NCBI GenBank assembly: GCA_963750165.1
Contig: CAVVPN010000003.1
Span: forward strand, 2,784,001 to 2,848,000
DNA from: an uncultured Gemmataceae bacterium
Lineage (GTDB): Bacteria; Planctomycetota; Planctomycetia; Gemmatales; Gemmataceae
Reading direction: 5' to 3'
Length of the DNA stretch: 64,000 nucleotides
Position numbers and translations under genes: made by a program. This document shows, in pieces, positions 1 to 64,000 of the stretch (positions are counted from its first letter, which is position 1; each line of letters starts with the position of its first letter). The notes under the pieces are model-generated. The model worked only from the letters and a program-made list of their open reading frames with translations, did not search any database and had not been told where the DNA came from.

Positions 1-408
1 GCGTTGCGTGAAGACCTTGGCGGGGGTGCGGACCTCGCCGACCTTGCGGCCGTTCTGCAGCACCTCGGCGCGCTCGCCGCGCAGCGGCCCGCGGGCCAGG
101 GGTGTGACGTAAAAAACCACCCGGGCGGACGGCTCACCGGGGTCGAGGGATTGCTCGGCGGGCACCACCTGGGCGCCGGCCATGATTAGACGCACCTGCA
201 CCGGGCCGCCGCCTTCGCCGCCCTTACGCGTGCCTTTCCAGCCGACCTGCACGGGGTAGACCCGGTTGGGCCGCATACGTTTGTAGTAGCGGACGCGCAG
301 GGCCGGCAGGGTGACCGCGGCCTGCGCCCGGCGCGCTGTGTGCCCGCCCGGGACCGGATAATAGGGGTTTCGGGCATGACCAACTCTCCTGCTCAGGGTG
401 ACAGCCAT
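1..408 (-). CDS. Hypothetical protein, partial (runs off the left edge)
   Basis: Not in the ORF track. My translation from the ATG at 408 is open to position 1: MAVTLSRRVGHARNPYYP...RVRYYKRMRPNRVYPVQVGW...VQVRLIMAGAQVVPAEQSLDP...VVFYVTPLARGPLRGERAEVLQNGRKV. Divergent from the next gene. Confidence 0.65.
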   Translation of the reverse strand, partial: MAVTLSRRVGHARNPYYPVPGGHTARRAQAAVTLPALRVRYYKRMRPNRVYPVQVGWKGTRKGGEGGGPVQVRLIMAGAQVVPAEQSLDPGEPSARVVFYVTPLARGPLRGERAEVLQNGRKVGEVRTPAKVFTQR

Positions 409-690
409 GGGATGTTCTGCGCCGCCGCGCCCATACCATTCACAGGGCCCGCGGCCGGCCAGCGGCGCAGTCCAGACGCCAGGGACGGATGATGGGGAAG
501 ATTCTATCAATACGGACACCAGCGCAGCAAAGAAAAACCTTGCGATTTGCGTAATCTGTGCTGGTTGGCCTTCCCAACCTGCCGTCCGCGCGGCCTGGGA
601 GGATTGCCGGTCCCGCCCGTCGGCGTTTATAGTGATAGGGTGCCCGGCACCATCCATTCCCTTGTTCGTCCGTCACGGAGGCAGATTTTC

Positions 691-2076
691 ATGCGACCGC
701 GGTTGTCGATCCAACTGGTGGGCCTGCTCGCGTTGTTGCTGTGTGGCCTGTCCGCGTCGGTGGCGTCCGCCGACGACTGGCCGCAGTGGCTGGGGCCGAA
801 GCGCGATGGCGTATGGCGCGAACCCGGCTTGCTGACGAAGTTCCCAGCCGGCGGTCTCAAGCCGAAGTGGCGCACGCCCATCGGTGAAGGTTACGCCGGC
901 CCCGCCGTTTCCGGCCGCCGCGTCTTCGTCACCGATTTCATCCGCGACAAGGGCGCCGCCGCCCCCAAAAGCGGCTTCGACAAGGCGACCATCCCCGGCC
1001 GCGAGCGCGTCCTGTGCCTGGACGAGAGCAACGGCAAGGTGCTCTGGAAAAAGGAGTACCCGGTCGCTTACAAGGTTAGCTATGCCGCCGGGCCGCGGAC
1101 CACGCCGGTCGTCAGCGGCGGCAAGGTGTATACGCTCGGCACCATGGGCGACCTGCTCTGCCTGGATGCGCTGGACGGCACGATCCTTTGGCAGAAGAAC
1201 CTGCCGAAGGAGTATCAGTTCAAGGTGCCGCTCTGGGGCATGGCCGGCAGCCCGCTGATCGACGGCGACCGGCTCATCTGCTTGGTCGGCGGCAAGGGCA
1301 GCGTGGCGGTGGCGTTCAACAAGGACACTGGCAAGGAACTCTGGCGGGCGTTGTCGGCCAACCAGCCCGGCTACGCGCCGCCGATGATCTACGAGGCCGC
1401 CGGCAAACGGCAGCTGATTATCTGGCACCCCGAGTCGGTCAACGCATTGAACCCGGAGACGGGCGCGGTGTACTGGTCGGTGCCGTTCGGCAAGGACGAG
1501 CTGCCCAATGGCAAGCTCATGGTCAAGGCGGCGCTGTCGATCCCGACGCCGCGGGTGGACGGCGACCTGCTGTTCGTGACGGCGTTCTACGACGGCCCGC
1601 TGATGCTGAAGCTGAACCAGGACAAGCCGGGGGCGAAGGTGCTGTGGCGCGGCAAGGGCAAGGGCGAACAGCCGCGCCTGACCGACGGCCTGCACAGCAT
1701 CATGAGTACGCCGTGGCTGAAGGACGGCTACATTTACGGCGTGTGCAGCTACGGCGAGCTGCGCTGTCTGGAGGCGGCGACGGGCAAGCGGTTGTGGGCG
1801 ACGCACGCGGCGACCGGCGGCGAATCGCTGCGCTGGGCCAACGCTTTCCTGGTGCCGATGGGCGGCGACCGCTTCATCCTGTTCAACGAACAGGGCGACC
1901 TGATTCTGGCGAAGCTGACGCCGAAGGGTTACGAGGAGATCAGCCGGGCCAACATCCTGACGCCGACGAACGAGTTGGCGGGGCGGCCGGTGATCTGGTC
2001 GCACCCGGCGTTCGCGGATCGCTGCGTCTTCGCCCGCAACGATCGCGAGATCGTCTGCGTGTCGCTGGCCAAATAG
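691..2076 (+). CDS. Secreted PQQ-binding-like beta-propeller protein (BamB-like, planctomycete type)
   Basis: Signal peptide MRPRLSIQLVGLLALLLCGLSASVASA, then DDWPQWLGPKRDG, repeated CLDxxxGxxLW blades and a C-terminal WSHPAFADRCVFARND. GGAGG lies upstream of the ATG at 691. Confidence 0.88.
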   Translation: MRPRLSIQLVGLLALLLCGLSASVASADDWPQWLGPKRDGVWREPGLLTKFPAGGLKPKWRTPIGEGYAGPAVSGRRVFVTDFIRDKGAAAPKSGFDKATIPGRERVLCLDESNGKVLWKKEYPVAYKVSYAAGPRTTPVVSGGKVYTLGTMGDLLCLDALDGTILWQKNLPKEYQFKVPLWGMAGSPLIDGDRLICLVGGKGSVAVAFNKDTGKELWRALSANQPGYAPPMIYEAAGKRQLIIWHPESVNALNPETGAVYWSVPFGKDELPNGKLMVKAALSIPTPRVDGDLLFVTAFYDGPLMLKLNQDKPGAKVLWRGKGKGEQPRLTDGLHSIMSTPWLKDGYIYGVCSYGELRCLEAATGKRLWATHAATGGESLRWANAFLVPMGGDRFILFNEQGDLILAKLTPKGYEEISRANILTPTNELAGRPVIWSHPAFADRCVFARNDREIVCVSLAK

Positions 2077-2629
2077 TCATCAGTCATCAGTCATTCGTTT
2101 ACTGGGTTGGGGCGCCGGTATGTTGTACGGCGTCCCAACCCTTTAACGTCAACTCCCGACCCTTTCCGCTTTCCGCTCCTGTTTATCCTTCCAGGCGACT
2201 CCGAAAGGTGCGCTACTTTCCCTGGTGAACCTGAAAGTTCGCCGTTCTGACGCGGCTCCGCAACTCTCCTGCACGAAAGAGCCTGGTCATGGGAAAACGC
2301 TTGCCTACCGTGGTTCGCCGTCGCCGGTGTGGCGATGGTACTGGAGATCCTGGCAACGCACACGACCGCCGATCCGGCGGCCCAGGAAGTCAAGGGCCCC
2401 AGGCAGGTGCCCAAACTGGAACGGGAAGCTGGCAAAACGCGGAACTGGCACGCCAGGCACAGCAACGGCAAACGGCGGCATGGGACTTACGACTTCATCC
2501 TTATCCTGACCGACCCTGAGTAGAGTGAAGCCGTTCGGGTGGTGAACACCCACGGACTCACCATCTCGGGCTGGAGGTGGCGGTCTTCTCGACTTCGGAT
2601 TTCCTGACGTTCGGGTGAGCGTTACTGCT

Positions 2630-2669
2630 CCGTTTACGTTTCGCGCGATCCCACGCGAAACGTAAACGG
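2630..2669. repeat. REP-like palindrome family 1 (CCGTTTxCGTTTCGCG...CGCGAAACGxAAACGG); may also terminate typA
   Basis: Perfect 16-bp inverted repeat just downstream of typA. A related copy is at 7660-7715. Confidence 0.75.
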
Positions 2670-2690
2670 GTGTGCTGAGCCCGCAGCCGC

Positions 2691-4562
<1,872 letters not shown>

Positions 4563-4716
4563 GGTCCCTTGGGGAATCGTGAAAATAAATGGGATGGCGC
4601 CGGCGGCGCGGTCCCCTGGCCGGGCGCATACGAGTATTTATTGTATAAAGAAGGAGCGCGGCTTGAACAGCCCAGGGCGGCCCGCGGCGGCGTGAAACCT
4701 TGATGAAGGCCCCTTG

Positions 4717-4759
4717 CTCCCCTCACCCCTGCGGGGGAGAGGGGTTGGGGGTGAGGGGG
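4717..4759. repeat. CCCCTC/GAGGGG-type intergenic palindromic repeat
   Basis: ctcccctcacccctgcgggggagaggggttgggggtgagggg. A related hairpin, ctcccctcgcc...ggcgaggggag, is at 13164-13195. Confidence 0.55.
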
Positions 4760-4765
4760 AAACAC

Positions 4766-5287
4766 ATGGACCTGTACGTGATCCGGCACGCGGAAGCGGT
4801 GGCGCTGGGCGAACGCGGCATTACCGAGGACGCGGAACGGCCGCTGACGGAGCACGGCGCGCGGCAGGCGGCAGCACTGGGAGCCGGCCTGCCGCACGTG
4901 GGTGTGAAGCTGGACCTGGTGCTGACCAGCCCGCTGGTGCGCGCCCGGCAGACGGCGGATGGACTCGTCAAGCACTGGAACGGCACCCCGCCGGCGGTCG
5001 AGGCGTGCAACGCCCTGGCGCCGCACATCAAGCCGCGTAAACTGGCGCGGGCGCTGCTGGCGGCGGACAAGCAGTCCGTGGCCCTCGTTGGTCATGAGCC
5101 GAGCCTGAGCGAATGGACGGCGTGGTTGATCGGCAGCAAGAAGGCGCAGCTGGAACTGCAGAAGGCGGGGGTGGCGTGCGTGCGGGTGGACGGCGGCGTG
5201 TGCAAGGGGGCCGGGCAGCTGGCGTGGCTGGTGCCGCCAGAGTGGTTCCTGTCGGGCGCCAGCAGCGACCGCCCGGAGGTGAGGTGA
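4766..5287 (+). CDS. sixA: Phosphohistidine phosphatase SixA
   Basis: MDLYVIRHAEA (RH motif), RPLTEHG, LTSPLVRARQTA, LVGHEP. Confidence 0.9.
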   Translation: MDLYVIRHAEAVALGERGITEDAERPLTEHGARQAAALGAGLPHVGVKLDLVLTSPLVRARQTADGLVKHWNGTPPAVEACNALAPHIKPRKLARALLAADKQSVALVGHEPSLSEWTAWLIGSKKAQLELQKAGVACVRVDGGVCKGAGQLAWLVPPEWFLSGASSDRPEVR

Positions 5288-5401
5288 AGAGCGGCCCGCG
5301 GAAATGTTGCCGTGGTGCCAACATTTCAGTGGTTGGGTCGTTTAGCAGATTGGAATCCAATCCAAATTTGCATCGTCTACACCACTCCCAACGGGTGTCG
5401 C

Positions 5402-6908
5402 ATGAAGCGTTTCGGCCTGCTCAGCCTCGGGCTACTGACCCTGTTCCTGTGCTGCCCAACGACAGCCCAGACCGGCGGCGATCCAGTCGCCGATCTCGTC
5501 CAGAGCCTCGACGACGCCAGGGATAAGCCAGCCCAACTCAAGGCGCTCAAGGCGCTCGGCGCGTACGGCAACGCCGCCCGGACAGCCGTGCCGCTGGTGC
5601 GGCTGTTCCTGCGCGAAAAGGACGACGGCCTGGCCAACCAGGCGGCCCAGACCCTGGCGCAAATCGGCCGGCCCGCCGTGCCGCCGCTGGTCCAGTTGCT
5701 GACCGACAAGAACGCCAAACTGCGCCACCGTGCCGCCTGGGCGCTGAGCCTGTTGGGACCGGAAGGCAAGGACGCCGTGGCCGCCCTGGAGCAAGCGCTG
5801 ACGGACGACAACTCCGAGGTGCGCAGCCTGGCGGCCGCGGCGCTCGGCGAGATCGGGCCGGCGGCCCAGCCGGCGTGTGACCGCCTGGTGCGAACGCTGG
5901 CGGACCCCAACCCGAAGGTGCGGACGCAGGGCGCCCAGGCGCTGCGGCGGCTCGGCTCCGGGGCCGTGGCGGCACTCGGCAAGGCGTTGTCCGACGAACA
6001 GCCGGCCGTCCGGCAAGGTGCCGCCCAGGTTCTGGCGCTGCTCGGCTCCGAGGCGAAGACGGCCGTGCCGCAGTTGACCGAGGCGGTCAAGGATACCGAC
6101 TCGGGCGTGCGTCTGGCCGCAGTGGGAGGCGCTGGGGGCGGTCGGTCCTGAGGCGAAAACCGCCGTGCCCACCCTGATTGAGTCCCTTCGGGTCAAACAC
6201 TTGCAAACGCAGTTGCAGGCGTACTCCGCTCTGTTGCTGATCGTCAAGGACGACCCCGAGGCGCTGGCGAACACCCTCCGTGAGGTGTCCCTGCAGACGC
6301 GCTGGGCGACACCTTATCTGCTGCCGCAGTTCGGCCCCCGGGCCAAGGACGCCGTCCAGCCGCTCATCAAACTGCTGGAGGATCCCGACCTTAACGTCCG
6401 CGTGACCTCGGCAATCGCCCTCGGCAACCTGGGTTCGCCGACGGCCGCAGAAGCCGTGCCGGCTTTGATCAAATGCCTGAATGACCCGGAGCCTCCTGTC
6501 CGTATGAGCGCCGCGGCTGCCCTGGCCGCGATGGACCCGCCAAACCTCCAGCAAGCCGGCATGTCCCCCCGGCGGAGTGAGGCTTTCACGGCCCTGGAAA
6601 AAGCCGCCTTTCAGGTCGAACAGGTGTACATCGCCTCCCAGAATCGGCTGGCCCAGTTGACCGGCGGCAGGCCGTTGTTGAACCCCGCAGCCCTCTCCGA
6701 TCCGGTGCTCCAGGGTCAATACAACTACATCGTCAACACGTTCATCGTGGCCCTGAATTTTTACCCCTACAACAAGGGCGAATGTAGTAAACTGATCCCC
6801 ATCCAGCAGGCCGCCAGGAGCGTGCTGATGAAGCTCGGTCCGGAAGCGACGCCAGCGCTGGTTCGCGGGCTGAATTACGTGGGTCGTTACAACATTGGTT
6901 TTACCTGA
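5402..6908 (+). CDS. Secreted HEAT/PBS-lyase repeat protein (1-nt frameshift near 6125)
   Basis: Signal peptide MKRFGLLSLGLLTLFLCCPTTA and repeats of VRxxAAxALGxIGPxAxxAVPxLxxxLxD. Removing one G in gtgggag joins ...VRLAAV to EALGAVGPEAKTAVPTLIE. Ends in a TGA that is in frame with the next ORF. Confidence 0.8.
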
Positions 6909-6920
6909 CCGCTTCACACC

Positions 6921-7624
6921 ATGCAGAATTCTCTGCTGAGCGCCGTGCGCGCTTCCAGTTCTCCGGTCCTGTACAAATACGTTCTGCAAAACCTTGGCCA
7001 GGGCGTTCCCTCGCAGTCCACCGTCGGCTCGATCATTCACCAGGCCCGACAATTCCTCGCCGCGGACCTGTACAGGGGCCATGCGCCCATCCCGAAGCAG
7101 CACCACCCGGCGGCCATGGCCCGGCTGATTCAGCAACAGTCCCTGGCGCAACTCCGCCAGCAACAGCAGCAACTCCGGCAAGCGGCACAACTGCTGGCCC
7201 AGCAGCGGCAGCAACTGCTGGCCCAGCAACTGGAAAAATGGTGGCGCGACCAGAACCAGCGCAAGAGGCGCTGGAACGCTGCGTGCATGAACTGTGGCTG
7301 CTCGACACCGACGAGTTGCGGTTGCGCCTGGTGGACGAGCGACCGATGGTCCGCTGGGTGACGGTTCAGGTCATCGCCCTGCGACGGCTGCCGCTGGAGG
7401 TCGATCTGATCGATCTGTTGTCGGACAAGTCCCCCGAGGTGAGCCAGGCGGCGCGGCAGGGGCTCGTGCGCCTGAGCCGTGGCTGCGACTTCGGGCCGTC
7501 GCCCCAGGCCACGGCGGCGCAGCGCACCCAGGCGCTTGCCGCGTGGCGGCGCTGGCTGGCGCGGCAGGATCCACCGCCGGCACCGTCTTCTCCGGGCGAG
7601 CCGAAAACGATCGTCATGCCGTGA
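6921..7624 (+). CDS. Gln-rich plus HEAT-like protein (frameshift near 7236); possibly the C-terminal part of the upstream HEAT protein
   Basis: Adding one A to the A5 run at 7234-7238 joins ...QQLEK to MVARPEPAQE...LIDLLSDKSPEVSQAARQGLVRLSRGCDFGP...WRRW. Confidence 0.65.
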
Positions 7625-7659
7625 AAGCGTCTTGCGTTTCGCTTCCCGCTGCTTATAAC

Positions 7660-7715
7660 GGACCCCGTTTCCGTTTCGCGTGGACTGCCACCCGCGCGAA
7701 ACGGAAACGGGGTCC
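7660..7715. repeat. REP-like palindrome family 1
   Basis: 21-bp perfect inverted repeat ggaccccgtttccgtttcgcg / cgcgaaacggaaacggggtcc. Confidence 0.75.
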
Positions 7716-7747
7716 TGGTGTTCGCCCGCATGTCTGAGAGAACTTCT

Positions 7748-8605
7748 ATGCCGTTGTTCGGAGCCCACCTGTCGATTGCCGGCGGTCTGCACAACGCCCT
7801 GCTCGCGGCCCAGAAGCTCCAGTGCGGCACCGTTCAGCTCTTCACCAAGAACAACAACCAGTGGCAGGGCAAGCCGCTCAGCGCGGACGCCATCGCTACC
7901 TTCCGCCGCGTCCTCCGGCAGACGCGCCTGCGCCACGCCACGGCCCACGACTGCTACCTCATCAACCTCGCCTCGCCCAACGCCGCGCTGTACCGCCGCT
8001 CCGTGGAGGCGTTCGTCGAGGAGGTATGCCGCGCCGAGGCGCTCGGCCTGGCGTACCTGGTGACGCACCCCGGCGCGGCGACCGACGGCGATGAGCAGCG
8101 CGGCCTGGAGCGCGTCGCGGCAGCGCTCAATGAGACGCACCGCCGCTGTCCGAACTTCCGTGTGCGGGTCCTGCTGGAAACGACCGCCGGCCAGGGCACC
8201 AGCCTCGGCCACCGCTTCGAGCACCTGGCGCACATTCTGACGCAGCTCGCGGAGCCCGATCGCGTCGGCGTCTGTCTCGATACCTGCCACGTCTTTGCCG
8301 CCGGCTACGCACTGGCGCCGCGCGCGGAGTACCAGGCGACGCTGCGGAGTTTCGACAAACTCATCGGTCTGAAGCGACTGCGTTGCTTTCATCTCAACGA
8401 CAGCCTCAAGCCGTTCGGCAGCCGCGTTGATCGGCATGCCCACATCGGCCGTGGCCACCTCGGCCTGGAGCCGTTCCGCCTGCTGGTCAACGACCGCCGC
8501 TTCCGTGGCCGGCCCATGATCCTGGAAACGCCCAAGGAGGAGGGCGACAACCACGACATGGATACCGTCAACCTGGCGGCGCTGCGCGGGTTGGTCGAGC
8601 TTTAA
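7748..8605 (+). CDS. nfo: Endonuclease IV (AP endonuclease)
   Basis: GAHLSIAGG, QLFTKN, HDCYLINLAS, THPG, LLETTAGQG, CLDTCHVFAAGY, HLNDS, DRHAHIG and ILETP (the Zn ligands are present). Confidence 0.96.
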   Translation: MPLFGAHLSIAGGLHNALLAAQKLQCGTVQLFTKNNNQWQGKPLSADAIATFRRVLRQTRLRHATAHDCYLINLASPNAALYRRSVEAFVEEVCRAEALGLAYLVTHPGAATDGDEQRGLERVAAALNETHRRCPNFRVRVLLETTAGQGTSLGHRFEHLAHILTQLAEPDRVGVCLDTCHVFAAGYALAPRAEYQATLRSFDKLIGLKRLRCFHLNDSLKPFGSRVDRHAHIGRGHLGLEPFRLLVNDRRFRGRPMILETPKEEGDNHDMDTVNLAALRGLVEL

Positions 8606-8750
8606 ACGAGAACGTGTTGCAGGCGGCTGTAGCGGTCCTGGTATTGAGCCCCGAAGAGGCGACCCGGCGGCGCTCCCAACCGGCGCAGGGATTGCAGGAA
8701 TTTGTCCTACAATGACCGCAGCGCCCGCACCCCATCAACAGGAGCGTCCG

Positions 8751-10676
8751 ATGGCCAGGAAAAAGCGCCCGTCCGACGGCGACCGACGGAAGAAGCGTCG
8801 CCAGCCGAAGCCGACCCCGAAACCGCCGGCTCCGCTCGACCTCCCCGACCGCCGCGCAATGGAGGGCGCGATGCGGGAAATCGCGGCCCAGCTGAGTGGC
8901 CGAAGCCACCCCGTTGACACGCCGCTGGGCCGGGCCGAGGCGCTCGTCCAGCAGGCGTTCCGCGAGCGCAGCCCGGAACGCCGCGCTCAACTGGCCCGGG
9001 ACGCGCTGGCCCTCAGTCCCGATTGCGCCGACGCCTATGTCCTGCTGGCGGAACAAACCCCCCGCCGCAAGGAAGCCCTGAAACTGTACGAGCAGGGCGT
9101 CGCCGCTGGCGAGCGTGCCCTCGGATCGGAGCGGTTTCAGGAGGCCGTCGGCCACTTCTGGGGCGTCCTCGAAACGCGGCCGTACATGCGTGCCCGGGAG
9201 GGACTGGCCCAGGTCCTGTGGACCTCCGGCCGCCGCAACGAGGCCGTGCGACACCTGCAAGAGATGCTGCGGCTGAACCCGAACGACAACCAGGGCCTGC
9301 GCTACACGCTGGCTGGCTGGCTGCTGTTCCTGGACCGCGATGCCGAGCTGGAAGCCCTGCTGCGGCAGTTCGACGACGACGGCATGGCGGCCTGGGCGTA
9401 CACACGGGCGCTGCTCGCCTTCCGGAAGCACGGCGACACGCTGGAGGCTCGCCAACTGCTCAAGCAGGCGAAGAAGGCCAACAAGTATGTGCCGGACTAC
9501 CTGCTCGGCCGCAAGTTCCCGCCGGAGCAACAGCCGCCCCACTACGGCCTGGGCGACGAGAACGAGGCCCTGATCTACGTCGCCGGCTTCCTGGCCGGCT
9601 GGAAGGGCACGCCGGGCGCGGTAGCCTGGCTGCGGGCCAACGACGCGAAGGTCAAGAAACACAAGGAAAAAGCACCCCAGGCCCGCGGGCCGCTCGATCT
9701 CGTCAAGAAGTGGCTGACGGACAAACTGCCGCAGGTCGAGGACGTGTGGCAGGCGGATTGCCGTCGGTTTCCCAAATGGGTCAACGCTGGTGGCGAGCCG
9801 GTGCGGCCGTGGGTCATCATGGCGCTGAACCGCACCAATAACCTGGTGCTGGGCCATCAGATCGTGGAGGCGGCGCCCACCGCGGCGCTGCTCTGGGACA
9901 CGCTGGTGCAGGCGATGCAGCACCCGCCCGCCGGCAAGCCGCACCGGCCCCGCGAACTCCAGGTCCGCGCCGACGAGCGCTGGGAAACGTTGCGGCCGCA
10001 CTTCGAGCAGGTCGGCATTCAGTTGGTGGTGACTGCCGAACTTGACCGGCTGGACGAGGCGTTCGCGGGGATGCTTGAGCACGTGATCGGGCCGGTCGAG
10101 CCGGGGTTGCTGGACGTGTCCGGCGTGACGCCGGAGCAGGCGGCCCGGTTTTACGAGGCTGCGGCGTACTTCTACCGGCAGGCGCCGTGGAAGAAAGTTG
10201 GCTACGAGTCGGCGATCAAGATCGAGTGCGACCGAATTGAGGGTGGGCCGTGGTACGGCGTGCTCATGGGCCAGTCGGGCCTGACCATCGGCCTGGCGCT
10301 GTACGAGGACTTGAAGCTGCTGCGCGGCATGTGGAGTGAGGAGCGCGACGACGAGGATAACGCCCGGCGGACGGTGGCGACGACCGTGACCTTCGGCGAC
10401 GAGTACGAGACGCCGGTGGCCGACATCGACGCGGCGCGGCGGCACGGTTGGCCGGTGGCGCGGCCGGACGCCTATCCGACGGCCATCCACAAGGGTCGCG
10501 GCATGTCGATGCGGCCGCCGAAGGCGGTGGAGTTGGAGTTGCTGGAGGGCTGTCTGCGGGCGGTGCCGGAGTTCGTGATGAAGCGCGACCAGGATGACCC
10601 GACGCCGGAGACGTTCACGGTGCCGGTGGCGTCGGGGCCGCTGCGGCTGACGCTGGCGTGGGTGGTGGACGAGTAA
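8751..10676 (+). CDS. TPR-containing conserved hypothetical protein with two C-terminal domains of unknown function
   Basis: AGGAG RBS before the ATG at 8751. TPR-like region ALALSPDCADAYVLLAE...FWGVLETRPYMRAR...MLRLNPNDNQGLRY; C-terminal FYRQAPWK...VLMGQSG..GLALY. Confidence 0.8.
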   Translation: MARKKRPSDGDRRKKRRQPKPTPKPPAPLDLPDRRAMEGAMREIAAQLSGRSHPVDTPLGRAEALVQQAFRERSPERRAQLARDALALSPDCADAYVLLAEQTPRRKEALKLYEQGVAAGERALGSERFQEAVGHFWGVLETRPYMRAREGLAQVLWTSGRRNEAVRHLQEMLRLNPNDNQGLRYTLAGWLLFLDRDAELEALLRQFDDDGMAAWAYTRALLAFRKHGDTLEARQLLKQAKKANKYVPDYLLGRKFPPEQQPPHYGLGDENEALIYVAGFLAGWKGTPGAVAWLRANDAKVKKHKEKAPQARGPLDLVKKWLTDKLPQVEDVWQADCRRFPKWVNAGGEPVRPWVIMALNRTNNLVLGHQIVEAAPTAALLWDTLVQAMQHPPAGKPHRPRELQVRADERWETLRPHFEQVGIQLVVTAELDRLDEAFAGMLEHVIGPVEPGLLDVSGVTPEQAARFYEAAAYFYRQAPWKKVGYESAIKIECDRIEGGPWYGVLMGQSGLTIGLALYEDLKLLRGMWSEERDDEDNARRTVATTVTFGDEYETPVADIDAARRHGWPVARPDAYPTAIHKGRGMSMRPPKAVELELLEGCLRAVPEFVMKRDQDDPTPETFTVPVASGPLRLTLAWVVDE

Positions 10677-10680
10677 CGAC

Positions 10681-10775
10681 AGAACATCTTGGCGAGCGGG
10701 GTCGCGTCAGCGCCCCGTGCCTGCCTCCGCTGGGCACACGGGGCGCTGACGCGACCCCGCTCACCAAGATGTTCT
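10681..10775. repeat. Long REP/MITE-like inverted repeat family 2 between convergent genes
   Basis: 39-bp arms (agaacatcttggcgagcggggtcgcgtcagcgccccgtg) with one mismatch. An internally deleted copy is at 48887-48938. Confidence 0.8.
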
Positions 10776-10797
10776 ACCAAACAAAGCAAACCCCCGT

Positions 10798-12140
10798 TTA
10801 CAAATCCGCCTGCACCAGTCGCTCGGGCCGGCCGACGCGCTGCAGCAGCGCCTCCGCCGCGAGATAGCCGCTGCGCACCGCTCCTTCCATGGTGGCCGGC
10901 CAGCCCGTCGCGGTCCAGTCGCCGGCCACGAACAGGTTGTCCAGTGGCGAGCGCTGCGACGGTCGCCAGCGGTCCACGTCCGGCACGGCGCTGAAGGTCG
11001 CGGCGTGCTCGGTCACCACCCGCGCCCGCCGCACTGCCGCCGCCTGTGCCGCCGGGAACAACTGCCGCAACTCGCCGACGATGCGCCGCTCCACCGCCTC
11101 ACGCCCCAGCCCGCGGAACTGCCGCGCCGCGCTGACTACCACCTGCAAATACTGGCCGTCCGCGTCGCCGCCGCGGTTGAAGACCCACTGCCCGACGCAA
11201 TCGACCAGCACCGCGTGCGGCAGCGTCAGCACCGGCCGGTCGAACCACACATGCACACTGGTGATCGGTGACGTTTCCAGGCGGTGGAGGTTGTGAAAGT
11301 AAGGCTCCGCGTCCACCACGGCCGGCGGCAGCAGATCCAGCAACCGCTCAAACGGCACGGCGCTGACGTACCAGTCCGCCGTCAGCGTTTCGCCCTGGCG
11401 CATCTCCAACCCGCTTACCCGGCCCTGTTCAACGGCGAAGCGCCGGCCGCCGCGCTGCACGTGCAGTTCGACCTGCTGGCAGTCCAGCCAGCCGCGGAGT
11501 TCCGGGCCGTAGAGACGGCCGAGCGGCACTGTGGGCAACTCGACCTCGAAGCCGCGCGGGTGACGCAGGAAACCGTCCACGAACACCTTGCGGGCGTAGC
11601 GCAGGCCGATGCGGTCGGGGCTCTCGTTAAGGGCGCTGATGAGCACCAGGCCCCAGAAGCGCTCGACAGCGCGGCGCTCTGGCGGTGTTGTCGCAGCCAG
11701 TCGTGGAACGGCGGATCGTCGTCCGGCGGCGTGCGCTGCAGACAGGCCAGGCCGTAGGCGATGCGTACCTTGTCGGCGAGCGGCAGGTAGTGGGCGGCGG
11801 CGAAGCTGCGCAGCAGGTGCAGCGGCGCGGGCCAGGGGTCGGCGGCGAATTTGCTGACGCGGCGGTCGGGCGTGAGGAAGTACAGGCACTGTTGCGGTCG
11901 CAGCAGGTGGGCGACGCCGACGGTGCGGCAGAAGTGGGCGTAGTTGGTGCAGCAGCCCATGCTGACGTGCTGGCAGGTGTCGATGAGCTGACCGGTGGCG
12001 GCGTCGTGGAAGGAGCCAGCCCGGCCGCCGAGGCGGTCGCGCGCCTCCAGCAGCGTGACGCGGAAGCCGCGCGGCGCCAGCGCCGTCGCCGCCGCCAGCC
12101 CGGCGAGGCCGCCACCCAGGATGAGCACCCGCTCCGCCAT
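10798..12140 (-). CDS. hpnE: Hydroxysqualene dehydroxylase HpnE (FAD-dependent; frameshift near 11673)
   Basis: GGGLAGLAAA...LEARDRLGGRAGS, DTCQHVSMGCCTN, FWGLVLISALNE and AGDWTATGWPATMEGAVRSG. One missing C (gcc[c]gc) joins the two ORF-track halves. Downstream of hpnC-hpnD. Confidence 0.9.
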
Positions 12141-12160
12141 CGGTTCATCTCAAAAAATTA

Positions 12161-12267
12161 TTCACCACAAAGACTCAAAGGAACACAAAGGAAAGGCAAA
12201 GGAGAGCAACAAATTGCTCTTTTTCTCTCTTTGTCTTCTTTGTGTTCCTTTGTGTCTTTGTGGTGAA
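12161..12267. repeat. AT-rich MITE-like inverted repeat (TTCACCACAAAG...CTTTGTGGTGAA) between hpnD and hpnE
   Basis: 30-bp near-perfect terminal inverted repeats built of short CACAAAG-like units. Sharply lower GC than its surroundings. Confidence 0.75.
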
Positions 12268-12277
12268 CTCCTCTTCG

Positions 12278-13139
12278 TCACGCCCAGCCCCAGCGCACCG
12301 GCAGGGCGGTCGCCACCAGCAGCAGCTTGCGCCAGCGGCTCAGGCTGACGCGGCACGAGAACACGTCGTAGTCGCGCCGCTCGATGGTGTTCAACAGTCC
12401 CCGATAGGTTCGCGCCATCACCAGGAACACCGCCCGCCCGGCGGCCGGCAGCAGGTCCACCAGCGGCCAGCCCGCGTCGTAAAACTGCCGCGCTCGCTGC
12501 ACCTGGAAGCGCATCAGGTCACGAAAGCGCTCGTCGCGCCGGCCCTGGGCGAACGCCGCCGCGTCGATGCCGAAGCGCTCCAGCTCCTCCTGCGGCAGGT
12601 ACACCCGACCGCGGGCCGCATCCTCGCCCAGGTCGCGCAGGATGTTCGTCATCTGAAACGCGATGCCCGCCTGCTCCGCGTACTGCTTGGCCTGCTCGCG
12701 ACGAAAGCCCCAGACGTGGATGCACGCCAGGCCCACCACCGACGCCACGCGGTAACAGTACAGCCGCAGGTCCGCGAAGGTGCGGTACGCCACCGGCTGC
12801 AGGTCCATCTCCACGCCGTCCAGCGCCGCGTCCAGGTAGCCGCGCGGGATGTGATGAGTGTGCAGCGTGTCGTGCAGCGCGGCGTGCAGCGGGTGTGTGA
12901 AGTCGCCGTGCCAGGCGCCGTCGAAGTCGGCGCGCGCAGCGGTGCAGGCGGCGCTGCCGGTCGGTTGGTGGGGCAGCCGCGTCGCTGAGATCGTCGGCGA
13001 CGCGCAGGAAGGCGTACAGGGCGCACATGGACCGGCGCTGCCGCGGCGGCAGTACGCCGAACGCCGGGTAGAAGTTGCCAGCTGTGAGCCGCGCCAGCGC
13101 CTCGCAATATCGATAGGAACGGGCCAACTCGGGGGTCAT
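12278..13139 (-). CDS. hpnD: Presqualene diphosphate synthase HpnD (frameshift near 12936)
   Basis: SYRYCEALARLTAGNFYPAF, ALYAFLRVADDLSD, LDGVEMDL, YCYRVASVVG, FQMTNILRDLGEDAARGRVYLP. One extra base in a (GC)n run splits ...LHRW|RADFDG. Confidence 0.88.
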
Positions 13140-13195
13140 GGTTCTTCCGTGGGTTTTGACTTGCTCCCCTCGCCTCCTGAAGGGGGCGAGGGGAG

Positions 13196-14131
13196 TCAAT
13201 CCATTTCGTCCCTCACCACAGCGCCGCGCACGCGCCGCCACAATACACCGCCCAGCAGGGCCGCCTTCTCCCACTTCGCCAACGTCGGCCGCCGGTGCCA
13301 CACATTGTAGTGGATCTGCTCGAGCTTGCGCAGCACCGCCAGGCCGCCGCGCACGAACAGCTCCACGTCCGGTCGCACCTCCTCCGGCATCAGCTCGACC
13401 AGCGGCAGACCACGGTAGAACAGGTCGCGCGTGCGGTCCACCGCGTAGCGCATCAGGTCGATGAACGGTTGGTTGTAGCGGCGCTGTTTCAGGTCGTCCT
13501 CGGTGTAGCCGAAGCGCAGCCGGTCCTCCTCGGGCAGATACACGCGATCGATGGCGTAATCGCGGGCCACGTCCTGCCAGAAATTCGTCAGTTGCAGCGC
13601 CGTGCAGATGTGGTCGCTCAGCGCCGCCCGGGGGGTGTCGTAGGCGCGGCACAGGTACAGTACCAGATGGCCGACCGGGTTGGCGGAGTAACGGCAGTAG
13701 TGCAGCAACTGGGCGAAGCTGCGATAGCGCTTGATGAGCTGGTCCTGCTCGAAGGCGAACAGCAAATCGAGGAACGGTTTTTTCGGGATGTCAAAGGCGC
13801 GGATGGTTTCGGCCAGCGCGACCATGACGGGGTGGTGCGGCTGGCCGGCGAAGCAGTCGTGCAGCTCGTCGCGCCACCAGCGCAGCAGGCCGAGCGAGCG
13901 CTGGCCGCCGCCGGTCTCGTCGCCGAGGTCGTCCGCCCAGCGGCAGTAGGCGTAGACGGCGTGGAAGTGCGGCCTTAGGTATCGCGGCAGCAGCAGGGTG
14001 GCGACGGAGAAGTTTTCGTAGTGGCCGCGCGCCAGCCGGCGGCAGTAGGCGTGCGCTCGCGGCGGCGACGGCGGCGCGTAGGAGCGCTGTGGGCCATAAG
14101 TCGCCAGTTCGCGGTGGAAGCCGTTACGCAT
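13196..14131 (-). CDS. hpnC: Hydroxysqualene synthase HpnC
   Basis: HYENFSVATLLLP, VYAYCRWADDLGDE, YCRYSANPVGHLVL, CTALQLTNFWQDVARD. The start is placed at MRNGFH. Confidence 0.92.
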   Translation of the reverse strand: MRNGFHRELATYGPQRSYAPPSPPRAHAYCRRLARGHYENFSVATLLLPRYLRPHFHAVYAYCRWADDLGDETGGGQRSLGLLRWWRDELHDCFAGQPHHPVMVALAETIRAFDIPKKPFLDLLFAFEQDQLIKRYRSFAQLLHYCRYSANPVGHLVLYLCRAYDTPRAALSDHICTALQLTNFWQDVARDYAIDRVYLPEEDRLRFGYTEDDLKQRRYNQPFIDLMRYAVDRTRDLFYRGLPLVELMPEEVRPDVELFVRGGLAVLRKLEQIHYNVWHRRPTLAKWEKAALLGGVLWRRVRGAVVRDEMD

Positions 14132-14412
14132 GCCGCGGATTTTACCGGGGCCGCGCCGCCGCGGGAACGCCAATTCGCCGCCCTCCTCTCCCTCTCCCTG
14201 GTGGCATTGGTATCTGCACAACGGCATCAGCCGCTGTTCGGTTGCGTGGGGGGTGGCTGTTTCGGACGCCTGGGCGGCAGTTCGGGGATCGGTTCCAGGA
14301 CCGCCATCAGCAGTCGCCGTAATTCTTGGGGATCGTGATGCTCCAGCACGGCCAGCGGCGGATCGCGCCCGGGGTGGGACGGCGGGCACAGCTTGACCAG
14401 CAGGAGCCTGCA

Positions 14413-14592
14413 TTGCCACAGCAAGGGGGCCAAGGAGGCCAAGGGGGCCAACTTTTTCACACGTCGAGAATCGGCGCCCTGGCTCCGTGCGGCTGGCAAG
14501 GCGCGACACCAAACGGCGGCGGTTGCCACAGCAAGGACGCCAAGAACGCCAAGAACGCCAACTTTTTCATACGTCGAGAAGCGGCGCCTGGC
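14413..14592. repeat. Two ~70-bp direct repeats (period 110 bp), each with three 9-nt CAAGnnnGC units
   Basis: ttgccacagcaag(9-mer x3)aactttttcaYacgtcgagaa at 14413 and 14523. Confidence 0.75.
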
Positions 14593-14650
14593 AGCGCCGG
14601 CCTGCCGTTTGTGGGCCACGCGACTGCGAATCGCGGCACGTTTGGCCCGG

Positions 14651-14843
14651 TGTCCAGTCTGGTTGACAGTCGCTGTACAGAATGTAAACCCTCATGTCGT
14701 CCGGCACTTCACGGCAGCAGTTCGAGCCGGACACGCACGTCGGCCCGACCAGACCAGCTTGTTCCAACTGATGTCCAGACAACGAGTAACGACACGCCAC
14801 AGGCCGCGCAGCCGAAAAGCCCGTGCATGGCCTGATGTTTGCT
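14651..14843 (+). promoter_or_regulatory. Enhancer-like palindrome plus sigma-54 promoter for the glycosyltransferase operon
   Basis: TGTCcAg-N4-GTTGACA (14651-14668), TGTAAAC (14683) and TGGCCTGATGTTTGCT (14828-14843; GG-N10-GC). Confidence 0.72.
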
Positions 14844-14975
14844 TATCCCTTCACCAATCCTCCGCTGAGGCAGGGCCCCAACGGATCGATGCGACCACCC
14901 TGTAACCCACTGGCATGGAGCGCGCGTTTCTCCCCCGATCACTCACCTTGCAAAAAGCCTTGGAGACGGGCGGCT

Positions 14976-16100
14976 GTGCTGACTCCGCGAACGACCGTTT
15001 GTCAACTGCTGCACACCCTGAACGTCGGCGGCGCCGAAGTCCTGGCGGCGCGGATCGGCCGCCGCCTTCGCGACCGCTGTCGCTTCGTCTTCGCCTGCCT
15101 GGACGAGATCGGCACCCTCGGCCTTGAACTGCGCGACGAAGGGTTTCCCGTCGAGGTGATCGGCCGGCGGGCCGGGCTGGACTGGCGCTGCGGCCTGCGC
15201 CTGGCGGCGTTGCTCCGCCGCGAGCGCGTCGATCTCATCCACGCCCATCAGTACACGCCGTTCTTTTACAGTCTGTTGGCCCGGTTCCTGTACCGCCGGC
15301 CGCCGGTGCTGTTCACCGAGCACGGCCGGCACTTCCCGGACTACCCGCGGCCCAAACGGCGGGCCGGCAACCGCCTTCTGCTGGAACAGCGCGACCGCGT
15401 GGTCGGCGTCGGCCAGGCCGTCCGCCAGGCGCTGATCCACAACGAGGGTATTCCCGCCCGGCGCGTCGGCGTCATCTACAACGGCATCGACCTGGACGGC
15501 TTCGGCAACGGCGCTCACGACCGTGCCGCCGTCCGCCGCGACCTGGGCGTGGCCGCGGACGACTTTGTGATCCTGCTCGTGGCACGTCTGGACTACCTCA
15601 AGGACCATGCCACCGCCGTGCGGACCATTCAGCGCGTGGCCCAGTCCCGGCCGAACGCCAAATTGGTCCTGGTCGGCGAGGGGCCGGAGAAGGCCAGGAT
15701 CGAGGCGCTGGTCGCGCAGCAGCAGCTCGGCGCCCAGGTGCGCTTCCTGGGCCTGCGCAAGGATGTTGCCCGGCTGCTGCGCGGGGCGGACCTGTTCCTG
15801 CTCACCAGCATCAGCGAGGGCATCCCCCTGACGGTGATCGAGGCGATGGCCGCGGGGCTGCCCGTGGTGGCCACGCGCGTCGGCGGCCTGGCCGAAGTGG
15901 TGGCGGATGGCACGACGGGCTGCCTGGCCCCTTCGGGCGATGACGCTGCCCTGGCCGAGCAGGTGCTGCGGCTGGCGGACGAGCCCGCGTTGCGGCACCG
16001 CCTGGGCGAAGCGGGCCGGCAGCGGGCGGCGGGCCTGTTCTCGGAAGACCAGATGCACGCGGCTTACTTCCAGCTTTACAAGGACATGATCGATGGCTGA
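14976..16100 (+). CDS. GT4-family glycosyltransferase (EPS/PEP-CTERM-locus type)
   Basis: LLHTLNVGGAE, FTEHG, IYNGID, VARLDYLKDH, TSISEGIPLTVIEAMAAGLPVVATRVGG. GTG start after GGAG. Confidence 0.9.
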   Translation: MLTPRTTVCQLLHTLNVGGAEVLAARIGRRLRDRCRFVFACLDEIGTLGLELRDEGFPVEVIGRRAGLDWRCGLRLAALLRRERVDLIHAHQYTPFFYSLLARFLYRRPPVLFTEHGRHFPDYPRPKRRAGNRLLLEQRDRVVGVGQAVRQALIHNEGIPARRVGVIYNGIDLDGFGNGAHDRAAVRRDLGVAADDFVILLVARLDYLKDHATAVRTIQRVAQSRPNAKLVLVGEGPEKARIEALVAQQQLGAQVRFLGLRKDVARLLRGADLFLLTSISEGIPLTVIEAMAAGLPVVATRVGGLAEVVADGTTGCLAPSGDDAALAEQVLRLADEPALRHRLGEAGRQRAAGLFSEDQMHAAYFQLYKDMIDG

Positions 16101-17277
16101 CCAACCCCGGACCCAGCGGCCCGCGCTGCTCGTCTTCGCCGACGACTGGGGCCGGCATCCGTCCAGCTGCCAGCACCTGGTCGGCCATCTGCTCGAGCGC
16201 CGCCCCGTCCACTGGGTCAACACCATCGGCACGCGCACGCCGCGGCTCGACTGGGCCACCCTGCGCCGCAGCATGGGCAAGGCCCGTCAGTGGCTGCGGC
16301 GCCGGCCCGCGGCGGCCGGGGCGCTGCCCGCCAACCTTGCGGTGTTGAATCCGAAGATGTGGCCCTGGTTCGGTTCCGCCTTCGGCCGCGGGCTCAACCG
16401 GCGGCTGCTAACGCGGCAACTGGCGCCGCTGCTGCGCTCGCTTCCCGAGGCCCCGGTGGCCGTCACCACCATCCCGCTGGTCGCGGATCTGGTCGGCACT
16501 CTGCCCGTGCGCCGCTGGGTGTACTACTGCGTGGACGACTTCAGTCAGTGGCCCGGCCTGGATCAGCGGACCCTGGAGGACATGGAGGTCGAGCTGGTTG
16601 CGCGGGTCGATGACATCGTCGCCGTGAGCGAGCCGTTGCAGCAGCGCCTGGCCCGCATGGGCCGCTCGTCCCAGCTGCTGACCCACGGCGTCGAACTGGA
16701 CTGCTGGGCGCCGCCCACCCGGGCCGAGGCTGTTCCCGAACTGGACGGGCTGCCGCGGCCGCTCGTCGGCTTCTGGGGCGCCGTGGACCGGCGCATGGAC
16801 ACGGCCTTTGTGGAACGGTTGGCTGGCGACCTGCGCGAAGGGACCATCCTGCTGATCGGCCCCTCGGACGGCCACGACCCGGCCCTGGACCGTCTCGACC
16901 GCGTGCGGCGGCTCGGCGCGGTGCCGTTCGCGCGGCTGCCGGTGCTGGCGGCGGAGCTGGCGGTGCTGGTGATGCCCTATGCGGACCTGCCGGTCACCCG
17001 CGCCATGCAGCCGCTCAAACTGAAAGAGTACCTGGCCACCGGCAAGGCCGCCGTCGTCCGCGACCTGCCGGCCACGCGACCGTGGTCCGACTGCCTCGAC
17101 CTGGCGGCCTCGCCGGAGGTGTTCTCCCAGGCGGTGCGCCACCGCCTGGAGACGGGGTTGCCGGCGCATCAGCAAACGGCCCGCGGCCGCCTCGCTGACG
17201 AGGGCTGGGCCGCGAAGGCCCAGGCGTTCGAGCAAGTCCTTTTTCCCGCCCATGAGGCAGAGAGCAGGTCGGCATGA
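16093..17277 (+). CDS. GT-B fold glycosyltransferase
   Basis: VFADDWGRHPSSCQHL, VYYCVDDFS, LLTHGVE, MQPLKLKEYLATGK. Overlaps both neighbours (translational coupling). Confidence 0.85.
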   Translation: MADQPRTQRPALLVFADDWGRHPSSCQHLVGHLLERRPVHWVNTIGTRTPRLDWATLRRSMGKARQWLRRRPAAAGALPANLAVLNPKMWPWFGSAFGRGLNRRLLTRQLAPLLRSLPEAPVAVTTIPLVADLVGTLPVRRWVYYCVDDFSQWPGLDQRTLEDMEVELVARVDDIVAVSEPLQQRLARMGRSSQLLTHGVELDCWAPPTRAEAVPELDGLPRPLVGFWGAVDRRMDTAFVERLAGDLREGTILLIGPSDGHDPALDRLDRVRRLGAVPFARLPVLAAELAVLVMPYADLPVTRAMQPLKLKEYLATGKAAVVRDLPATRPWSDCLDLAASPEVFSQAVRHRLETGLPAHQQTARGRLADEGWAAKAQAFEQVLFPAHEAESRSA

Positions 17278-18476
17278 GGCAGCAACTCGAACGGCAGCGC
17301 CGGCCGCAACCCGGACGCCGCGGGGCGGTCGGCCCCGTGGTGCTGGACACCCGCGTCGTCACGGAGGCGGGCGGGGGGCCGGAGAAAACCATCCTCAGTT
17401 CGCCCCGCTTCTTCCGGCCCCACGGCTACGAGATGCTGTGCGCCTACATGCACCCCCCCGGCGACCCCGGCTTCGAGCAGTTGCGCCGCAAGGCGGCGGC
17501 CCTGGAAGCGCCGCTGTTCTCCGTGCCCGACCGCGGCGCGTGGGACTGGCGTGTGGTCTCGGAAATGCTGCGCATCTGCCGGCGCGAACGGGCCCGCATC
17601 TGGCACGGTCACGACTACAAAAGCAACGCCCTCGGCCTGCTGTTGACCCGCTTCTGGCCCATGCGCCTGGTGACGACGGTCCACGGTTGGGTGCGACAGA
17701 CGCGGCGCACGCCCCTGTATTACAAGATCGACCGGCTGTGTCTGCCGCGCTACGAGTCGGTGATCTGCGTCTCGGAGGACCTGCGCGAGCAGTGCCTGGC
17801 CAGCGGCGTCCCCGCCGAGCGCTGCGTGTTGATCGAAAACGGCATCGACCTGCAACAGTACGCCCGCTGCCGGTCGGTCGCGGAAGCCGGGCGGCGCCTC
17901 GAAGTGCCCGTCGGGCGGCAGGTGGTTGGCGCGGTCGGCCGGCTGTCACCGGAAAAGGGCTTCGACCTGTTGATCCGGGCCGTGCATGGCCTCCTGGCTG
18001 GCGGCCGGGACCTGGAACTGTGGATCGTCGGCGAGGGTGACGACCGGCCGCGCCTGGAGGCGCTCATCGCGGAGCTGGGCGCCGGCGACCGGATCCGGCT
18101 GCTGGGGTATCAGCCCGACCCGCGGGAACTGTACGAGGCCTGGGACGTGTTCGCCCTGAGCAGTCTGCGGGAGGGGCTGCCCAACGTGGTACTGGAGGCC
18201 CTGGCCCTGGAAGTGCCCGTGGTGGCGACGCGGGTCGCGGGCGTGCCGCGGTTGATCCACGATGGCGAGAACGGTCTGCTCGTGTCCCCCGGCTCGGCGG
18301 CGGAACTCGGCCAGGCCGTGGGCCGGTTGCTCGCGGACGACGCGCTCCGCCAGCGCCTGAGCCGGGCCGGCCGCCAGACCGTCGAGACGGGCTACAGTTT
18401 CGCCAGCCGCGTTGCGAAAATCGCCCGCCTCTATGACGCCTTGCTGGCGGGCGGCCCCAGCGGTCCGCCGTGTTGA
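17274..18476 (+). CDS. GT4-family glycosyltransferase
   Basis: GGGPEKTIL, HGHDYKSN, TTVHGW, VGRLSPEKG, SSLREGLPNVVLEALA. ATGA overlap with the upstream gene. Confidence 0.9.
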   Translation: MRQQLERQRRPQPGRRGAVGPVVLDTRVVTEAGGGPEKTILSSPRFFRPHGYEMLCAYMHPPGDPGFEQLRRKAAALEAPLFSVPDRGAWDWRVVSEMLRICRRERARIWHGHDYKSNALGLLLTRFWPMRLVTTVHGWVRQTRRTPLYYKIDRLCLPRYESVICVSEDLREQCLASGVPAERCVLIENGIDLQQYARCRSVAEAGRRLEVPVGRQVVGAVGRLSPEKGFDLLIRAVHGLLAGGRDLELWIVGEGDDRPRLEALIAELGAGDRIRLLGYQPDPRELYEAWDVFALSSLREGLPNVVLEALALEVPVVATRVAGVPRLIHDGENGLLVSPGSAAELGQAVGRLLADDALRQRLSRAGRQTVETGYSFASRVAKIARLYDALLAGGPSGPPC

Positions 18477-18506
18477 AGACATCGCACCAGGGAAAGGGGC
18501 TGAATC

Positions 18507-19589
18507 ATGGCCACCGTTGACGTTTCGACACCGCCGCCCGCTCCGCTGTCCATCCGGCTGCACCGCGGCCGCGACCTGGAGCACGGCATGGGCCGCTGGG
18601 CGGAATACGTGTCCCGAACGTCCTTCACGCCCCTGAGCCGGCACCCGGCCTGGCTGCACGTCCTGCGCGACGGGCTCGGCCACACGCCGTACTGCCTGGA
18701 GGCCGTGGCGGGCGACCGCACACGCGGCCTGCTGCCGCTGGCCGAGGTGGACAGCCTGCTCTTCGGACGCTTCCTTGTGAGCCTGCCCTACGTGAACCAC
18801 GGCGGCGTGCTGGCCGACGACGACGCCACGGCCGCCGCCCTGATTGACGCGGCGGTCAACCTGGCCGACGTGCTGGAGGTGCGTTATCTGGAACTGCGCC
18901 AGGGCGAAGCCATCGACCACCCGGCGCTGCCGCTGCGCATGTCCGGCAAGGTCCACATGCGCCGGCCGCTGCCGCCGACACCGGAATTACTCTGGGAAGA
19001 ACTCAACTGCAAGGTCCGCAACCAGGTCCGCAAGGCGCGCAAACACGAGTTGACCGTGGCCTGGGGTGGCGAAGAACTGCTCGGCGAATTTCACGCGGTC
19101 TTCAGCCGCAACATGCGCGACCTGGGCACGCCGACCTACGGCAAGGGGTTGTTCGCCAGCATTTTGCGGCAGTTCCCCGACCGGGCGGAACTGTGCGTGG
19201 TGCGGGCCGGCGCCGTGCCGGTGGCGTCCGCCCTGCTGACGCACGGCTGGGGCGTGACCGAGGTGCCCAGCGCCAGCGCCCTGCGGCAGTACAACGCCAC
19301 CTGCGCCAACATGCTGATGTACTGGCATCTGCTGGAGCGCGCCAGCCAGCGCGGCCAGTCCGTTTTCGACTTCGGCCGCTCCAGCCGGGACAGCAACACG
19401 TATCGGTTCAAGGACCAGTGGGGGGCCAAGGAGGCGCCGGCGGACTGGCTGTATCACCTGCGGATCGGCGAGATGTCGGCCATGCGTCCGGAGAACCCGC
19501 GCTACCAGCGCCTGATCCGCATGTGGCAGCGGTTGCCGGTGTGGCTGACGCGCCTGCTCGGGCCGCGCATCGTCCGCGGCATCCCCTGA
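18507..19589 (+). CDS. FemAB-like GNAT protein, exosortase/PEP-CTERM-system associated
   Basis: SLLFGRFLVSLPYVNHGG, KVRNQVRKA, NMRDLGTP, NMLMYWHLL, FDFGRS, FKDQWGA, PENPRYQ..IRMWQRLPV...LGPRIVRGIP. Confidence 0.88.
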   Translation: MATVDVSTPPPAPLSIRLHRGRDLEHGMGRWAEYVSRTSFTPLSRHPAWLHVLRDGLGHTPYCLEAVAGDRTRGLLPLAEVDSLLFGRFLVSLPYVNHGGVLADDDATAAALIDAAVNLADVLEVRYLELRQGEAIDHPALPLRMSGKVHMRRPLPPTPELLWEELNCKVRNQVRKARKHELTVAWGGEELLGEFHAVFSRNMRDLGTPTYGKGLFASILRQFPDRAELCVVRAGAVPVASALLTHGWGVTEVPSASALRQYNATCANMLMYWHLLERASQRGQSVFDFGRSSRDSNTYRFKDQWGAKEAPADWLYHLRIGEMSAMRPENPRYQRLIRMWQRLPVWLTRLLGPRIVRGIP

Positions 19590-19590
19590 A

Positions 19591-19788
19591 TGTCAACGGC
19601 GGTTGACAACACGGATGAGCCCGGCTGTAAACAATGGGCTGCGGAAATCAGGACGGGCCTGAACGAGCCGAAAAGTTTACACCGCCATCCGGAAGTGGAA
19701 TACCACTGTAAGCCGTTGATGTAGAGGACATTGCGAATGGAAACCAGAACATCAGCAGAAGCTCAGTCCGGTTGGCTCGGCGTTTGCT
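19591..19788 (+). promoter_or_regulatory. Enhancer-like palindrome, IHF-like site and sigma-54 promoter upstream of giant gene A
   Basis: TGTCAAC-N4-GTTGACA-N17-TGTAAAC (19591-19632), TAAGCCGTTGATG (19709-19721; IHF consensus YAANNNNTTGATW with one mismatch) and TTGGCTCGGCGTTTGCT (19772-19788). Confidence 0.78.
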
Positions 19789-19926
19789 GAAGAAGAGAAG
19801 ATAGACAAAACAAATATTGAGGGAAAAGGGGGCGGTGCGCGGCCACGGCAAAGGGCACCGCGCGTGCGTCGGCACCGCCCCACTTCTCTCAACTGCGTTG
19901 TAAACCGTCGTTGATCAGAAGTCAAG

Positions 19927-19943
19927 TTGGCCCGCGCGTTGCG
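19927..19943 (+). promoter_or_regulatory. Second candidate sigma-54 -24/-12 box
   Basis: TTGGCCCGCGCGTTGCG with GG-N10-GC spacing. Confidence 0.45.
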
Positions 19944-20226
19944 GGCCTTCCTTGCATCCACCGACTGCTGGAACTCGGGCCCGGGTGCTTGAGCCCCGAG
20001 CGTGGCTTCCCAATCCGATGTCCCGGGCCGGATGTGGATCCGGTAACCTTCGACCGATCCCCTGCCGTCCGTGGCCGTCGCCCACCGGTACGGTCTGCGC
20101 ACCGTCCCGAAAGGCGCCCGCCGCCCAGGCGAGCGCCTGCAATCTGTTGGAACAAAACTCCGTCGCCTTGGTCACTGCTGACCCAGGGGTCTGCCTTCAC
20201 TAACTCTCTACCTTGGGGGTCTGCCA

Positions 20227-23200
20227 GTGCTACATTCTCTGAATCGCGTGTGGTCCAAGCGGAAGAGCATGTTCCGGCGTCAAGGCGACGCAGTCACCCA
20301 GGCGCGCAAGCCGTTCCGCCCTGCCCTGGAAGCGCTCGAAGGCCGCGTCGTTCCCGCCTTCGCCATCCGGGCGACCGAGTTCGACAGCCTCAAGAACGTG
20401 GTCGCTTCGAGCACGCAAACCAGCCCGAGCGGCCCTGGCAGCGCCTTCAACGCCATCTTCACTCTGCCGGATTTCAGCATCACCATCGTCGGCAACAACT
20501 CGAACATCGGCTCCACCTACGCCGCCCACAGCACCACGATCAACATGCTGTACACCGGCCCGACCGGGGCCAACTCGGACAGCATTCTCATTGAGGTCCT
20601 GGGCGACAGCTACGTCACCCCCAGCGCTGGCCCGGCCCAAATCACCAGCAACGCCTCCCCCAGCACCTCCGGACTGCAGGCGAGCACTGTCACCATGACC
20701 AGCGGCGTGCTCAACGGCGACGTCGCGCTGTCGGGCACGCCAGGCACCACGCTGAACGGCCAGTTGGGGCAGACGATGGGGGCGGGCTCGATCGGTTCGG
20801 CGTCGAGCGTCCTGTCGCCCAACCCAACCGTGTCCGGTTCGGTCTTCACGCTCGCCAACCCGTTCACGTTCTACCAGACCTACACGTTCGGCGGGTTTAA
20901 CACCACCGGCCAGGCTGGTTCCATGTCGGCGGGCTCGGAGGTCGATGCCGTCCCCAACGCGAACAACCCGCACATCGCCATCGTCAAGTTGACCAACGGT
21001 ACCAACAATGATGACCCGCCCACCCCGGGTGTGCCGGACGGCCCCATCGTGATGGTGGGTAGCACGGTCACCTGGACCTACAACGTCACCAACCCGGGCA
21101 ACGAACCGATCGCCAACGTGAACGTCACCGATAACATCGCCGGGGTCAACCCACTGCCGGTGCTCTCGGGCAGCTTCAACGTCGGCGACACCAACGACAA
21201 CGGCCTGCTCGACCCCGGCGAGACCTGGGTGTACACCGCCACCGGCATCGCCACACTCGGCCAGTACAGCAACGTCGGCACCGTCACCGGCACCAGCACC
21301 ATCACCAACACCCCCGTCGCTTCCGATAACCCCGACCACTACTTCGGCGTTCCGGTCACCCCGACCATCACGACCCAGCAGACGCCGCTGACGGGCCCCG
21401 TCGGCACCTCGACCAACGACACGGCGATCGTCACCGGGTACTACCCGACCGGGACGGTCACGTTCAACCTGTACGACAACCCGAACGGCACCGGCACCTC
21501 GTTGTTCACCGACACCGAGCCGTTGGTCATCACCCCCGAGGAGCCACTGGTCGGGGTGGCGACCTCGACCGATTTTACGATCACTGCCCCCGGCACCTAC
21601 TACTGGGTGGCCACCTACAACGGCGACAACCTGAACAACAACCCGGTCACGAGCACGACGGACGGCGAGCCGGTGGTCGTCGCCACCCCGGCCATCAACA
21701 TCGTCAAGCTGACCAACGGCACCAACAACGATAGCCCGCCCGTCGCCGGCACGCCCGACGGCCCCATCGTGCCGGTCGGCAGCACCGTCACCTGGACCTA
21801 CAACGTCACCAACCCCGGCACGGAGCCGATCGCCAACGTCGCCGTCAGCGACAACATCGCGGGCGTCAACCCGACCCCGGTGCTCTCGGGCGGCTTCAAC
21901 GTCGGCGACGCCAACGACAACGGTCTGCTCGACCCCGGCGAGACCTGGGAGTTCACCGCCAGCGGCACGGCCACCGCCGGCCAGTACAGCAACATCGGCA
22001 CCGTCACCGGCACCAGCACCATCACCAACACGCCGGTCAGCGCCACCAATCCGGACCACTACTACGGCTACACGACGAATATCAACATCGTCAAGTTGAC
22101 CAACGGCACCAACAACGACAACCCGCCCGTCGCGGGCGTGCCCGACGGCCCAACGGTGCCCGTGGGCAGCACCGTCACCTGGACCTACAACGTCACCACC
22201 ACGGGCAACGTGCCACTCTCGAGCGTCGCCGTTAGCGACAACATCGCGGGCGTCAACCCGACCCCGGTGCTCTCGGGCGGCTTCAACGTCGGCGACACCA
22301 ACCAGGACGGCCTGCTCGAGGCCGGTGAGACCTGGGAGTTCACCGCCAGCGGCACGGCCATCGCCGGCCAGTACAGCAACATCGGCACCGCCACCGGCAC
22401 CCCGAGCACCCCGAGCGGCACCCCCATCCCCGGCGCCCCGCCGCAGACCTCCACCAACCCGGACCACTACTACGGCACGCTGTCGCTGGGCGACTTCGTC
22501 TGGAACGACGTGAACGCCAACGGCATCCAGGACAGCAGCGACCTGACCAGCAACGGCATCAACGGCGTGCTCGTCGATCTCGAGAACAGCGGCGGCACCG
22601 TCATCGCCACCACCACCACGGGCAATAACCCGGTGGGCGGCGCCCCCGGCTACTACCAGTTCAGCGGTCTGCTGCAGGGCACCTACACCGTCGTCATCGA
22701 CAGCAGCAACTTCGCCAGCGGCGGCGCCCTGGCCAGCTACTCGGCCACGCCGAGCATGGTTGCCGGCAGCACCACCGCCAACGACAGCAACGGCAGCCCG
22801 GCTTCTGTCACGCTGACCACGGCCAACGACGAGACCATCGACTTCGGCTACTTCAAGCCGGGCATCAACATCGTCAAGTTGACCAACGGCACCAACAACG
22901 ACAACCCGCCCGTGGCGGGCACCCCTGACGGCCCGACGGTGCCGGTGGGCTCGACGGTGACCTGGACCTACAACGTCACCAACCCCACGGGCGTGGCGCT
23001 GAGCAGCGTCAGCGTCAGCGACAACATCGCGGGCGTCAACCCGACCCCCGTCCTCTCGGGCGGCTTCAACGTCGGCGACACCAACCACGACGGCCTGCTG
23101 GAAATGGGCGAGACCTGGGTGTTCACCGCCACAGGCACCGCCATCGCCGGCCAGTACAGCAACATCGGCACCGCCACGGGCACGCCGGTGACGCCGACCG

Positions 23201-26200
23201 GCGGCACCATCCCGGGCGCCACGCCGGTCAGCGCCACCAACCCGGACCACTACTACGGCACGCTGTCGGTCGGCGACTTCGTCTGGAACGACGTGAACGC
23301 CAACGGCATCCAGGACAGCAGCGACCTGACCAGCAACGGCATCAACGGCGTGCTCGTCGATCTGAAGAACAGCAGCGGCACCGTCATCGCCACCACCACC
23401 ACCGGCAACAACCCGGTCGGCGGCGCCCCTGGTTACTACCAGTTCAGCGGCCTGCTGCAGGGCAGCTACACCGTCGTCATCGACAGCAGCAACTTCGCCA
23501 GCGGCGGCGCCCTGGCGGGCTACACGGCCACGCCGAGCATGGTTGCCGGCAGCACCCCCGCCAACGACAGCAACGGCAGCCCGGCCGCCGTCACGCTGAC
23601 CACGGCCAACGACGAGACCATCGACTTCGGCTACTTCAAGCCGGGCATCAACATCGTCAAGCTGACCAACGGCACCAACAACGACAGCCCGCCGGTGGCC
23701 GGCACGCCCGACGGCCCGACGGTGCCGGTGGGCTCGACGGTGACCTGGACTTACAACGTCACCAACCCCACGGGCGTGGCGCTGAGCAGCGTCAGCGTCA
23801 GCGACAACATCGCGGGCGTCAACCCGACCCCGGTGCTCTCGGGCGGCTTCAACGTCGGCGACACCAACCACGACGGCCTGCTGGAAATGGGCGAGACCTG
23901 GGTGTTCACCGCGAGCGGCACCGCCATCGCCGGCCAGTACAGCAACATCGGCACCGCCACCGGCACGCCGGTGACGCCGACCGGCGGCACCATCCCGGGC
24001 GCCACGCCGGTCAGCGCCACCAACCCGGACCACTACTACGGCACGCTGTCGGTCGGCGACTTCGTCTGGAACGACGTGAACGCCAACGGCATCCAGGACA
24101 GCAGCGACCTGACCGGCAACGGCATCAACGGCGTGCTGGTCGATCTCGAGAACAGCGGCGGCACCGTTATCGCCACCACCACCACGGGCAACAACCCGGT
24201 CGGCGGCGCCCCTGGCTACTACCAGTTCAGCGGCCTGCTCCAGGGCACCTACACCGTCGTCATCGACAGCAGCAACTTCAACACCGGCGGCGCCCTCTTC
24301 GGCTACACGCCCACGCCGAGCATGGCCGCCGGCAGCACCCCGGCCAACGACAGCAACGGCAGTCCGGCACCCGTCACGCTGACCACGGCCAACGACGAGA
24401 CCATCGACTTCGGCTACATCAGGCCGACCCCTATCACCATCACCACCACGCCTGGCGGTCCGGTGGCCATCGGCACGCCCAGCCTGGTCGTGACCAAGAC
24501 GGCCAACGTGACCGCCGCCTTGCCGTTCCAGCCCGTGACCTACACCTACACGGTCACCAACACGGGGAACGCTCCGGCGACCAACGTGTCCCTGGTCGAT
24601 GACGACGGCTTGCCGAGCATGCCTGCGTATTCCTTCACCCCGGCGCCGGTCACGACGACCTACAACGGCCAGACCTACAACGTCGGCGACGCCAACCACG
24701 ACGGGCTGCTCAGCCCCGGCGAGACGTGGCAGTTCACCGCCACCGTCATCCCGCCCGTGACCGAGTCGCAGGTCATCAACGGCACCGATGTGTCCGTCGG
24801 CACCCTGATCGTCCAGCACCCCACCAGCGGGCCGTACGCCGGCGACTACGAGGTCACCTTCCTGCAGAGCCTGGGCCTGGTGGACAACACCTACGGCACC
24901 AACGCCTCCTCCGGCTGGGGCACGCACGGCCACACCTTCAGCGACCTGACCGGCAGCGACGGCGCCGACTTCCAGTTCATCGACAGCAGGGGCAACACCG
25001 TCCTGCAGTTCGAGGCGGACTACGTCAGCCAGGGCAGTTCCATGACCCTGCCCAACGGCACCACGGTCAACTACCCGTCCGGCTACGGCACCCTCGGCCT
25101 GGGCGGCGACGGCAGCCTGAGCGTCGGCAACGGCAGTAACATCCTGGCCATCAACACCACCATTACCCAGGACCTGAACCAGTCGTCGGCCTACTACGGT
25201 TTCACCACCAACTCGCCGACCCCGGGCTCCAGCCTGGACGCCAACTGGAACAACGTGGACGGCTACACGGTGGTCGTCAGCCCCGCCACGTTCGGGGCCA
25301 ACGGCTTCGGTTCGGTGAGCATCCCGTACGTCCACGACTCGCCGTCCAAGCTGTCCAGCACCATCCGGTTCACCCCGGTCGCCGAGCCCTCGACGGTCAC
25401 CAACACCGTCACGGTCACCGCCACCGCCGCCGGCACGACCAATCAGGTCACCGGCAGTGCCACGACGAACGTGCAAATCGTGCCCGGCGGCCCCACCATG
25501 CAGAACACCGCCTCGATCGGCCTGCCGACGACGTTCGCGCCGCCGGCCACGCCCTTGACCGACTCGGCGACGCTGTCCGGCGGGAACAGCCCGACCGGCA
25601 CGATCACGTTCTACCTGTTCGCACCGGGGGTCACACCCAACGCCAACAACAGCAACAACGTCTACAGCACCACGGTCGCCGTCAGCCACGGCAACGGGAC
25701 GTACTCCACGCCGGCGACGGGCTACGCGCCGCAGACGACCGGCACGTATCAGTGGGTGGCCGTTTACAGCGGTGACGGTAGCAACGCCAGTGTCACCAGC
25801 CCCTTCGGCTCCGAGCCCGAAGCCGTCAGCCCGCCGATCTTCATCGCCACCACGCCCGGCGGCACGGTGGACCTCAACTCGCCCAGCCTGGTCATCACCA
25901 AGACGGCCAACGCGACCGCCGTGTTGCCGTTCCAGCCCGTGACCTACACCTACACGGTCAGCAACAACGGCAGCGCCGCCGCGACCAATGTGTCCGTGGT
26001 GGACGACAACGGCACGCCGGGCTCCACCGGCGATGATTTCAGTCCGGCGCCGGTCACGACGACCTACAACGGCCAGACCTACAACGTCGGCGACGCCAAC
26101 CACGACGGCCTGCTCAGCCCCGGCGAGACGTGGCAGTTCACCGCCACCGTCATCCCGCCCGTGACCGAGTCGCAGGTCATCAACGGCACCGACGTCGATG

Positions 26201-29200
26201 TCGGCACGCTCAGCGTGCAGCAGCTGCCGTCCGGCGACTACAAGGTCACGTTCCTGCAGAGCCTGGGCCTGGTGGACAACACCTACGGCACCAACGCCTC
26301 CTCCGGCTGGGGCACGCAGGGCCACAAGTTCAGCGACCTGACCGGCAGCGACGGCGCCGACTTCCAGTTCACCGACGGCAGGGGCAACACCGTCCTGCAG
26401 TTCGAGGCGGACTACGTCAGCCAGTCCAGCTCCTTCCCCTCTGACTACGGCACGCTCGGTCTGGGCGGTGACGGCAGCCTGAGCGTCGGCAACAGCGCCT
26501 GGATCAGGTCCATCGACACCACCATCACCGACGACCTGAACCAGTCGCCGGCCTACTACGGTTTCACCACCAACTCGCCCACGCCCGGCACCACTCTGGA
26601 CGCCAGCTGGAACAACGTGGACGGCTACACGGTGGTCATCAGTTCTGCCGCGTTCGGGGCCAACGGCTTCGGTTCGGTGAGCATCCCGTACGTCCACGAC
26701 TCGCCGTCCAAGCTGTCCGGCACCATCCGGTTCACCCCGGTCGCCGAGCCTTCCACCGTGACGAACAACGTGACGGTCACGGCCACCGGCGTCGGCTCCA
26801 CCACCCAGGTCACGGCCAACACCGGCGTCTCGGTGCAGATCGTGCCGGGCGGCCCGGCCAACCCCACCCCGGTCACTGCGTCCTCGTCGTCCGCGGCGAT
26901 GCCCACGCAGTTGACCGACTCGGCGACGATCACCGGTGGCAACAACCCGACCGGCACGGTCACCTTCTACCTGTTCGCGCCCGGGGTCACGCCCAACGCG
27001 ACCTTCAGCAACAACGTCTTCACCACCGCGGTCACGGTGAACGGCGCCGGAACCTATCCCACGCCGAGCGGCTACACGCCGATGCAGACGGGCACCTACC
27101 AGTGGGTGGCGGTCTACAGCGGCGACAGCAACAATCCGGGCGTCACCAGCCCGTTCGGCAGCGAGCCTGAGACGGTCGGGCCGCCGGTCGCCATCAGCAC
27201 GACGCCCGGCGGCACGGTGGCCCTGGTCAACGGCGTGGCGAGCGGCGCGTTGACCGACTCGGCGACGATCTCGGGCGGCTACAGACCGGGCGGTTCGGTC
27301 ACGTTCTACCTGTACGCGCCGGGCGTCACCCCCGACGCCCTCAACGACAACTACGTCTACACCGTCACGGTGCCGGTCACCGGCGACGGGACCTACACCA
27401 CGCCGGGCGGCTTCACGCCGACGATGGCATTGTCGGGCCTGGGCACCTACGAGTGGGTGGCCGTCTACAGCGGCGACCTCAACAACGCCGGGGTTTCGTC
27501 GCCCTTCAGCGACGAGCCGGAGATCGTCAACGGCGGCACCCCGAACGTGGTCGTGACCAAGACGGCCGACCGGTCCAGCATCGCGGCGGGAATGACGGCC
27601 GGATACACCGTCACGATCACCAGCACCGGCACCGGCACCGCCACCGGGGTGACGCTGAGCGACCCGCTGCCGGCTGGTTCTGGCGGCGACGTCAACTGGA
27701 TGATCGACGGCACGGTGGGCTCCCCGGCCGATTTCACCATCACCGGATCGCCGGGGCACCAGAGCCTGACGTTGTCGTCGTACTTCCTGACCACCCTGGG
27801 AGACAGCCTGGCCCCCGGCGCGAGCATCTCCGTCCACATCACCAGCCCGACGAACACGGGAGACGCCAACGGCGGCGCCCTGGCGAGCAGTTTCAACACA
27901 GCCGGCACTGCCGCCTCCGGTTTCGTCACCCTGGGCACGGCGAGCAATTACAGCGTGCTCGGGCTCATTAACACGGCCATCACCAACAGCGCCGTCACCA
28001 TCACGGGCAACGAGGGCGTGTCGCAGGGCGGCTCGCTCTCGAACATGGCTTCCTCGTCCATCACCGGTAACGTTTACGAGTATGCCAGCGGGCAATACTC
28101 GGGCCCGGGCATCCTGGGCGGGTCGGTCATCACCAACGCCAGTTTGCTCGCCCAGAACGATACGGACGCCCTCAATGCCTCGACCGCCGCTGCGGGGCTG
28201 AGCGCCACGCAGACCTTCGGGAACATCACCGCCGCGACCACCGTTAATGGCAACGGCGGCCTCAACGTGATTGATATCAACGGCAACATCAACCTCAACA
28301 ATGCCTCGCTGACCCTGAGCGGTTCCGCCTCGGACGTGTTCATCGTCAACGTGACCGGGAACGCCACCTTCGGGGGAACCGGTGGTTTGATGCTGGGCAG
28401 CGGCGTGACGGTCAACCACGTGCTGTACAACTTTACGGGCACCGTCGGCGGCCCTGCCGGCACCATCACTTCCCACGTCGGCAACGTCTTCTACGGGACG
28501 CTGCTGGCTCCCCATGAAAGTTTCAACCTCGACGGCAGCTTCGTCGGCGAGATCATCGGCGGCGGCTCGGCGGGCATCCAACTGCTTTCCAACGCCACGG
28601 TCAACGCCAACGTCATGAGCCTGCCGAACGGCCTGAGCAACACGGCCACGGTCACGGCCAGCGGCGTCGCGTCGCAGCAAGCTTCGGCCACGATCACGAT
28701 CGCGCAGCCGGGCACCATCAGCGGCACCAAGTTCCTTGACACGACCGGCAAAGGCTTCGGCGGCACCAACTCCCCGCTCGGCGGCGTGCCGATCAACCTC
28801 TACAACGACACCAACAACAACGGCGTCCTTGACGGTGGCGACTCCCTGGTCGCCACCACCACCACCTCGACGGTCGCGGGGCAAGTCGGCACCTACTCCT
28901 TCACCGGGCTGGCGCCGGGCACTTACTTCGTGCAGGAGGTGGTCCCCTCCGGCTACGTCCAGACCGGCGGCGGCCCGAACGGCTCGGCCGGCGCCACCTA
29001 CTACACCGTCACCGTCCAGTCCGGTCAGGCCTACGCCGGCAACAACTTCGACGACTACCAGACCCCGACCTGCGCCCCCACCAACGTCAGCTACTACGTC
29101 GTCAACAACGGCAGCACGACGTCGTACAGCAACCTGAGCGGCAACACCAACCAGGGTAACTCGGTGACGGCGGTGTTCACCGTCACGATGACCGAGACGC

Positions 29201-31896
29201 TCAGCCTGGTGAGCTACATCGCCCCCGGCCCGAGCTTCGACGCCACGACCGCCTACCAGCAGCAGATCTTCGACGTGGCCAGCGGCACCTTCACGCCCGG
29301 CACCTACATGCTCACGGTGCTGATCCCGAACAGTTACTACCAGATCGATTTCGTCTGCGGCCAGGCGATCAGCACGCTGGGGCCGCAGAACTACGGCCCC
29401 GATAGCGGCAACATCTTCTACACGCCGCAGGGCCGCCTGCTCAGCGCCGACAACGACGGCACGACGGCGTTCGCGCCCCACGCGGTCGCCCCAGGCGACT
29501 TCGCCAAGAACAACTTCTGGGGCACCGCGATCGGCCAGAACGTGATCAAGGCCCTCAACGGCGGCTCGACCGCAACCTACCTGGCCTACTGGCTGGCCAC
29601 CACGTTCCCGAACCTGTACGGCCCCGGCGCCGGCAGCAGCCACTCGCTGGTCAACAGCAACGGCACCTACTTCACCAACGCCCAGGTGGCGACCGCCTAC
29701 GCCCACTTCGCCGGCAACGACCAGCAGGTGCTGTCGTCGGCCCTGTCCGTCTACGCCACCAGCATCAACCTCGCCGGCACCAACGTCCACAGCCTCGACA
29801 CCCACTTCAACACCTCAATGACCGGGTCCGCCATGGACACGGTCAGCGTCGGCCCCAACGGCGCCGCGTTCGGCCTGGCGAACAACACCACCGCGACGGT
29901 GATGCAGTTGCTGGTGGACCTCAACGCCAACACCGCCGCCGGGGCGGCCGTCTCCGCGGGAGCCGGCCCGGTGTTCACCGGCATCAACAACACCGGCAAC
30001 GTCACCAACGGGGCGCCGACCACGGCGGGTGGGGTGTCCTACACGCCGGCCCAGGTGCGGGCCGCCTACGGCGTCAGCAACCTCGCCCTGGACGGCACCG
30101 GTCAGACGATCGCGATTGTCGATGGCTACGACAACCCGGCCATCTTCACGGCCCTGGACACCTTCGACGCCCAGTTCGGCGTGACGACCACCGGACCGTC
30201 GCTGTACGACCAGTACGGGGCGGCCGCGTCGTTCCTGACGGTGGTGAACCAGTCCGGCCAGACGGGCGCCCTGCCCGCCACCGACCCGACCGGCGGCTGG
30301 GAGCTGGAAGAGGAACTCGACGTGGAATGGATCCACGCCCTGGCCCCGGGCGCCCAGATCGTCCTGGTCGAGGCCAACAGCCAGTCCCTGTCCGATCTGA
30401 TGACCAGCGTGCAAACGGCCGCCGGCCTGCCCGGCGTCTCCGTGGTGTCGATGAGCTGGGGCTTCGCCGAGGGCGTGTCCGTCCTCGCCCAGGACGAGGC
30501 GACCTACGACGCCGACCTGACCACACCCGCCGGCCACCAGGGCGTCACCTTCGTGGCCAGCACCGGCGACTACGGCACCGCCGACCCCGAGTATCCCGCC
30601 TTCTCGCCCAACGTCGTGGCCGTCGGCGGCACCTCGCTGCTGCTCAACGGCGACGGCTCCTACAACAGCGAAACGGGTTGGGGTTACAACTCCAGCAGCC
30701 TGGGGGCGTTCATCGGCAGCGGCGGCGGTGTCAGCCAGTACGAGGCCGAGCCGGCCTACCAACAGAGCGTCCAGTCCACGGGCTTCCGCACCACCCCGGA
30801 CGTGTCCTTCGTGGCCGACCCGGGCACCGGCGCCTGGGTCGCCGACCCGTTCAACAAGTCCGCCGACGACCCCTGGCAGACCGTGGGCGGCACCAGCCTG
30901 TCGGCGCCGAGCTGGGCGGGCCTGTTCGCCCTGGCCAACCAGGGGCGGACGGACGCCGGCCTGGCGACCCTCGGCACCACCACGCCGAACCAGGCACAGC
31001 AGGCGCTGTACACGCTGCCCCTGGGCGATTTCAACGATGTCACCACCGGCTTCAACGGCTACAGCGCCGGCCCCGGCTACGACCTGGTGACGGGCCTGGG
31101 CACCCCGGTGGCCAGTCAACTGGTGCCCGACCTGGCCGCGTTCACCACGGCCGGCCCGTCGCCGCGCACCGTGACCGTGACCGCGGGCGTCGGCAGCGGC
31201 AGCCTGGGCAACTACAGCAGCATGAACGCCCTGCACAACGTTGTCAACGTCGAGGTGGCGGGGGCGACGGGGTTGACCTTGCGGGACAGCCAGAGCCCGG
31301 CCGCGGCGGCGTCAACGAGCCCGGCGCTCGACCTGAGCGTGCTGCCCAAGTCGGTCGCGGCCGCCCCGGTGAGTGCGCTTACGTTCGCGCCGACCCAGGC
31401 GGTCAACCCGCTGGCGGTCACCGCGGCGAACGGATTCGTGACGCTGCCGACCGCGGTCTCCGGTGCCAACGGGACCGTCGTCCAGGTGGTCAGCCAGGCT
31501 CCGGTCAGCCTGATCTCGGCGGGTCTGGTCCAGGCCCCGCAGAGTGTCGCCAGCAGGTCCACGGATCTGTTCGCCGAACTGGCCCGCGGTCGCGCCATCA
31601 GTGACGCCTCGCTGTGGCAGCACGACGACCTGTTCGTGCCGGCGGCGAACGCCCGGGAGCCGCTGGCGAACTTCGGGACCGAGGCGCCGGCCGAGGAGCA
31701 GGTGCTGGACAGCATCTTCGGCAGCCTGGCCGCGGACGACGGCGACGAGGCCCTGGTGCTCGCCCCCGGCATCCGTGAGGTGGACGCGGCCTGTGCCGTG
31801 GGCCTCGCCTGGCTGGCCCTGTCTGCGTCGGCCGAAGACGAGCGGAACAGCCGCAAGTCCTCCGGCTTGCCTCAGCGGCGTTCCCCGAAGGTGTGA
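20227..31896 (+). CDS. Giant extracellular repeat protein A (3889 aa): LExR-xxP leader, PEP-CTERM-protein-like domain, DUF11-like/SdrD-B-like/Ig-like repeats, beta-solenoid insert, S53 peptidase
   Basis: Uninterrupted ORF rich in T/G/N/S/V. Motifs: RPALEALEGRVVP; INIVKLTNG..VTWTYNVTN..VSDN..GETW..YSN repeats; LGDFVWNDVNANGIQD..GYYQFSGL repeats; EEELD, STGD and GGTSLSAP. Confidence 0.92.
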   Translation: MLHSLNRVWSKRKSMFRRQGDAVTQARKPFRPALEALEGRVVPAFAIRATEFDSLKNVVASSTQTSPSGPGSAFNAIFTLPDFSITIVGNNSNIGSTYAAHSTTINMLYTGPTGANSDSILIEVLGDSYVTPSAGPAQITSNASPSTSGLQASTVTMTSGVLNGDVALSGTPGTTLNGQLGQTMGAGSIGSASSVLSPNPTVSGSVFTLANPFTFYQTYTFGGFNTTGQAGSMSAGSEVDAVPNANNPHIAIVKLTNGTNNDDPPTPGVPDGPIVMVGSTVTWTYNVTNPGNEPIANVNVTDNIAGVNPLPVLSGSFNVGDTNDNGLLDPGETWVYTATGIATLGQYSNVGTVTGTSTITNTPVASDNPDHYFGVPVTPTITTQQTPLTGPVGTSTNDTAIVTGYYPTGTVTFNLYDNPNGTGTSLFTDTEPLVITPEEPLVGVATSTDFTITAPGTYYWVATYNGDNLNNNPVTSTTDGEPVVVATPAINIVKLTNGTNNDSPPVAGTPDGPIVPVGSTVTWTYNVTNPGTEPIANVAVSDNIAGVNPTPVLSGGFNVGDANDNGLLDPGETWEFTASGTATAGQYSNIGTVTGTSTITNTPVSATNPDHYYGYTTNINIVKLTNGTNNDNPPVAGVPDGPTVPVGSTVTWTYNVTTTGNVPLSSVAVSDNIAGVNPTPVLSGGFNVGDTNQDGLLEAGETWEFTASGTAIAGQYSNIGTATGTPSTPSGTPIPGAPPQTSTNPDHYYGTLSLGDFVWNDVNANGIQDSSDLTSNGINGVLVDLENSGGTVIATTTTGNNPVGGAPGYYQFSGLLQGTYTVVIDSSNFASGGALASYSATPSMVAGSTTANDSNGSPASVTLTTANDETIDFGYFKPGINIVKLTNGTNNDNPPVAGTPDGPTVPVGSTVTWTYNVTNPTGVALSSVSVSDNIAGVNPTPVLSGGFNVGDTNHDGLLEMGETWVFTATGTAIAGQYSNIGTATGTPVTPTGGTIPGATPVSATNPDHYYGTLSVGDFVWNDVNANGIQDSSDLTSNGINGVLVDLKNSSGTVIATTTTGNNPVGGAPGYYQFSGLLQGSYTVVIDSSNFASGGALAGYTATPSMVAGSTPANDSNGSPAAVTLTTANDETIDFGYFKPGINIVKLTNGTNNDSPPVAGTPDGPTVPVGSTVTWTYNVTNPTGVALSSVSVSDNIAGVNPTPVLSGGFNVGDTNHDGLLEMGETWVFTASGTAIAGQYSNIGTATGTPVTPTGGTIPGATPVSATNPDHYYGTLSVGDFVWNDVNANGIQDSSDLTGNGINGVLVDLENSGGTVIATTTTGNNPVGGAPGYYQFSGLLQGTYTVVIDSSNFNTGGALFGYTPTPSMAAGSTPANDSNGSPAPVTLTTANDETIDFGYIRPTPITITTTPGGPVAIGTPSLVVTKTANVTAALPFQPVTYTYTVTNTGNAPATNVSLVDDDGLPSMPAYSFTPAPVTTTYNGQTYNVGDANHDGLLSPGETWQFTATVIPPVTESQVINGTDVSVGTLIVQHPTSGPYAGDYEVTFLQSLGLVDNTYGTNASSGWGTHGHTFSDLTGSDGADFQFIDSRGNTVLQFEADYVSQGSSMTLPNGTTVNYPSGYGTLGLGGDGSLSVGNGSNILAINTTITQDLNQSSAYYGFTTNSPTPGSSLDANWNNVDGYTVVVSPATFGANGFGSVSIPYVHDSPSKLSSTIRFTPVAEPSTVTNTVTVTATAAGTTNQVTGSATTNVQIVPGGPTMQNTASIGLPTTFAPPATPLTDSATLSGGNSPTGTITFYLFAPGVTPNANNSNNVYSTTVAVSHGNGTYSTPATGYAPQTTGTYQWVAVYSGDGSNASVTSPFGSEPEAVSPPIFIATTPGGTVDLNSPSLVITKTANATAVLPFQPVTYTYTVSNNGSAAATNVSVVDDNGTPGSTGDDFSPAPVTTTYNGQTYNVGDANHDGLLSPGETWQFTATVIPPVTESQVINGTDVDVGTLSVQQLPSGDYKVTFLQSLGLVDNTYGTNASSGWGTQGHKFSDLTGSDGADFQFTDGRGNTVLQFEADYVSQSSSFPSDYGTLGLGGDGSLSVGNSAWIRSIDTTITDDLNQSPAYYGFTTNSPTPGTTLDASWNNVDGYTVVISSAAFGANGFGSVSIPYVHDSPSKLSGTIRFTPVAEPSTVTNNVTVTATGVGSTTQVTANTGVSVQIVPGGPANPTPVTASSSSAAMPTQLTDSATITGGNNPTGTVTFYLFAPGVTPNATFSNNVFTTAVTVNGAGTYPTPSGYTPMQTGTYQWVAVYSGDSNNPGVTSPFGSEPETVGPPVAISTTPGGTVALVNGVASGALTDSATISGGYRPGGSVTFYLYAPGVTPDALNDNYVYTVTVPVTGDGTYTTPGGFTPTMALSGLGTYEWVAVYSGDLNNAGVSSPFSDEPEIVNGGTPNVVVTKTADRSSIAAGMTAGYTVTITSTGTGTATGVTLSDPLPAGSGGDVNWMIDGTVGSPADFTITGSPGHQSLTLSSYFLTTLGDSLAPGASISVHITSPTNTGDANGGALASSFNTAGTAASGFVTLGTASNYSVLGLINTAITNSAVTITGNEGVSQGGSLSNMASSSITGNVYEYASGQYSGPGILGGSVITNASLLAQNDTDALNASTAAAGLSATQTFGNITAATTVNGNGGLNVIDINGNINLNNASLTLSGSASDVFIVNVTGNATFGGTGGLMLGSGVTVNHVLYNFTGTVGGPAGTITSHVGNVFYGTLLAPHESFNLDGSFVGEIIGGGSAGIQLLSNATVNANVMSLPNGLSNTATVTASGVASQQASATITIAQPGTISGTKFLDTTGKGFGGTNSPLGGVPINLYNDTNNNGVLDGGDSLVATTTTSTVAGQVGTYSFTGLAPGTYFVQEVVPSGYVQTGGGPNGSAGATYYTVTVQSGQAYAGNNFDDYQTPTCAPTNVSYYVVNNGSTTSYSNLSGNTNQGNSVTAVFTVTMTETLSLVSYIAPGPSFDATTAYQQQIFDVASGTFTPGTYMLTVLIPNSYYQIDFVCGQAISTLGPQNYGPDSGNIFYTPQGRLLSADNDGTTAFAPHAVAPGDFAKNNFWGTAIGQNVIKALNGGSTATYLAYWLATTFPNLYGPGAGSSHSLVNSNGTYFTNAQVATAYAHFAGNDQQVLSSALSVYATSINLAGTNVHSLDTHFNTSMTGSAMDTVSVGPNGAAFGLANNTTATVMQLLVDLNANTAAGAAVSAGAGPVFTGINNTGNVTNGAPTTAGGVSYTPAQVRAAYGVSNLALDGTGQTIAIVDGYDNPAIFTALDTFDAQFGVTTTGPSLYDQYGAAASFLTVVNQSGQTGALPATDPTGGWELEEELDVEWIHALAPGAQIVLVEANSQSLSDLMTSVQTAAGLPGVSVVSMSWGFAEGVSVLAQDEATYDADLTTPAGHQGVTFVASTGDYGTADPEYPAFSPNVVAVGGTSLLLNGDGSYNSETGWGYNSSSLGAFIGSGGGVSQYEAEPAYQQSVQSTGFRTTPDVSFVADPGTGAWVADPFNKSADDPWQTVGGTSLSAPSWAGLFALANQGRTDAGLATLGTTTPNQAQQALYTLPLGDFNDVTTGFNGYSAGPGYDLVTGLGTPVASQLVPDLAAFTTAGPSPRTVTVTAGVGSGSLGNYSSMNALHNVVNVEVAGATGLTLRDSQSPAAAASTSPALDLSVLPKSVAAAPVSALTFAPTQAVNPLAVTAANGFVTLPTAVSGANGTVVQVVSQAPVSLISAGLVQAPQSVASRSTDLFAELARGRAISDASLWQHDDLFVPAANAREPLANFGTEAPAEEQVLDSIFGSLAADDGDEALVLAPGIREVDAACAVGLAWLALSASAEDERNSRKSSGLPQRRSPKV
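22078..24420 (+). repeat. Three tandem 783-bp coding repeats (DUF11-like plus SdrD-B-like unit) in giant A
   Basis: Near-identical units. The antisense shadow ORFs recur at 22968 and 23751 (period 783). Confidence 0.9.
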
Positions 31897-32085
31897 CGGT
31901 TGACTGCTTCCCCACTGGATGTATCGGACCGGGGCCGCCCGGTTCTACTCCTTCCCCTTGCTGGCACGGACTGCTCGCCGCCCAGGCGAGCGCCAGCACC
32001 TTACTGGAACAAAAACTCTGTCCCCTCGGGTCGTCGGCGACCCAGGGGTCTGCCTTCACTAACTCTCTACCTTGGGGGTCTGCCA

Positions 32086-35000
32086 GTGTTACGTTCTCTG
32101 AATCGCGTGTGGTCCAAGCGAAAGAGCATGTTCCGGCGTCAAGGCGACGCAGTCACCCAGGCGCGCAAGCCGTTCCGCCCTGCCCTGGAAGCGCTCGAAG
32201 GCCGTGTCGTTCCCGCCTTCGCCATCCGGGCGACCGAGTTCGACAGCCTCAAGAACGTGGTCGCTTCGAGCACGCAAACCAGCCCGAACGGCCCTGGCAG
32301 CGCCTTCAACGCCATCTTCACTCTGCCGGATTTCAGCATCACCATCGTCGGCAACAACTCGAACATCGGCTCCACCTACGCCGCCCACAGCACCACGATC
32401 AACATGCTGTACACCGGCCCGACCGGGGCCAACTCGGACAGCATTCTCATTGAGGTCCTGGGCGACAGCTATGTCACCCCCAGCGCTGGCCCGGCCCAAA
32501 TCACCAGCAACGCCTCCCCCAGCACCTCCGGACTGCAGGCGAGCACTGTCACCATGACCAGCGGCGTGCTCAACGGCGACGTCGCGCTGTCGGGCACGCC
32601 AGGCACCACGCTGAACGGCCAGTTGGGGCAGACGTTGGGGGCGGGCTCGGTCGGTACGGCGTCGAGCGTCCTGTTGCCCAACCCAACCGTGTCCGGTTCG
32701 GTCTTCACGCTCGCCAACCCGTTCACGTTCTACCAGACCTACACGTTCGGCGGGTTTAACACCACCGGCCTGGCTGGTTCCATGTCGGCGGGCTCGGAGG
32801 TCGATGCCGTCCCCAACGCGAACAACCCGCACATCGCCATCGTCAAGTTGACCAACGGTACCAACAATGATGACCCGCCCACCCCGGGTGTGCCGGACGG
32901 CCCCATCGTGATGGTGGGTAGCACGGTCACCTGGACCTACAACGTCACCAACCCGGGCAACGAACCGATCGCCAACGTGAACGTCACCGATAACATCGCC
33001 GGGGTCAACCCACTGCCGGTGCTCTCGGGCGGCTTCAACGTCGGCGACACCAACGACAACGGCCTGCTCGACCCCGGCGAGACCTGGGTGTACACCGCCA
33101 CCGGCATCGCCACACTCGGCCAGTACAGCAACGTCGGCACCGTCACCGGCACCAGCACCATCACCAACACCCCCGTCGCTTCCGATAACCCCGACCACTA
33201 CTTCGGCGTTCCGGTCACCCCGACCATCACGACCCAGCAGACGCCGCTGATGGGCCCCGTCGGCACCTCGACCAACGACACGGCGATCGTCACCGGGTAC
33301 TACCCGACCGGGACGGTCACGTTCAACCTGTACGACAACCCGAACGGCACCGGCACCTCGTTGTTCACCGACACCGAGCCGTTGGTCATCACCCCCGAGG
33401 AGCCACTGGTCGGGGCGGCGACCTCGGCCGATTTTACGATCACTGCCCCCGGCACCTACTACTGGGTGGCCACCTACAACGGCGACAACCTGAACAACAA
33501 CCCGGTCACGAGCACGACGGACGGCGAGCCGGTGGTCGTCGCCACCCCGGCCATCAACATCGTCAAGCTGACCAACGGCACCAACAACGATAGCCCGCCC
33601 GTCGCCGGCACGCCCGACGGCCCCATCGTGCCGGTCGGCAGCACCGTCACCTGGACCTACAACGTCACCAACCCCGGCACGGAGCCGATCGCCAACGTCG
33701 CCGTCAGCGACAACATCGCGGGCGTCAACCCGACCCCGGTGCTCTCGGGCGGCTTCAACGTCGGCGACGCCAACGACAACGGTCTGCTCGACCCCGGCGA
33801 GACCTGGGAGTTCACTGCCAGCGGCACGGCCACCGCCGGCCAGTACAGCAACATCGGCACCGTCACCGGCACCAGCACCATCACCAACACGCCGGTCAGC
33901 GCCACCAATCCGGACCACTACTACGGCTACACGACGAATATCAACATCGTCAAGTTGACCAACGGCACCAACAACGACAACCCGCCAGTCGCGGGCGTGC
34001 CCGACGGCCCAACGGTGCCCGTGGGCAGCACGGTGACCTGGACCTACAACGTCACCACCACGGGCACCGTGCCACTCTCGAGCGTCGCCGTCAGCGACAA
34101 CATCGCGGGCGTCAACCCGACCCCGGTCCTCTCGGGCGGCTTCAACGTCGGCGACACCAACCACGACGGCCTGCTCGAGGCCGGTGAGACCTGGGAGTTC
34201 ACCGCCAGCGGCATCGCCACTGCCGGCCAGTACAGCAACATCGGCACCGCCACGGGCACGCCGGTGACGCCGACCGGCGGCACCATCCCGGGCGCCACGC
34301 CGGTCAGCGCCACCAACCCCGACCACTACTACGGCACGCTGTCGCTGGGCGACTTCGTCTGGAACGACGTGAACGCCAACGGCATCCAGGACAGCAGCGA
34401 CCTGACCAGCAACGGCATCAACGGCGTGCTCGTCGATCTCGAGAACAGCGGCGGCACCGTCATCGCCACCACCACCACGGGCAATAACCCGGTGGGCGGC
34501 GCCCCCGGCTACTACCAGTTCAGCGGCCTGCTGCAGGGCACCTACACCGTCGTCATCGACAGCAGCAACTTCACGGGCACCGGCGCCCTGGTCGGCTACA
34601 CCGCCACCCCCAGCATGGTCGCCGGCAGCACCACCGCTAACGACAGCAACGGCAGCCCGGCCAGCGTCACGCTGACCACGGCCAACGACGAGACCATCGA
34701 CTTCGGCTACTTCAAGCCGGGCATCAACATCGTCAAGCTGACCAACGGCACGAACAACGACAGCCCGCCCGTGGCGGGCACCCCTGACGGCCCGACGGTG
34801 CCGGTGGGCTCGACGGTGACCTGGACTTACAACGTCACCAACCCCACGGGCGTGGCCCTGAGCAGCGTCAGCGTCAGCGACAACATCGCGGGCGTCAACC
34901 CGACCCCGGTGCTCTCGGGCGGCTTCAACGTCGGCGACACCAACCACGACGGCCTGCTGGAGAACGGCGAAACCTGGGTGTTCACCGCCTCGGGCACCGC

Positions 35001-38000
35001 CATCGCCGGCCAGTACAGCAACATCGGCACCGCCACGGGCACGCCGGTGACCCCCACGGGCGGCACCATCCCGGGCGCCACCCCCGTCAGCGCCACCAAC
35101 CCGGACCACTACTACGGCACGCTGTCGCTCGGCGACTTCGTCTGGAACGACGTGAACGCCAACGGCATCCAGGACAGCAGCGACCTGACCAGCAACGGCA
35201 TCAACGGCGTGCTCGTCGATCTCGAGAACAGCGGCGGCACCGTCATCGCCACCACGACGACGGGCAATAACCCGGTCGGCGGCGCCCCCGGCTACTACCA
35301 GTTCAGCGGCCTGCTCCAGGGCAGCTACACCGTCGTCATCGACAGCAGCAACTTCGCCAGCGGCGGCGCCCTGGCCAGCTACACGGCCACGCCGAGCATG
35401 GTTGCCGGCAGCACCACCGCCAACGACAGCAACGGCAGCCCGGCCGCCGTCACGCTGACCACGGCCAACGACGAGACCATCGACTTCGGCTACTTCAAGC
35501 CGGGCATCAACATCGTCAAGTTGACCAACGGCACCAATAACGACAGTCCGCCCGTCGCCGGCACGCCCGACGGCCCGACGGTGCCGGTGGGCTCGACGGT
35601 GACCTGGACCTACAACGTCACCAACCCCACGGGCGTGGCGCTGAGCAGCGTCAGCGTCAGCGACAACATCGCGGGCGTCAACCCGACCCCGGTGCTCTCG
35701 GGCGGCTTCAACGTCGGCGACACCAACCACGACGGCCTGCTGGAAATGGGCGAGACCTGGGTGTTCACCGCCACAGGCATCGCACAAGCCGGCCAGTACA
35801 GCAACATCGGCACCGCCACCGGTACCCCGGTGACCCCCACGGGCGGCACCATCCCGGGCGCCACGCCGGTCAGCGCCACCAACCCCGACCACTACTACGG
35901 CACGCTGTCGGTCGGCGACTTCGTCTGGAACGACGTCAACGCCAACGGCATCCAGGACAGCAGCGACCTGACCAGCAACGGCATCAACGGCGTGCTCGTC
36001 GATCTGAAGAACAGCAGCGGCACCGTCATCGCCACCACCACCACGGGCAATAACCCGGTGGGCGGCGCCCCCGGCTACTACCAGTTCAGCGGCCTGCTGC
36101 AGGGCACCTACACCGTCGTCATCGACAGCAGCAACTTCAACACCGGCGGCCCCCTGGCCGGCTACACGGCCACGCCGAGCATGGTCGCCGGCAGCACCCC
36201 CGCCAACGACAGCAACGGCAGCCCGGCCAGCGTCACGCTGTCCACGGCCAACGACGAGACCATCGACTTCGGCTATCACATTGCGGGAACACCGAACCTC
36301 GGTATCGTCAAGACGGCGGACCAGGTCACGATCACTGGTGGGCAAACGGCCGGCTACACGGTCACCATCACCAACACCGGCACGGCCACGGACACCAACG
36401 TCACGCTGACCGACCCGCTGCCGCCCGGGGTGGGCGGCGACATCAACTGGACGATCGACACCTCGGGGACCGGTCACGGAGCAGGCACCAATCCGGCGGA
36501 CTTCCATATTACCGGAGCGGTGGGCAGTCAGTCCCTCAGCCTGTCCCCAGCGTTTATCTCGGGGGGAGACAGCCTGGCCCCCGGCCAGAGCATCGCCGTC
36601 CATATCACCAGCCCGACCACCGTCGCCGACAGCAGCGGTGGCGGCAACGGCACCACGTTCTCCGGTGCGTCTGCCATCCTGGGTGCCGCCGTCAACTACA
36701 CGGTGCTGTATGAAGGGATTAGTGGCCCCAACTTCCAGGTCAGCAACAGCAGCGTCTACGGTAACATCGGCATCGGCGGCACCGGACACGCCCAGCTCAG
36801 CGGTCCGGGGACCATCGGCGGCCGGATCGATTTCTCGGCCGCGAACACCGGCCAGTACTCGGCGAGCAACACGTCGGGCATCACCTCCGTTAACTACAAC
36901 GTCTCGGCGGTGTCGAGTGCTCTGACCACGGTCAACAGCCTCAGCTCCGCCCTCGGCGCTGTCTCGGGGACTTCGCTCACCCTGAACGGAAACACGACGG
37001 TCAACGCGAGCGCCGGCCATCTGGCCACCGTCAACGGGACCACCTTCCTGGTCTTCAACATCGCGTCCTACAGCGAGGGCAACGGCAACGTCGTCACCAT
37101 CAACGGCGACGGGTCCGGCGACCCGGTGGTGTTCAACTTCACCGCCAACAGCAACATCCAACTCGGCGGCGACGTCACCCTGAACGGCCTCAGCGACGAC
37201 CAGGTGATCTGGAATTTCACTTCCACCGGCCAGAATCTCCAGCTCAATAACAACGCCTCGAGCTACCCCAACGCGGCCTTCCAGGGCATCATCCTCGCCC
37301 CCAACGACAAAATCCAGTTGACGAACTCGAACCTGATGGGCCGCGTCTTCGGCGGCGGCAACCAGGACTTTCAGATCAACTCCGGCAACACGGTCAACGG
37401 TCCCCCCGTTTCGCTGGTCAACACGGCCACGGTCAGCGCCACGGGCGTGTCGCCGAAACAATCCACGGCAACGATCTACATCACCGTGGGGCAGGAGGGC
37501 CGCCAGACCCCCCCGACGGCCACCATCAGTGGCGTCAAGTTCCTCGACCTGACCGGCAACGGTTTCTCCGCCGACGACACCCCGCTGGGCGGGGTCACCA
37601 TCCAGCTGTACGAGGACATGAACGGCGACGGAGTGCTGACCGCCGCTGACGGGGCGCCGGTGGCCACCACGACCACCGGGGCACACGACGGGACCTTCTC
37701 CTTCACCGTGACCCCGGGCACCTACTTCGTGAAGGAGGTGGTGCCGACCGGCTACATCCAGACTGGGGGCGGGCCCAACGGCTCGGCCGGGGCGACCTAC
37801 TACACCGTGACCTTCACCGGGAGCGGCGCGACCACCTTTACCGGCAATAACTTCGACGACTTCCAGGTGCCGACCTGCACCCCCACCAATGTCAGCTTCT
37901 GCGTCACCAACAACTGCTACCATACGACGGTCAGCGACCTGCGCGGCAACACCCAGCAAGGGGACACGGTGACGGTGACGTTTACCGTCACCCCCGGGAT

Positions 38001-40752
38001 GAACGACACCCTCACTCTGGTGAGCTACACCGCGCCAGGTTCGAGCTTCGACTCCACGACCGCCTACCAGCAGCAGATCTTTGACGAGGCCACGGGGACG
38101 TTCGGACCCGGAACCCACTCGTTGACGGTGCTGATCCCGAATTGCTACTACCAGATCGACTTCGTCTGCGGTCAGGCGATCAACGTGCTGGGACCGCAGA
38201 ACTATGGCCCCGACAGCGCTAACATTTTCTACACGCCCCAGGACCGCCTGCTCAGCGCCGATAACGGCGGCACGCAGGCGTGCTCGACCCATACGGTTTG
38301 CTCCGGCGACTACTCGAAGTGCAGTTACTGGGGCACCTCGACCGGCCAGCACGTGATCGATTGCTTCAACGGCAACTCCGGTTCGACCTGCCTGGCTCAG
38401 TGGCTGGCCACCTGCTTCCCGAACCTGTATGGGTCCGGCACCGGCAGCCATTGCCTGGTCAACTCCAATGGCAGCTACTGCTCCGACAGTCAGGTGGCGT
38501 ACGCCTACACGCACTGCTTCAGCGGCAACGATCAGCAGGTGCTGTCAGCGGCCCTGTCCTGCTATGCCACGAGTATCAACCTCACCTGCACCAACATCCA
38601 CAACGTCGATTACCACTTCACGACATCGCTGCCCGGCTCCGGCATGGACACTTACAGCGTCGGCAACAACGGCAGCGCGTTCGGTCTGGCGAACAACACC
38701 ACCACGACGGTGATGCAACTCCTGATGAACCTCAACGCCTGCACCAGCGCCGGAGCGTCCGTGTCTGCGGGGGCCGGCCAGTGCTTTAGCGGCATCAACA
38801 ACACCGGCAACGTCACCAACGCGGCGCCGTCCACTGCCGGCGTGTCCTACACCCCGGCCCAGGTGCGGGCCGCCTACGGTGTCAACAACCTCGCCCTGGA
38901 CGGCACCGGCCAGACCATCGCCATCGTGGACGCCTACGACGACCCGTCCATCCTCACCGCCCTGGACACCTTCGACGCCCAGTTTTCGCTGACGGCCTCC
39001 GGCTCGACGCTGTACGACCAGTACGGTGCGGCCGCGTCGTTCCTGACGGTGGTGAACCAGTCCGGCCAGACGCGCAGCCTGCCCGCCACCGACCCGACCG
39101 GCGGTTGGGAAGTGGAAGAGGCGCTCGACGTGGAATGGATTCACGCCATGGCCCCCGGCGCCCAGATCGTCCTGGTCGAGGCCAACAGCCAGTCGCTGGC
39201 CGACCTGATGGGCAGCGTGGCCACGGCCGCCAGCCTGCCCAACGTGTCGGTGGTGTCGATGAGCTGGGGCTACACCGAAGGCGCGTCCGTCCTCGCCCAG
39301 GACGAGGCGGCCTACGACGCGGACCTGACGACGCCGGCCGGCCACCAGGGCGTCACCTTCGTGGCCAGCACCGGCGACTACGGCACCGACGACCCCGAGT
39401 ACCCGGCCTTCTCGCCGAACGTCGTGGCCGTCGGCGGCACGTCGCTGACCCTCAACAGCAACAACTCCTACAGCAGCGAAACGGGCTGGGGCTACAACTC
39501 CAGCAGCGCGGGGACGTTCATCGGCGGCGGCGGCGGCGTCAGCCAGTTCGAGGCCGAGCCGGCCTATCAGCAGAGCGTCCAGTCCACGGGTTATCGGACC
39601 ACGCCCGACGTGTCCTTCGTGGCCGACCCGGGCACGGGCGTCTGGGTCGCCGACCCGTACAACCTGTCCGCGGACAACCCGTGGGAGGTCGTGGGCGGCA
39701 CCAGCCTGTCGGCGCCCAGCTGGGCGGGCCTGTTCGCCCTGGCCAACCAGGGGCGAGCGGAAGCTGGCCAGGCAACCCTCGGCACCACCACGCCGAACCA
39801 GGCCCAGCAAGCCCTGTACACGCTGCCACTGGGCGATTTCAACGACGTCACCACTGGCACCAACGGTTACAACGCCGGCCCCGGCTACGACCTGGTGACC
39901 GGCCTGGGCACTCCGGTGGCCGGCCAGCTGGTGCCCGACCTGGTCGCCTTCACCACGGCCGGCACGTCGCCGCGCACGGTGACTGTGACCGCGAGTGTCG
40001 GCAGCGGCAGTCTCGGGGACTACAGCAGCATCAACGCGATGCACAACGCCATCAACGTCTTCGACGCCCAGGTGGCGGGGACGACGGGGCTGACCTTCCG
40101 GGACAGCCTGAACCAGTCCGCGCTGGCGTCCACGAGCCCGGCCCTCGACCTGAGTGTGCTGCCGAAGCCGGTCGCGGCTGCTCCGGTGAGTGCGCTCACG
40201 GTCGCGCCGACCCTGGCGGTCAGCCCGCTGGCGATCACCACGGCGAACGGCAACGTGACGCTGCTGCAGCTGCCGGTGGTCGTTTCCCAGGGGATCACGC
40301 TGCCGACCGCGGTTGCCAGTGCCCACGAGACTGGCATCCAGGTGGTCAGCCAGGCTCCGGTCAGCCCGATCTCGGTTGGTCTGGTCCAGGCCCCGCAGCA
40401 GGTCGCCAGCCAGTCCGCGGAGCTGTTCGCCGAACTGGCCCGCGGTCGTGCCAATAATGTCGATGCTCTCTGGCAGCAGGACGAGCTGATCGTGCCGGCG
40501 GCGGACGCCCGGGAGCCGCTGACGACCTTCGGCAGTGAGGCGCCGGCCGAGGAACAGGTGCTGGACAGCATCTTCGGCAGCCTGGCCACGGACAACGCTG
40601 ACGAGGCCCTGGTGCTGGCCCCCGGCATCCGCGAGGTGGACGCGGCCTGTGCCGTGAGTCTCGCCTGGCTGGCCCTGTCGGCGTCGGCGGAAGACGAGCG
40701 GAACAGCCGCAAGTCCTCCGGGTTGCCCCAGGGGCGTTCGCCGAAGGTGTGA
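32086..40752 (+). CDS. Giant extracellular repeat protein B (~2888 aa), tandem paralog of A, with a Cys-rich segment and S53 peptidase
   Basis: The GTG start at 32086 is set by identity with the start context of gene A. Same domain order but lacking the ~3.1-kb nested block; EEALD, STGD and GGTSLSAP. Confidence 0.92.
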   Translation: MLRSLNRVWSKRKSMFRRQGDAVTQARKPFRPALEALEGRVVPAFAIRATEFDSLKNVVASSTQTSPNGPGSAFNAIFTLPDFSITIVGNNSNIGSTYAAHSTTINMLYTGPTGANSDSILIEVLGDSYVTPSAGPAQITSNASPSTSGLQASTVTMTSGVLNGDVALSGTPGTTLNGQLGQTLGAGSVGTASSVLLPNPTVSGSVFTLANPFTFYQTYTFGGFNTTGLAGSMSAGSEVDAVPNANNPHIAIVKLTNGTNNDDPPTPGVPDGPIVMVGSTVTWTYNVTNPGNEPIANVNVTDNIAGVNPLPVLSGGFNVGDTNDNGLLDPGETWVYTATGIATLGQYSNVGTVTGTSTITNTPVASDNPDHYFGVPVTPTITTQQTPLMGPVGTSTNDTAIVTGYYPTGTVTFNLYDNPNGTGTSLFTDTEPLVITPEEPLVGAATSADFTITAPGTYYWVATYNGDNLNNNPVTSTTDGEPVVVATPAINIVKLTNGTNNDSPPVAGTPDGPIVPVGSTVTWTYNVTNPGTEPIANVAVSDNIAGVNPTPVLSGGFNVGDANDNGLLDPGETWEFTASGTATAGQYSNIGTVTGTSTITNTPVSATNPDHYYGYTTNINIVKLTNGTNNDNPPVAGVPDGPTVPVGSTVTWTYNVTTTGTVPLSSVAVSDNIAGVNPTPVLSGGFNVGDTNHDGLLEAGETWEFTASGIATAGQYSNIGTATGTPVTPTGGTIPGATPVSATNPDHYYGTLSLGDFVWNDVNANGIQDSSDLTSNGINGVLVDLENSGGTVIATTTTGNNPVGGAPGYYQFSGLLQGTYTVVIDSSNFTGTGALVGYTATPSMVAGSTTANDSNGSPASVTLTTANDETIDFGYFKPGINIVKLTNGTNNDSPPVAGTPDGPTVPVGSTVTWTYNVTNPTGVALSSVSVSDNIAGVNPTPVLSGGFNVGDTNHDGLLENGETWVFTASGTAIAGQYSNIGTATGTPVTPTGGTIPGATPVSATNPDHYYGTLSLGDFVWNDVNANGIQDSSDLTSNGINGVLVDLENSGGTVIATTTTGNNPVGGAPGYYQFSGLLQGSYTVVIDSSNFASGGALASYTATPSMVAGSTTANDSNGSPAAVTLTTANDETIDFGYFKPGINIVKLTNGTNNDSPPVAGTPDGPTVPVGSTVTWTYNVTNPTGVALSSVSVSDNIAGVNPTPVLSGGFNVGDTNHDGLLEMGETWVFTATGIAQAGQYSNIGTATGTPVTPTGGTIPGATPVSATNPDHYYGTLSVGDFVWNDVNANGIQDSSDLTSNGINGVLVDLKNSSGTVIATTTTGNNPVGGAPGYYQFSGLLQGTYTVVIDSSNFNTGGPLAGYTATPSMVAGSTPANDSNGSPASVTLSTANDETIDFGYHIAGTPNLGIVKTADQVTITGGQTAGYTVTITNTGTATDTNVTLTDPLPPGVGGDINWTIDTSGTGHGAGTNPADFHITGAVGSQSLSLSPAFISGGDSLAPGQSIAVHITSPTTVADSSGGGNGTTFSGASAILGAAVNYTVLYEGISGPNFQVSNSSVYGNIGIGGTGHAQLSGPGTIGGRIDFSAANTGQYSASNTSGITSVNYNVSAVSSALTTVNSLSSALGAVSGTSLTLNGNTTVNASAGHLATVNGTTFLVFNIASYSEGNGNVVTINGDGSGDPVVFNFTANSNIQLGGDVTLNGLSDDQVIWNFTSTGQNLQLNNNASSYPNAAFQGIILAPNDKIQLTNSNLMGRVFGGGNQDFQINSGNTVNGPPVSLVNTATVSATGVSPKQSTATIYITVGQEGRQTPPTATISGVKFLDLTGNGFSADDTPLGGVTIQLYEDMNGDGVLTAADGAPVATTTTGAHDGTFSFTVTPGTYFVKEVVPTGYIQTGGGPNGSAGATYYTVTFTGSGATTFTGNNFDDFQVPTCTPTNVSFCVTNNCYHTTVSDLRGNTQQGDTVTVTFTVTPGMNDTLTLVSYTAPGSSFDSTTAYQQQIFDEATGTFGPGTHSLTVLIPNCYYQIDFVCGQAINVLGPQNYGPDSANIFYTPQDRLLSADNGGTQACSTHTVCSGDYSKCSYWGTSTGQHVIDCFNGNSGSTCLAQWLATCFPNLYGSGTGSHCLVNSNGSYCSDSQVAYAYTHCFSGNDQQVLSAALSCYATSINLTCTNIHNVDYHFTTSLPGSGMDTYSVGNNGSAFGLANNTTTTVMQLLMNLNACTSAGASVSAGAGQCFSGINNTGNVTNAAPSTAGVSYTPAQVRAAYGVNNLALDGTGQTIAIVDAYDDPSILTALDTFDAQFSLTASGSTLYDQYGAAASFLTVVNQSGQTRSLPATDPTGGWEVEEALDVEWIHAMAPGAQIVLVEANSQSLADLMGSVATAASLPNVSVVSMSWGYTEGASVLAQDEAAYDADLTTPAGHQGVTFVASTGDYGTDDPEYPAFSPNVVAVGGTSLTLNSNNSYSSETGWGYNSSSAGTFIGGGGGVSQFEAEPAYQQSVQSTGYRTTPDVSFVADPGTGVWVADPYNLSADNPWEVVGGTSLSAPSWAGLFALANQGRAEAGQATLGTTTPNQAQQALYTLPLGDFNDVTTGTNGYNAGPGYDLVTGLGTPVAGQLVPDLVAFTTAGTSPRTVTVTASVGSGSLGDYSSINAMHNAINVFDAQVAGTTGLTFRDSLNQSALASTSPALDLSVLPKPVAAAPVSALTVAPTLAVSPLAITTANGNVTLLQLPVVVSQGITLPTAVASAHETGIQVVSQAPVSPISVGLVQAPQQVASQSAELFAELARGRANNVDALWQQDELIVPAADAREPLTTFGSEAPAEEQVLDSIFGSLATDNADEALVLAPGIREVDAACAVSLAWLALSASAEDERNSRKSSGLPQGRSPKV
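33940..36280 (+). repeat. Three tandem 783-bp coding repeats in giant B
   Basis: Shadow ORFs recur at 34044, 34827 and 35610 (period 783). The units are near-identical to those in gene A. Confidence 0.9.
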
Positions 40753-40850
40753 TGCTTGAGTCCCATCCACGGGTTATGTCCGGCCGGGGCCGTTCGGTTC
40801 TTCTCCCTTCCCCTCGCGGAAGAGAAAGGATTGAACGGCCCCAGCCGATA

Positions 40851-41046
40851 TGTCAACTCTGGTTGACAGCCCCACAACACACTGCTGTAAACCGCGCGCT
40901 TTGCCAGACGGATGGGCTCGGTTCGGCGGCGGCATCGAGCCGGTGATCGGAAAAGTCGATGAAACGCAACTTGTTCATAAATAAGGGATTGTAGCTTACA
41001 AGTTGACCCGTGGAGGAAGGCCAGCCCCGTTGGCCCGACGTTTGCT
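40851..41046 (+). promoter_or_regulatory. Enhancer-like palindrome, IHF-like site and sigma-54 promoter upstream of the deacetylase/PAP-CTERM unit
   Basis: TGTCAAC-N4-GTTGACA-N17-TGTAAAC (40851-40892), CAACTTGTTCATA (40967-40979) and TTGGCCCGACGTTTGCT (41030-41046). Confidence 0.8.
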
Positions 41047-41282
41047 CTACACGGGGGAGACTCAAGCGCCAGGCGAGTGGAACAGTGTACGGCCTCGGAG
41101 GCTGAAACCGCGCACGGCGCCCCTCGGGGCGCTGCAACCGCAGGCCCCGGACATCTGAAGGGATGGCCGCATTCGGTGAGTACCGTCACCTACCTTCCGA
41201 CCGCGTTCCCCTGTCACCCCTGCCTGTTCTGCCGAGTGCCCGGTGCGAGCTGCTGACGGTCGGCCATGTTGAGGAGCCAGCT

Positions 41283-42311
41283 TTGACCACGCGCATCGTT
41301 CCCGACCCGGATCAACAACTCGCCAGCGCCGCCGCGCCGGCGGTGAGTCCGTTGCGGGCCATCCTGAGCTTCGACGTGGAGGAGCACTTCCGCATCGAGG
41401 CGGCGGCGGGCCTGGCCATCAACCCGGGACTGCGGGCGCAATACTGCGAACGCCTGGTGCCCTCGACCCAGTGGCTGCTCGATCAGCTGGAGCAGGCCCA
41501 GATTCGGGCGACGTTCTTCATCGTGGGCCAGATCGCGCGGGACAACCCGACCCTGGTGCGGGCCATCCACGAGGCCGGCCACGAGGTGGCGAGCCACGGC
41601 TGGGACCACCAGCGCGTCCTGAACCTGACGCCGGCGACGTTCCGCGCGGACATCCGCCAGAGCAAGGACGCCCTGGAGCAGGTCACGGGCGAAGCGGTGG
41701 TCGGCTACCGGGCGCCGACGTTCAGCGTCATGCGCCAGACGGCCTGGGCCCTGGACGTGCTGGTGGAACAGGGCATCACCTACGACTCCTCGATCTATCC
41801 GGTGCGGCACGACCGCTACGGCGTGCCGGGGGCGCCGCGGGGCCCCTTCCGCGCCCGCGGCGAACAGCACGAAATCCTCGAAATCCCACCACTGACCTGG
41901 CGCGTCCTGGGGACGAACGTTCCGGTCGGCGGCGGCGGTTACTTCCGGCTGCTACCGCTGGCCTTGCTGCAGCGTGCCCTGGCCCAGGTGCGTGACGGCT
42001 GCGACCCGCCGGTGGCCATGCTGTACTTCCACCCCTGGGAGTTCGACCCGGGCCAACCGCGGCTGCCCCTGGGCCGCCTGAGCGCGTTCCGCACCTACGT
42101 GGGCATTTACCGCAGCCGCGCCCGGCTGCAGCCACTGCTGCGGGGCCATCACTGGGCCCGGGCCGTGGACGTGGCCGAGCAACTCGACAAACAGTGGGCA
42201 CTGTTGCCGACGTTTGACGTCACCGCCCGCGGGGAGCAGAATGGGCAAGCCGTCTCTCCCGTTCGCCCGGCGGAGTTCTGGATGCCTGTTCCTTGCCCGG
42301 AAGGAGGGTAA
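41283..42311 (+). CDS. Polysaccharide deacetylase, exosortase/PEP-CTERM-locus type
   Basis: LSFDVEEHF, ATFFIVG, GHEVASHGWDH, GYRAPTFS, YDSSIYPVRHDRYG, GGGGYFRLLP, YFHPWEFDPGQP. TTG start chosen after GAGGAG (start uncertain). Confidence 0.9.
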   Translation: MTTRIVPDPDQQLASAAAPAVSPLRAILSFDVEEHFRIEAAAGLAINPGLRAQYCERLVPSTQWLLDQLEQAQIRATFFIVGQIARDNPTLVRAIHEAGHEVASHGWDHQRVLNLTPATFRADIRQSKDALEQVTGEAVVGYRAPTFSVMRQTAWALDVLVEQGITYDSSIYPVRHDRYGVPGAPRGPFRARGEQHEILEIPPLTWRVLGTNVPVGGGGYFRLLPLALLQRALAQVRDGCDPPVAMLYFHPWEFDPGQPRLPLGRLSAFRTYVGIYRSRARLQPLLRGHHWARAVDVAEQLDKQWALLPTFDVTARGEQNGQAVSPVRPAEFWMPVPCPEGG

Positions 42312-42457
42312 GCACGAGGGAACGTTCACACGCATAATGGACTGAGCGGCCGGCTCCCCTCCCGTGGCTGGAAAGGGCCAGGGCGCGGGCCGGCAAGCGT
42401 CGCGCAGTAGCACAGGTAACCATGGATTCACAGATTTTTCTCAGAGGAAACGCTTCA

Positions 42458-43240
42458 ATGTCACGTTTCAAATTCCTTCCCTTCCTGGCGGCCATGCTGA
42501 CTGGCGTCGTCATGGTGGGGGCGTCCCAGCAGGCGCGCGCCGACTTCATCATTCGCGCGACTGACCTCGACAGTACCAACGCGGTGGTTGCCGATGTGAC
42601 CACCACCGGTCTGTCGGCTGCGAATGGTTCCGGCTCCCTGGTCTTCGCCAACGCCGTCGGCAACTTCACGATCACCCTTGTGACCAACATCGCGACCACT
42701 GGGACTGGCTTCACCGCGGCCAGCCAGACGGTCAACATCACGTACACCGGTCCCACCGGGGCCAGCTCGGACACGCTGATCATCGAGGTGTTGGGGAACG
42801 ATTTCTCCAACCCCACCTCGCCGCCGAATGCCAGCATCACCAGCAACGCCTCGCCGAGCACGGACGGTCTGGAGGTGAGCAGTGTGACCATGACGAGCGG
42901 TGTGCTCTCTGGCACCGTCACGGCGCTCGGCGCCGCCGGCACCACCCTGGGCGGTCAGTTTGGCGAGACGACGGGCACCGGCACGATGGGCGCCGCGTCG
43001 AGCGTCCTGATGCCGAATCCGGTCACCGGTGCGTCGTTCCCCATCCCCTCCAGCCCGTTCTCGTTCTACCAGACCTACACCTTCAGTGGGTTCAATTCCA
43101 CCAACGAGGCCGGCTCGCTGTCGGCGGGCTCGACTGTGTCCTCGCCGGCTCCGGCGGCCCTCGTCCTGGCCGCCGCTGGCCTGCCCATGCTGGGCGGCTA
43201 CGGCTGGCTGCGCCGTCGCAAGGCGGTCAAGACGGCCTGA
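42458..43240 (+). CDS. Small secreted PEP-CTERM-like (PAP-CTERM) exosortase substrate, 260 aa
   Basis: Sec signal ending ...QQARA|DF. Thr/Ser/Gly-rich body. C-terminus PAPAALVLAAAGLPMLGGYGWLRRRK (motif, TM helix, basic cluster). An exosortase gene lies 6 kb downstream. Confidence 0.88.
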   Translation: MSRFKFLPFLAAMLTGVVMVGASQQARADFIIRATDLDSTNAVVADVTTTGLSAANGSGSLVFANAVGNFTITLVTNIATTGTGFTAASQTVNITYTGPTGASSDTLIIEVLGNDFSNPTSPPNASITSNASPSTDGLEVSSVTMTSGVLSGTVTALGAAGTTLGGQFGETTGTGTMGAASSVLMPNPVTGASFPIPSSPFSFYQTYTFSGFNSTNEAGSLSAGSTVSSPAPAALVLAAAGLPMLGGYGWLRRRKAVKTA

Positions 43241-43271
43241 TTGCCGTTTGACCTGCTAACCACGTTCACTC

Positions 43272-43297
43272 AGGGGCGGCCTTTCGGGGCCGCCCCT
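43272..43297 (+). terminator. Strong GC hairpin after the PAP-CTERM gene (partial terminator or mRNA stabiliser)
   Basis: AGGGGCGGCCT-TTCG-GGGCCGCCCCT, with only a short U tail. Confidence 0.6.
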
Positions 43298-43369
43298 TCC
43301 TCCCCGACTTCCCGTGCGTTCTCGACGCCGATTTTCGATACCGGAACCGATCGCCCAGGCAGAGTGCTT

Positions 43370-46300
43370 ATGAACTTCATTGGCAAGCGGACCCTGAACG
43401 TCAAATTCGCGCTGTTGCTCCTTGGCGCCCTGGTCATCGTGGGCGTGGGGGGATACTTCCTCCACGGGTTCCAGGTGCGCCGCAACGCGGGCATCTTCCT
43501 GCAACAGGCCGACAAGGCGGAGAAGGACGGCAAGCCGACTCAAGCCGCGGACTACCTGAGCCGCTACCTCGCCCTGGTCCCCCACGACAAGGACGCGCTG
43601 GCCCGCTACGGCTTGCTGCTGGCCGACGACAAGTTGATTGCCGACAGCCCCAACGCCGTCTTCAAGGCGTATCTGACGCTGGGGCAGGTGTTGCGACAGG
43701 CCCCGGAGCGGCACGACGTTCGCCGCCGCGTCATCCAGCTCGCCATGTCCCCCCGGTTCCACCGGCTGACCGACGCCGCCGAGCACCTGGACCGGCTGTT
43801 CGCCGCCAACATCAAGGACGCCGAGTTGCTAACGCAGCGGGGCGAGTGTCACGAGGTCAGCGGCGAATACAGGCAGGCCCGTGACCGCTACGAGGAAGCC
43901 CTCGGCCAGCCCAAAGTCGATGTGAAGGTGTACCTGCGGCTGGCGCTGTTGCTGCGCAACCCGGCTGCGGGCGTCCGGCGGAAGAACGAAACGCCGGAAA
44001 CCGTTCGCGCCCTGGCCGACGCGCAGATCGAAAAGATGCTCCAGGCGAACGCCGGCTCGTTTCAGGCCCAGCTGTACGCCGTGGGCTACTACAGGGCGTT
44101 CTACCAGCAACTCGAACCGGAGAAGACCCGGGAGCGCGTCGCGGCGCTCATCCAGAAGGCCCGCAAACTGGGGCCACAGGAGGCGGATGTCATTCTGGCG
44201 TTCGCGGATCTGGAATACGAGGACCAGCACCCCGAGCGCGCCCGCGCCGAGCTTGAGCGGGGTATCGAGCGCCACCCAGATGATCCCCGCATGTACCTGG
44301 TCCTGAGCCGGCTGGAGGGCGATCAGAAGCGGCCCAGGGAAGCTCTGGCCGCCCTGCGCATGGGCCTGAAGCGCCTGCCCAGGAACCTTGACCTGCTCTG
44401 GCACCTGGCGTACCAGCAGATCCGGGCCGAGCTGGACGAGAAGACGCGGGACGCGGAGGCCGCGGACCTGATCGCGCGCATGGAGAAGGCGGGCATGCCC
44501 ACCGAGGAGCTGGACTTCCTGCGGGCGCGGCTGTGGATGAGCGGCGAGGAGTGGCTCAAGGCCGTGCGTCTGCTGGAGCGCGTCTACCCGCAGTTCCTGT
44601 CGCGCAACACCAGGGGCCTGGAGGGGGTTTCCGTCAACCTGGCTCTGGAGTCCAGCCTGCTGCTGGCGCGCTGCTACGTGGTGCTGGGCGACGCCGACCG
44701 CGCCGTTGCCGCCTACCGGCGCGTCGTGACCCGTGCGCCGCAGAAGGTCGAGGCCCGCCTGGAACTGGCGCAGACGCTGTGGGGCCAGCGCCGGCTCGAC
44801 GCGGCCGAGAAGGAGTATCGGCAACTGACGCAGCAGCCCAACGCCCCCGCGACCGCCTGGGTCGCCCTCGGCCAGTTGCTCGCCGAGCGCAACTGGAAGA
44901 ACCCCGACGCCGACTGGACCGGCGTGGAGGCGATCCTGAAGCAACTGGAGCAGATCAAGCCCGTCCCGCCGGAGGTCAAACTGCTCCGCGCTGAGCGGCT
45001 GGCGTCCCTGAACCGCTTCGCCGAAGCCCGGAAGGAACTGACGAGCGGAGAGTCGGACGCGCAGCCGCGGTCCATCGAGATGTGGGTGGGGCTGGCCGCG
45101 CTGGAGGATCGGAAGGGGGACGCCCGGTCGGCCCTGGCCCTGCTGGACGACGCCGAGCGCGCCCTGGGCGACCAGGCGGCGATCTTCCAGGCCCGCGTCC
45201 GGGTCTGGGTCCGCCGTGGCGGCAGTGAGGCCCCCCGGGCCCTGGACACCCTGGCCGGCAAGCTCGACCGGTTCAAGGGCGCCGAGCGGCGCAGCCTGTC
45301 TCAATACCTCGCCACCGCGTACCTGAAGCTCGGCGAATCGGCCCGGGCGGAGGCGCTGTGGCGCGAACTGCGCGCAAGCACCCCAACGACCTCGGCATCC
45401 GCGCGGCCCTGTTCGACCTGGCGGAGGCGAACAAGGACAACGCGCAGATGGCCCGGCTGGTGAACGAACTGCGGGAGCTGGAAGGGCCGGACGGCACGCT
45501 CTGGCGGCTCTACGGAGCGAACCGCCTGATCGCCCTGGCCCGCGCGACGGGCGACCGGACCAAACTGCGGGAGGCCGAGCAGCTGCTCAAGAAGGTGGCC
45601 GAGACCCGGCCCGACTGGGTACGGCTGATTGTCAGCCAGAGCAGCGTCGAGGACCTGCTCGGCCGGCCGCGCTCCGCGGCCAGCAAGTGTCTGAAAGCCA
45701 TTGACCTGGGCGAACGGCACCCGCTGGTCATCCGGCAGGCGTTCGCGCTGTTGAGCCGGGCCGGCTACCACGTCGAGGCGCGGGAACTGGAGCAGAAGTT
45801 GCGCCAGGAGGGCTACAACCTGACCGGCATGGAGGCGGTGCGGATTCTGAACGCGGTGGTGGCGCAGGACCCCGCCGAGGCTCTGCGCCTGGCCGAGCAG
45901 ACCATCTCGCCCGACACCAAGGATTACCGCAATCTGCTGATGCTCGGCCAACTCCGCATGGCGGCCGGCAAGCAGGCCGAGGCGGCGGCGGCGTTCGAGG
46001 GCGCGCTCCGCCTGGCTGACAAGATCCCGGAAACCTGGGTGACGATGGTGTCGTTCCTGGTCCGCACTGGGGACAAGGTCAAGGCCGAAGCGCTGCTGCG
46101 GCAGGCCGGCAAGAAACTGCCGCCGGAGACGGTGCCGCTGGCGCTCGCCCGGGGCTATGAAATTCTGGGCCAACCGGAGAAGGCCCGGGACCAGTACGAG
46201 GTCGCCCTGGCGTCCAGCCCGGACAAGGTGGCCGCCCGCGAACGGTTCGCCCTCTTCTGCCTGCGCACGAACCGGCTGGAGGAGGCGCGCAAGCAGCTGC

Positions 46301-47703
46301 AGAAGTTGATCGACGAGAAGGGCGGCAGCCCGCAGCAACTGGCCGAGGCGCGCCGCCTGCTGGCGCTGGTCCTGGCCTCCGGCGCGGGGCACGAGCAGCG
46401 GCAGAAGGCGCTGGAGTTGCTCGGCGTGCTTGGCGACGGGCCGGAGACGGCCGGCGCCGACCTGAATCCGGCGGACCTGCGGGCCAGGGTTCTGGTGCTG
46501 GCCAAGGCGCAGAACCCGCGGCAACGGCGGCAGGCGGTCGCCCTGCTGGAAAACCTGCAGCGGTCGGAGCCGCTGACGCCGGACGAGCAGTTCCTGCTCG
46601 CCCAGCTGTACGACACGGTCGGCCAGGGCGACAAGGCGCAGCAGGAACTGCTCGGGCTGCTGACCCGGATGGGCGAGAAGCTGGACAAGAGCCCGCGCCG
46701 TCAGGAGGCCCTGGAGAAACAGTTCGCCCACTACCTGAACTACGCCGCCAACAAAATGCTGCAGCGCGGCGCCGTCGAGCAGGCCCAGGCGTGGCTCGAC
46801 CGGCTCGAGAAACTGGAGCCGAAGACCTTCCGCACACTTGCCCTCCGCGCCCGCCTGCTGGACAAGCAGGGCCAGGCCGCGGAGGTGGTGCCGGCGCTCG
46901 TCGCCCTGGCTCAGAAGGACGACGCCCAGATTCTGCCCGTCGCTGGCGTGCTCGAGTCGGTCGGCGCCCTCAACGAGGCCGAACGGCTGTACACCCGCTA
47001 CGGCGAGCGCACCAAGAAGGCGGAAGCCGTGCTGCTGCGGGCCGGCTTCCTTGGCCGCCAGAAGCGCATGCGCGAGGCGCTGGCCCTGTGCGAGCAGGCG
47101 TGGAAGACCTGCCGGCCGGAAGATGTCGCGTCTACCCTTGTGCTGATCCTGTATCAGAACCGGAAGGAGACGGAGCACCTGGCCGGAGCGGCGGAGCGGC
47201 TGGCGAAGGTCGTCGCCGCCAACCCGGACAAGACCTGGCTGGCCCAGCAACTGGCGGCGGTGTACCGGTTGCAGGAGAACTACGACGGCATGATCGCGCT
47301 GTATCGGGACATCCTCCGGCGCGACCCCAAGGACACGGTGACACTGAACAATCTCGCCTGGCTGCTGGCGCTGAGCAAGCACGACGGCGCCGAGGCGCTG
47401 CAGATGATCGACCGGGCCATCGAACTGGACGGCCCCCAGGCCGCGCTGCTCGATACCCGCGCCGTGGCGCTGCTGGCCAAGGGGGACGCTGCGCGGGCCG
47501 TGAAGGACCTGGAAGAGGCCATCACCGAAACGCCCACCGCACTGCGCTACTTCCACCTGGCCCAGGTACACGACCGGGCCAAGAATCGGAAAGCGGCCGC
47601 CGACGCCTGGCGGCGCGGGAAAAATCTGGGCCTGACCGAGGACACGGTGGATGTGCTGGAGCGGCCGACCTTCCAGCGCCTGCGAGCCGAACTGGATCGT
47701 TAA
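43370..47703 (+). CDS. Large membrane-anchored TPR protein 1 (~1440 aa; PrsT-like position; frameshift near 45370)
   Basis: N-terminal TM then HGFQVRRNA, TPRs throughout, C-terminal LNNLAWLLA..LLDTRAV. One missing G joins WREL|ARKHPND. Confidence 0.85.
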
Positions 47704-47904
47704 CCGAAGAGCCGCCCGATCGTCGTTGCGGTTGTCGCGAATGACCCCGTACTCCGTGCGCGCGGCAAATTGTGGTCTGCACCGGGAACGTGAAGAGAAG
47801 AGGCTGTGCGGTGAGTCGTCTGGGCTCCTCAGGCGCGGAGATCCTGTGGAGTGGGCTGGTAACAATGGGTTCGCCCCCAATCATTTTTATTGAACAGGAC
47901 TGTC

Positions 47905-48867
47905 ATGGCCGTCTGCCTGGTAACGGGAGGTGCAGGGTTCATCGGCTCTCACCTGGTGGAAGCGCTGCTCGACCGTGGACACCTGGTCCGTGTGCTGGAT
48001 AACTTCAGCACGGGTTGCCTGGAGAACCTGAGCACCGTGGAGGATCACATCGAGTTGATCCGCGGCTCGGTGGCGGACTTCGACGTGGTGCGCGAGGCGA
48101 CCGCGGACGCGGAGTACGTGTTCCACCTGGCGGCGCCGACACCGGGCGTGCTGAGCCTGGCGGACCTGGTGGGCACCCACCACTCCGGGGCGACCGGGAC
48201 CCTGCATGTGCTGATCGCCGCCCGCGAGGCCAACGTCCGCCGCGTCGTGTACGCCTCCAGTTCGCACGTCTACGGCCAGGCCATTGGGCTGCCGCGCCGC
48301 GAGGATGAGCCGACGCAACCGTTGAGCCCTTACGGCGTGGCCAAGCTCACGGGCGAGCAGCAGTGCCTGGGCTTCAACCGGTTGTACGGTCTGGAGACGG
48401 TGCGGCTGCGCTACTTCAACGTGTTCGGACCGCGGCAGTCGGCGGGCAGCCCATACGCGGGGTCGCTGCGGCAGGTGCTGCGGCAAATGCTCACGGGCTG
48501 CCGGCCCGTGGTGCCCGTCGGCGTCAACTGCCGCCAGGACCTGATCGCCGTGGACGACGCCGTGTACGCCACCCTGCTGGCTGTCTCCACGCCGCGCGCC
48601 GCGGGCAAGGTATACAATATCGCCAGCGGTCGCCCCACGACGCCGCTGGAGTTGGTTGCTGCTCTGAACGACATCCTGGGGATCCACCTGGCGCCGGTGG
48701 AAACCTTTTTCGGGCCGCCCGAGGATGTTTGCCATCTGGCAAATCCCCACAAGGCCGAAGTTGAGCTAGGCTTTTGCGCCGGCACCAGTTTGGAGAAGGG
48801 CCTCCGCGAGTGCGTCGAGTATTACGCGCTGCGGCACGAAGGGGCGGCCCCCACGCTGACTGGGTGA
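47905..48867 (+). CDS. NAD-dependent epimerase/dehydratase (extended SDR)
   Basis: LVTGGAGFIGSHL, LDNFSTG, YASSS, SPYGVAK (YxxxK), LRYFNVFGPRQ. Confidence 0.9.
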   Translation: MAVCLVTGGAGFIGSHLVEALLDRGHLVRVLDNFSTGCLENLSTVEDHIELIRGSVADFDVVREATADAEYVFHLAAPTPGVLSLADLVGTHHSGATGTLHVLIAAREANVRRVVYASSSHVYGQAIGLPRREDEPTQPLSPYGVAKLTGEQQCLGFNRLYGLETVRLRYFNVFGPRQSAGSPYAGSLRQVLRQMLTGCRPVVPVGVNCRQDLIAVDDAVYATLLAVSTPRAAGKVYNIASGRPTTPLELVAALNDILGIHLAPVETFFGPPEDVCHLANPHKAEVELGFCAGTSLEKGLRECVEYYALRHEGAAPTLTG

Positions 48868-48886
48868 TCCCGAAGCCACCTCCGCC

Positions 48887-48938
48887 GAACACCCTGGCGA
48901 GCGGGGTCGCGTCAGCGCCCCCGCTCGCCAGGGTGTTC
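48887..48938. repeat. REP/MITE-like family 2, collapsed copy
   Basis: 20-bp perfect arms gaacaccctggcgagcgggg; shares the ggcgagcggggtcgcgtcagcgcccc core with 10681-10775. Confidence 0.78.
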
Positions 48939-49051
48939 TCCAGAGCAGAAGTGCCATGATTTTTCCTAACGTCCCTCGCTGGCGCTTTGGGCTCAGAGTT
49001 CAAGAGTAATCGGCCGCTCGTCGGCGGCAGCTTCGTCCTGTGAGGAACCTC

Positions 49052-50077
49052 ATGTTTGGCCCTCTCCACATTTGGGATTGGCTCCGCGATCTGGGCAGGC
49101 GGGCGGCGGCGCTGCCCCTGGCGGTGCGCCTGGGCGGCCTCGTGCTGCTGGCGCTGCTGTGGGCGTACCTGCCGACGGCGGAGGAACTGCTGCGGCGCTG
49201 GGGCGAGTCGCAGTATTCGCACGGCTACCTGGTGCCCGTGTTCGCGCTGTACCTGCTGTGGGCGCGGCGAGCGCTGATCGCCGGCGGGCCGGGACAGCCC
49301 AGCGCCTGGGGGCTGGCGTTCCTGGTCGCGGGGCTGGCGTTGCACGGCTTCGGCACCTTCATCTTCCTCGACTGGCTGACCGCTGCGGCCATCATCCCCT
49401 GCCTGGCCGGGCTGGCACTGCTGACCGGCGGCTGGCGCGCCCTGCACTGGACGTGGCCGGCGCTGTGCTTCCTGGTGTTCATGATCCCGCTGCCCTACAA
49501 GCTGGAAATCGCCCTGGCGCATCCGCTGCAGCGCGTCGCCACCCTGGCGAGCACCTTCGTGCTGCAAACGCTCGGCTTCATCGCCTTCTCGCAGGGCAAC
49601 CTCATCCGCCTGGGCGACGTGTACCTCAACATCATCGAGGCCTGCAGCGGTCTGAAAATGCTCCTCACCTTCTTCGCCCTGTCCACCGCGGTGGTGCTGG
49701 TGACCCAGCGGCCGCCGCTGGAGAAAATCCTCCTGTTCCTGAGCGCCGTGCCCATTGCCCTGATCGTCAACATCCTCCGCATCGTGGCGACGGCCATCCT
49801 GCACAAGACGACCACCCGGGAACTGGCCGAGCACGTCTTTCATGACGTGGCCGGCTACCTGATGCCGCTGGTCGCCCTGCTGCTGTTGTGGGCGGAGGTG
49901 CGCCTCCTGGACTGGGTGCTCGTCCCTGGAAGCAAGCGCCACGTCGAGGAACCCGCTGCGGAACTCGGCTTCAACGCCTGGGGGCTGCCGATGGCGCCAA
50001 CGCCGGCGGCGCCACCGGCGGCGCCGGCCGCGCCCGCTATCACGGCGCCGAACAATGCCGCGTCGAGTCCGACCTGA
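49052..50077 (+). CDS. Exosortase (EpsH/Xrt family)
   Basis: Multi-TM protein with YSHGYLVP, FMIPLP, IIEACSGLK (catalytic Cys), VNILRI (Arg) and FHDVAG (His). Confidence 0.93.
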   Translation: MFGPLHIWDWLRDLGRRAAALPLAVRLGGLVLLALLWAYLPTAEELLRRWGESQYSHGYLVPVFALYLLWARRALIAGGPGQPSAWGLAFLVAGLALHGFGTFIFLDWLTAAAIIPCLAGLALLTGGWRALHWTWPALCFLVFMIPLPYKLEIALAHPLQRVATLASTFVLQTLGFIAFSQGNLIRLGDVYLNIIEACSGLKMLLTFFALSTAVVLVTQRPPLEKILLFLSAVPIALIVNILRIVATAILHKTTTRELAEHVFHDVAGYLMPLVALLLLWAEVRLLDWVLVPGSKRHVEEPAAELGFNAWGLPMAPTPAAPPAAPAAPAITAPNNAASSPT

Positions 50078-50129
50078 CCATGCCCGCGCCGTCCGGCGCC
50101 GGGGTTCTTCTTTTTCGCAGGCGAACGTC

Positions 50130-50780
50130 ATGAAAAGTATCGTGTGGGTGCTGGGGGCCCTCGTTCTGGTGGTGGGCTACGGGGTGGCCGAGGGACTGTG
50201 GACCGACCGCTGGGGTCTGTCCGGCGAGCTGGAGCAGGCGAGCGCCCGGGTCAGCCGGGTGCCGCGGACGTTTGGGGACTGGGAGGGCCGCGACTTTGAA
50301 CTCGACCCCGACCAGATCCGGCAGGCGCAAATCATCAGCTACGTCCAGCGCCGCTACGTCCACCGCCAGAAGGGGACCGAGATCACGGTGCTGCTGGTCT
50401 GCGGCCGTCCCGGTCCCACGGCGCTGCACAGCCCCAACATCTGCTACGAGGGGGCGGGCTACACCCCGGCGTTCGAGCAGGAGCGCAAAGCATTCACCAT
50501 CGCGGGCCTGGCCGCGCCAGCCGCGTTCCACATGGTCCAGTATCAGAAGTCCGGGCCGGCGCCCGAGCCGCTGCTCATCTACTGGTCCTGGAACGCCACC
50601 GGGGACTGGCAGGTGCCCGACAACCCGCGCTTCCATTTCGGGCGCCACCGGGCCCTGTACAAGCTCTACGTCATTCGGCAGCTGACCAAGGTGGACGAGT
50701 CGTTGCAGGATGACCCGTCGCCGGAGTTCATCGGCCAGTTCCTGCCGGAAGTGCACAAGGCGCTGTTTCAAAAAGATTAA
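50130..50780 (+). CDS. Exosortase-associated EpsI-like protein
   Basis: Follows the exosortase. N-terminal TM, GLWTDRWG, VPRTFGDWEGRD, LLVCGRPG..LHSPNICYEGAGY, LYKLYVIR. Confidence 0.82.
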   Translation: MKSIVWVLGALVLVVGYGVAEGLWTDRWGLSGELEQASARVSRVPRTFGDWEGRDFELDPDQIRQAQIISYVQRRYVHRQKGTEITVLLVCGRPGPTALHSPNICYEGAGYTPAFEQERKAFTIAGLAAPAAFHMVQYQKSGPAPEPLLIYWSWNATGDWQVPDNPRFHFGRHRALYKLYVIRQLTKVDESLQDDPSPEFIGQFLPEVHKALFQKD

Positions 50781-50828
50781 CGGTTGGGGCCCGAGGGCGG
50801 GCTCAACCCTGGTAAGCGAGTGGCAGCC

Positions 50829-53800
50829 ATGAAGCAATTGTGGGCAGCCCTGACGGGCAACCGGCGGGTGAACGTCAAGGCCTTTTTGATCCTGATCGTG
50901 ACCGCGGTCGTGCTGGGCGGCACGGTCTACTTCGTCCACGGCTGGCAAGTGCGGCGGAACGCCCACGTGCTGCTGGAGGAGGCCGACCGGGCGGAGCACG
51001 AGGGCCAGTCGGAAGCGGCCCTTGAGCACCTGGAAAACTACCTGGGACTGGAGCCGCACGACACGGACGCCCGGGCGAAGTACGGTCTGCTGTTGGCCAA
51101 GTTGGCCAAGACCCGCCACGAAGTGGAGCGGGCGTTCCTGACGCTCGAAGACGTGGTGCGCCGCGACGGCAAGCGCCAGGACGCGCGCCACGAAGCCGCC
51201 CGGCTTGGCCTCCGTCTCGGCCGCTTCGCCGAGGCCAAGGCCCACCTGGAGAAGCTGCTGACGGCAACGCCCGACGACCTGGACCTGCTGCACGAACTCG
51301 GCCGCGCCGAGGCCGGGCTGCACAACTACAAGACGGCCGCGGAGCTTTACGGCAAGGTGATGAAGCTGGCCCCCAAACGAACCGACTTCGCCCTGGAATA
51401 CGCCGGGCTGCTGCGGGTGGGCCAGAAAATCCCGGAGCTGGGGGACCAGATCATCGAGGACATGGTGCTGCGCGACCCGCGCGCGCAGGAGACGCGCCTC
51501 AAGGCGGCGGCGTATTTCCGGCAGTTCGGGCAGCCGAACGCGGCCTGGGTCCACCTCCGCTTCGCCCTGACCGAACTGGGCACGCCGACGGCGGACCTGC
51601 TGGCGCTGGCCGGCGAAGTGGCGCTGTTGCGCGGCGATGCCAAGGAGGCCGGCAAGCACTTCGAGGAGGGCCGCCGGCGCTTTCCGAAAGACGCCCGCAT
51701 GGGCCAGGGGCTGGCCCGGCTGGCGCTGGCCGGCGGCGACCGGCAGAAGGCCCTGTCGCACCTGGATCTGCGCTCCCTGCCCGAAGACCCCGATGAGCAG
51801 TGGGCGCTGGCCAACCTCCTGCTCGATGCCGGGGCGCTGGCCGAGGTGCGCGAGCTGAGCCGGCGGTTGGAAAAGGCTGGCCGCCGCTCCCTGGTGGACC
51901 TGCTGGAGACGCGGCTGCTGATGAAGGAGGAGCGCTGGGGAGACGCCAGCAAACAGCTGGAGAAACTGCGCGGCACCCGGCTGGCCCCGGGGCTCGCCAA
52001 GCAGGTGCCGCTGTTGCAGGCCGAATGCTATGAGCGCCTGGCCAATCCGGATCAGCGGCTGGCGGCCCTGAGCCGCGCCCTGGAGCTGGACCCCTTCTGG
52101 CCGGCGGCCCGCCGCGCCCACGCGGTGGCGCTGGCCGCGGTCGGCCAGTTCGACCGGGCGCTGACCGAGTATCGCAAGCTGGCGGACCAGTTCCCCGAGG
52201 TGCGCGGCGAACTGGCCCGGCTGCTGCTGGCCCGCACCATACGGTTGCCGCGCGAGCAGCGCGACTGGTCGGAGGTCGAAAAGCTGGTGAACCAGGTAAA
52301 CGCCGGGGAGAAAGCCACACTGGCCGCGCGGCTGCTGCGGATCGACTTCCTGGCCGCCCGGGAGCAGTGGGACGAGGCCCAGAAGCTCACCGAGGCGATG
52401 CGCGACGAGGATCCCAGGCAGACCCGTCCCTGGCTGCTGCTGATCGGCCTGGCCGAACGCCGCAAGCAGACCGAGGCCATCCCGAAGCTGGTGGACGAGG
52501 CCGAGCGCCAGGCCGGCAAGAACATCTACTGGACGCTGGCGCGCGCCAGCCACGCCCTGCTACTGGGCCGCGACCGGGCCAAAGAGTTGTTGCCGAAACT
52601 GCTGCCGGCCGTGGAGCAGTTCCAGGGGCCGGAGCGGGTGAACCTGCTGGCGGGGTTGGCCCGAGGCTTTGCCGCCGCCGGAGACGCCGCGCAGGCCGAC
52701 CGCCTCTGGTTCCAGGTCGCCGAGCTGGAGCCCGATAACCTGGCCGTGCGCTTCGTGCTGCTCGAAGCGGCCCTGCGCGACGGCCGGACGGACGCGGTGC
52801 GGCGGCTGGTCAAGCAACTGCGGCGGATCGAAGGCGGCGATGGGGCGTTGACGGCTTACGGCGAAGCGGTGCTGCGGTTGCGGCTCGCCGTGGACGGCGA
52901 CCGCAAGGCGTTGGCGGAGGCCCGGCCCTGGCTGGCGAAGGCGGCGGCGCTGCGGCCGTCGTGGCGCAGGTGCTCTTGGCCGAGGCGACCGCCTTCGACA
53001 TGGAGGGCAAGAAGGACCGGGCGCTGGAGAAGTACAAGGCGGCGCTGGAGCGCGGCACGGTCAACCTGCGGGCATGGCAACGGTGCCTGCGGTTGATGGC
53101 CGAAAAGGGCCAGTACGCCGAGGCCTCCGCGCTGCTGCGCAAACAGCCGGAGCGGTTCCGGGAGACGCCAGAACTGGGCCGACTGGACGCTCAGCTGACG
53201 CTGTTGAACGCCGACGCGGCCGGCCAGACCCCGGAGGCCGCCCGCCGCGAAGCGCTGGTGCTGGCGCAAGGCCGTGACCGCCGACTCCAGGGAGGCGCGC
53301 GATTTCCTGTGGCTGGGCCAGGTGGCCGCCCTGGCGGGCGAGAAACAGGAGGCGGAGAAGGCGTTCCGCCGGGCGTGCGAGTTGAACGACCAGGCGCCGG
53401 AAAACTGGGCGCTGCTGGTGTTGTACCTGGTCGGCACCGACCGCAAGGCCGCCGAGGCGGAGCTGGAGCGGGCCAGGACGAAGCTGCCCGCCGACAAGGC
53501 GGCGCTGGCCCTGGCCCCCTGCCTGGAGGCGCTGGGTAAAACGGACAAGGCCGAGGAGCAATATCTCAAGCTCCTCAATGCCCAGCCGGAGGATCCAGGC
53601 CGGATGCAGACCACGGCCGCCTTCTATGCCCGCACCGGGCAGCCGGCCAAGGCGGAGCCGCTGCTGCGCCAGGTGCTGGCGCCGGGCACCCGGGCCTCGC
53701 CGGCCGCAGTCGTGGTGGCGCGGCGTGCCCTGGCCCTGGTCCTGGCGCTGCAGGGCGGCTACCCACGGCTGCTTGAAGCCCAGAACCTCGTGAAGCAGAA

Positions 53801-55051
53801 CATCAAGGCGAACGGCGAGACCCCGGCGGATCGACAGATCATCGCCCTGGTGCTGGCAACGCACCCGGCCCACCGCAAGGAGGCCATCCGCCAGGTGGAG
53901 GGGCTGGCCCCGGCGGGGGCGACGCTGCCGGCCGAGGCCCGCTACCTGCTGGCGCAGTTGCACGAGGCCGACGGCAACTGGAGCAAGGCCGAGGCCTACC
54001 TGCGCGAGCTGCTGGAGATGGACGAGCGGAACGCGCAATATCTGACGCGGCTGGTCACCGGTCTGCTGCGCGACGACCAGGCGAAGGAGGCGGAGAAGTG
54101 GCTGCAGAAGTTGGCCGAGGTCGCTCCGGACAAACTGGAGACGACCGCTCTGCGGTTCATGACGCTTCGCGCCCTGAAGAAAACCAAGGAGGCGACCACC
54201 CTGGTCCGGAACTACGCCCGGGGGAAGGACGCCCGGCTGGACCTGGTGGGGCGCTGGTTCGAGCTGCTGGACCTGCAGGCGGAGGCTGAAAAGGCTTTGC
54301 GGGACTTCGTGCTTGCCTCGAAGAGCCCGGACACCGTGCTGCTGCTCACCCAGTATCTGGCGCGGCAGAAGCGGCTCGACGAGGCGCTGCAACTGTGCGA
54401 CGGGGCCTGGAAGACCTGCGCGCCCGAGGCAGTGGCGGCGGCCAGCGTGACGGCACTGCGGGTTGGCAAGGGGGCGCCGCCCAGCAGCAGCGTGTGGAGC
54501 GCGCGATCCTCAAGGCGATCCAGGACCACCCCAGGTCGAACCTGCTGGTGACCTTCCTGGCGGAAGTGCAGGATCTGCGCGGCAAGCACGCGGAGGCCAT
54601 CGACGTTTACCTTCGGCTGCTCAAGCAGAGCAACGACAACCCGGTGGTGTTGAACAACCTGGCCTTCCTGCTGGCCATCACCGACCGCGACCCGGCGGAA
54701 GCGCTACGGCTGGTGAACCTAGCGATCGACAAGGCGGGACCGCTGGCGGACCTGCTCGACACGCGGGCGGTGGTGTATTTGAAGCGCAAGCAGGGCGAAC
54801 CGGCCGTGCAGGACATGCAGCAGGCCGTCGCCCAGCGCGAGTCGGCCCCCTTCTACGTCCACCTGGCCCAGGCTCGCGCCCTGAAGGGGGACCGGGCTGG
54901 GGCGGCGCAGGCGCTGCAGAAGGCGTTTGCCGAGCGGTTCCACCTGAGCGAGCTGCACGCGCTGGAACAGCCGGAACTGCGGCAGCTGGCGGCGACGCTC
55001 GGGCTGGAGAAGGAGCTGCGCGACACGCTTGACGGCAAGGCGCGGCCGTAG
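50829..55051 (+). CDS. Large membrane-anchored TPR protein 2 (~1400 aa; frameshifts near 52963, 53268 and 54476)
   Basis: Paralog of TPR 1: RRVNVK-TM-HGWQVRRNA and C-terminal LNNLAFLLA..LLDTRAVVY. Four ORF-track fragments join through short indels. Confidence 0.82.
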
Positions 55052-55071
55052 TGGTCTGCCCCACGTCTGTG

Positions 55072-55123
55072 CTGAGCCCGACGTGCCAGCGAGGAATGTC
55101 CCGCGCTGGCACGTCGGGCTCAG
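55072..55123. repeat. REP-like palindrome family 3 between convergent genes
   Basis: 20-bp perfect arms ctgagcccgacgtgccagcg. Related copies at 58748-58802 and a half copy near 48973-48995. Confidence 0.75.
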
Positions 55124-55140
55124 TGTGTTTCCGCCAGCGC

Positions 55141-56108
55141 TCAATTCCAGTCAGGCCCCAGGGGGATGCCGTCCTGCGGGTCGCACGCCTGCGCCCAGGT
55201 GGTGGCGCTGATGCCGGCCGTGAGGAAGCGTACGCTGCCGTCGCCCAGGCAGACGTTGATGCCGCCGCTGTGCCCGGACTCGGCCCTGCTGAAATCGCAG
55301 CCGTTGATCCAGTCGGGCCGAACCTCGAACAGGGCACACGGAGGGGAGTATCCCGACCCGACGGGCATCTGGACGATGTTCAGACAGAACACCGGCCGGC
55401 AGATGGTGTCGGAACTCGACCACAGGTTGGTGCCCGTGGTGATGTTGTTCGGGTTGCCGGTCGAGCCGCAGGTGCCGTAGCGCTCGGTGAACACAATGAC
55501 ATTGGAGGTGCCGTCGCGGAAGATGCTCTGGATCGTCCCGGAGCCCTGCTCGCGCCGGTTCATGTCAGCCGGGAAGGGGCCGACCCAGCCGGGGTTGCCG
55601 AACACGAAATAGTTCGCTGCGTAATTGCCGATGGCCCGGGTTTGGGAGTTGGTGGAGGTGTTCACGCCCAGGTGGGTGCTGCCCGAAGGGCTGGGATCCA
55701 TCGGGCACAGGTAGGCCGGCACGACCGCAGACATAACCGGGGTGCCGTTCACGACTGTGTTCACGTTGCCGTTGGCCGCCTGGTACAAGGTCTCCTGCTC
55801 GACGTAGGGCAACAGCCAATCGAAGACCGTGAAACCGATGGCCCCGTTGTACGACGGGGCGGCGAAGGTGATGGCGCCGGTGGAACTCGGGCGCACAGCG
55901 GCGGCAGCGCCCTGTTGACGCCGTGGAGGTTGTGCAGGGCGACGCCGAGTTGCTTGAGGTTGTTCTGGCACTGGACGTTAGCGGCGGCTTCGCGGACTTT
56001 TTGCACGGCGGGCAGGAGCAGGCCGATCAGGATCGCGATGATCGCGATGACGACCAGCAGCTCGATCAGCGTGAAGGCAGTTGAGGAGCGGGATGGTGCA
56101 GCGCGCAT
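55141..56108 (-). CDS. DUF1559 prepilin-type protein with H-X9-DG C-terminal motif (frameshift near 55890)
   Basis: [69 protein letters not shown]. One missing C joins LCA|PSSTG. Confidence 0.9.
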
Positions 56109-56614
56109 GGGAGGCCTTTCCTTCGCTGAGGGAGAAGGTCCAATCCGCCGGGCACCAAGGCGGGACGATCCGATTTCCAGGCGGCAGAAAACAAGACTGC
56201 CCTGGAAATTTAAGGGTAAAAATACTCTACAATCGGGAAAAGGTCAAGTGTATGAAGTAAAATTCATCAAAGACATGAAAAAATACCGGAAGTGAGTCCA
56301 GTACCCGCAACCAACAACCCTCACCGTCGAAAGCGCGCCCCCTGATTTTCGCCAATTCCTTGCCTGACGCCAGGGCTTTTTTCGCCCCCCTGGCTCTGCC
56401 CCTCTCGACCGCGTTACCCCTGCCGCGCTTCCTCGTTGTCTGCTTCGACGACCGCGCTGAAAAAAAAAAACTATACTCCAGAAGAGTTCCTCCCGACAGC
56501 GGCGCCCGGCGCGGGGAGGAGGACCGGCGACCTGAACCCTGCGCTATTTTCCGGCTCGCTCGCATCGGCGGAGCGCGGGGGTTGTGCGGCTACGTTGAAC
56601 AGGGATTTCCGGCC

Positions 56615-57631
56615 ATGGCCATGGTTTGTCCAGAGTGTGAACGCACCTATCCCCAGGCGTTGCAGTGCCCCGGTTGCGGCGTCCGCCTGCAGTACCAGGC
56701 CGTGCCGCGCCGCGCCGCCCTGACGGGGGCAGGCCCAGCCCCGGCCGGCCAGTGGCAGCACACGCCCTGGGGCCGCATCCTCGTCGGCCTGCTGCTGACG
56801 CAGGGCCTGGCTTATGGGTTGCAGATGTTGTGTACCGCCGGCCTGCTGGCCACCGATGCGGAGGCCACGCGCACCGTCTGGGCGACGCTGTTCGGCCTGG
56901 TGCTGTTGCAGGCGCTGCAGGGGCTCAGCCTGTGCATCGGCGGCGGACTGACGGGAGCCGGCCAGAGCCGCGGCCTGTTTCTGGGAGCGCTGCTCGGCAT
57001 GGCGCACACGGCGGTGTGGATGGCCGCGCAGCAGCTGCGCGGCGAGCGTCTGACGGAGATCAACCTGTACGCTCAGCCGGTGCTGAATCTGACCTTCGGC
57101 GCCCTGGGCGGCCACATCGGCTCGCTGATCTGGCGGCCGTTGCCGACCGTGACCACGCCGCTGACGGCACCGGCCAAGCCCCGAGAAAGCGCCGCGGCGA
57201 CCCGTTTGCGGTTGCTCGACGGGCCCATCGCCTGGGCGCGCGTGGCTGCCGGCGTCGGCATCGTCCTGGCCGGCGTGCTCTGGCCCAAGGTCATCCTTGA
57301 TTTCGTGGTGAACGCCAGCGCCGGCCAGCTGTCGTTGACCTCGCACCTGCAGGCCCAGCTCATCACCTGGGAGATCACCGGTCTGATCACGTTGTTCGGC
57401 GGTGCCTGGGCGGGCGCGACCACGCGCAACGGCCTCAAGCAGGGCCTGTGCGTTGGCGTGAGCGGCAGCTTCATCCTCACCGTCATTCAGATGTTCAACC
57501 GTCAGGCCGTGCTGGAACAGACGCTGTTCGTCGCCATTTGTACTCTGTGCCTGACGATCGCGGGCTCGTGGTTCGGCGGTCAGCTCTTCCCGCCCATCGC
57601 CCCGACGCGCCGCCGAGCCGCCCTGGATTGA
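56615..57631 (+). CDS. Multi-pass membrane protein with an N-terminal zinc ribbon
   Basis: MAMVCPECE...QCPGCG followed by about 8 hydrophobic segments in two similar halves. Confidence 0.75.
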   Translation: MAMVCPECERTYPQALQCPGCGVRLQYQAVPRRAALTGAGPAPAGQWQHTPWGRILVGLLLTQGLAYGLQMLCTAGLLATDAEATRTVWATLFGLVLLQALQGLSLCIGGGLTGAGQSRGLFLGALLGMAHTAVWMAAQQLRGERLTEINLYAQPVLNLTFGALGGHIGSLIWRPLPTVTTPLTAPAKPRESAAATRLRLLDGPIAWARVAAGVGIVLAGVLWPKVILDFVVNASAGQLSLTSHLQAQLITWEITGLITLFGGAWAGATTRNGLKQGLCVGVSGSFILTVIQMFNRQAVLEQTLFVAICTLCLTIAGSWFGGQLFPPIAPTRRRAALD

Positions 57632-57637
57632 GGCCAG

Positions 57638-58189
57638 CTACCCTTCCACCCCCGCGTTGGCCTGGCCGAACACCCGGTCATACGCCGCCGTCGCCGCCGG
57701 CCCCAGGCGCTCCGCCAGGCGCCGATACGCCGCTCGCCGGTAGTCCCACTCCCCGGAGCGCGGCACCTGCTCCAGCCAGTCGAAGAGATGCACCCGACCC
57801 AGATCGTCAAAGTCCTCCCGCGACAGGGACACCGTTTCGCCGGTGATGCGGTCGCGGATCGTGTAGGGCTCCGCCGCCTGGTCCAGCACGCGGTCGAACG
57901 AGGCGCGATCCATGGCGCAGTTGAGGTAAGCCAGCCGCTCGGCCCGGTCGCCGGCCAACGCGCGGACCTCGGCGCGGCGCTCCAGCGGCAGCGTGAAGCC
58001 CTGGAAACGCTCGGTGCCGTAGAGCGAATGCAACAGGCCCGCCCGGCACACGTCCTGCGAACAGCCCTGCGTCTCCAGCAAGCGCTGCACGGCAACCAGA
58101 TGGCCCAGGTAAGTCTTGTGCGTGTGCGGCACCTGCTCGACACCGATGCCGAGTAGAAAGTCGGTCAACCGCCTACTGTCCTTGTCCAT
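57638..58189 (-). CDS. HD-like hypothetical protein (DUF6817-like)
   Basis: PHTHKTYLGHL...VCRAGLLHSLYGTE..F...RAEVRALAGDRAERLAYL. Confidence 0.7.
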   Translation of the reverse strand: MDKDSRRLTDFLLGIGVEQVPHTHKTYLGHLVAVQRLLETQGCSQDVCRAGLLHSLYGTERFQGFTLPLERRAEVRALAGDRAERLAYLNCAMDRASFDRVLDQAAEPYTIRDRITGETVSLSREDFDDLGRVHLFDWLEQVPRSGEWDYRRAAYRRLAERLGPAATAAYDRVFGQANAGVEG

Positions 58190-58255
58190 GTGTCGCTCTC
58201 CGGGTATGCTCCTCCCACTTCGCCAACCAACCTCATTTTAACCGAAGGAGTGCGC

Positions 58256-58729
58256 ATGGCCATCCGACCCATCCCCGAGGGCTACCACACGGTGACGCCC
58301 TACCTGATCGTCCACGACGCCGCCCGCGCCCTGGAGTTCTACCGCCAGGCGTTCGGCGCCACCGAACTGATGCGCCTGACCGGCCCCAACGGCAAGATCG
58401 GCCACGCCGAGATCCGCATTGGCGACTCGCCGATCATGCTCGCCGATGAGCATCCGGCGATGGGCGCGATCAGTCCGCAGACGCTCGGCGGCGCGGCGGT
58501 GAGCATTTTGCTGTACGTTGAGGATGTGGACGCGCGCTTCGCCCAGGCCGTCGCCGCTGGTGGCACCGTCCTGCGACCGCTCCAGGACCAGTTCTACGGC
58601 GACCGCTCCGGCACGCTGCGCGACCCGTTCGGCCACACCTGGTCCCTCGCCACGCACAAGGAGGACGTGTCGCCCGAGGAGATGGAGCGCCGCGCCGCGG
58701 CGTTCATGAAGCAGCAGGCCGGCGCCTGA
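58256..58729 (+). CDS. VOC/glyoxalase family protein (PhnB-like)
   Basis: IPEGYHTVTPYL, FYRQAFGATE, HAEIRIGDS, DQFYGDRSGTLRDPFGHTW. AAGGAG RBS. Confidence 0.92.
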   Translation: MAIRPIPEGYHTVTPYLIVHDAARALEFYRQAFGATELMRLTGPNGKIGHAEIRIGDSPIMLADEHPAMGAISPQTLGGAAVSILLYVEDVDARFAQAVAAGGTVLRPLQDQFYGDRSGTLRDPFGHTWSLATHKEDVSPEEMERRAAAFMKQQAGA

Positions 58730-58747
58730 CGGGACGGTTCTTGTTTC

Positions 58748-58802
58748 GGGTCGGAGCCCGAGCGCCAGCGGTGGCCCCGCGCTGGCGCTCGGGCTCCGAC
58801 CC
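58748..58802. repeat. REP-like palindrome family 3
   Basis: 23-bp perfect arms gggtcggagcccgagcgccagcg. Confidence 0.75.
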
Positions 58803-58856
58803 ACTACGATAATCCAATCTCTCGTTGAATCCATTTCCCCTCATCGGGGCCACTGC

Positions 58857-59324
58857 ATGAGCGAGCCAACCGCAAAACCCGAACCGGCGCCCACGTCGGC
58901 CCCGCAGCGCAGCGCCTTCCGCGCCGTCCTGTACGAGACGATCTACTGCGCCATCCTTGGCGCCCTGGTCGGCTACTTCGGCGGTTGGCAACAGCCCGCG
59001 TCGCTGCTGGAAGGCGTCACGGACCTGGCGAAGTTGGGGGCGCTGGCGGGGGCGGGCATCGGCTTCGTGGTGGGCTTCGTGCTGGCGCTGGTGAACCGCA
59101 GCAGTCTGCTGGGGGCGCTGCGGGCGGCGGTGCTCGGCTGCCTGTTCGCGGCGGTGTTCGTGGCGGTGCTGGGCGGCGCCGCGGGCGCCCTCATTTACGC
59201 CACCGGCGGCTGGCGCGGCGGCCCCCGGGCGGGCCTGTATGGGGCCCTGGCCGGGGCGGTGTTCGGCATCCTGTACGGGTTCGTCAGCTACCGGCTGGAG
59301 CACGGCCGACTGACGAAGAAGTAA
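58857..59324 (+). CDS. Small Gly/Ala-rich membrane protein
   Basis: About 4 hydrophobic glycine-zipper-like segments; coding-like codon usage. Confidence 0.65.
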   Translation: MSEPTAKPEPAPTSAPQRSAFRAVLYETIYCAILGALVGYFGGWQQPASLLEGVTDLAKLGALAGAGIGFVVGFVLALVNRSSLLGALRAAVLGCLFAAVFVAVLGGAAGALIYATGGWRGGPRAGLYGALAGAVFGILYGFVSYRLEHGRLTKK

Positions 59325-59592
59325 GCCATTTCACACATGTTCCCCCGGCGGGTAACCTCATCACGTGGCACGGCTCTCCAGAGCCGTGCCACATGAGCAT
59401 CTTTGCTGCCGGAGTAATAGTTCCCCTGACCGCTACGGCTTGCCGGCGCGCCCCCCTTCCGGGTCGGATTGTAACGGCTCCGCCGTCGCGCCGCCGCCGC
59501 CGCGCGCGTAGTATGGGTTACCGACCGCGGCCCGGCGGCCGATACCAAACCCAAGCCCCCCCGGAAACCAATCTCCTCTGGATGAACACCGC

Positions 59593-60956
59593 ATGACTCG
59601 CTCCTCCCCGGCCCCTTCCCTGCGGCCCTGGCTGTTCCGTGGCGTCCTGGCGACGGCGTGCCTGCTCGGCCTGGTCAGCGCCGCCCTGGTGGCACAGACG
59701 CGCTGGCCGACGTATCTCGCGGCTCTGGAAGAAGGCGCCCGGACAGTGGGCCGCCCATCTTCCCGCAGGCGCCAGCCCAGCAACGGCAGCAGCATCTCAA
59801 GCGTCTGGGCGTCGAGCGCTGGCACGCGGGCGGCTGCCGCGGCGCCGGCATCAAGATCGCCGTCCTCGACACCGGCTTCCGCGACTACCGCAACTTCCTG
59901 GGTGGTGTGTTGCCCGCGCACGTCACCGTTAAATCCTTCCGCAACGATGGCGTCCTGGAATCGCGCGACAGCCAGCACGGCATCCTGTGCGGCGAGGTGC
60001 TGCACGCCCTGGCGCCGGACGCGGAGCTGCTGTTCGCCAACTGGGAGCCGGATCGGCCCGAGAAATTTTTGGAGGCCGTGCGCTGGGCGAAGCAGCAGGG
60101 GGCCCGGATCATCTCCTGCTCGCTCATCATGCCGAGCTGGAGCGACGGTGAGGGCGGCGGCGCGGTCAACGAGGGGCTGGCCGGCCTGCTCGGCGGCGGC
60201 GCCGACCCCGGTGACGTGCTCTGCTTCGCCAGCGCCGGCAACACCGCGCAGCGGCACTGGTGTGGCACCCTGCGGCCGGACGCCGACGGCCACCATCAGT
60301 GGCGGGCGGGCGTCACCGGCAACGCGCTGAGCCCGTGGGGCAACGAGCGCGTCTCGGTCGAACTGTATGGTCGGTTCACCGGCAACGCCCGCCTGACGGT
60401 GGTCGAGACGCGGACGGGAGTGCAAATCGGCTCCGCGGCGGTGACGCGCTCGAAGGCGGCGGCCACCGGCGGCAGCGCGGTGGTGCGCTTCCTGCCGCAG
60501 CCGCTGCAGCGCTATGAGGTGCGGCTGAGCGTGGCGGGCGGTTTCGTGGGGGATCCGAACGCGCTGTTCCACGTGGTGGCCCTGGGCGCGCACCTGGATT
60601 GCGTGGAGACCCAGGGCAGCATCCCGTGCCCGGCCGATTGCCGTAGCGTGCATGCCGTCGGCGCGGTGGACGACGACGGTGTGCGGCAGCCGTACAGTTC
60701 GTGCGGGCCGAATTCGCTGCTGCCGAAGCCGGACCTGGTGGCGGAGGTGCCGTTCCCGAGCCTGTGGCGAGCGCGGGCCTTCGCGGGCACCTCGGCGGCG
60801 GCCCCGCAGGCGGCGGCGCTGGCAGCGCTGGTGTGGGCGCGCTACCCGGACTGGACCGCCGCCCAGGTCAGCCAGGCCCTGCGGCGCACGGCCCGCGACC
60901 TCGGCCCGGCCGGCCACGATCACGAAACCGGCTACGGCTGCGTCGCCCTGCCGTGA
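59593..60956 (+). CDS. Secreted S8 subtilisin-like peptidase (frameshift near 59763)
   Basis: The N-terminal signal/TM in ORF 59593 joins the frame carrying IAVLDTG (Asp), SQHGILCG (His), SAGN and FAGTSAAAP (Ser). Confidence 0.85.
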
Positions 60957-62338
60957 GCTTTTTCCCACGCCTCGGCCATCTCGATGCGTTCGACGGCCGG
61001 TGGGTGGCTGGCGAAGAACCAGACCGCCACCGGCGCCGGGGCGACATCGCCGAGGTTGTCGGTCACCAGCCGCTTTTCGGCCTCGATGAACGCCTGCGGT
61101 TGGCCGGCCAGTTTCAGGGACATCTCATCCGCCTGGCGCTCGAAGTGCCGGCTGATGGCCATCTCCACGGGGCTGGCGATCCAGCCGCCGATGAGCAGCA
61201 GCAGGCCGATCAGCGGCACCGCCGCCGGGTCGCTGGGGTTGCGCAGCAGGAACGGCCGCCGATTCACCGCCCAGCGCAGAATGCGGTCCATCACGAACAG
61301 GCCGCACAACGCCCCGAGCACCGCCAGGGCGATGCCCTTGACGATGTGCTCGTGATACCAGTGGCCGACCTCGTGGGCCAGGATTGACTCGATCTCGGCC
61401 GCCTTCTGCACGCGCTGCTGTTCGCGCTCGTTGGCGGCCAGCAGCGGCCCCGTCCCCTGCGGCGCCGCCAGCAGGCCGACCACGCCGGTCACGTCGGTCG
61501 CGTCCGGCTGCTGGTACGGCTTGAGCAGGTTGTCATAGACGACGATGCGTTGCGTGGCGCCGAAGCCGGTGAAGTAGGCGTTGGTGTGTTTGCTGCGCCG
61601 CGAGGCGTCCATGACCAGCACCTCGTTGACGGACACGCCAGCCTTGTCGGTCACCTGCTCGAAGCGGCGGAGCAGGTAGGGATCCTTCAGCGGCGTGAAG
61701 GTGTTGAAGATCGGGTTGATGACGATCGGAATGAGGAACGCATACGCTGCGGCGAGCAGAGCACTGGCGGCGGCGGCGATCAGCCACCACCAGCGCGGCC
61801 ACAGCCGCATGATGCCGAACAGGCCGACCAGCAGAATACCGTACTGCACGGCGCCGAGCAGGAACGACTTGGCGTAATCAGGGAACCAGTCGGCGATGGT
61901 GCGCGTGGACATGCCCCAGGCCCGTGTGTGCTCCAGTCGCAGCAACCGCAGCGGCGTGGCCGTGATTTCCTCCGCGACGTAGAGCGTGGCTCCGACGAGC
62001 AGCAGCGTCAACAGCCAGCGACCGCCCGTGCGCCGGTCCCAGAAATCCGCCAGGCGCCGCCCCCATCCCTGGCAGACCAGCAGCAGGAGCAGCGTCCAGT
62101 TGATGGCGATCTGGCCCCACATGAAGAGGGAGCGTTGCAGACCGTAGCGCATGCCGGTTTCGATCTGCGCGGGCGTGAAGTAGTGCCGCGCCCGCTCCAG
62201 CAGTTCCGGGGAGTGCGGGAAGGTGGTGAGGCAGAACAGCGCCGCCAGCGCTGCGATCAGCAGTCCAACGGCGAGACCGAGGCCGGGCGTGCGTTTGAGC
62301 TGTGTTGGCGGTGGGCCAGCAGCGATGGAAACGTCCAT
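60932..62338 (-). CDS. M48 (Ste24p/HtpX-type) membrane zinc metallopeptidase
   Basis: Multi-TM, MDASRRSKHTNAYFTGFGATQRIVVYD, LAHEVGH (HExxH), SRHFERQAD, SHPPAVERI. Confidence 0.92.
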   Translation of the reverse strand: MDVSIAAGPPPTQLKRTPGLGLAVGLLIAALAALFCLTTFPHSPELLERARHYFTPAQIETGMRYGLQRSLFMWGQIAINWTLLLLLVCQGWGRRLADFWDRRTGGRWLLTLLLVGATLYVAEEITATPLRLLRLEHTRAWGMSTRTIADWFPDYAKSFLLGAVQYGILLVGLFGIMRLWPRWWWLIAAAASALLAAAYAFLIPIVINPIFNTFTPLKDPYLLRRFEQVTDKAGVSVNEVLVMDASRRSKHTNAYFTGFGATQRIVVYDNLLKPYQQPDATDVTGVVGLLAAPQGTGPLLAANEREQQRVQKAAEIESILAHEVGHWYHEHIVKGIALAVLGALCGLFVMDRILRWAVNRRPFLLRNPSDPAAVPLIGLLLLIGGWIASPVEMAISRHFERQADEMSLKLAGQPQAFIEAEKRLVTDNLGDVAPAPVAVWFFASHPPAVERIEMAEAWEKAHGRATQP

Positions 62339-62392
62339 GATGCGTCCGAAAGGAGTGGAGTTCGCGGCGCCGCACAACAAATCGGCACCCGT

Positions 62393-62861
62393 TTACTTGA
62401 TACGCGGGGCGAAGGTGCGCGGGCCGGAAACGGCTTGAGTCGCTGGCGGTGCCGCCGCGGCCGCTGCTGCCGCCGAGGGCAGGATGTCCGGCTCCACCTG
62501 GTAGGCGTCCGCCAGCTTGTTCATCTGGTTGAACAGCCCGACGACGGCCAGCACTTCGCCGAGCTGCGTGTCGTCCAGGCCGAGCTTCTGCGCTGCCGCG
62601 GTGTGAGTTGATGCAGTAGCGGCACGAGTTCGTCACCGACACCGCCAGGGCGATGATCTCCTTGGTGAGCAGATCGACCTTGCCCGGCTGCATGATCGCC
62701 TTGAGGCGCGTCCAGCACAGAGACAGATGCTCCGGGTGGGTCGCCAGCGCCCGCCAGATCGCCGGCACGAAGTTAATCTGCTTCGTCGCCTTGATGTCGC
62801 GGAACACCTCCTGGACAACCGGGTCGGGGCAGTCTTCGGGGACGAGTTCGACGGTTGGCAT
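62393..62861 (-). CDS. AhpD/carboxymuconolactone decarboxylase family protein (2-nt frameshift near 62603)
   Basis: KEIIALAVSVTNSCRYCINSH (CxxC). Restoring CA in a (CA)n run gives TAAAQKLGLDDTQLGEVLAVVGLFNQMNKLADAYQVEPD, ending at TAA 62393. Confidence 0.85.
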
Positions 62862-62893
62862 GATCGCCCTTTCTGTACGGTGCCAGGCACCGC

Positions 62894-63328
62894 TTACGGT
62901 TTCTGTACCGCGGCCCGCCGGAAGGTGTAAACGGTGCCCGGCGGGTTCTGTTTTGGGAGGTCGAAGGTCGCCTGGCGTTCGGATTCCGTTCGCCACAAGC
63001 ACATGACCAGGGTATCGGCGTCGAAGCGGTAGATGCCGGTCATCCACACTTTACCAGTGAGCGGCTTATTAAAAGTGATCCGTGGCGGGTTCGCGTTCGG
63101 ATCGACATCAACGCGGCCAGTGATGGAAAGGCGCCCCTCCGTCACCGTGGCGGAGTCGCCCTTGAATTCGATCACTAGAATCATCTCCGCATCAACACCG
63201 GTTTGTTTCTCAGTGCGGACGCACTGCCAACTCCCTTCGACGGAGGTTTGCTTGCTTCTCTGCTGGGAATCAACGTCGGTTGGAAGCGTCAGAGCGGCCA
63301 CCACCGCCGCGACGAACACGGTTCGCAT
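62894..63328 (-). CDS. Planctomycete TIGR03067-type domain secreted protein
   Basis: Signal peptide, EGSWQCV, IEFKGD, VDPNANPPRI, GIYRFDADTLVMC. Confidence 0.75.
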   Translation of the reverse strand: MRTVFVAAVVAALTLPTDVDSQQRSKQTSVEGSWQCVRTEKQTGVDAEMILVIEFKGDSATVTEGRLSITGRVDVDPNANPPRITFNKPLTGKVWMTGIYRFDADTLVMCLWRTESERQATFDLPKQNPPGTVYTFRRAAVQKP

Positions 63329-63362
63329 GGCATCCTGCCTTTCCGCAAGGAACCCACTTTCC

Positions 63363-63403
63363 GCCGGTCGCGGCGTAGCGCGCTGCGCTACGCCGCGACC
63401 GGC
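63363..63403. repeat. GC palindrome downstream of frr (REP-like or terminator)
   Basis: 19-bp perfect arms gccggtcgcggcgtagcgc. Confidence 0.65.
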
Positions 63404-63415
63404 AGAACAGATGGG

Positions 63416-63976
63416 CTATTGCTCCATGATTTCCTTCGACTTCTTGTCCGCCATATCCTGAATCTTGTCCTCGTGCGTCTTCAGCAGCGTCTGCACTTCT
63501 TCCTTGCCCTGATCGCGCTCGTCCTCGGTCATCTCCTTGTTCTTCTCGGCCTGATCGAAATGCTTGTTGCTGTCGCGGCGGATGTTGCGGCAGCTGACCT
63601 TGGCCTCTTCGGCGGACTTCTTGATGCGCTGCACCATCTTCTGCCGCTGTTCGCCGCTCATCGCCGGCACCGTCAGGCGGATCATCTTGCCGTCGTTGTT
63701 CGGCGCCATGCCCAGGTCGCTGCTACGGATGGCCTTCTCGATGTCCTTGAGCACGCCCGCGTCGAACGGGCGGATGAGGATTTGCGACGGCTCTGGTGTG
63801 CTGATCTGCGCCAGCTGCTTCAGCGGCGTCGGCGAACCGTAATACTCCACGCGGATGCTGTCCACCAGCGCCGGCGTGGCCCGGCCGGTGCGCAGGCCGC
63901 GCAACTCGTTGCGGAAGACATCCACGGCCTTCTCCATCCGCTCCTCGCAGTCCAGTAAAATGTCGTCGCTCGTCAT
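63416..63976 (-). CDS. frr: Ribosome recycling factor
   Basis: LRTGRATPALVDSIRVEYYGSPTPLKQLAQIS, PNNDGKMIRL, EEAKVSCRNIRRD. Confidence 0.98.
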   Translation of the reverse strand: MTSDDILLDCEERMEKAVDVFRNELRGLRTGRATPALVDSIRVEYYGSPTPLKQLAQISTPEPSQILIRPFDAGVLKDIEKAIRSSDLGMAPNNDGKMIRLTVPAMSGEQRQKMVQRIKKSAEEAKVSCRNIRRDSNKHFDQAEKNKEMTEDERDQGKEEVQTLLKTHEDKIQDMADKKSKEIMEQ

Positions 63977-64000
63977 GGCTTGGGTCCCGCAGGGTTAGAC

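Follow-up and report, generated by a model that had tools for sequence, protein, structure and literature searches.

Introduction

Why do two proteins of several thousand residues, each opening with an LExR leader, lie in the middle of an exosortase/exopolysaccharide (EPS) gene cluster? The question arises in a 64,000-nucleotide stretch, here called the window, from an uncultured Gemmataceae bacterium. A first-pass annotation had read the cluster as a dedicated glycoprotein-fibre or biofilm system whose glycosyltransferases (GTs) may decorate these giants. In the parts of the literature available to us, exosortase-processed PEP-CTERM proteins are described as holding EPS to the cell and as needed for flocs; the mechanism by which they bind EPS and cells to one another is treated as an open question in the accessible portions of PMC9850573 and PMC12188702.

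Results

Gene calls and profile matches agree on 13 genes, all on the + strand and in the order first annotated, with both LExR-leader giants inside the cluster (Table 1). The locus has the ordinary backbone of an exosortase/EPS matrix locus, its FemAB, deacetylase and exosortase models scoring above cut-off, and among 194 genomes of the order 102 have its femAB gene. The GC content of the giants (0.64-0.72) matches that of the window. The two large TPR genes are only 31-38% identical to each other, and a third paralogue lies on contig C12. The best NCBIfam match of all TPR pieces is TIGR02917 (PrsT), below cut-off, with the genes in frameshifted pieces. Relatives carry an intact TPR protein of 1372-1464 aa at the corresponding place; the frameshifts are probably assembly errors.

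Table 1. Features of the locus, in window coordinates
Feature	Position	Strand	Evidence or remark
18-bp palindromic enhancer-like site before GT1	14651..14668	+	motif; outside the span first annotated
sigma54-type -24/-12 site before GT1	14828..14842	+	motif match
GT4 glycosyltransferase (GT1)	14976..16100	+	best TIGR03088, below cut-off
TuaH-like glycosyltransferase	16093..17277	+	profile match
GT4 glycosyltransferase (GT3)	17274..18476	+	profile match
FemAB-like protein, XrtA/PEP-CTERM system	18507..19589	+	TIGR03019 369 bits, cut-off 260
18-bp palindromic enhancer-like site before giant A	19591..19608	+	motif
sigma54-type site before giant A	19773..19787	+	second one at 19928-19942
Giant A, 3875 aa	20269..31896	+	LExR leader, jelly-roll domain, repeat stalk, S53 protease, low-complexity tail
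Giant A first mature domain	20359..20952	+	53% identical to PAP-CTERM protein
Giant A unnamed helical domain	29479..30018	+	AF2 pLDDT 95
Giant A S53 sedolisin/kumamolisin-type protease domain	30034..31143	+	catalytic Glu, Asp, Ser and oxyanion Asp aligned
Giant B, 2874 aa	32128..40752	+	tandem paralogue of A by sequence; shorter stalk; choice-of-anchor-A/ice-binding-like domain PF20597
Giant B first mature domain	32218..32811	+	97% identical to A's
Giant B S53 protease domain	38842..39951	+	87% identical to A's
18-bp palindromic enhancer-like site before deacetylase/PAP-CTERM genes	40851..40868	+	motif
sigma54-type site before deacetylase	41031..41045	+	motif match
XrtA-system polysaccharide deacetylase	41283..42311	+	TIGR03006 298 bits, cut-off 276; ORF opens at 41163
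Small PAP-CTERM protein, 260 aa	42458..43240	+	signal peptide, 200-aa jelly-roll domain, PAP motif, hydrophobic helix, basic tail
Large TPR protein 1	43370..47703	+	frameshifted near 45.4 kb, 2 pieces
NAD-dependent sugar epimerase/dehydratase	47890..48867	+	profile match
Exosortase, EpsH family	49052..50077	+	TIGR02602 145 bits vs 106; PF09721 206 vs 26
EpsI-like protein	50130..50780	+	PF11984 above cut-off
Large TPR protein 2	50829..55051	+	at least 3 frameshifted pieces

The cluster is probably not one operon, because the giants are set off by gaps of 679, 231 and 530 bp and sigma54-type sites precede GT1, giant A and the deacetylase gene. Of the roughly 4,100 genes whose upstream gap is free, only 6 are preceded by a sigma54 site combined with a TGTAAA/TTTACA box, and five of these six, giant A included, belong to the two EPS clusters (the second is described below); the enrichment, p 3e-11, is post hoc, the motif having been defined from these very sites. 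Giant B has no such motif of its own, scans for sigma70 promoters and terminators gave nothing above shuffled sequences, and the motif is not a mark of PEP-CTERM genes in this genome (0 of 20 with a free gap). That the giants belong to the exosortase/EPS locus is supported, since giant A has the promoter motif of the locus and both giants share a domain with its PEP-CTERM substrate.

How close is the locus to the known XrtA type? In common with the PEP-CTERM/exosortase system, as set out in the available text of Haft et al. 2006 (PMC1569441), it has an EpsH-family exosortase, EpsI, a FemAB-like protein, a deacetylase, GT4 enzymes, TPR proteins, a PEP-CTERM substrate and linked genes of EPS synthesis and export. 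The models for the XrtA-subtype FemAB (TIGR03019) and deacetylase (TIGR03006) are both matched above cut-off. Also shared is a sigma54 site preceded by a box that ends in TTTACA, as judged against the verbal description of the motif by Haft et al., although the palindrome has 18 bp here and 17 bp in their motif (PMC1569441, available text). On the other hand, the exosortase falls below the cut-off of the exosortase A model (TIGR03109, 141 vs 208 bits), PrsK and PrsR do not exceed theirs (at best 115 bits against 300 and 434 against 503, in a genome 93% complete and with many frameshifts), and the TPR proteins, unlike those of the XrtA type, have about 1,400 aa and an N-terminal hydrophobic stretch. 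Moreover, in the accessible part of PMC1569441 the DNA motif is reported only from Proteobacteria and only before PEP-CTERM genes, whereas in this genome it stands ahead of EPS operons and of an LExR giant, and no cognate LExR partner is described there.

The window has, as first annotated, no Wzy, Wza, Wzc, priming GT, PrsK or PrsR among the ORFs scanned. This had been taken to indicate a dedicated system, a conclusion we do not retain. On the same contig, 43-91 kb upstream, lie a Wzc-type kinase gene (TIGR01007 above cut-off), a priming-GT-like gene, an ABC exporter, a second exosortase with EpsI, and a ligase/Wzy-like gene; Wza-family matches occur at seven other places in the genome. In relatives G051 and G111 some genes of the two halves lie next to each other. 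The two clusters are likely one split regulon, and a separate system is not supported by the lack of export genes in the window.

Judged by their sequences, giants A and B are tandem paralogues, with DNA 96.4% identical over 4.3 kb and 82% over the last 3.2 kb. They are not an assembly duplicate, since in the second stalk and the protease third codon positions hold an excess of the differences between them. In giant A the stalk consists of DUF7507, SdrD_B, Big_3_5 and DUF11 repeats, followed by two unnamed 200-aa domains; its ice-binding-like solenoid was identified by 29% identity to that of giant B. For the helical domain the fold search reached Z 4.0 at best and Foldseek gave nothing at E<=0.001, which does not in itself make it a new fold; the best ESM Atlas score, 0.89, is a lead only. 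The predicted protease domain aligns with kumamolisin (E 1.7e-22) and contains, by this alignment, the Glu-Asp-Ser triad and oxyanion Asp of sedolisin/kumamolisin (S53) proteases, but the giants have no S53 prodomain match and their S53 domain is embedded near the end of a protein of 3-4 thousand residues. As a possible C-terminal cell anchor the giants have a weakly hydrophobic stretch (mean 1.35-1.37) with basic residues behind it, a feature missing in the minimal long forms P0044, P0045, P0069 and P0073.

The repeats (SdrD_B x4, DUF7507, DUF11, Big_3_5) are those of fibrillar-adhesin stalks, and together with the choice-of-anchor-A-like solenoid of giant B they recall SdrC/SdrD (MSCRAMM)-type adhesins and choice-of-anchor proteins. 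The giants depart from these proteins in several ways: an LExR leader takes the place of the signal peptide, there is neither an LPXTG nor a PEP-CTERM anchor, a protease lies close to the C-terminus, and the first domain is a paralogue of a neighbouring free subunit. The LExR pattern occurs in 73 ORFs of the genome; neither PF07595 (Planc_extracel) nor NF012209 (LEPR-XLL) matches the giants' leader, which we take to be of LExR type from the shared pattern.

The small PAP-CTERM protein has the anatomy of an exosortase substrate: signal peptide, PEP-type motif, helix and basic tail. Its family has PEP or PAP, alternating in one alignment; TIGR02595 misses the locus protein itself and matches 12 of 36 family members at E<=0.1. 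Like the PepA gene of Zoogloea/Aquincola (NF033554), which in the available text of PMC9850573 is RpoN-dependent with a matrix role, it is a small PEP-CTERM gene directly upstream of a TPR gene. The sequence family differs: the PepA model matches 2 of 36 members, at best with 24.6 bits against a cut-off of 80.

The first mature domain of both giants matches this small protein at 53% identity (E 5e-62), and the genome holds exactly three copies of the domain, in the two giants and the small protein. A jelly-roll sandwich is predicted for it, and glycan-binding modules match this fold best (Z 8.2, a value that implies no more than a similar arrangement; rmsd 3.6 A over 140 aligned residues); most matches are carbohydrate-binding (SGBP-B, CBM4, CBM61, PA14). 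Foldseek returned only matches of low TM-score and the best ESM Atlas score, 0.87, is a lead only. The best 50 fold matches include no pilin or TasA, which leaves a likeness to either admissible.

Does the pairing recur? We call small and long proteins with this domain family 1. The domain stands directly behind the LExR leader in all 12 long forms with a visible start, and there it begins in register with the mature start of the small protein. Small and long forms adjoin in locus L026, occur in one genome in G111, and come from the same source, with the same contig inferred, for P0026/P0043 and P0035/P0044; G051 (68% complete) has a small form without a nearby partner. A quick tree of 72 rows was followed by a careful one with 17 rows dropped (near-duplicates, fragments, three long branches and giant B). 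All eight long forms lie in a set of 12 rows (96/91), away from their own partners; P0001 and the small form of L026 belong to a set made up entirely of small forms (95/90). Four small forms nest among the long ones (3 changes), so that the latter do not make a single clade. Family 1 is rare: at E 1e-8 it was found in 6 genomes, three of them weakly, out of 267 of the order, and in none of 400 other genomes of the phylum.

A second PEP-CTERM family, unrelated to the first in sequence (profile comparison probability 0.1%), is paired in the same way. Its profile, made from outside sequences, matches 2 of 61,815 ORFs of this genome (E 1.6e-24 and 1.2e-22; reversed control 0.97), namely a PEP-CTERM gene and an LExR-RHS gene directly behind it. 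Across three families, the cognate LExR gene directly follows the PEP-CTERM gene in all five assessable loci, one of them in this genome. Second-family partners are only 21-25% identical and the cargo varies (S53 or M10 protease, RHS); in the tree the long forms lie on one side of a branch (79/91) and the two subtrees mirror each other. The partner match at L091 is weak (E 2e-4), and seven small-form loci have no partner within about 9 kb. The pair on C12, with RHS cargo (counted as family 3 below), is a stand-alone two-gene unit without EPS genes among its called neighbours, which suggests that the two proteins are connected with each other and not with the sugar. In this genome 2 of 30 candidate PEP-CTERM ORFs and 3 of 73 LExR ORFs are paired; two further adjacent pairs (C3:2972655 with C3:2973507, C11:1523816 with C11:1522857) have no detectable common domain. 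The first domain of P0205 resembled a different PEP-CTERM family by eye, but the search returned no match and this likeness was rejected.

Discussion

What could the shared domain do? Our tentative reading, which we hold at slightly less than an even chance, is that it docks long cargo proteins onto assemblies of exosortase-released subunits. In its favour stand the common domain, its constant place directly after the LExR leader, the common promoter motif and the return of the pair in two unrelated PEP-CTERM families. A sigma54 activator would induce giant A and the small subunit jointly with the EPS genes. The small subunit would be exported by Sec and cut by the exosortase, and the giants would leave by an LExR-dependent route. 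With the leader removed both proteins would begin at the same strand, and the two forms could join as a major subunit and a cargo-bearing minor subunit, the long repeat stalk displaying protease and adhesive domains from the exopolysaccharide matrix. Against docking, the two forms use different export signals, few PEP-CTERM and LExR ORFs of this genome are paired, many small forms have no partner close by, the long forms of family 1 are not one clade, giant B has no promoter motif of its own, and mirrored trees would follow from linkage alone too. A wider version seems to us rather unlikely: that PEP-CTERM proteins are in general subunits of exosortase-released fibres or lattices, loaded with LExR-leader cargo by a planctomycete rule in which a cognate-subunit first mature domain caps or joins the polymer and displays a protease, adhesin or RHS cage on a long stalk. 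If true, it would supply PEP-CTERM proteins with a structural mechanism in floc formation and settle where the LExR leader is cleaved.

Fibres of a major subunit and a cargo-bearing minor subunit are familiar from chaperone-usher FimA/FimH, sortase pili and Bacillus TasA/TapA, where likewise a small subunit gene and a larger adhesin gene beside it share a paralogous domain. The present locus, in contrast, lacks an usher, a chaperone and a class C sortase, its subunit-like domain lies at the N-terminus, and polymerisation is a proposal.

The predicted glycan-binding-like fold fits a lectin as well as docking. The two proteins might share a ligand with no direct contact, the small one cross-linking the cell's own EPS near the cell, while in the giants this module would be the adhesive tip, distal to the cell, of a fibrillar adhesin. 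Adhesins are usually built in this way, with the binding domain N-terminal to an SdrD_B/DUF11 stalk; most fold matches are carbohydrate-binding, the family-1 pair sits in an EPS regulon, and PepA raises bound EPS (PMC9850573, available text). We nevertheless consider this reading unlikely: the fold score implies a common arrangement only, family 3 is a stand-alone pair with RHS cargo, and a lectin module has no need of the mature N-terminus in every long form. It is also possible, though we think it quite improbable, that domains were shuffled in 'choice-of-anchor' style with no functional partnership, a PEP-CTERM gene having been duplicated beside an LExR gene, the copy having swapped its signal peptide for an LExR leader, and the pair being kept by linkage or moved as a block. 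In favour of shuffling, the available text of Haft et al. 2006 (PMC1569441) has homologous pairs with and without PEP-CTERM, some small forms group inside the long ones, and family 1 is rare. The first-pass annotation had held that absence of the giants from orthologous loci, together with a lack of co-expression, would indicate chance insertion, and this is half borne out: no giant follows femAB in the loci of 22 relatives (20 loci were picked from the 102 matches for long contigs, with about 16 kb downstream covered), but the giants track the PEP-CTERM family and not femAB. Shuffling alone sits poorly with partners that, at 21-25% identity, have stayed adjacent in three families and have trees that mirror each other, with the same rule in two unrelated families, and with the regulon's promoter before giant A.

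Least probable of all, in our view very much so, is a self-contained glycoprotein-fibre system in which the three GTs glycosylate the giants directly. The giants do contain 22-24% Thr+Ser, and indirect glycosylation is possible because the upstream cluster has an O-glycosylation-ligase-like gene (TIGR03097, 124 bits, below the cut-off of 188). However, the best model for GT1 and GT3 is the EPS-type TIGR03088 (229 and 148 bits), the adhesin O-GTs SdgA/SdgB/GtfA giving only 42-66 bits, the GTs are kept beside femAB in relatives without a giant there, and Wzc and a priming GT belong to the same regulon.

We found no description of the pairing of PEP-CTERM and LExR-leader proteins in the full-text literature searched, which was mostly non-subscription. 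With this promoter motif the PEP-CTERM sigma54 regulon is no longer limited to Proteobacteria, and the in-register starts predict the cleavage point of the planctomycete LExR leader. The small/long pair offers a direct handle, two 200-residue domains, on the role of PEP-CTERM proteins. If the long form docks on the small form, PEP-CTERM proteins would form assemblies.

Results

In both giants the first mature domain is homologous to the small PAP-CTERM protein of the locus (53% identity, E 5e-62), a relation overlooked by the first-pass annotation. The domain occurs three times genome-wide and has no Pfam or NCBIfam name. Its AF2 model is a predicted all-beta sandwich (pLDDT 84). In structure comparison it comes closest to glycan-binding jelly rolls, at Z 8.2, which may reflect no more than a common arrangement. 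Nearly all of its forty near-length relatives are small PEP/PAP-CTERM proteins. In the long forms, which begin with this domain and carry other cargo behind it, the domain lies directly behind the leader in 12 of 12 cases with a visible start, giants included; three further long forms, P0071, P0073 and P0079, have their starts cut off and are omitted from this count. The cargo includes S53 in the window's giants and an M10 protease in P0041 and P0079; in P0045 and P0069 it is a helical domain only. In L026 the small gene lies next to the long one, in the relative G111 both occur in the same genome, and in two other cases they very probably share a contig. In trees the long forms group together, apart from their own partners, with four small forms nested among them. 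This first family is rare: among 267 genomes from the order 6 gave a match, a strong one in three of them, and none did among 400 other genomes of the phylum. Metagenome matches to the small protein (L015-L037) are in 22 of 23 cases gene-sized contigs of 1.1-1.6 kb, 20 coming from one dataset, a pattern that might fit an abundant single-gene transcript.

A related PEP-CTERM subfamily supplies the first domain of the LExR protein P0203 (E 8e-15; profile probability 96% to the first family). We also find cognate pairs in a second family, reached via proteins that share the helical domain and unrelated to the first by profile (probability 0.1%). At E<0.001 a profile built from five outside LExR proteins matched just two of the genome's 61,815 ORFs, namely the C12 pair of the table, and a larger outside profile gave E 1.6e-24 and 1.2e-22 for this pair versus 0.97 for reversed ORFs. 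Its LExR protein is frameshifted into two ORFs. The second family was matched in 11 of 351 genomes of the class. The domain begins no more than 2 residues from the leader motif in 6/6 long genome ORFs, and in all five loci with intact upstream DNA the preceding gene, on the same strand and 164-528 bp away, encodes a PEP-CTERM-type protein that belongs to this family too, one partner being weak (E 2e-4); the sixth long locus ends at a contig end, its genome having a small form elsewhere. Partners share 21-25% identity. In the tree a branch (79/91) separates the long forms from the small ones, and the two subtrees are mirror images of one another. Three long forms carry RHS as cargo, and others carry SdrD_B stalks. 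Seven small-form loci have no cognate long gene nearby. Since the five long forms are paired and these seven loci are not, long forms come with a small partner whereas small forms can stand alone, the pattern predicted when a main subunit is joined by an optional cargo subunit. Separately, a 5,261-aa LExR ORF has a PEP-CTERM gene of another family directly behind it, no shared domain being detected between them; that gene has two identical relatives (63%).

The two giants, A and B, are paralogues in tandem that resemble each other much more over their 5' halves than over their 3' halves. Their shared domains differ by 6 non-synonymous codons and 1 synonymous codon, numbers too small for a claim of selection. 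We read this pattern as recent conversion or module swapping. The leader lacks a hydrophobic core and matches neither PF07595 nor NF012209. Catalytic residues are present in the predicted S53 domain; further S53 domains occur in a 3,094-aa ORF (70% identity to that of the giants) and in two other long ORFs (42-49%). Because PEP-CTERM is absent, the giants are probably not exosortase substrates. The unnamed helical domain (180 aa, pLDDT 95), with no fold match in structure comparison, occurs in 43 long proteins, often at the extreme C-terminus or just before a protease, and is a candidate anchor or export signal. A second SecA_DEAD gene, which is frameshifted, is a candidate component of the route by which LExR proteins are exported; it is like the T1SS-related module of PMC4452313, whose accessible text does not name the substrates.

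Coordinates and composition of the features discussed
Feature	Location	Remarks
Upstream EPS cluster	C3:2,708,000-2,755,700	Wzc-type kinase, priming-GT-like gene, Stp1-like GT, amidotransferases, TIGR03097-like ligase, ABC exporter
Second exosortase	within C3:2,708,000-2,755,700	EpsI-like neighbour
First-family long forms		P0041-45, P0069, P0074, P0159, L010, L026
Giants, N to C		30-residue basic LExR leader; 198-residue first domain; repeat stalk (DUF7507, SdrD_B, Big_3_5, DUF11); ice-binding-like solenoid; helical domain; S53 protease; low-complexity tail with weakly hydrophobic stretch
Shared domain, A; B	window 20359-20952; 32218-32811
Helical domain	window 29479-30018; 38290-38829
S53-bearing ORF	C3:3456318-3465602	3,094 aa
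Second SecA_DEAD gene	C3:1539900-1541103
Second cognate pair (L077)	C12:748236-755822	PEP-CTERM gene (C12:754935-755822), LExR gene with same domain and RHS-repeat body directly behind
LExR ORF and PEP-CTERM gene	C3:2972655-2989292	relatives of the latter at C12:111922, C12:555417
hpnC-hpnD-hpnE	window 10798-14512 (-)	squalene genes
UpxY/NusG-type antiterminator	L047:18189-18758; L050:1866-2450	G051, G111
Gene directly after TPR2	window 55141-56108 (-)	frameshifted
Subtilase (PF00082)	window 59658-60956 (+)
Palindrome	C11:2234267	upstream of PEP-CTERM gene C11:2233402-2234058

The window covers C3:2784001-2848000 in a genome of 9.6 Mb (12 contigs, 93% complete), and all 13 genes from GT1 to TPR2 were recovered there, co-oriented and in the order claimed. 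FemAB, deacetylase and exosortase score above their curated cut-offs. For GT1 and GT3 the nearest model is TIGR03088, a GT of the XrtA system, though both stay under its cut-off. EPS genes reported as absent from the window lie 43-91 kb before GT1. The genome holds five exosortase loci and Wza-family matches at seven other places, and genome-wide neither PrsK nor PrsR exceeds its cut-off. The backbone is thus common, since 102 of 194 genomes from the order have FemAB (TIGR03019), the EPS genes lie upstream, and orthologues from both halves are contiguous in the relatives G051 and G111. The giants, described earlier as embedded in the cluster, do stand there in this genome, and no giant was found behind femAB in 20 fetched loci, G051 or G111; several femAB loci hold a PEP-CTERM gene of another family and a TPR gene at that place. 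At the position that the giants occupy here, G051 and G111 have an antiterminator gene, flanked by femAB and the PEP-CTERM gene. Squalene genes run divergently from GT1, hpnD and hpnE appearing frameshifted. The giants' relatives bear the database names Pirellulales and Planctomycetaceae, in agreement with the planctomycete assignment of the first-pass annotation; two G111 loci (L013, L014) are labelled Alcaligenaceae, yet genome search puts G111 in the window's own family, so that the bin is probably mislabelled.

Both TPR genes are frameshifted. Indel errors are the likely cause, because relatives have an intact TPR of 1372-1464 aa at the same place and, of 4,861 same-strand neighbours genome-wide, 442 show an out-of-frame overlap. 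At 31-38% identity the two are old paralogues; a third lies on C12. The product of the gene after TPR2 has an N-terminus that we take to be prepilin-like.

Upstream of GT1, giant A and the deacetylase gene alike there is a palindrome of 18 bp (TGT-N12-ACA type) and a sigma54 site of the -24/-12 kind. Among the ~4,100 genes that have a free gap upstream, only 6 combine a sigma54 site with TGTAAA/TTTACA within 200 bp: the three just named, the exosortase and the ABC permease of the upstream cluster, and an unrelated gene. At up to 2 mismatches the palindrome has 13 genome matches, of which 6 fall within the two EPS clusters and 1 lies ahead of a further PEP-CTERM gene. The enrichment is post hoc because the motif came from these sites, although 3 of the 7 matches played no part in defining it. 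The palindrome on C11 has no strict sigma54 match. The shared site and box make co-regulation of giant A and the EPS genes likely; giant B lacks a site of its own and may be read through from giant A. The motif resembles Haft's motif 1 and 2, which the accessible part of PMC1569441 reports for Proteobacteria only.

Discussion

Homology, domain position, linkage and promoter motif are established directly. As far as the accessible text of the sources goes, PEP-CTERM proteins and exosortases bind EPS to cells and are required for flocs or biofilm, the mechanism being left open (PMC9850573, PMC12188702, bioRxiv 10.64898/2025.12.21.693542). The "planctosome" proposal (PMC6461901), in the part accessible, invokes cohesin-dockerin docking, a principle different from docking through a cognate domain, and in PMC12078418 PEP-CTERM appears only in a reference. 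Full-text searches, largely of open-access papers, gave no description of cognate PEP-CTERM/LExR pairing. The locus belongs to a known kind of system, and the pairing is, as far as we could find, an undescribed variant.

How could the pairing arise? Both forms might simply bind the same EPS, and the jelly-roll matches may be set beside this somewhat unlikely reading. That domains were shuffled and then kept by linkage is unlikely. A direct glycosylation system, with GT genes in the same cluster, seems quite improbable. We tentatively favour docking, as suggested by the sequence relations. The small protein would be released and form assemblies outside the cell, the giants would dock onto these through their cognate domain, and the docked giants would present their protease and adhesive domains on a stalk.
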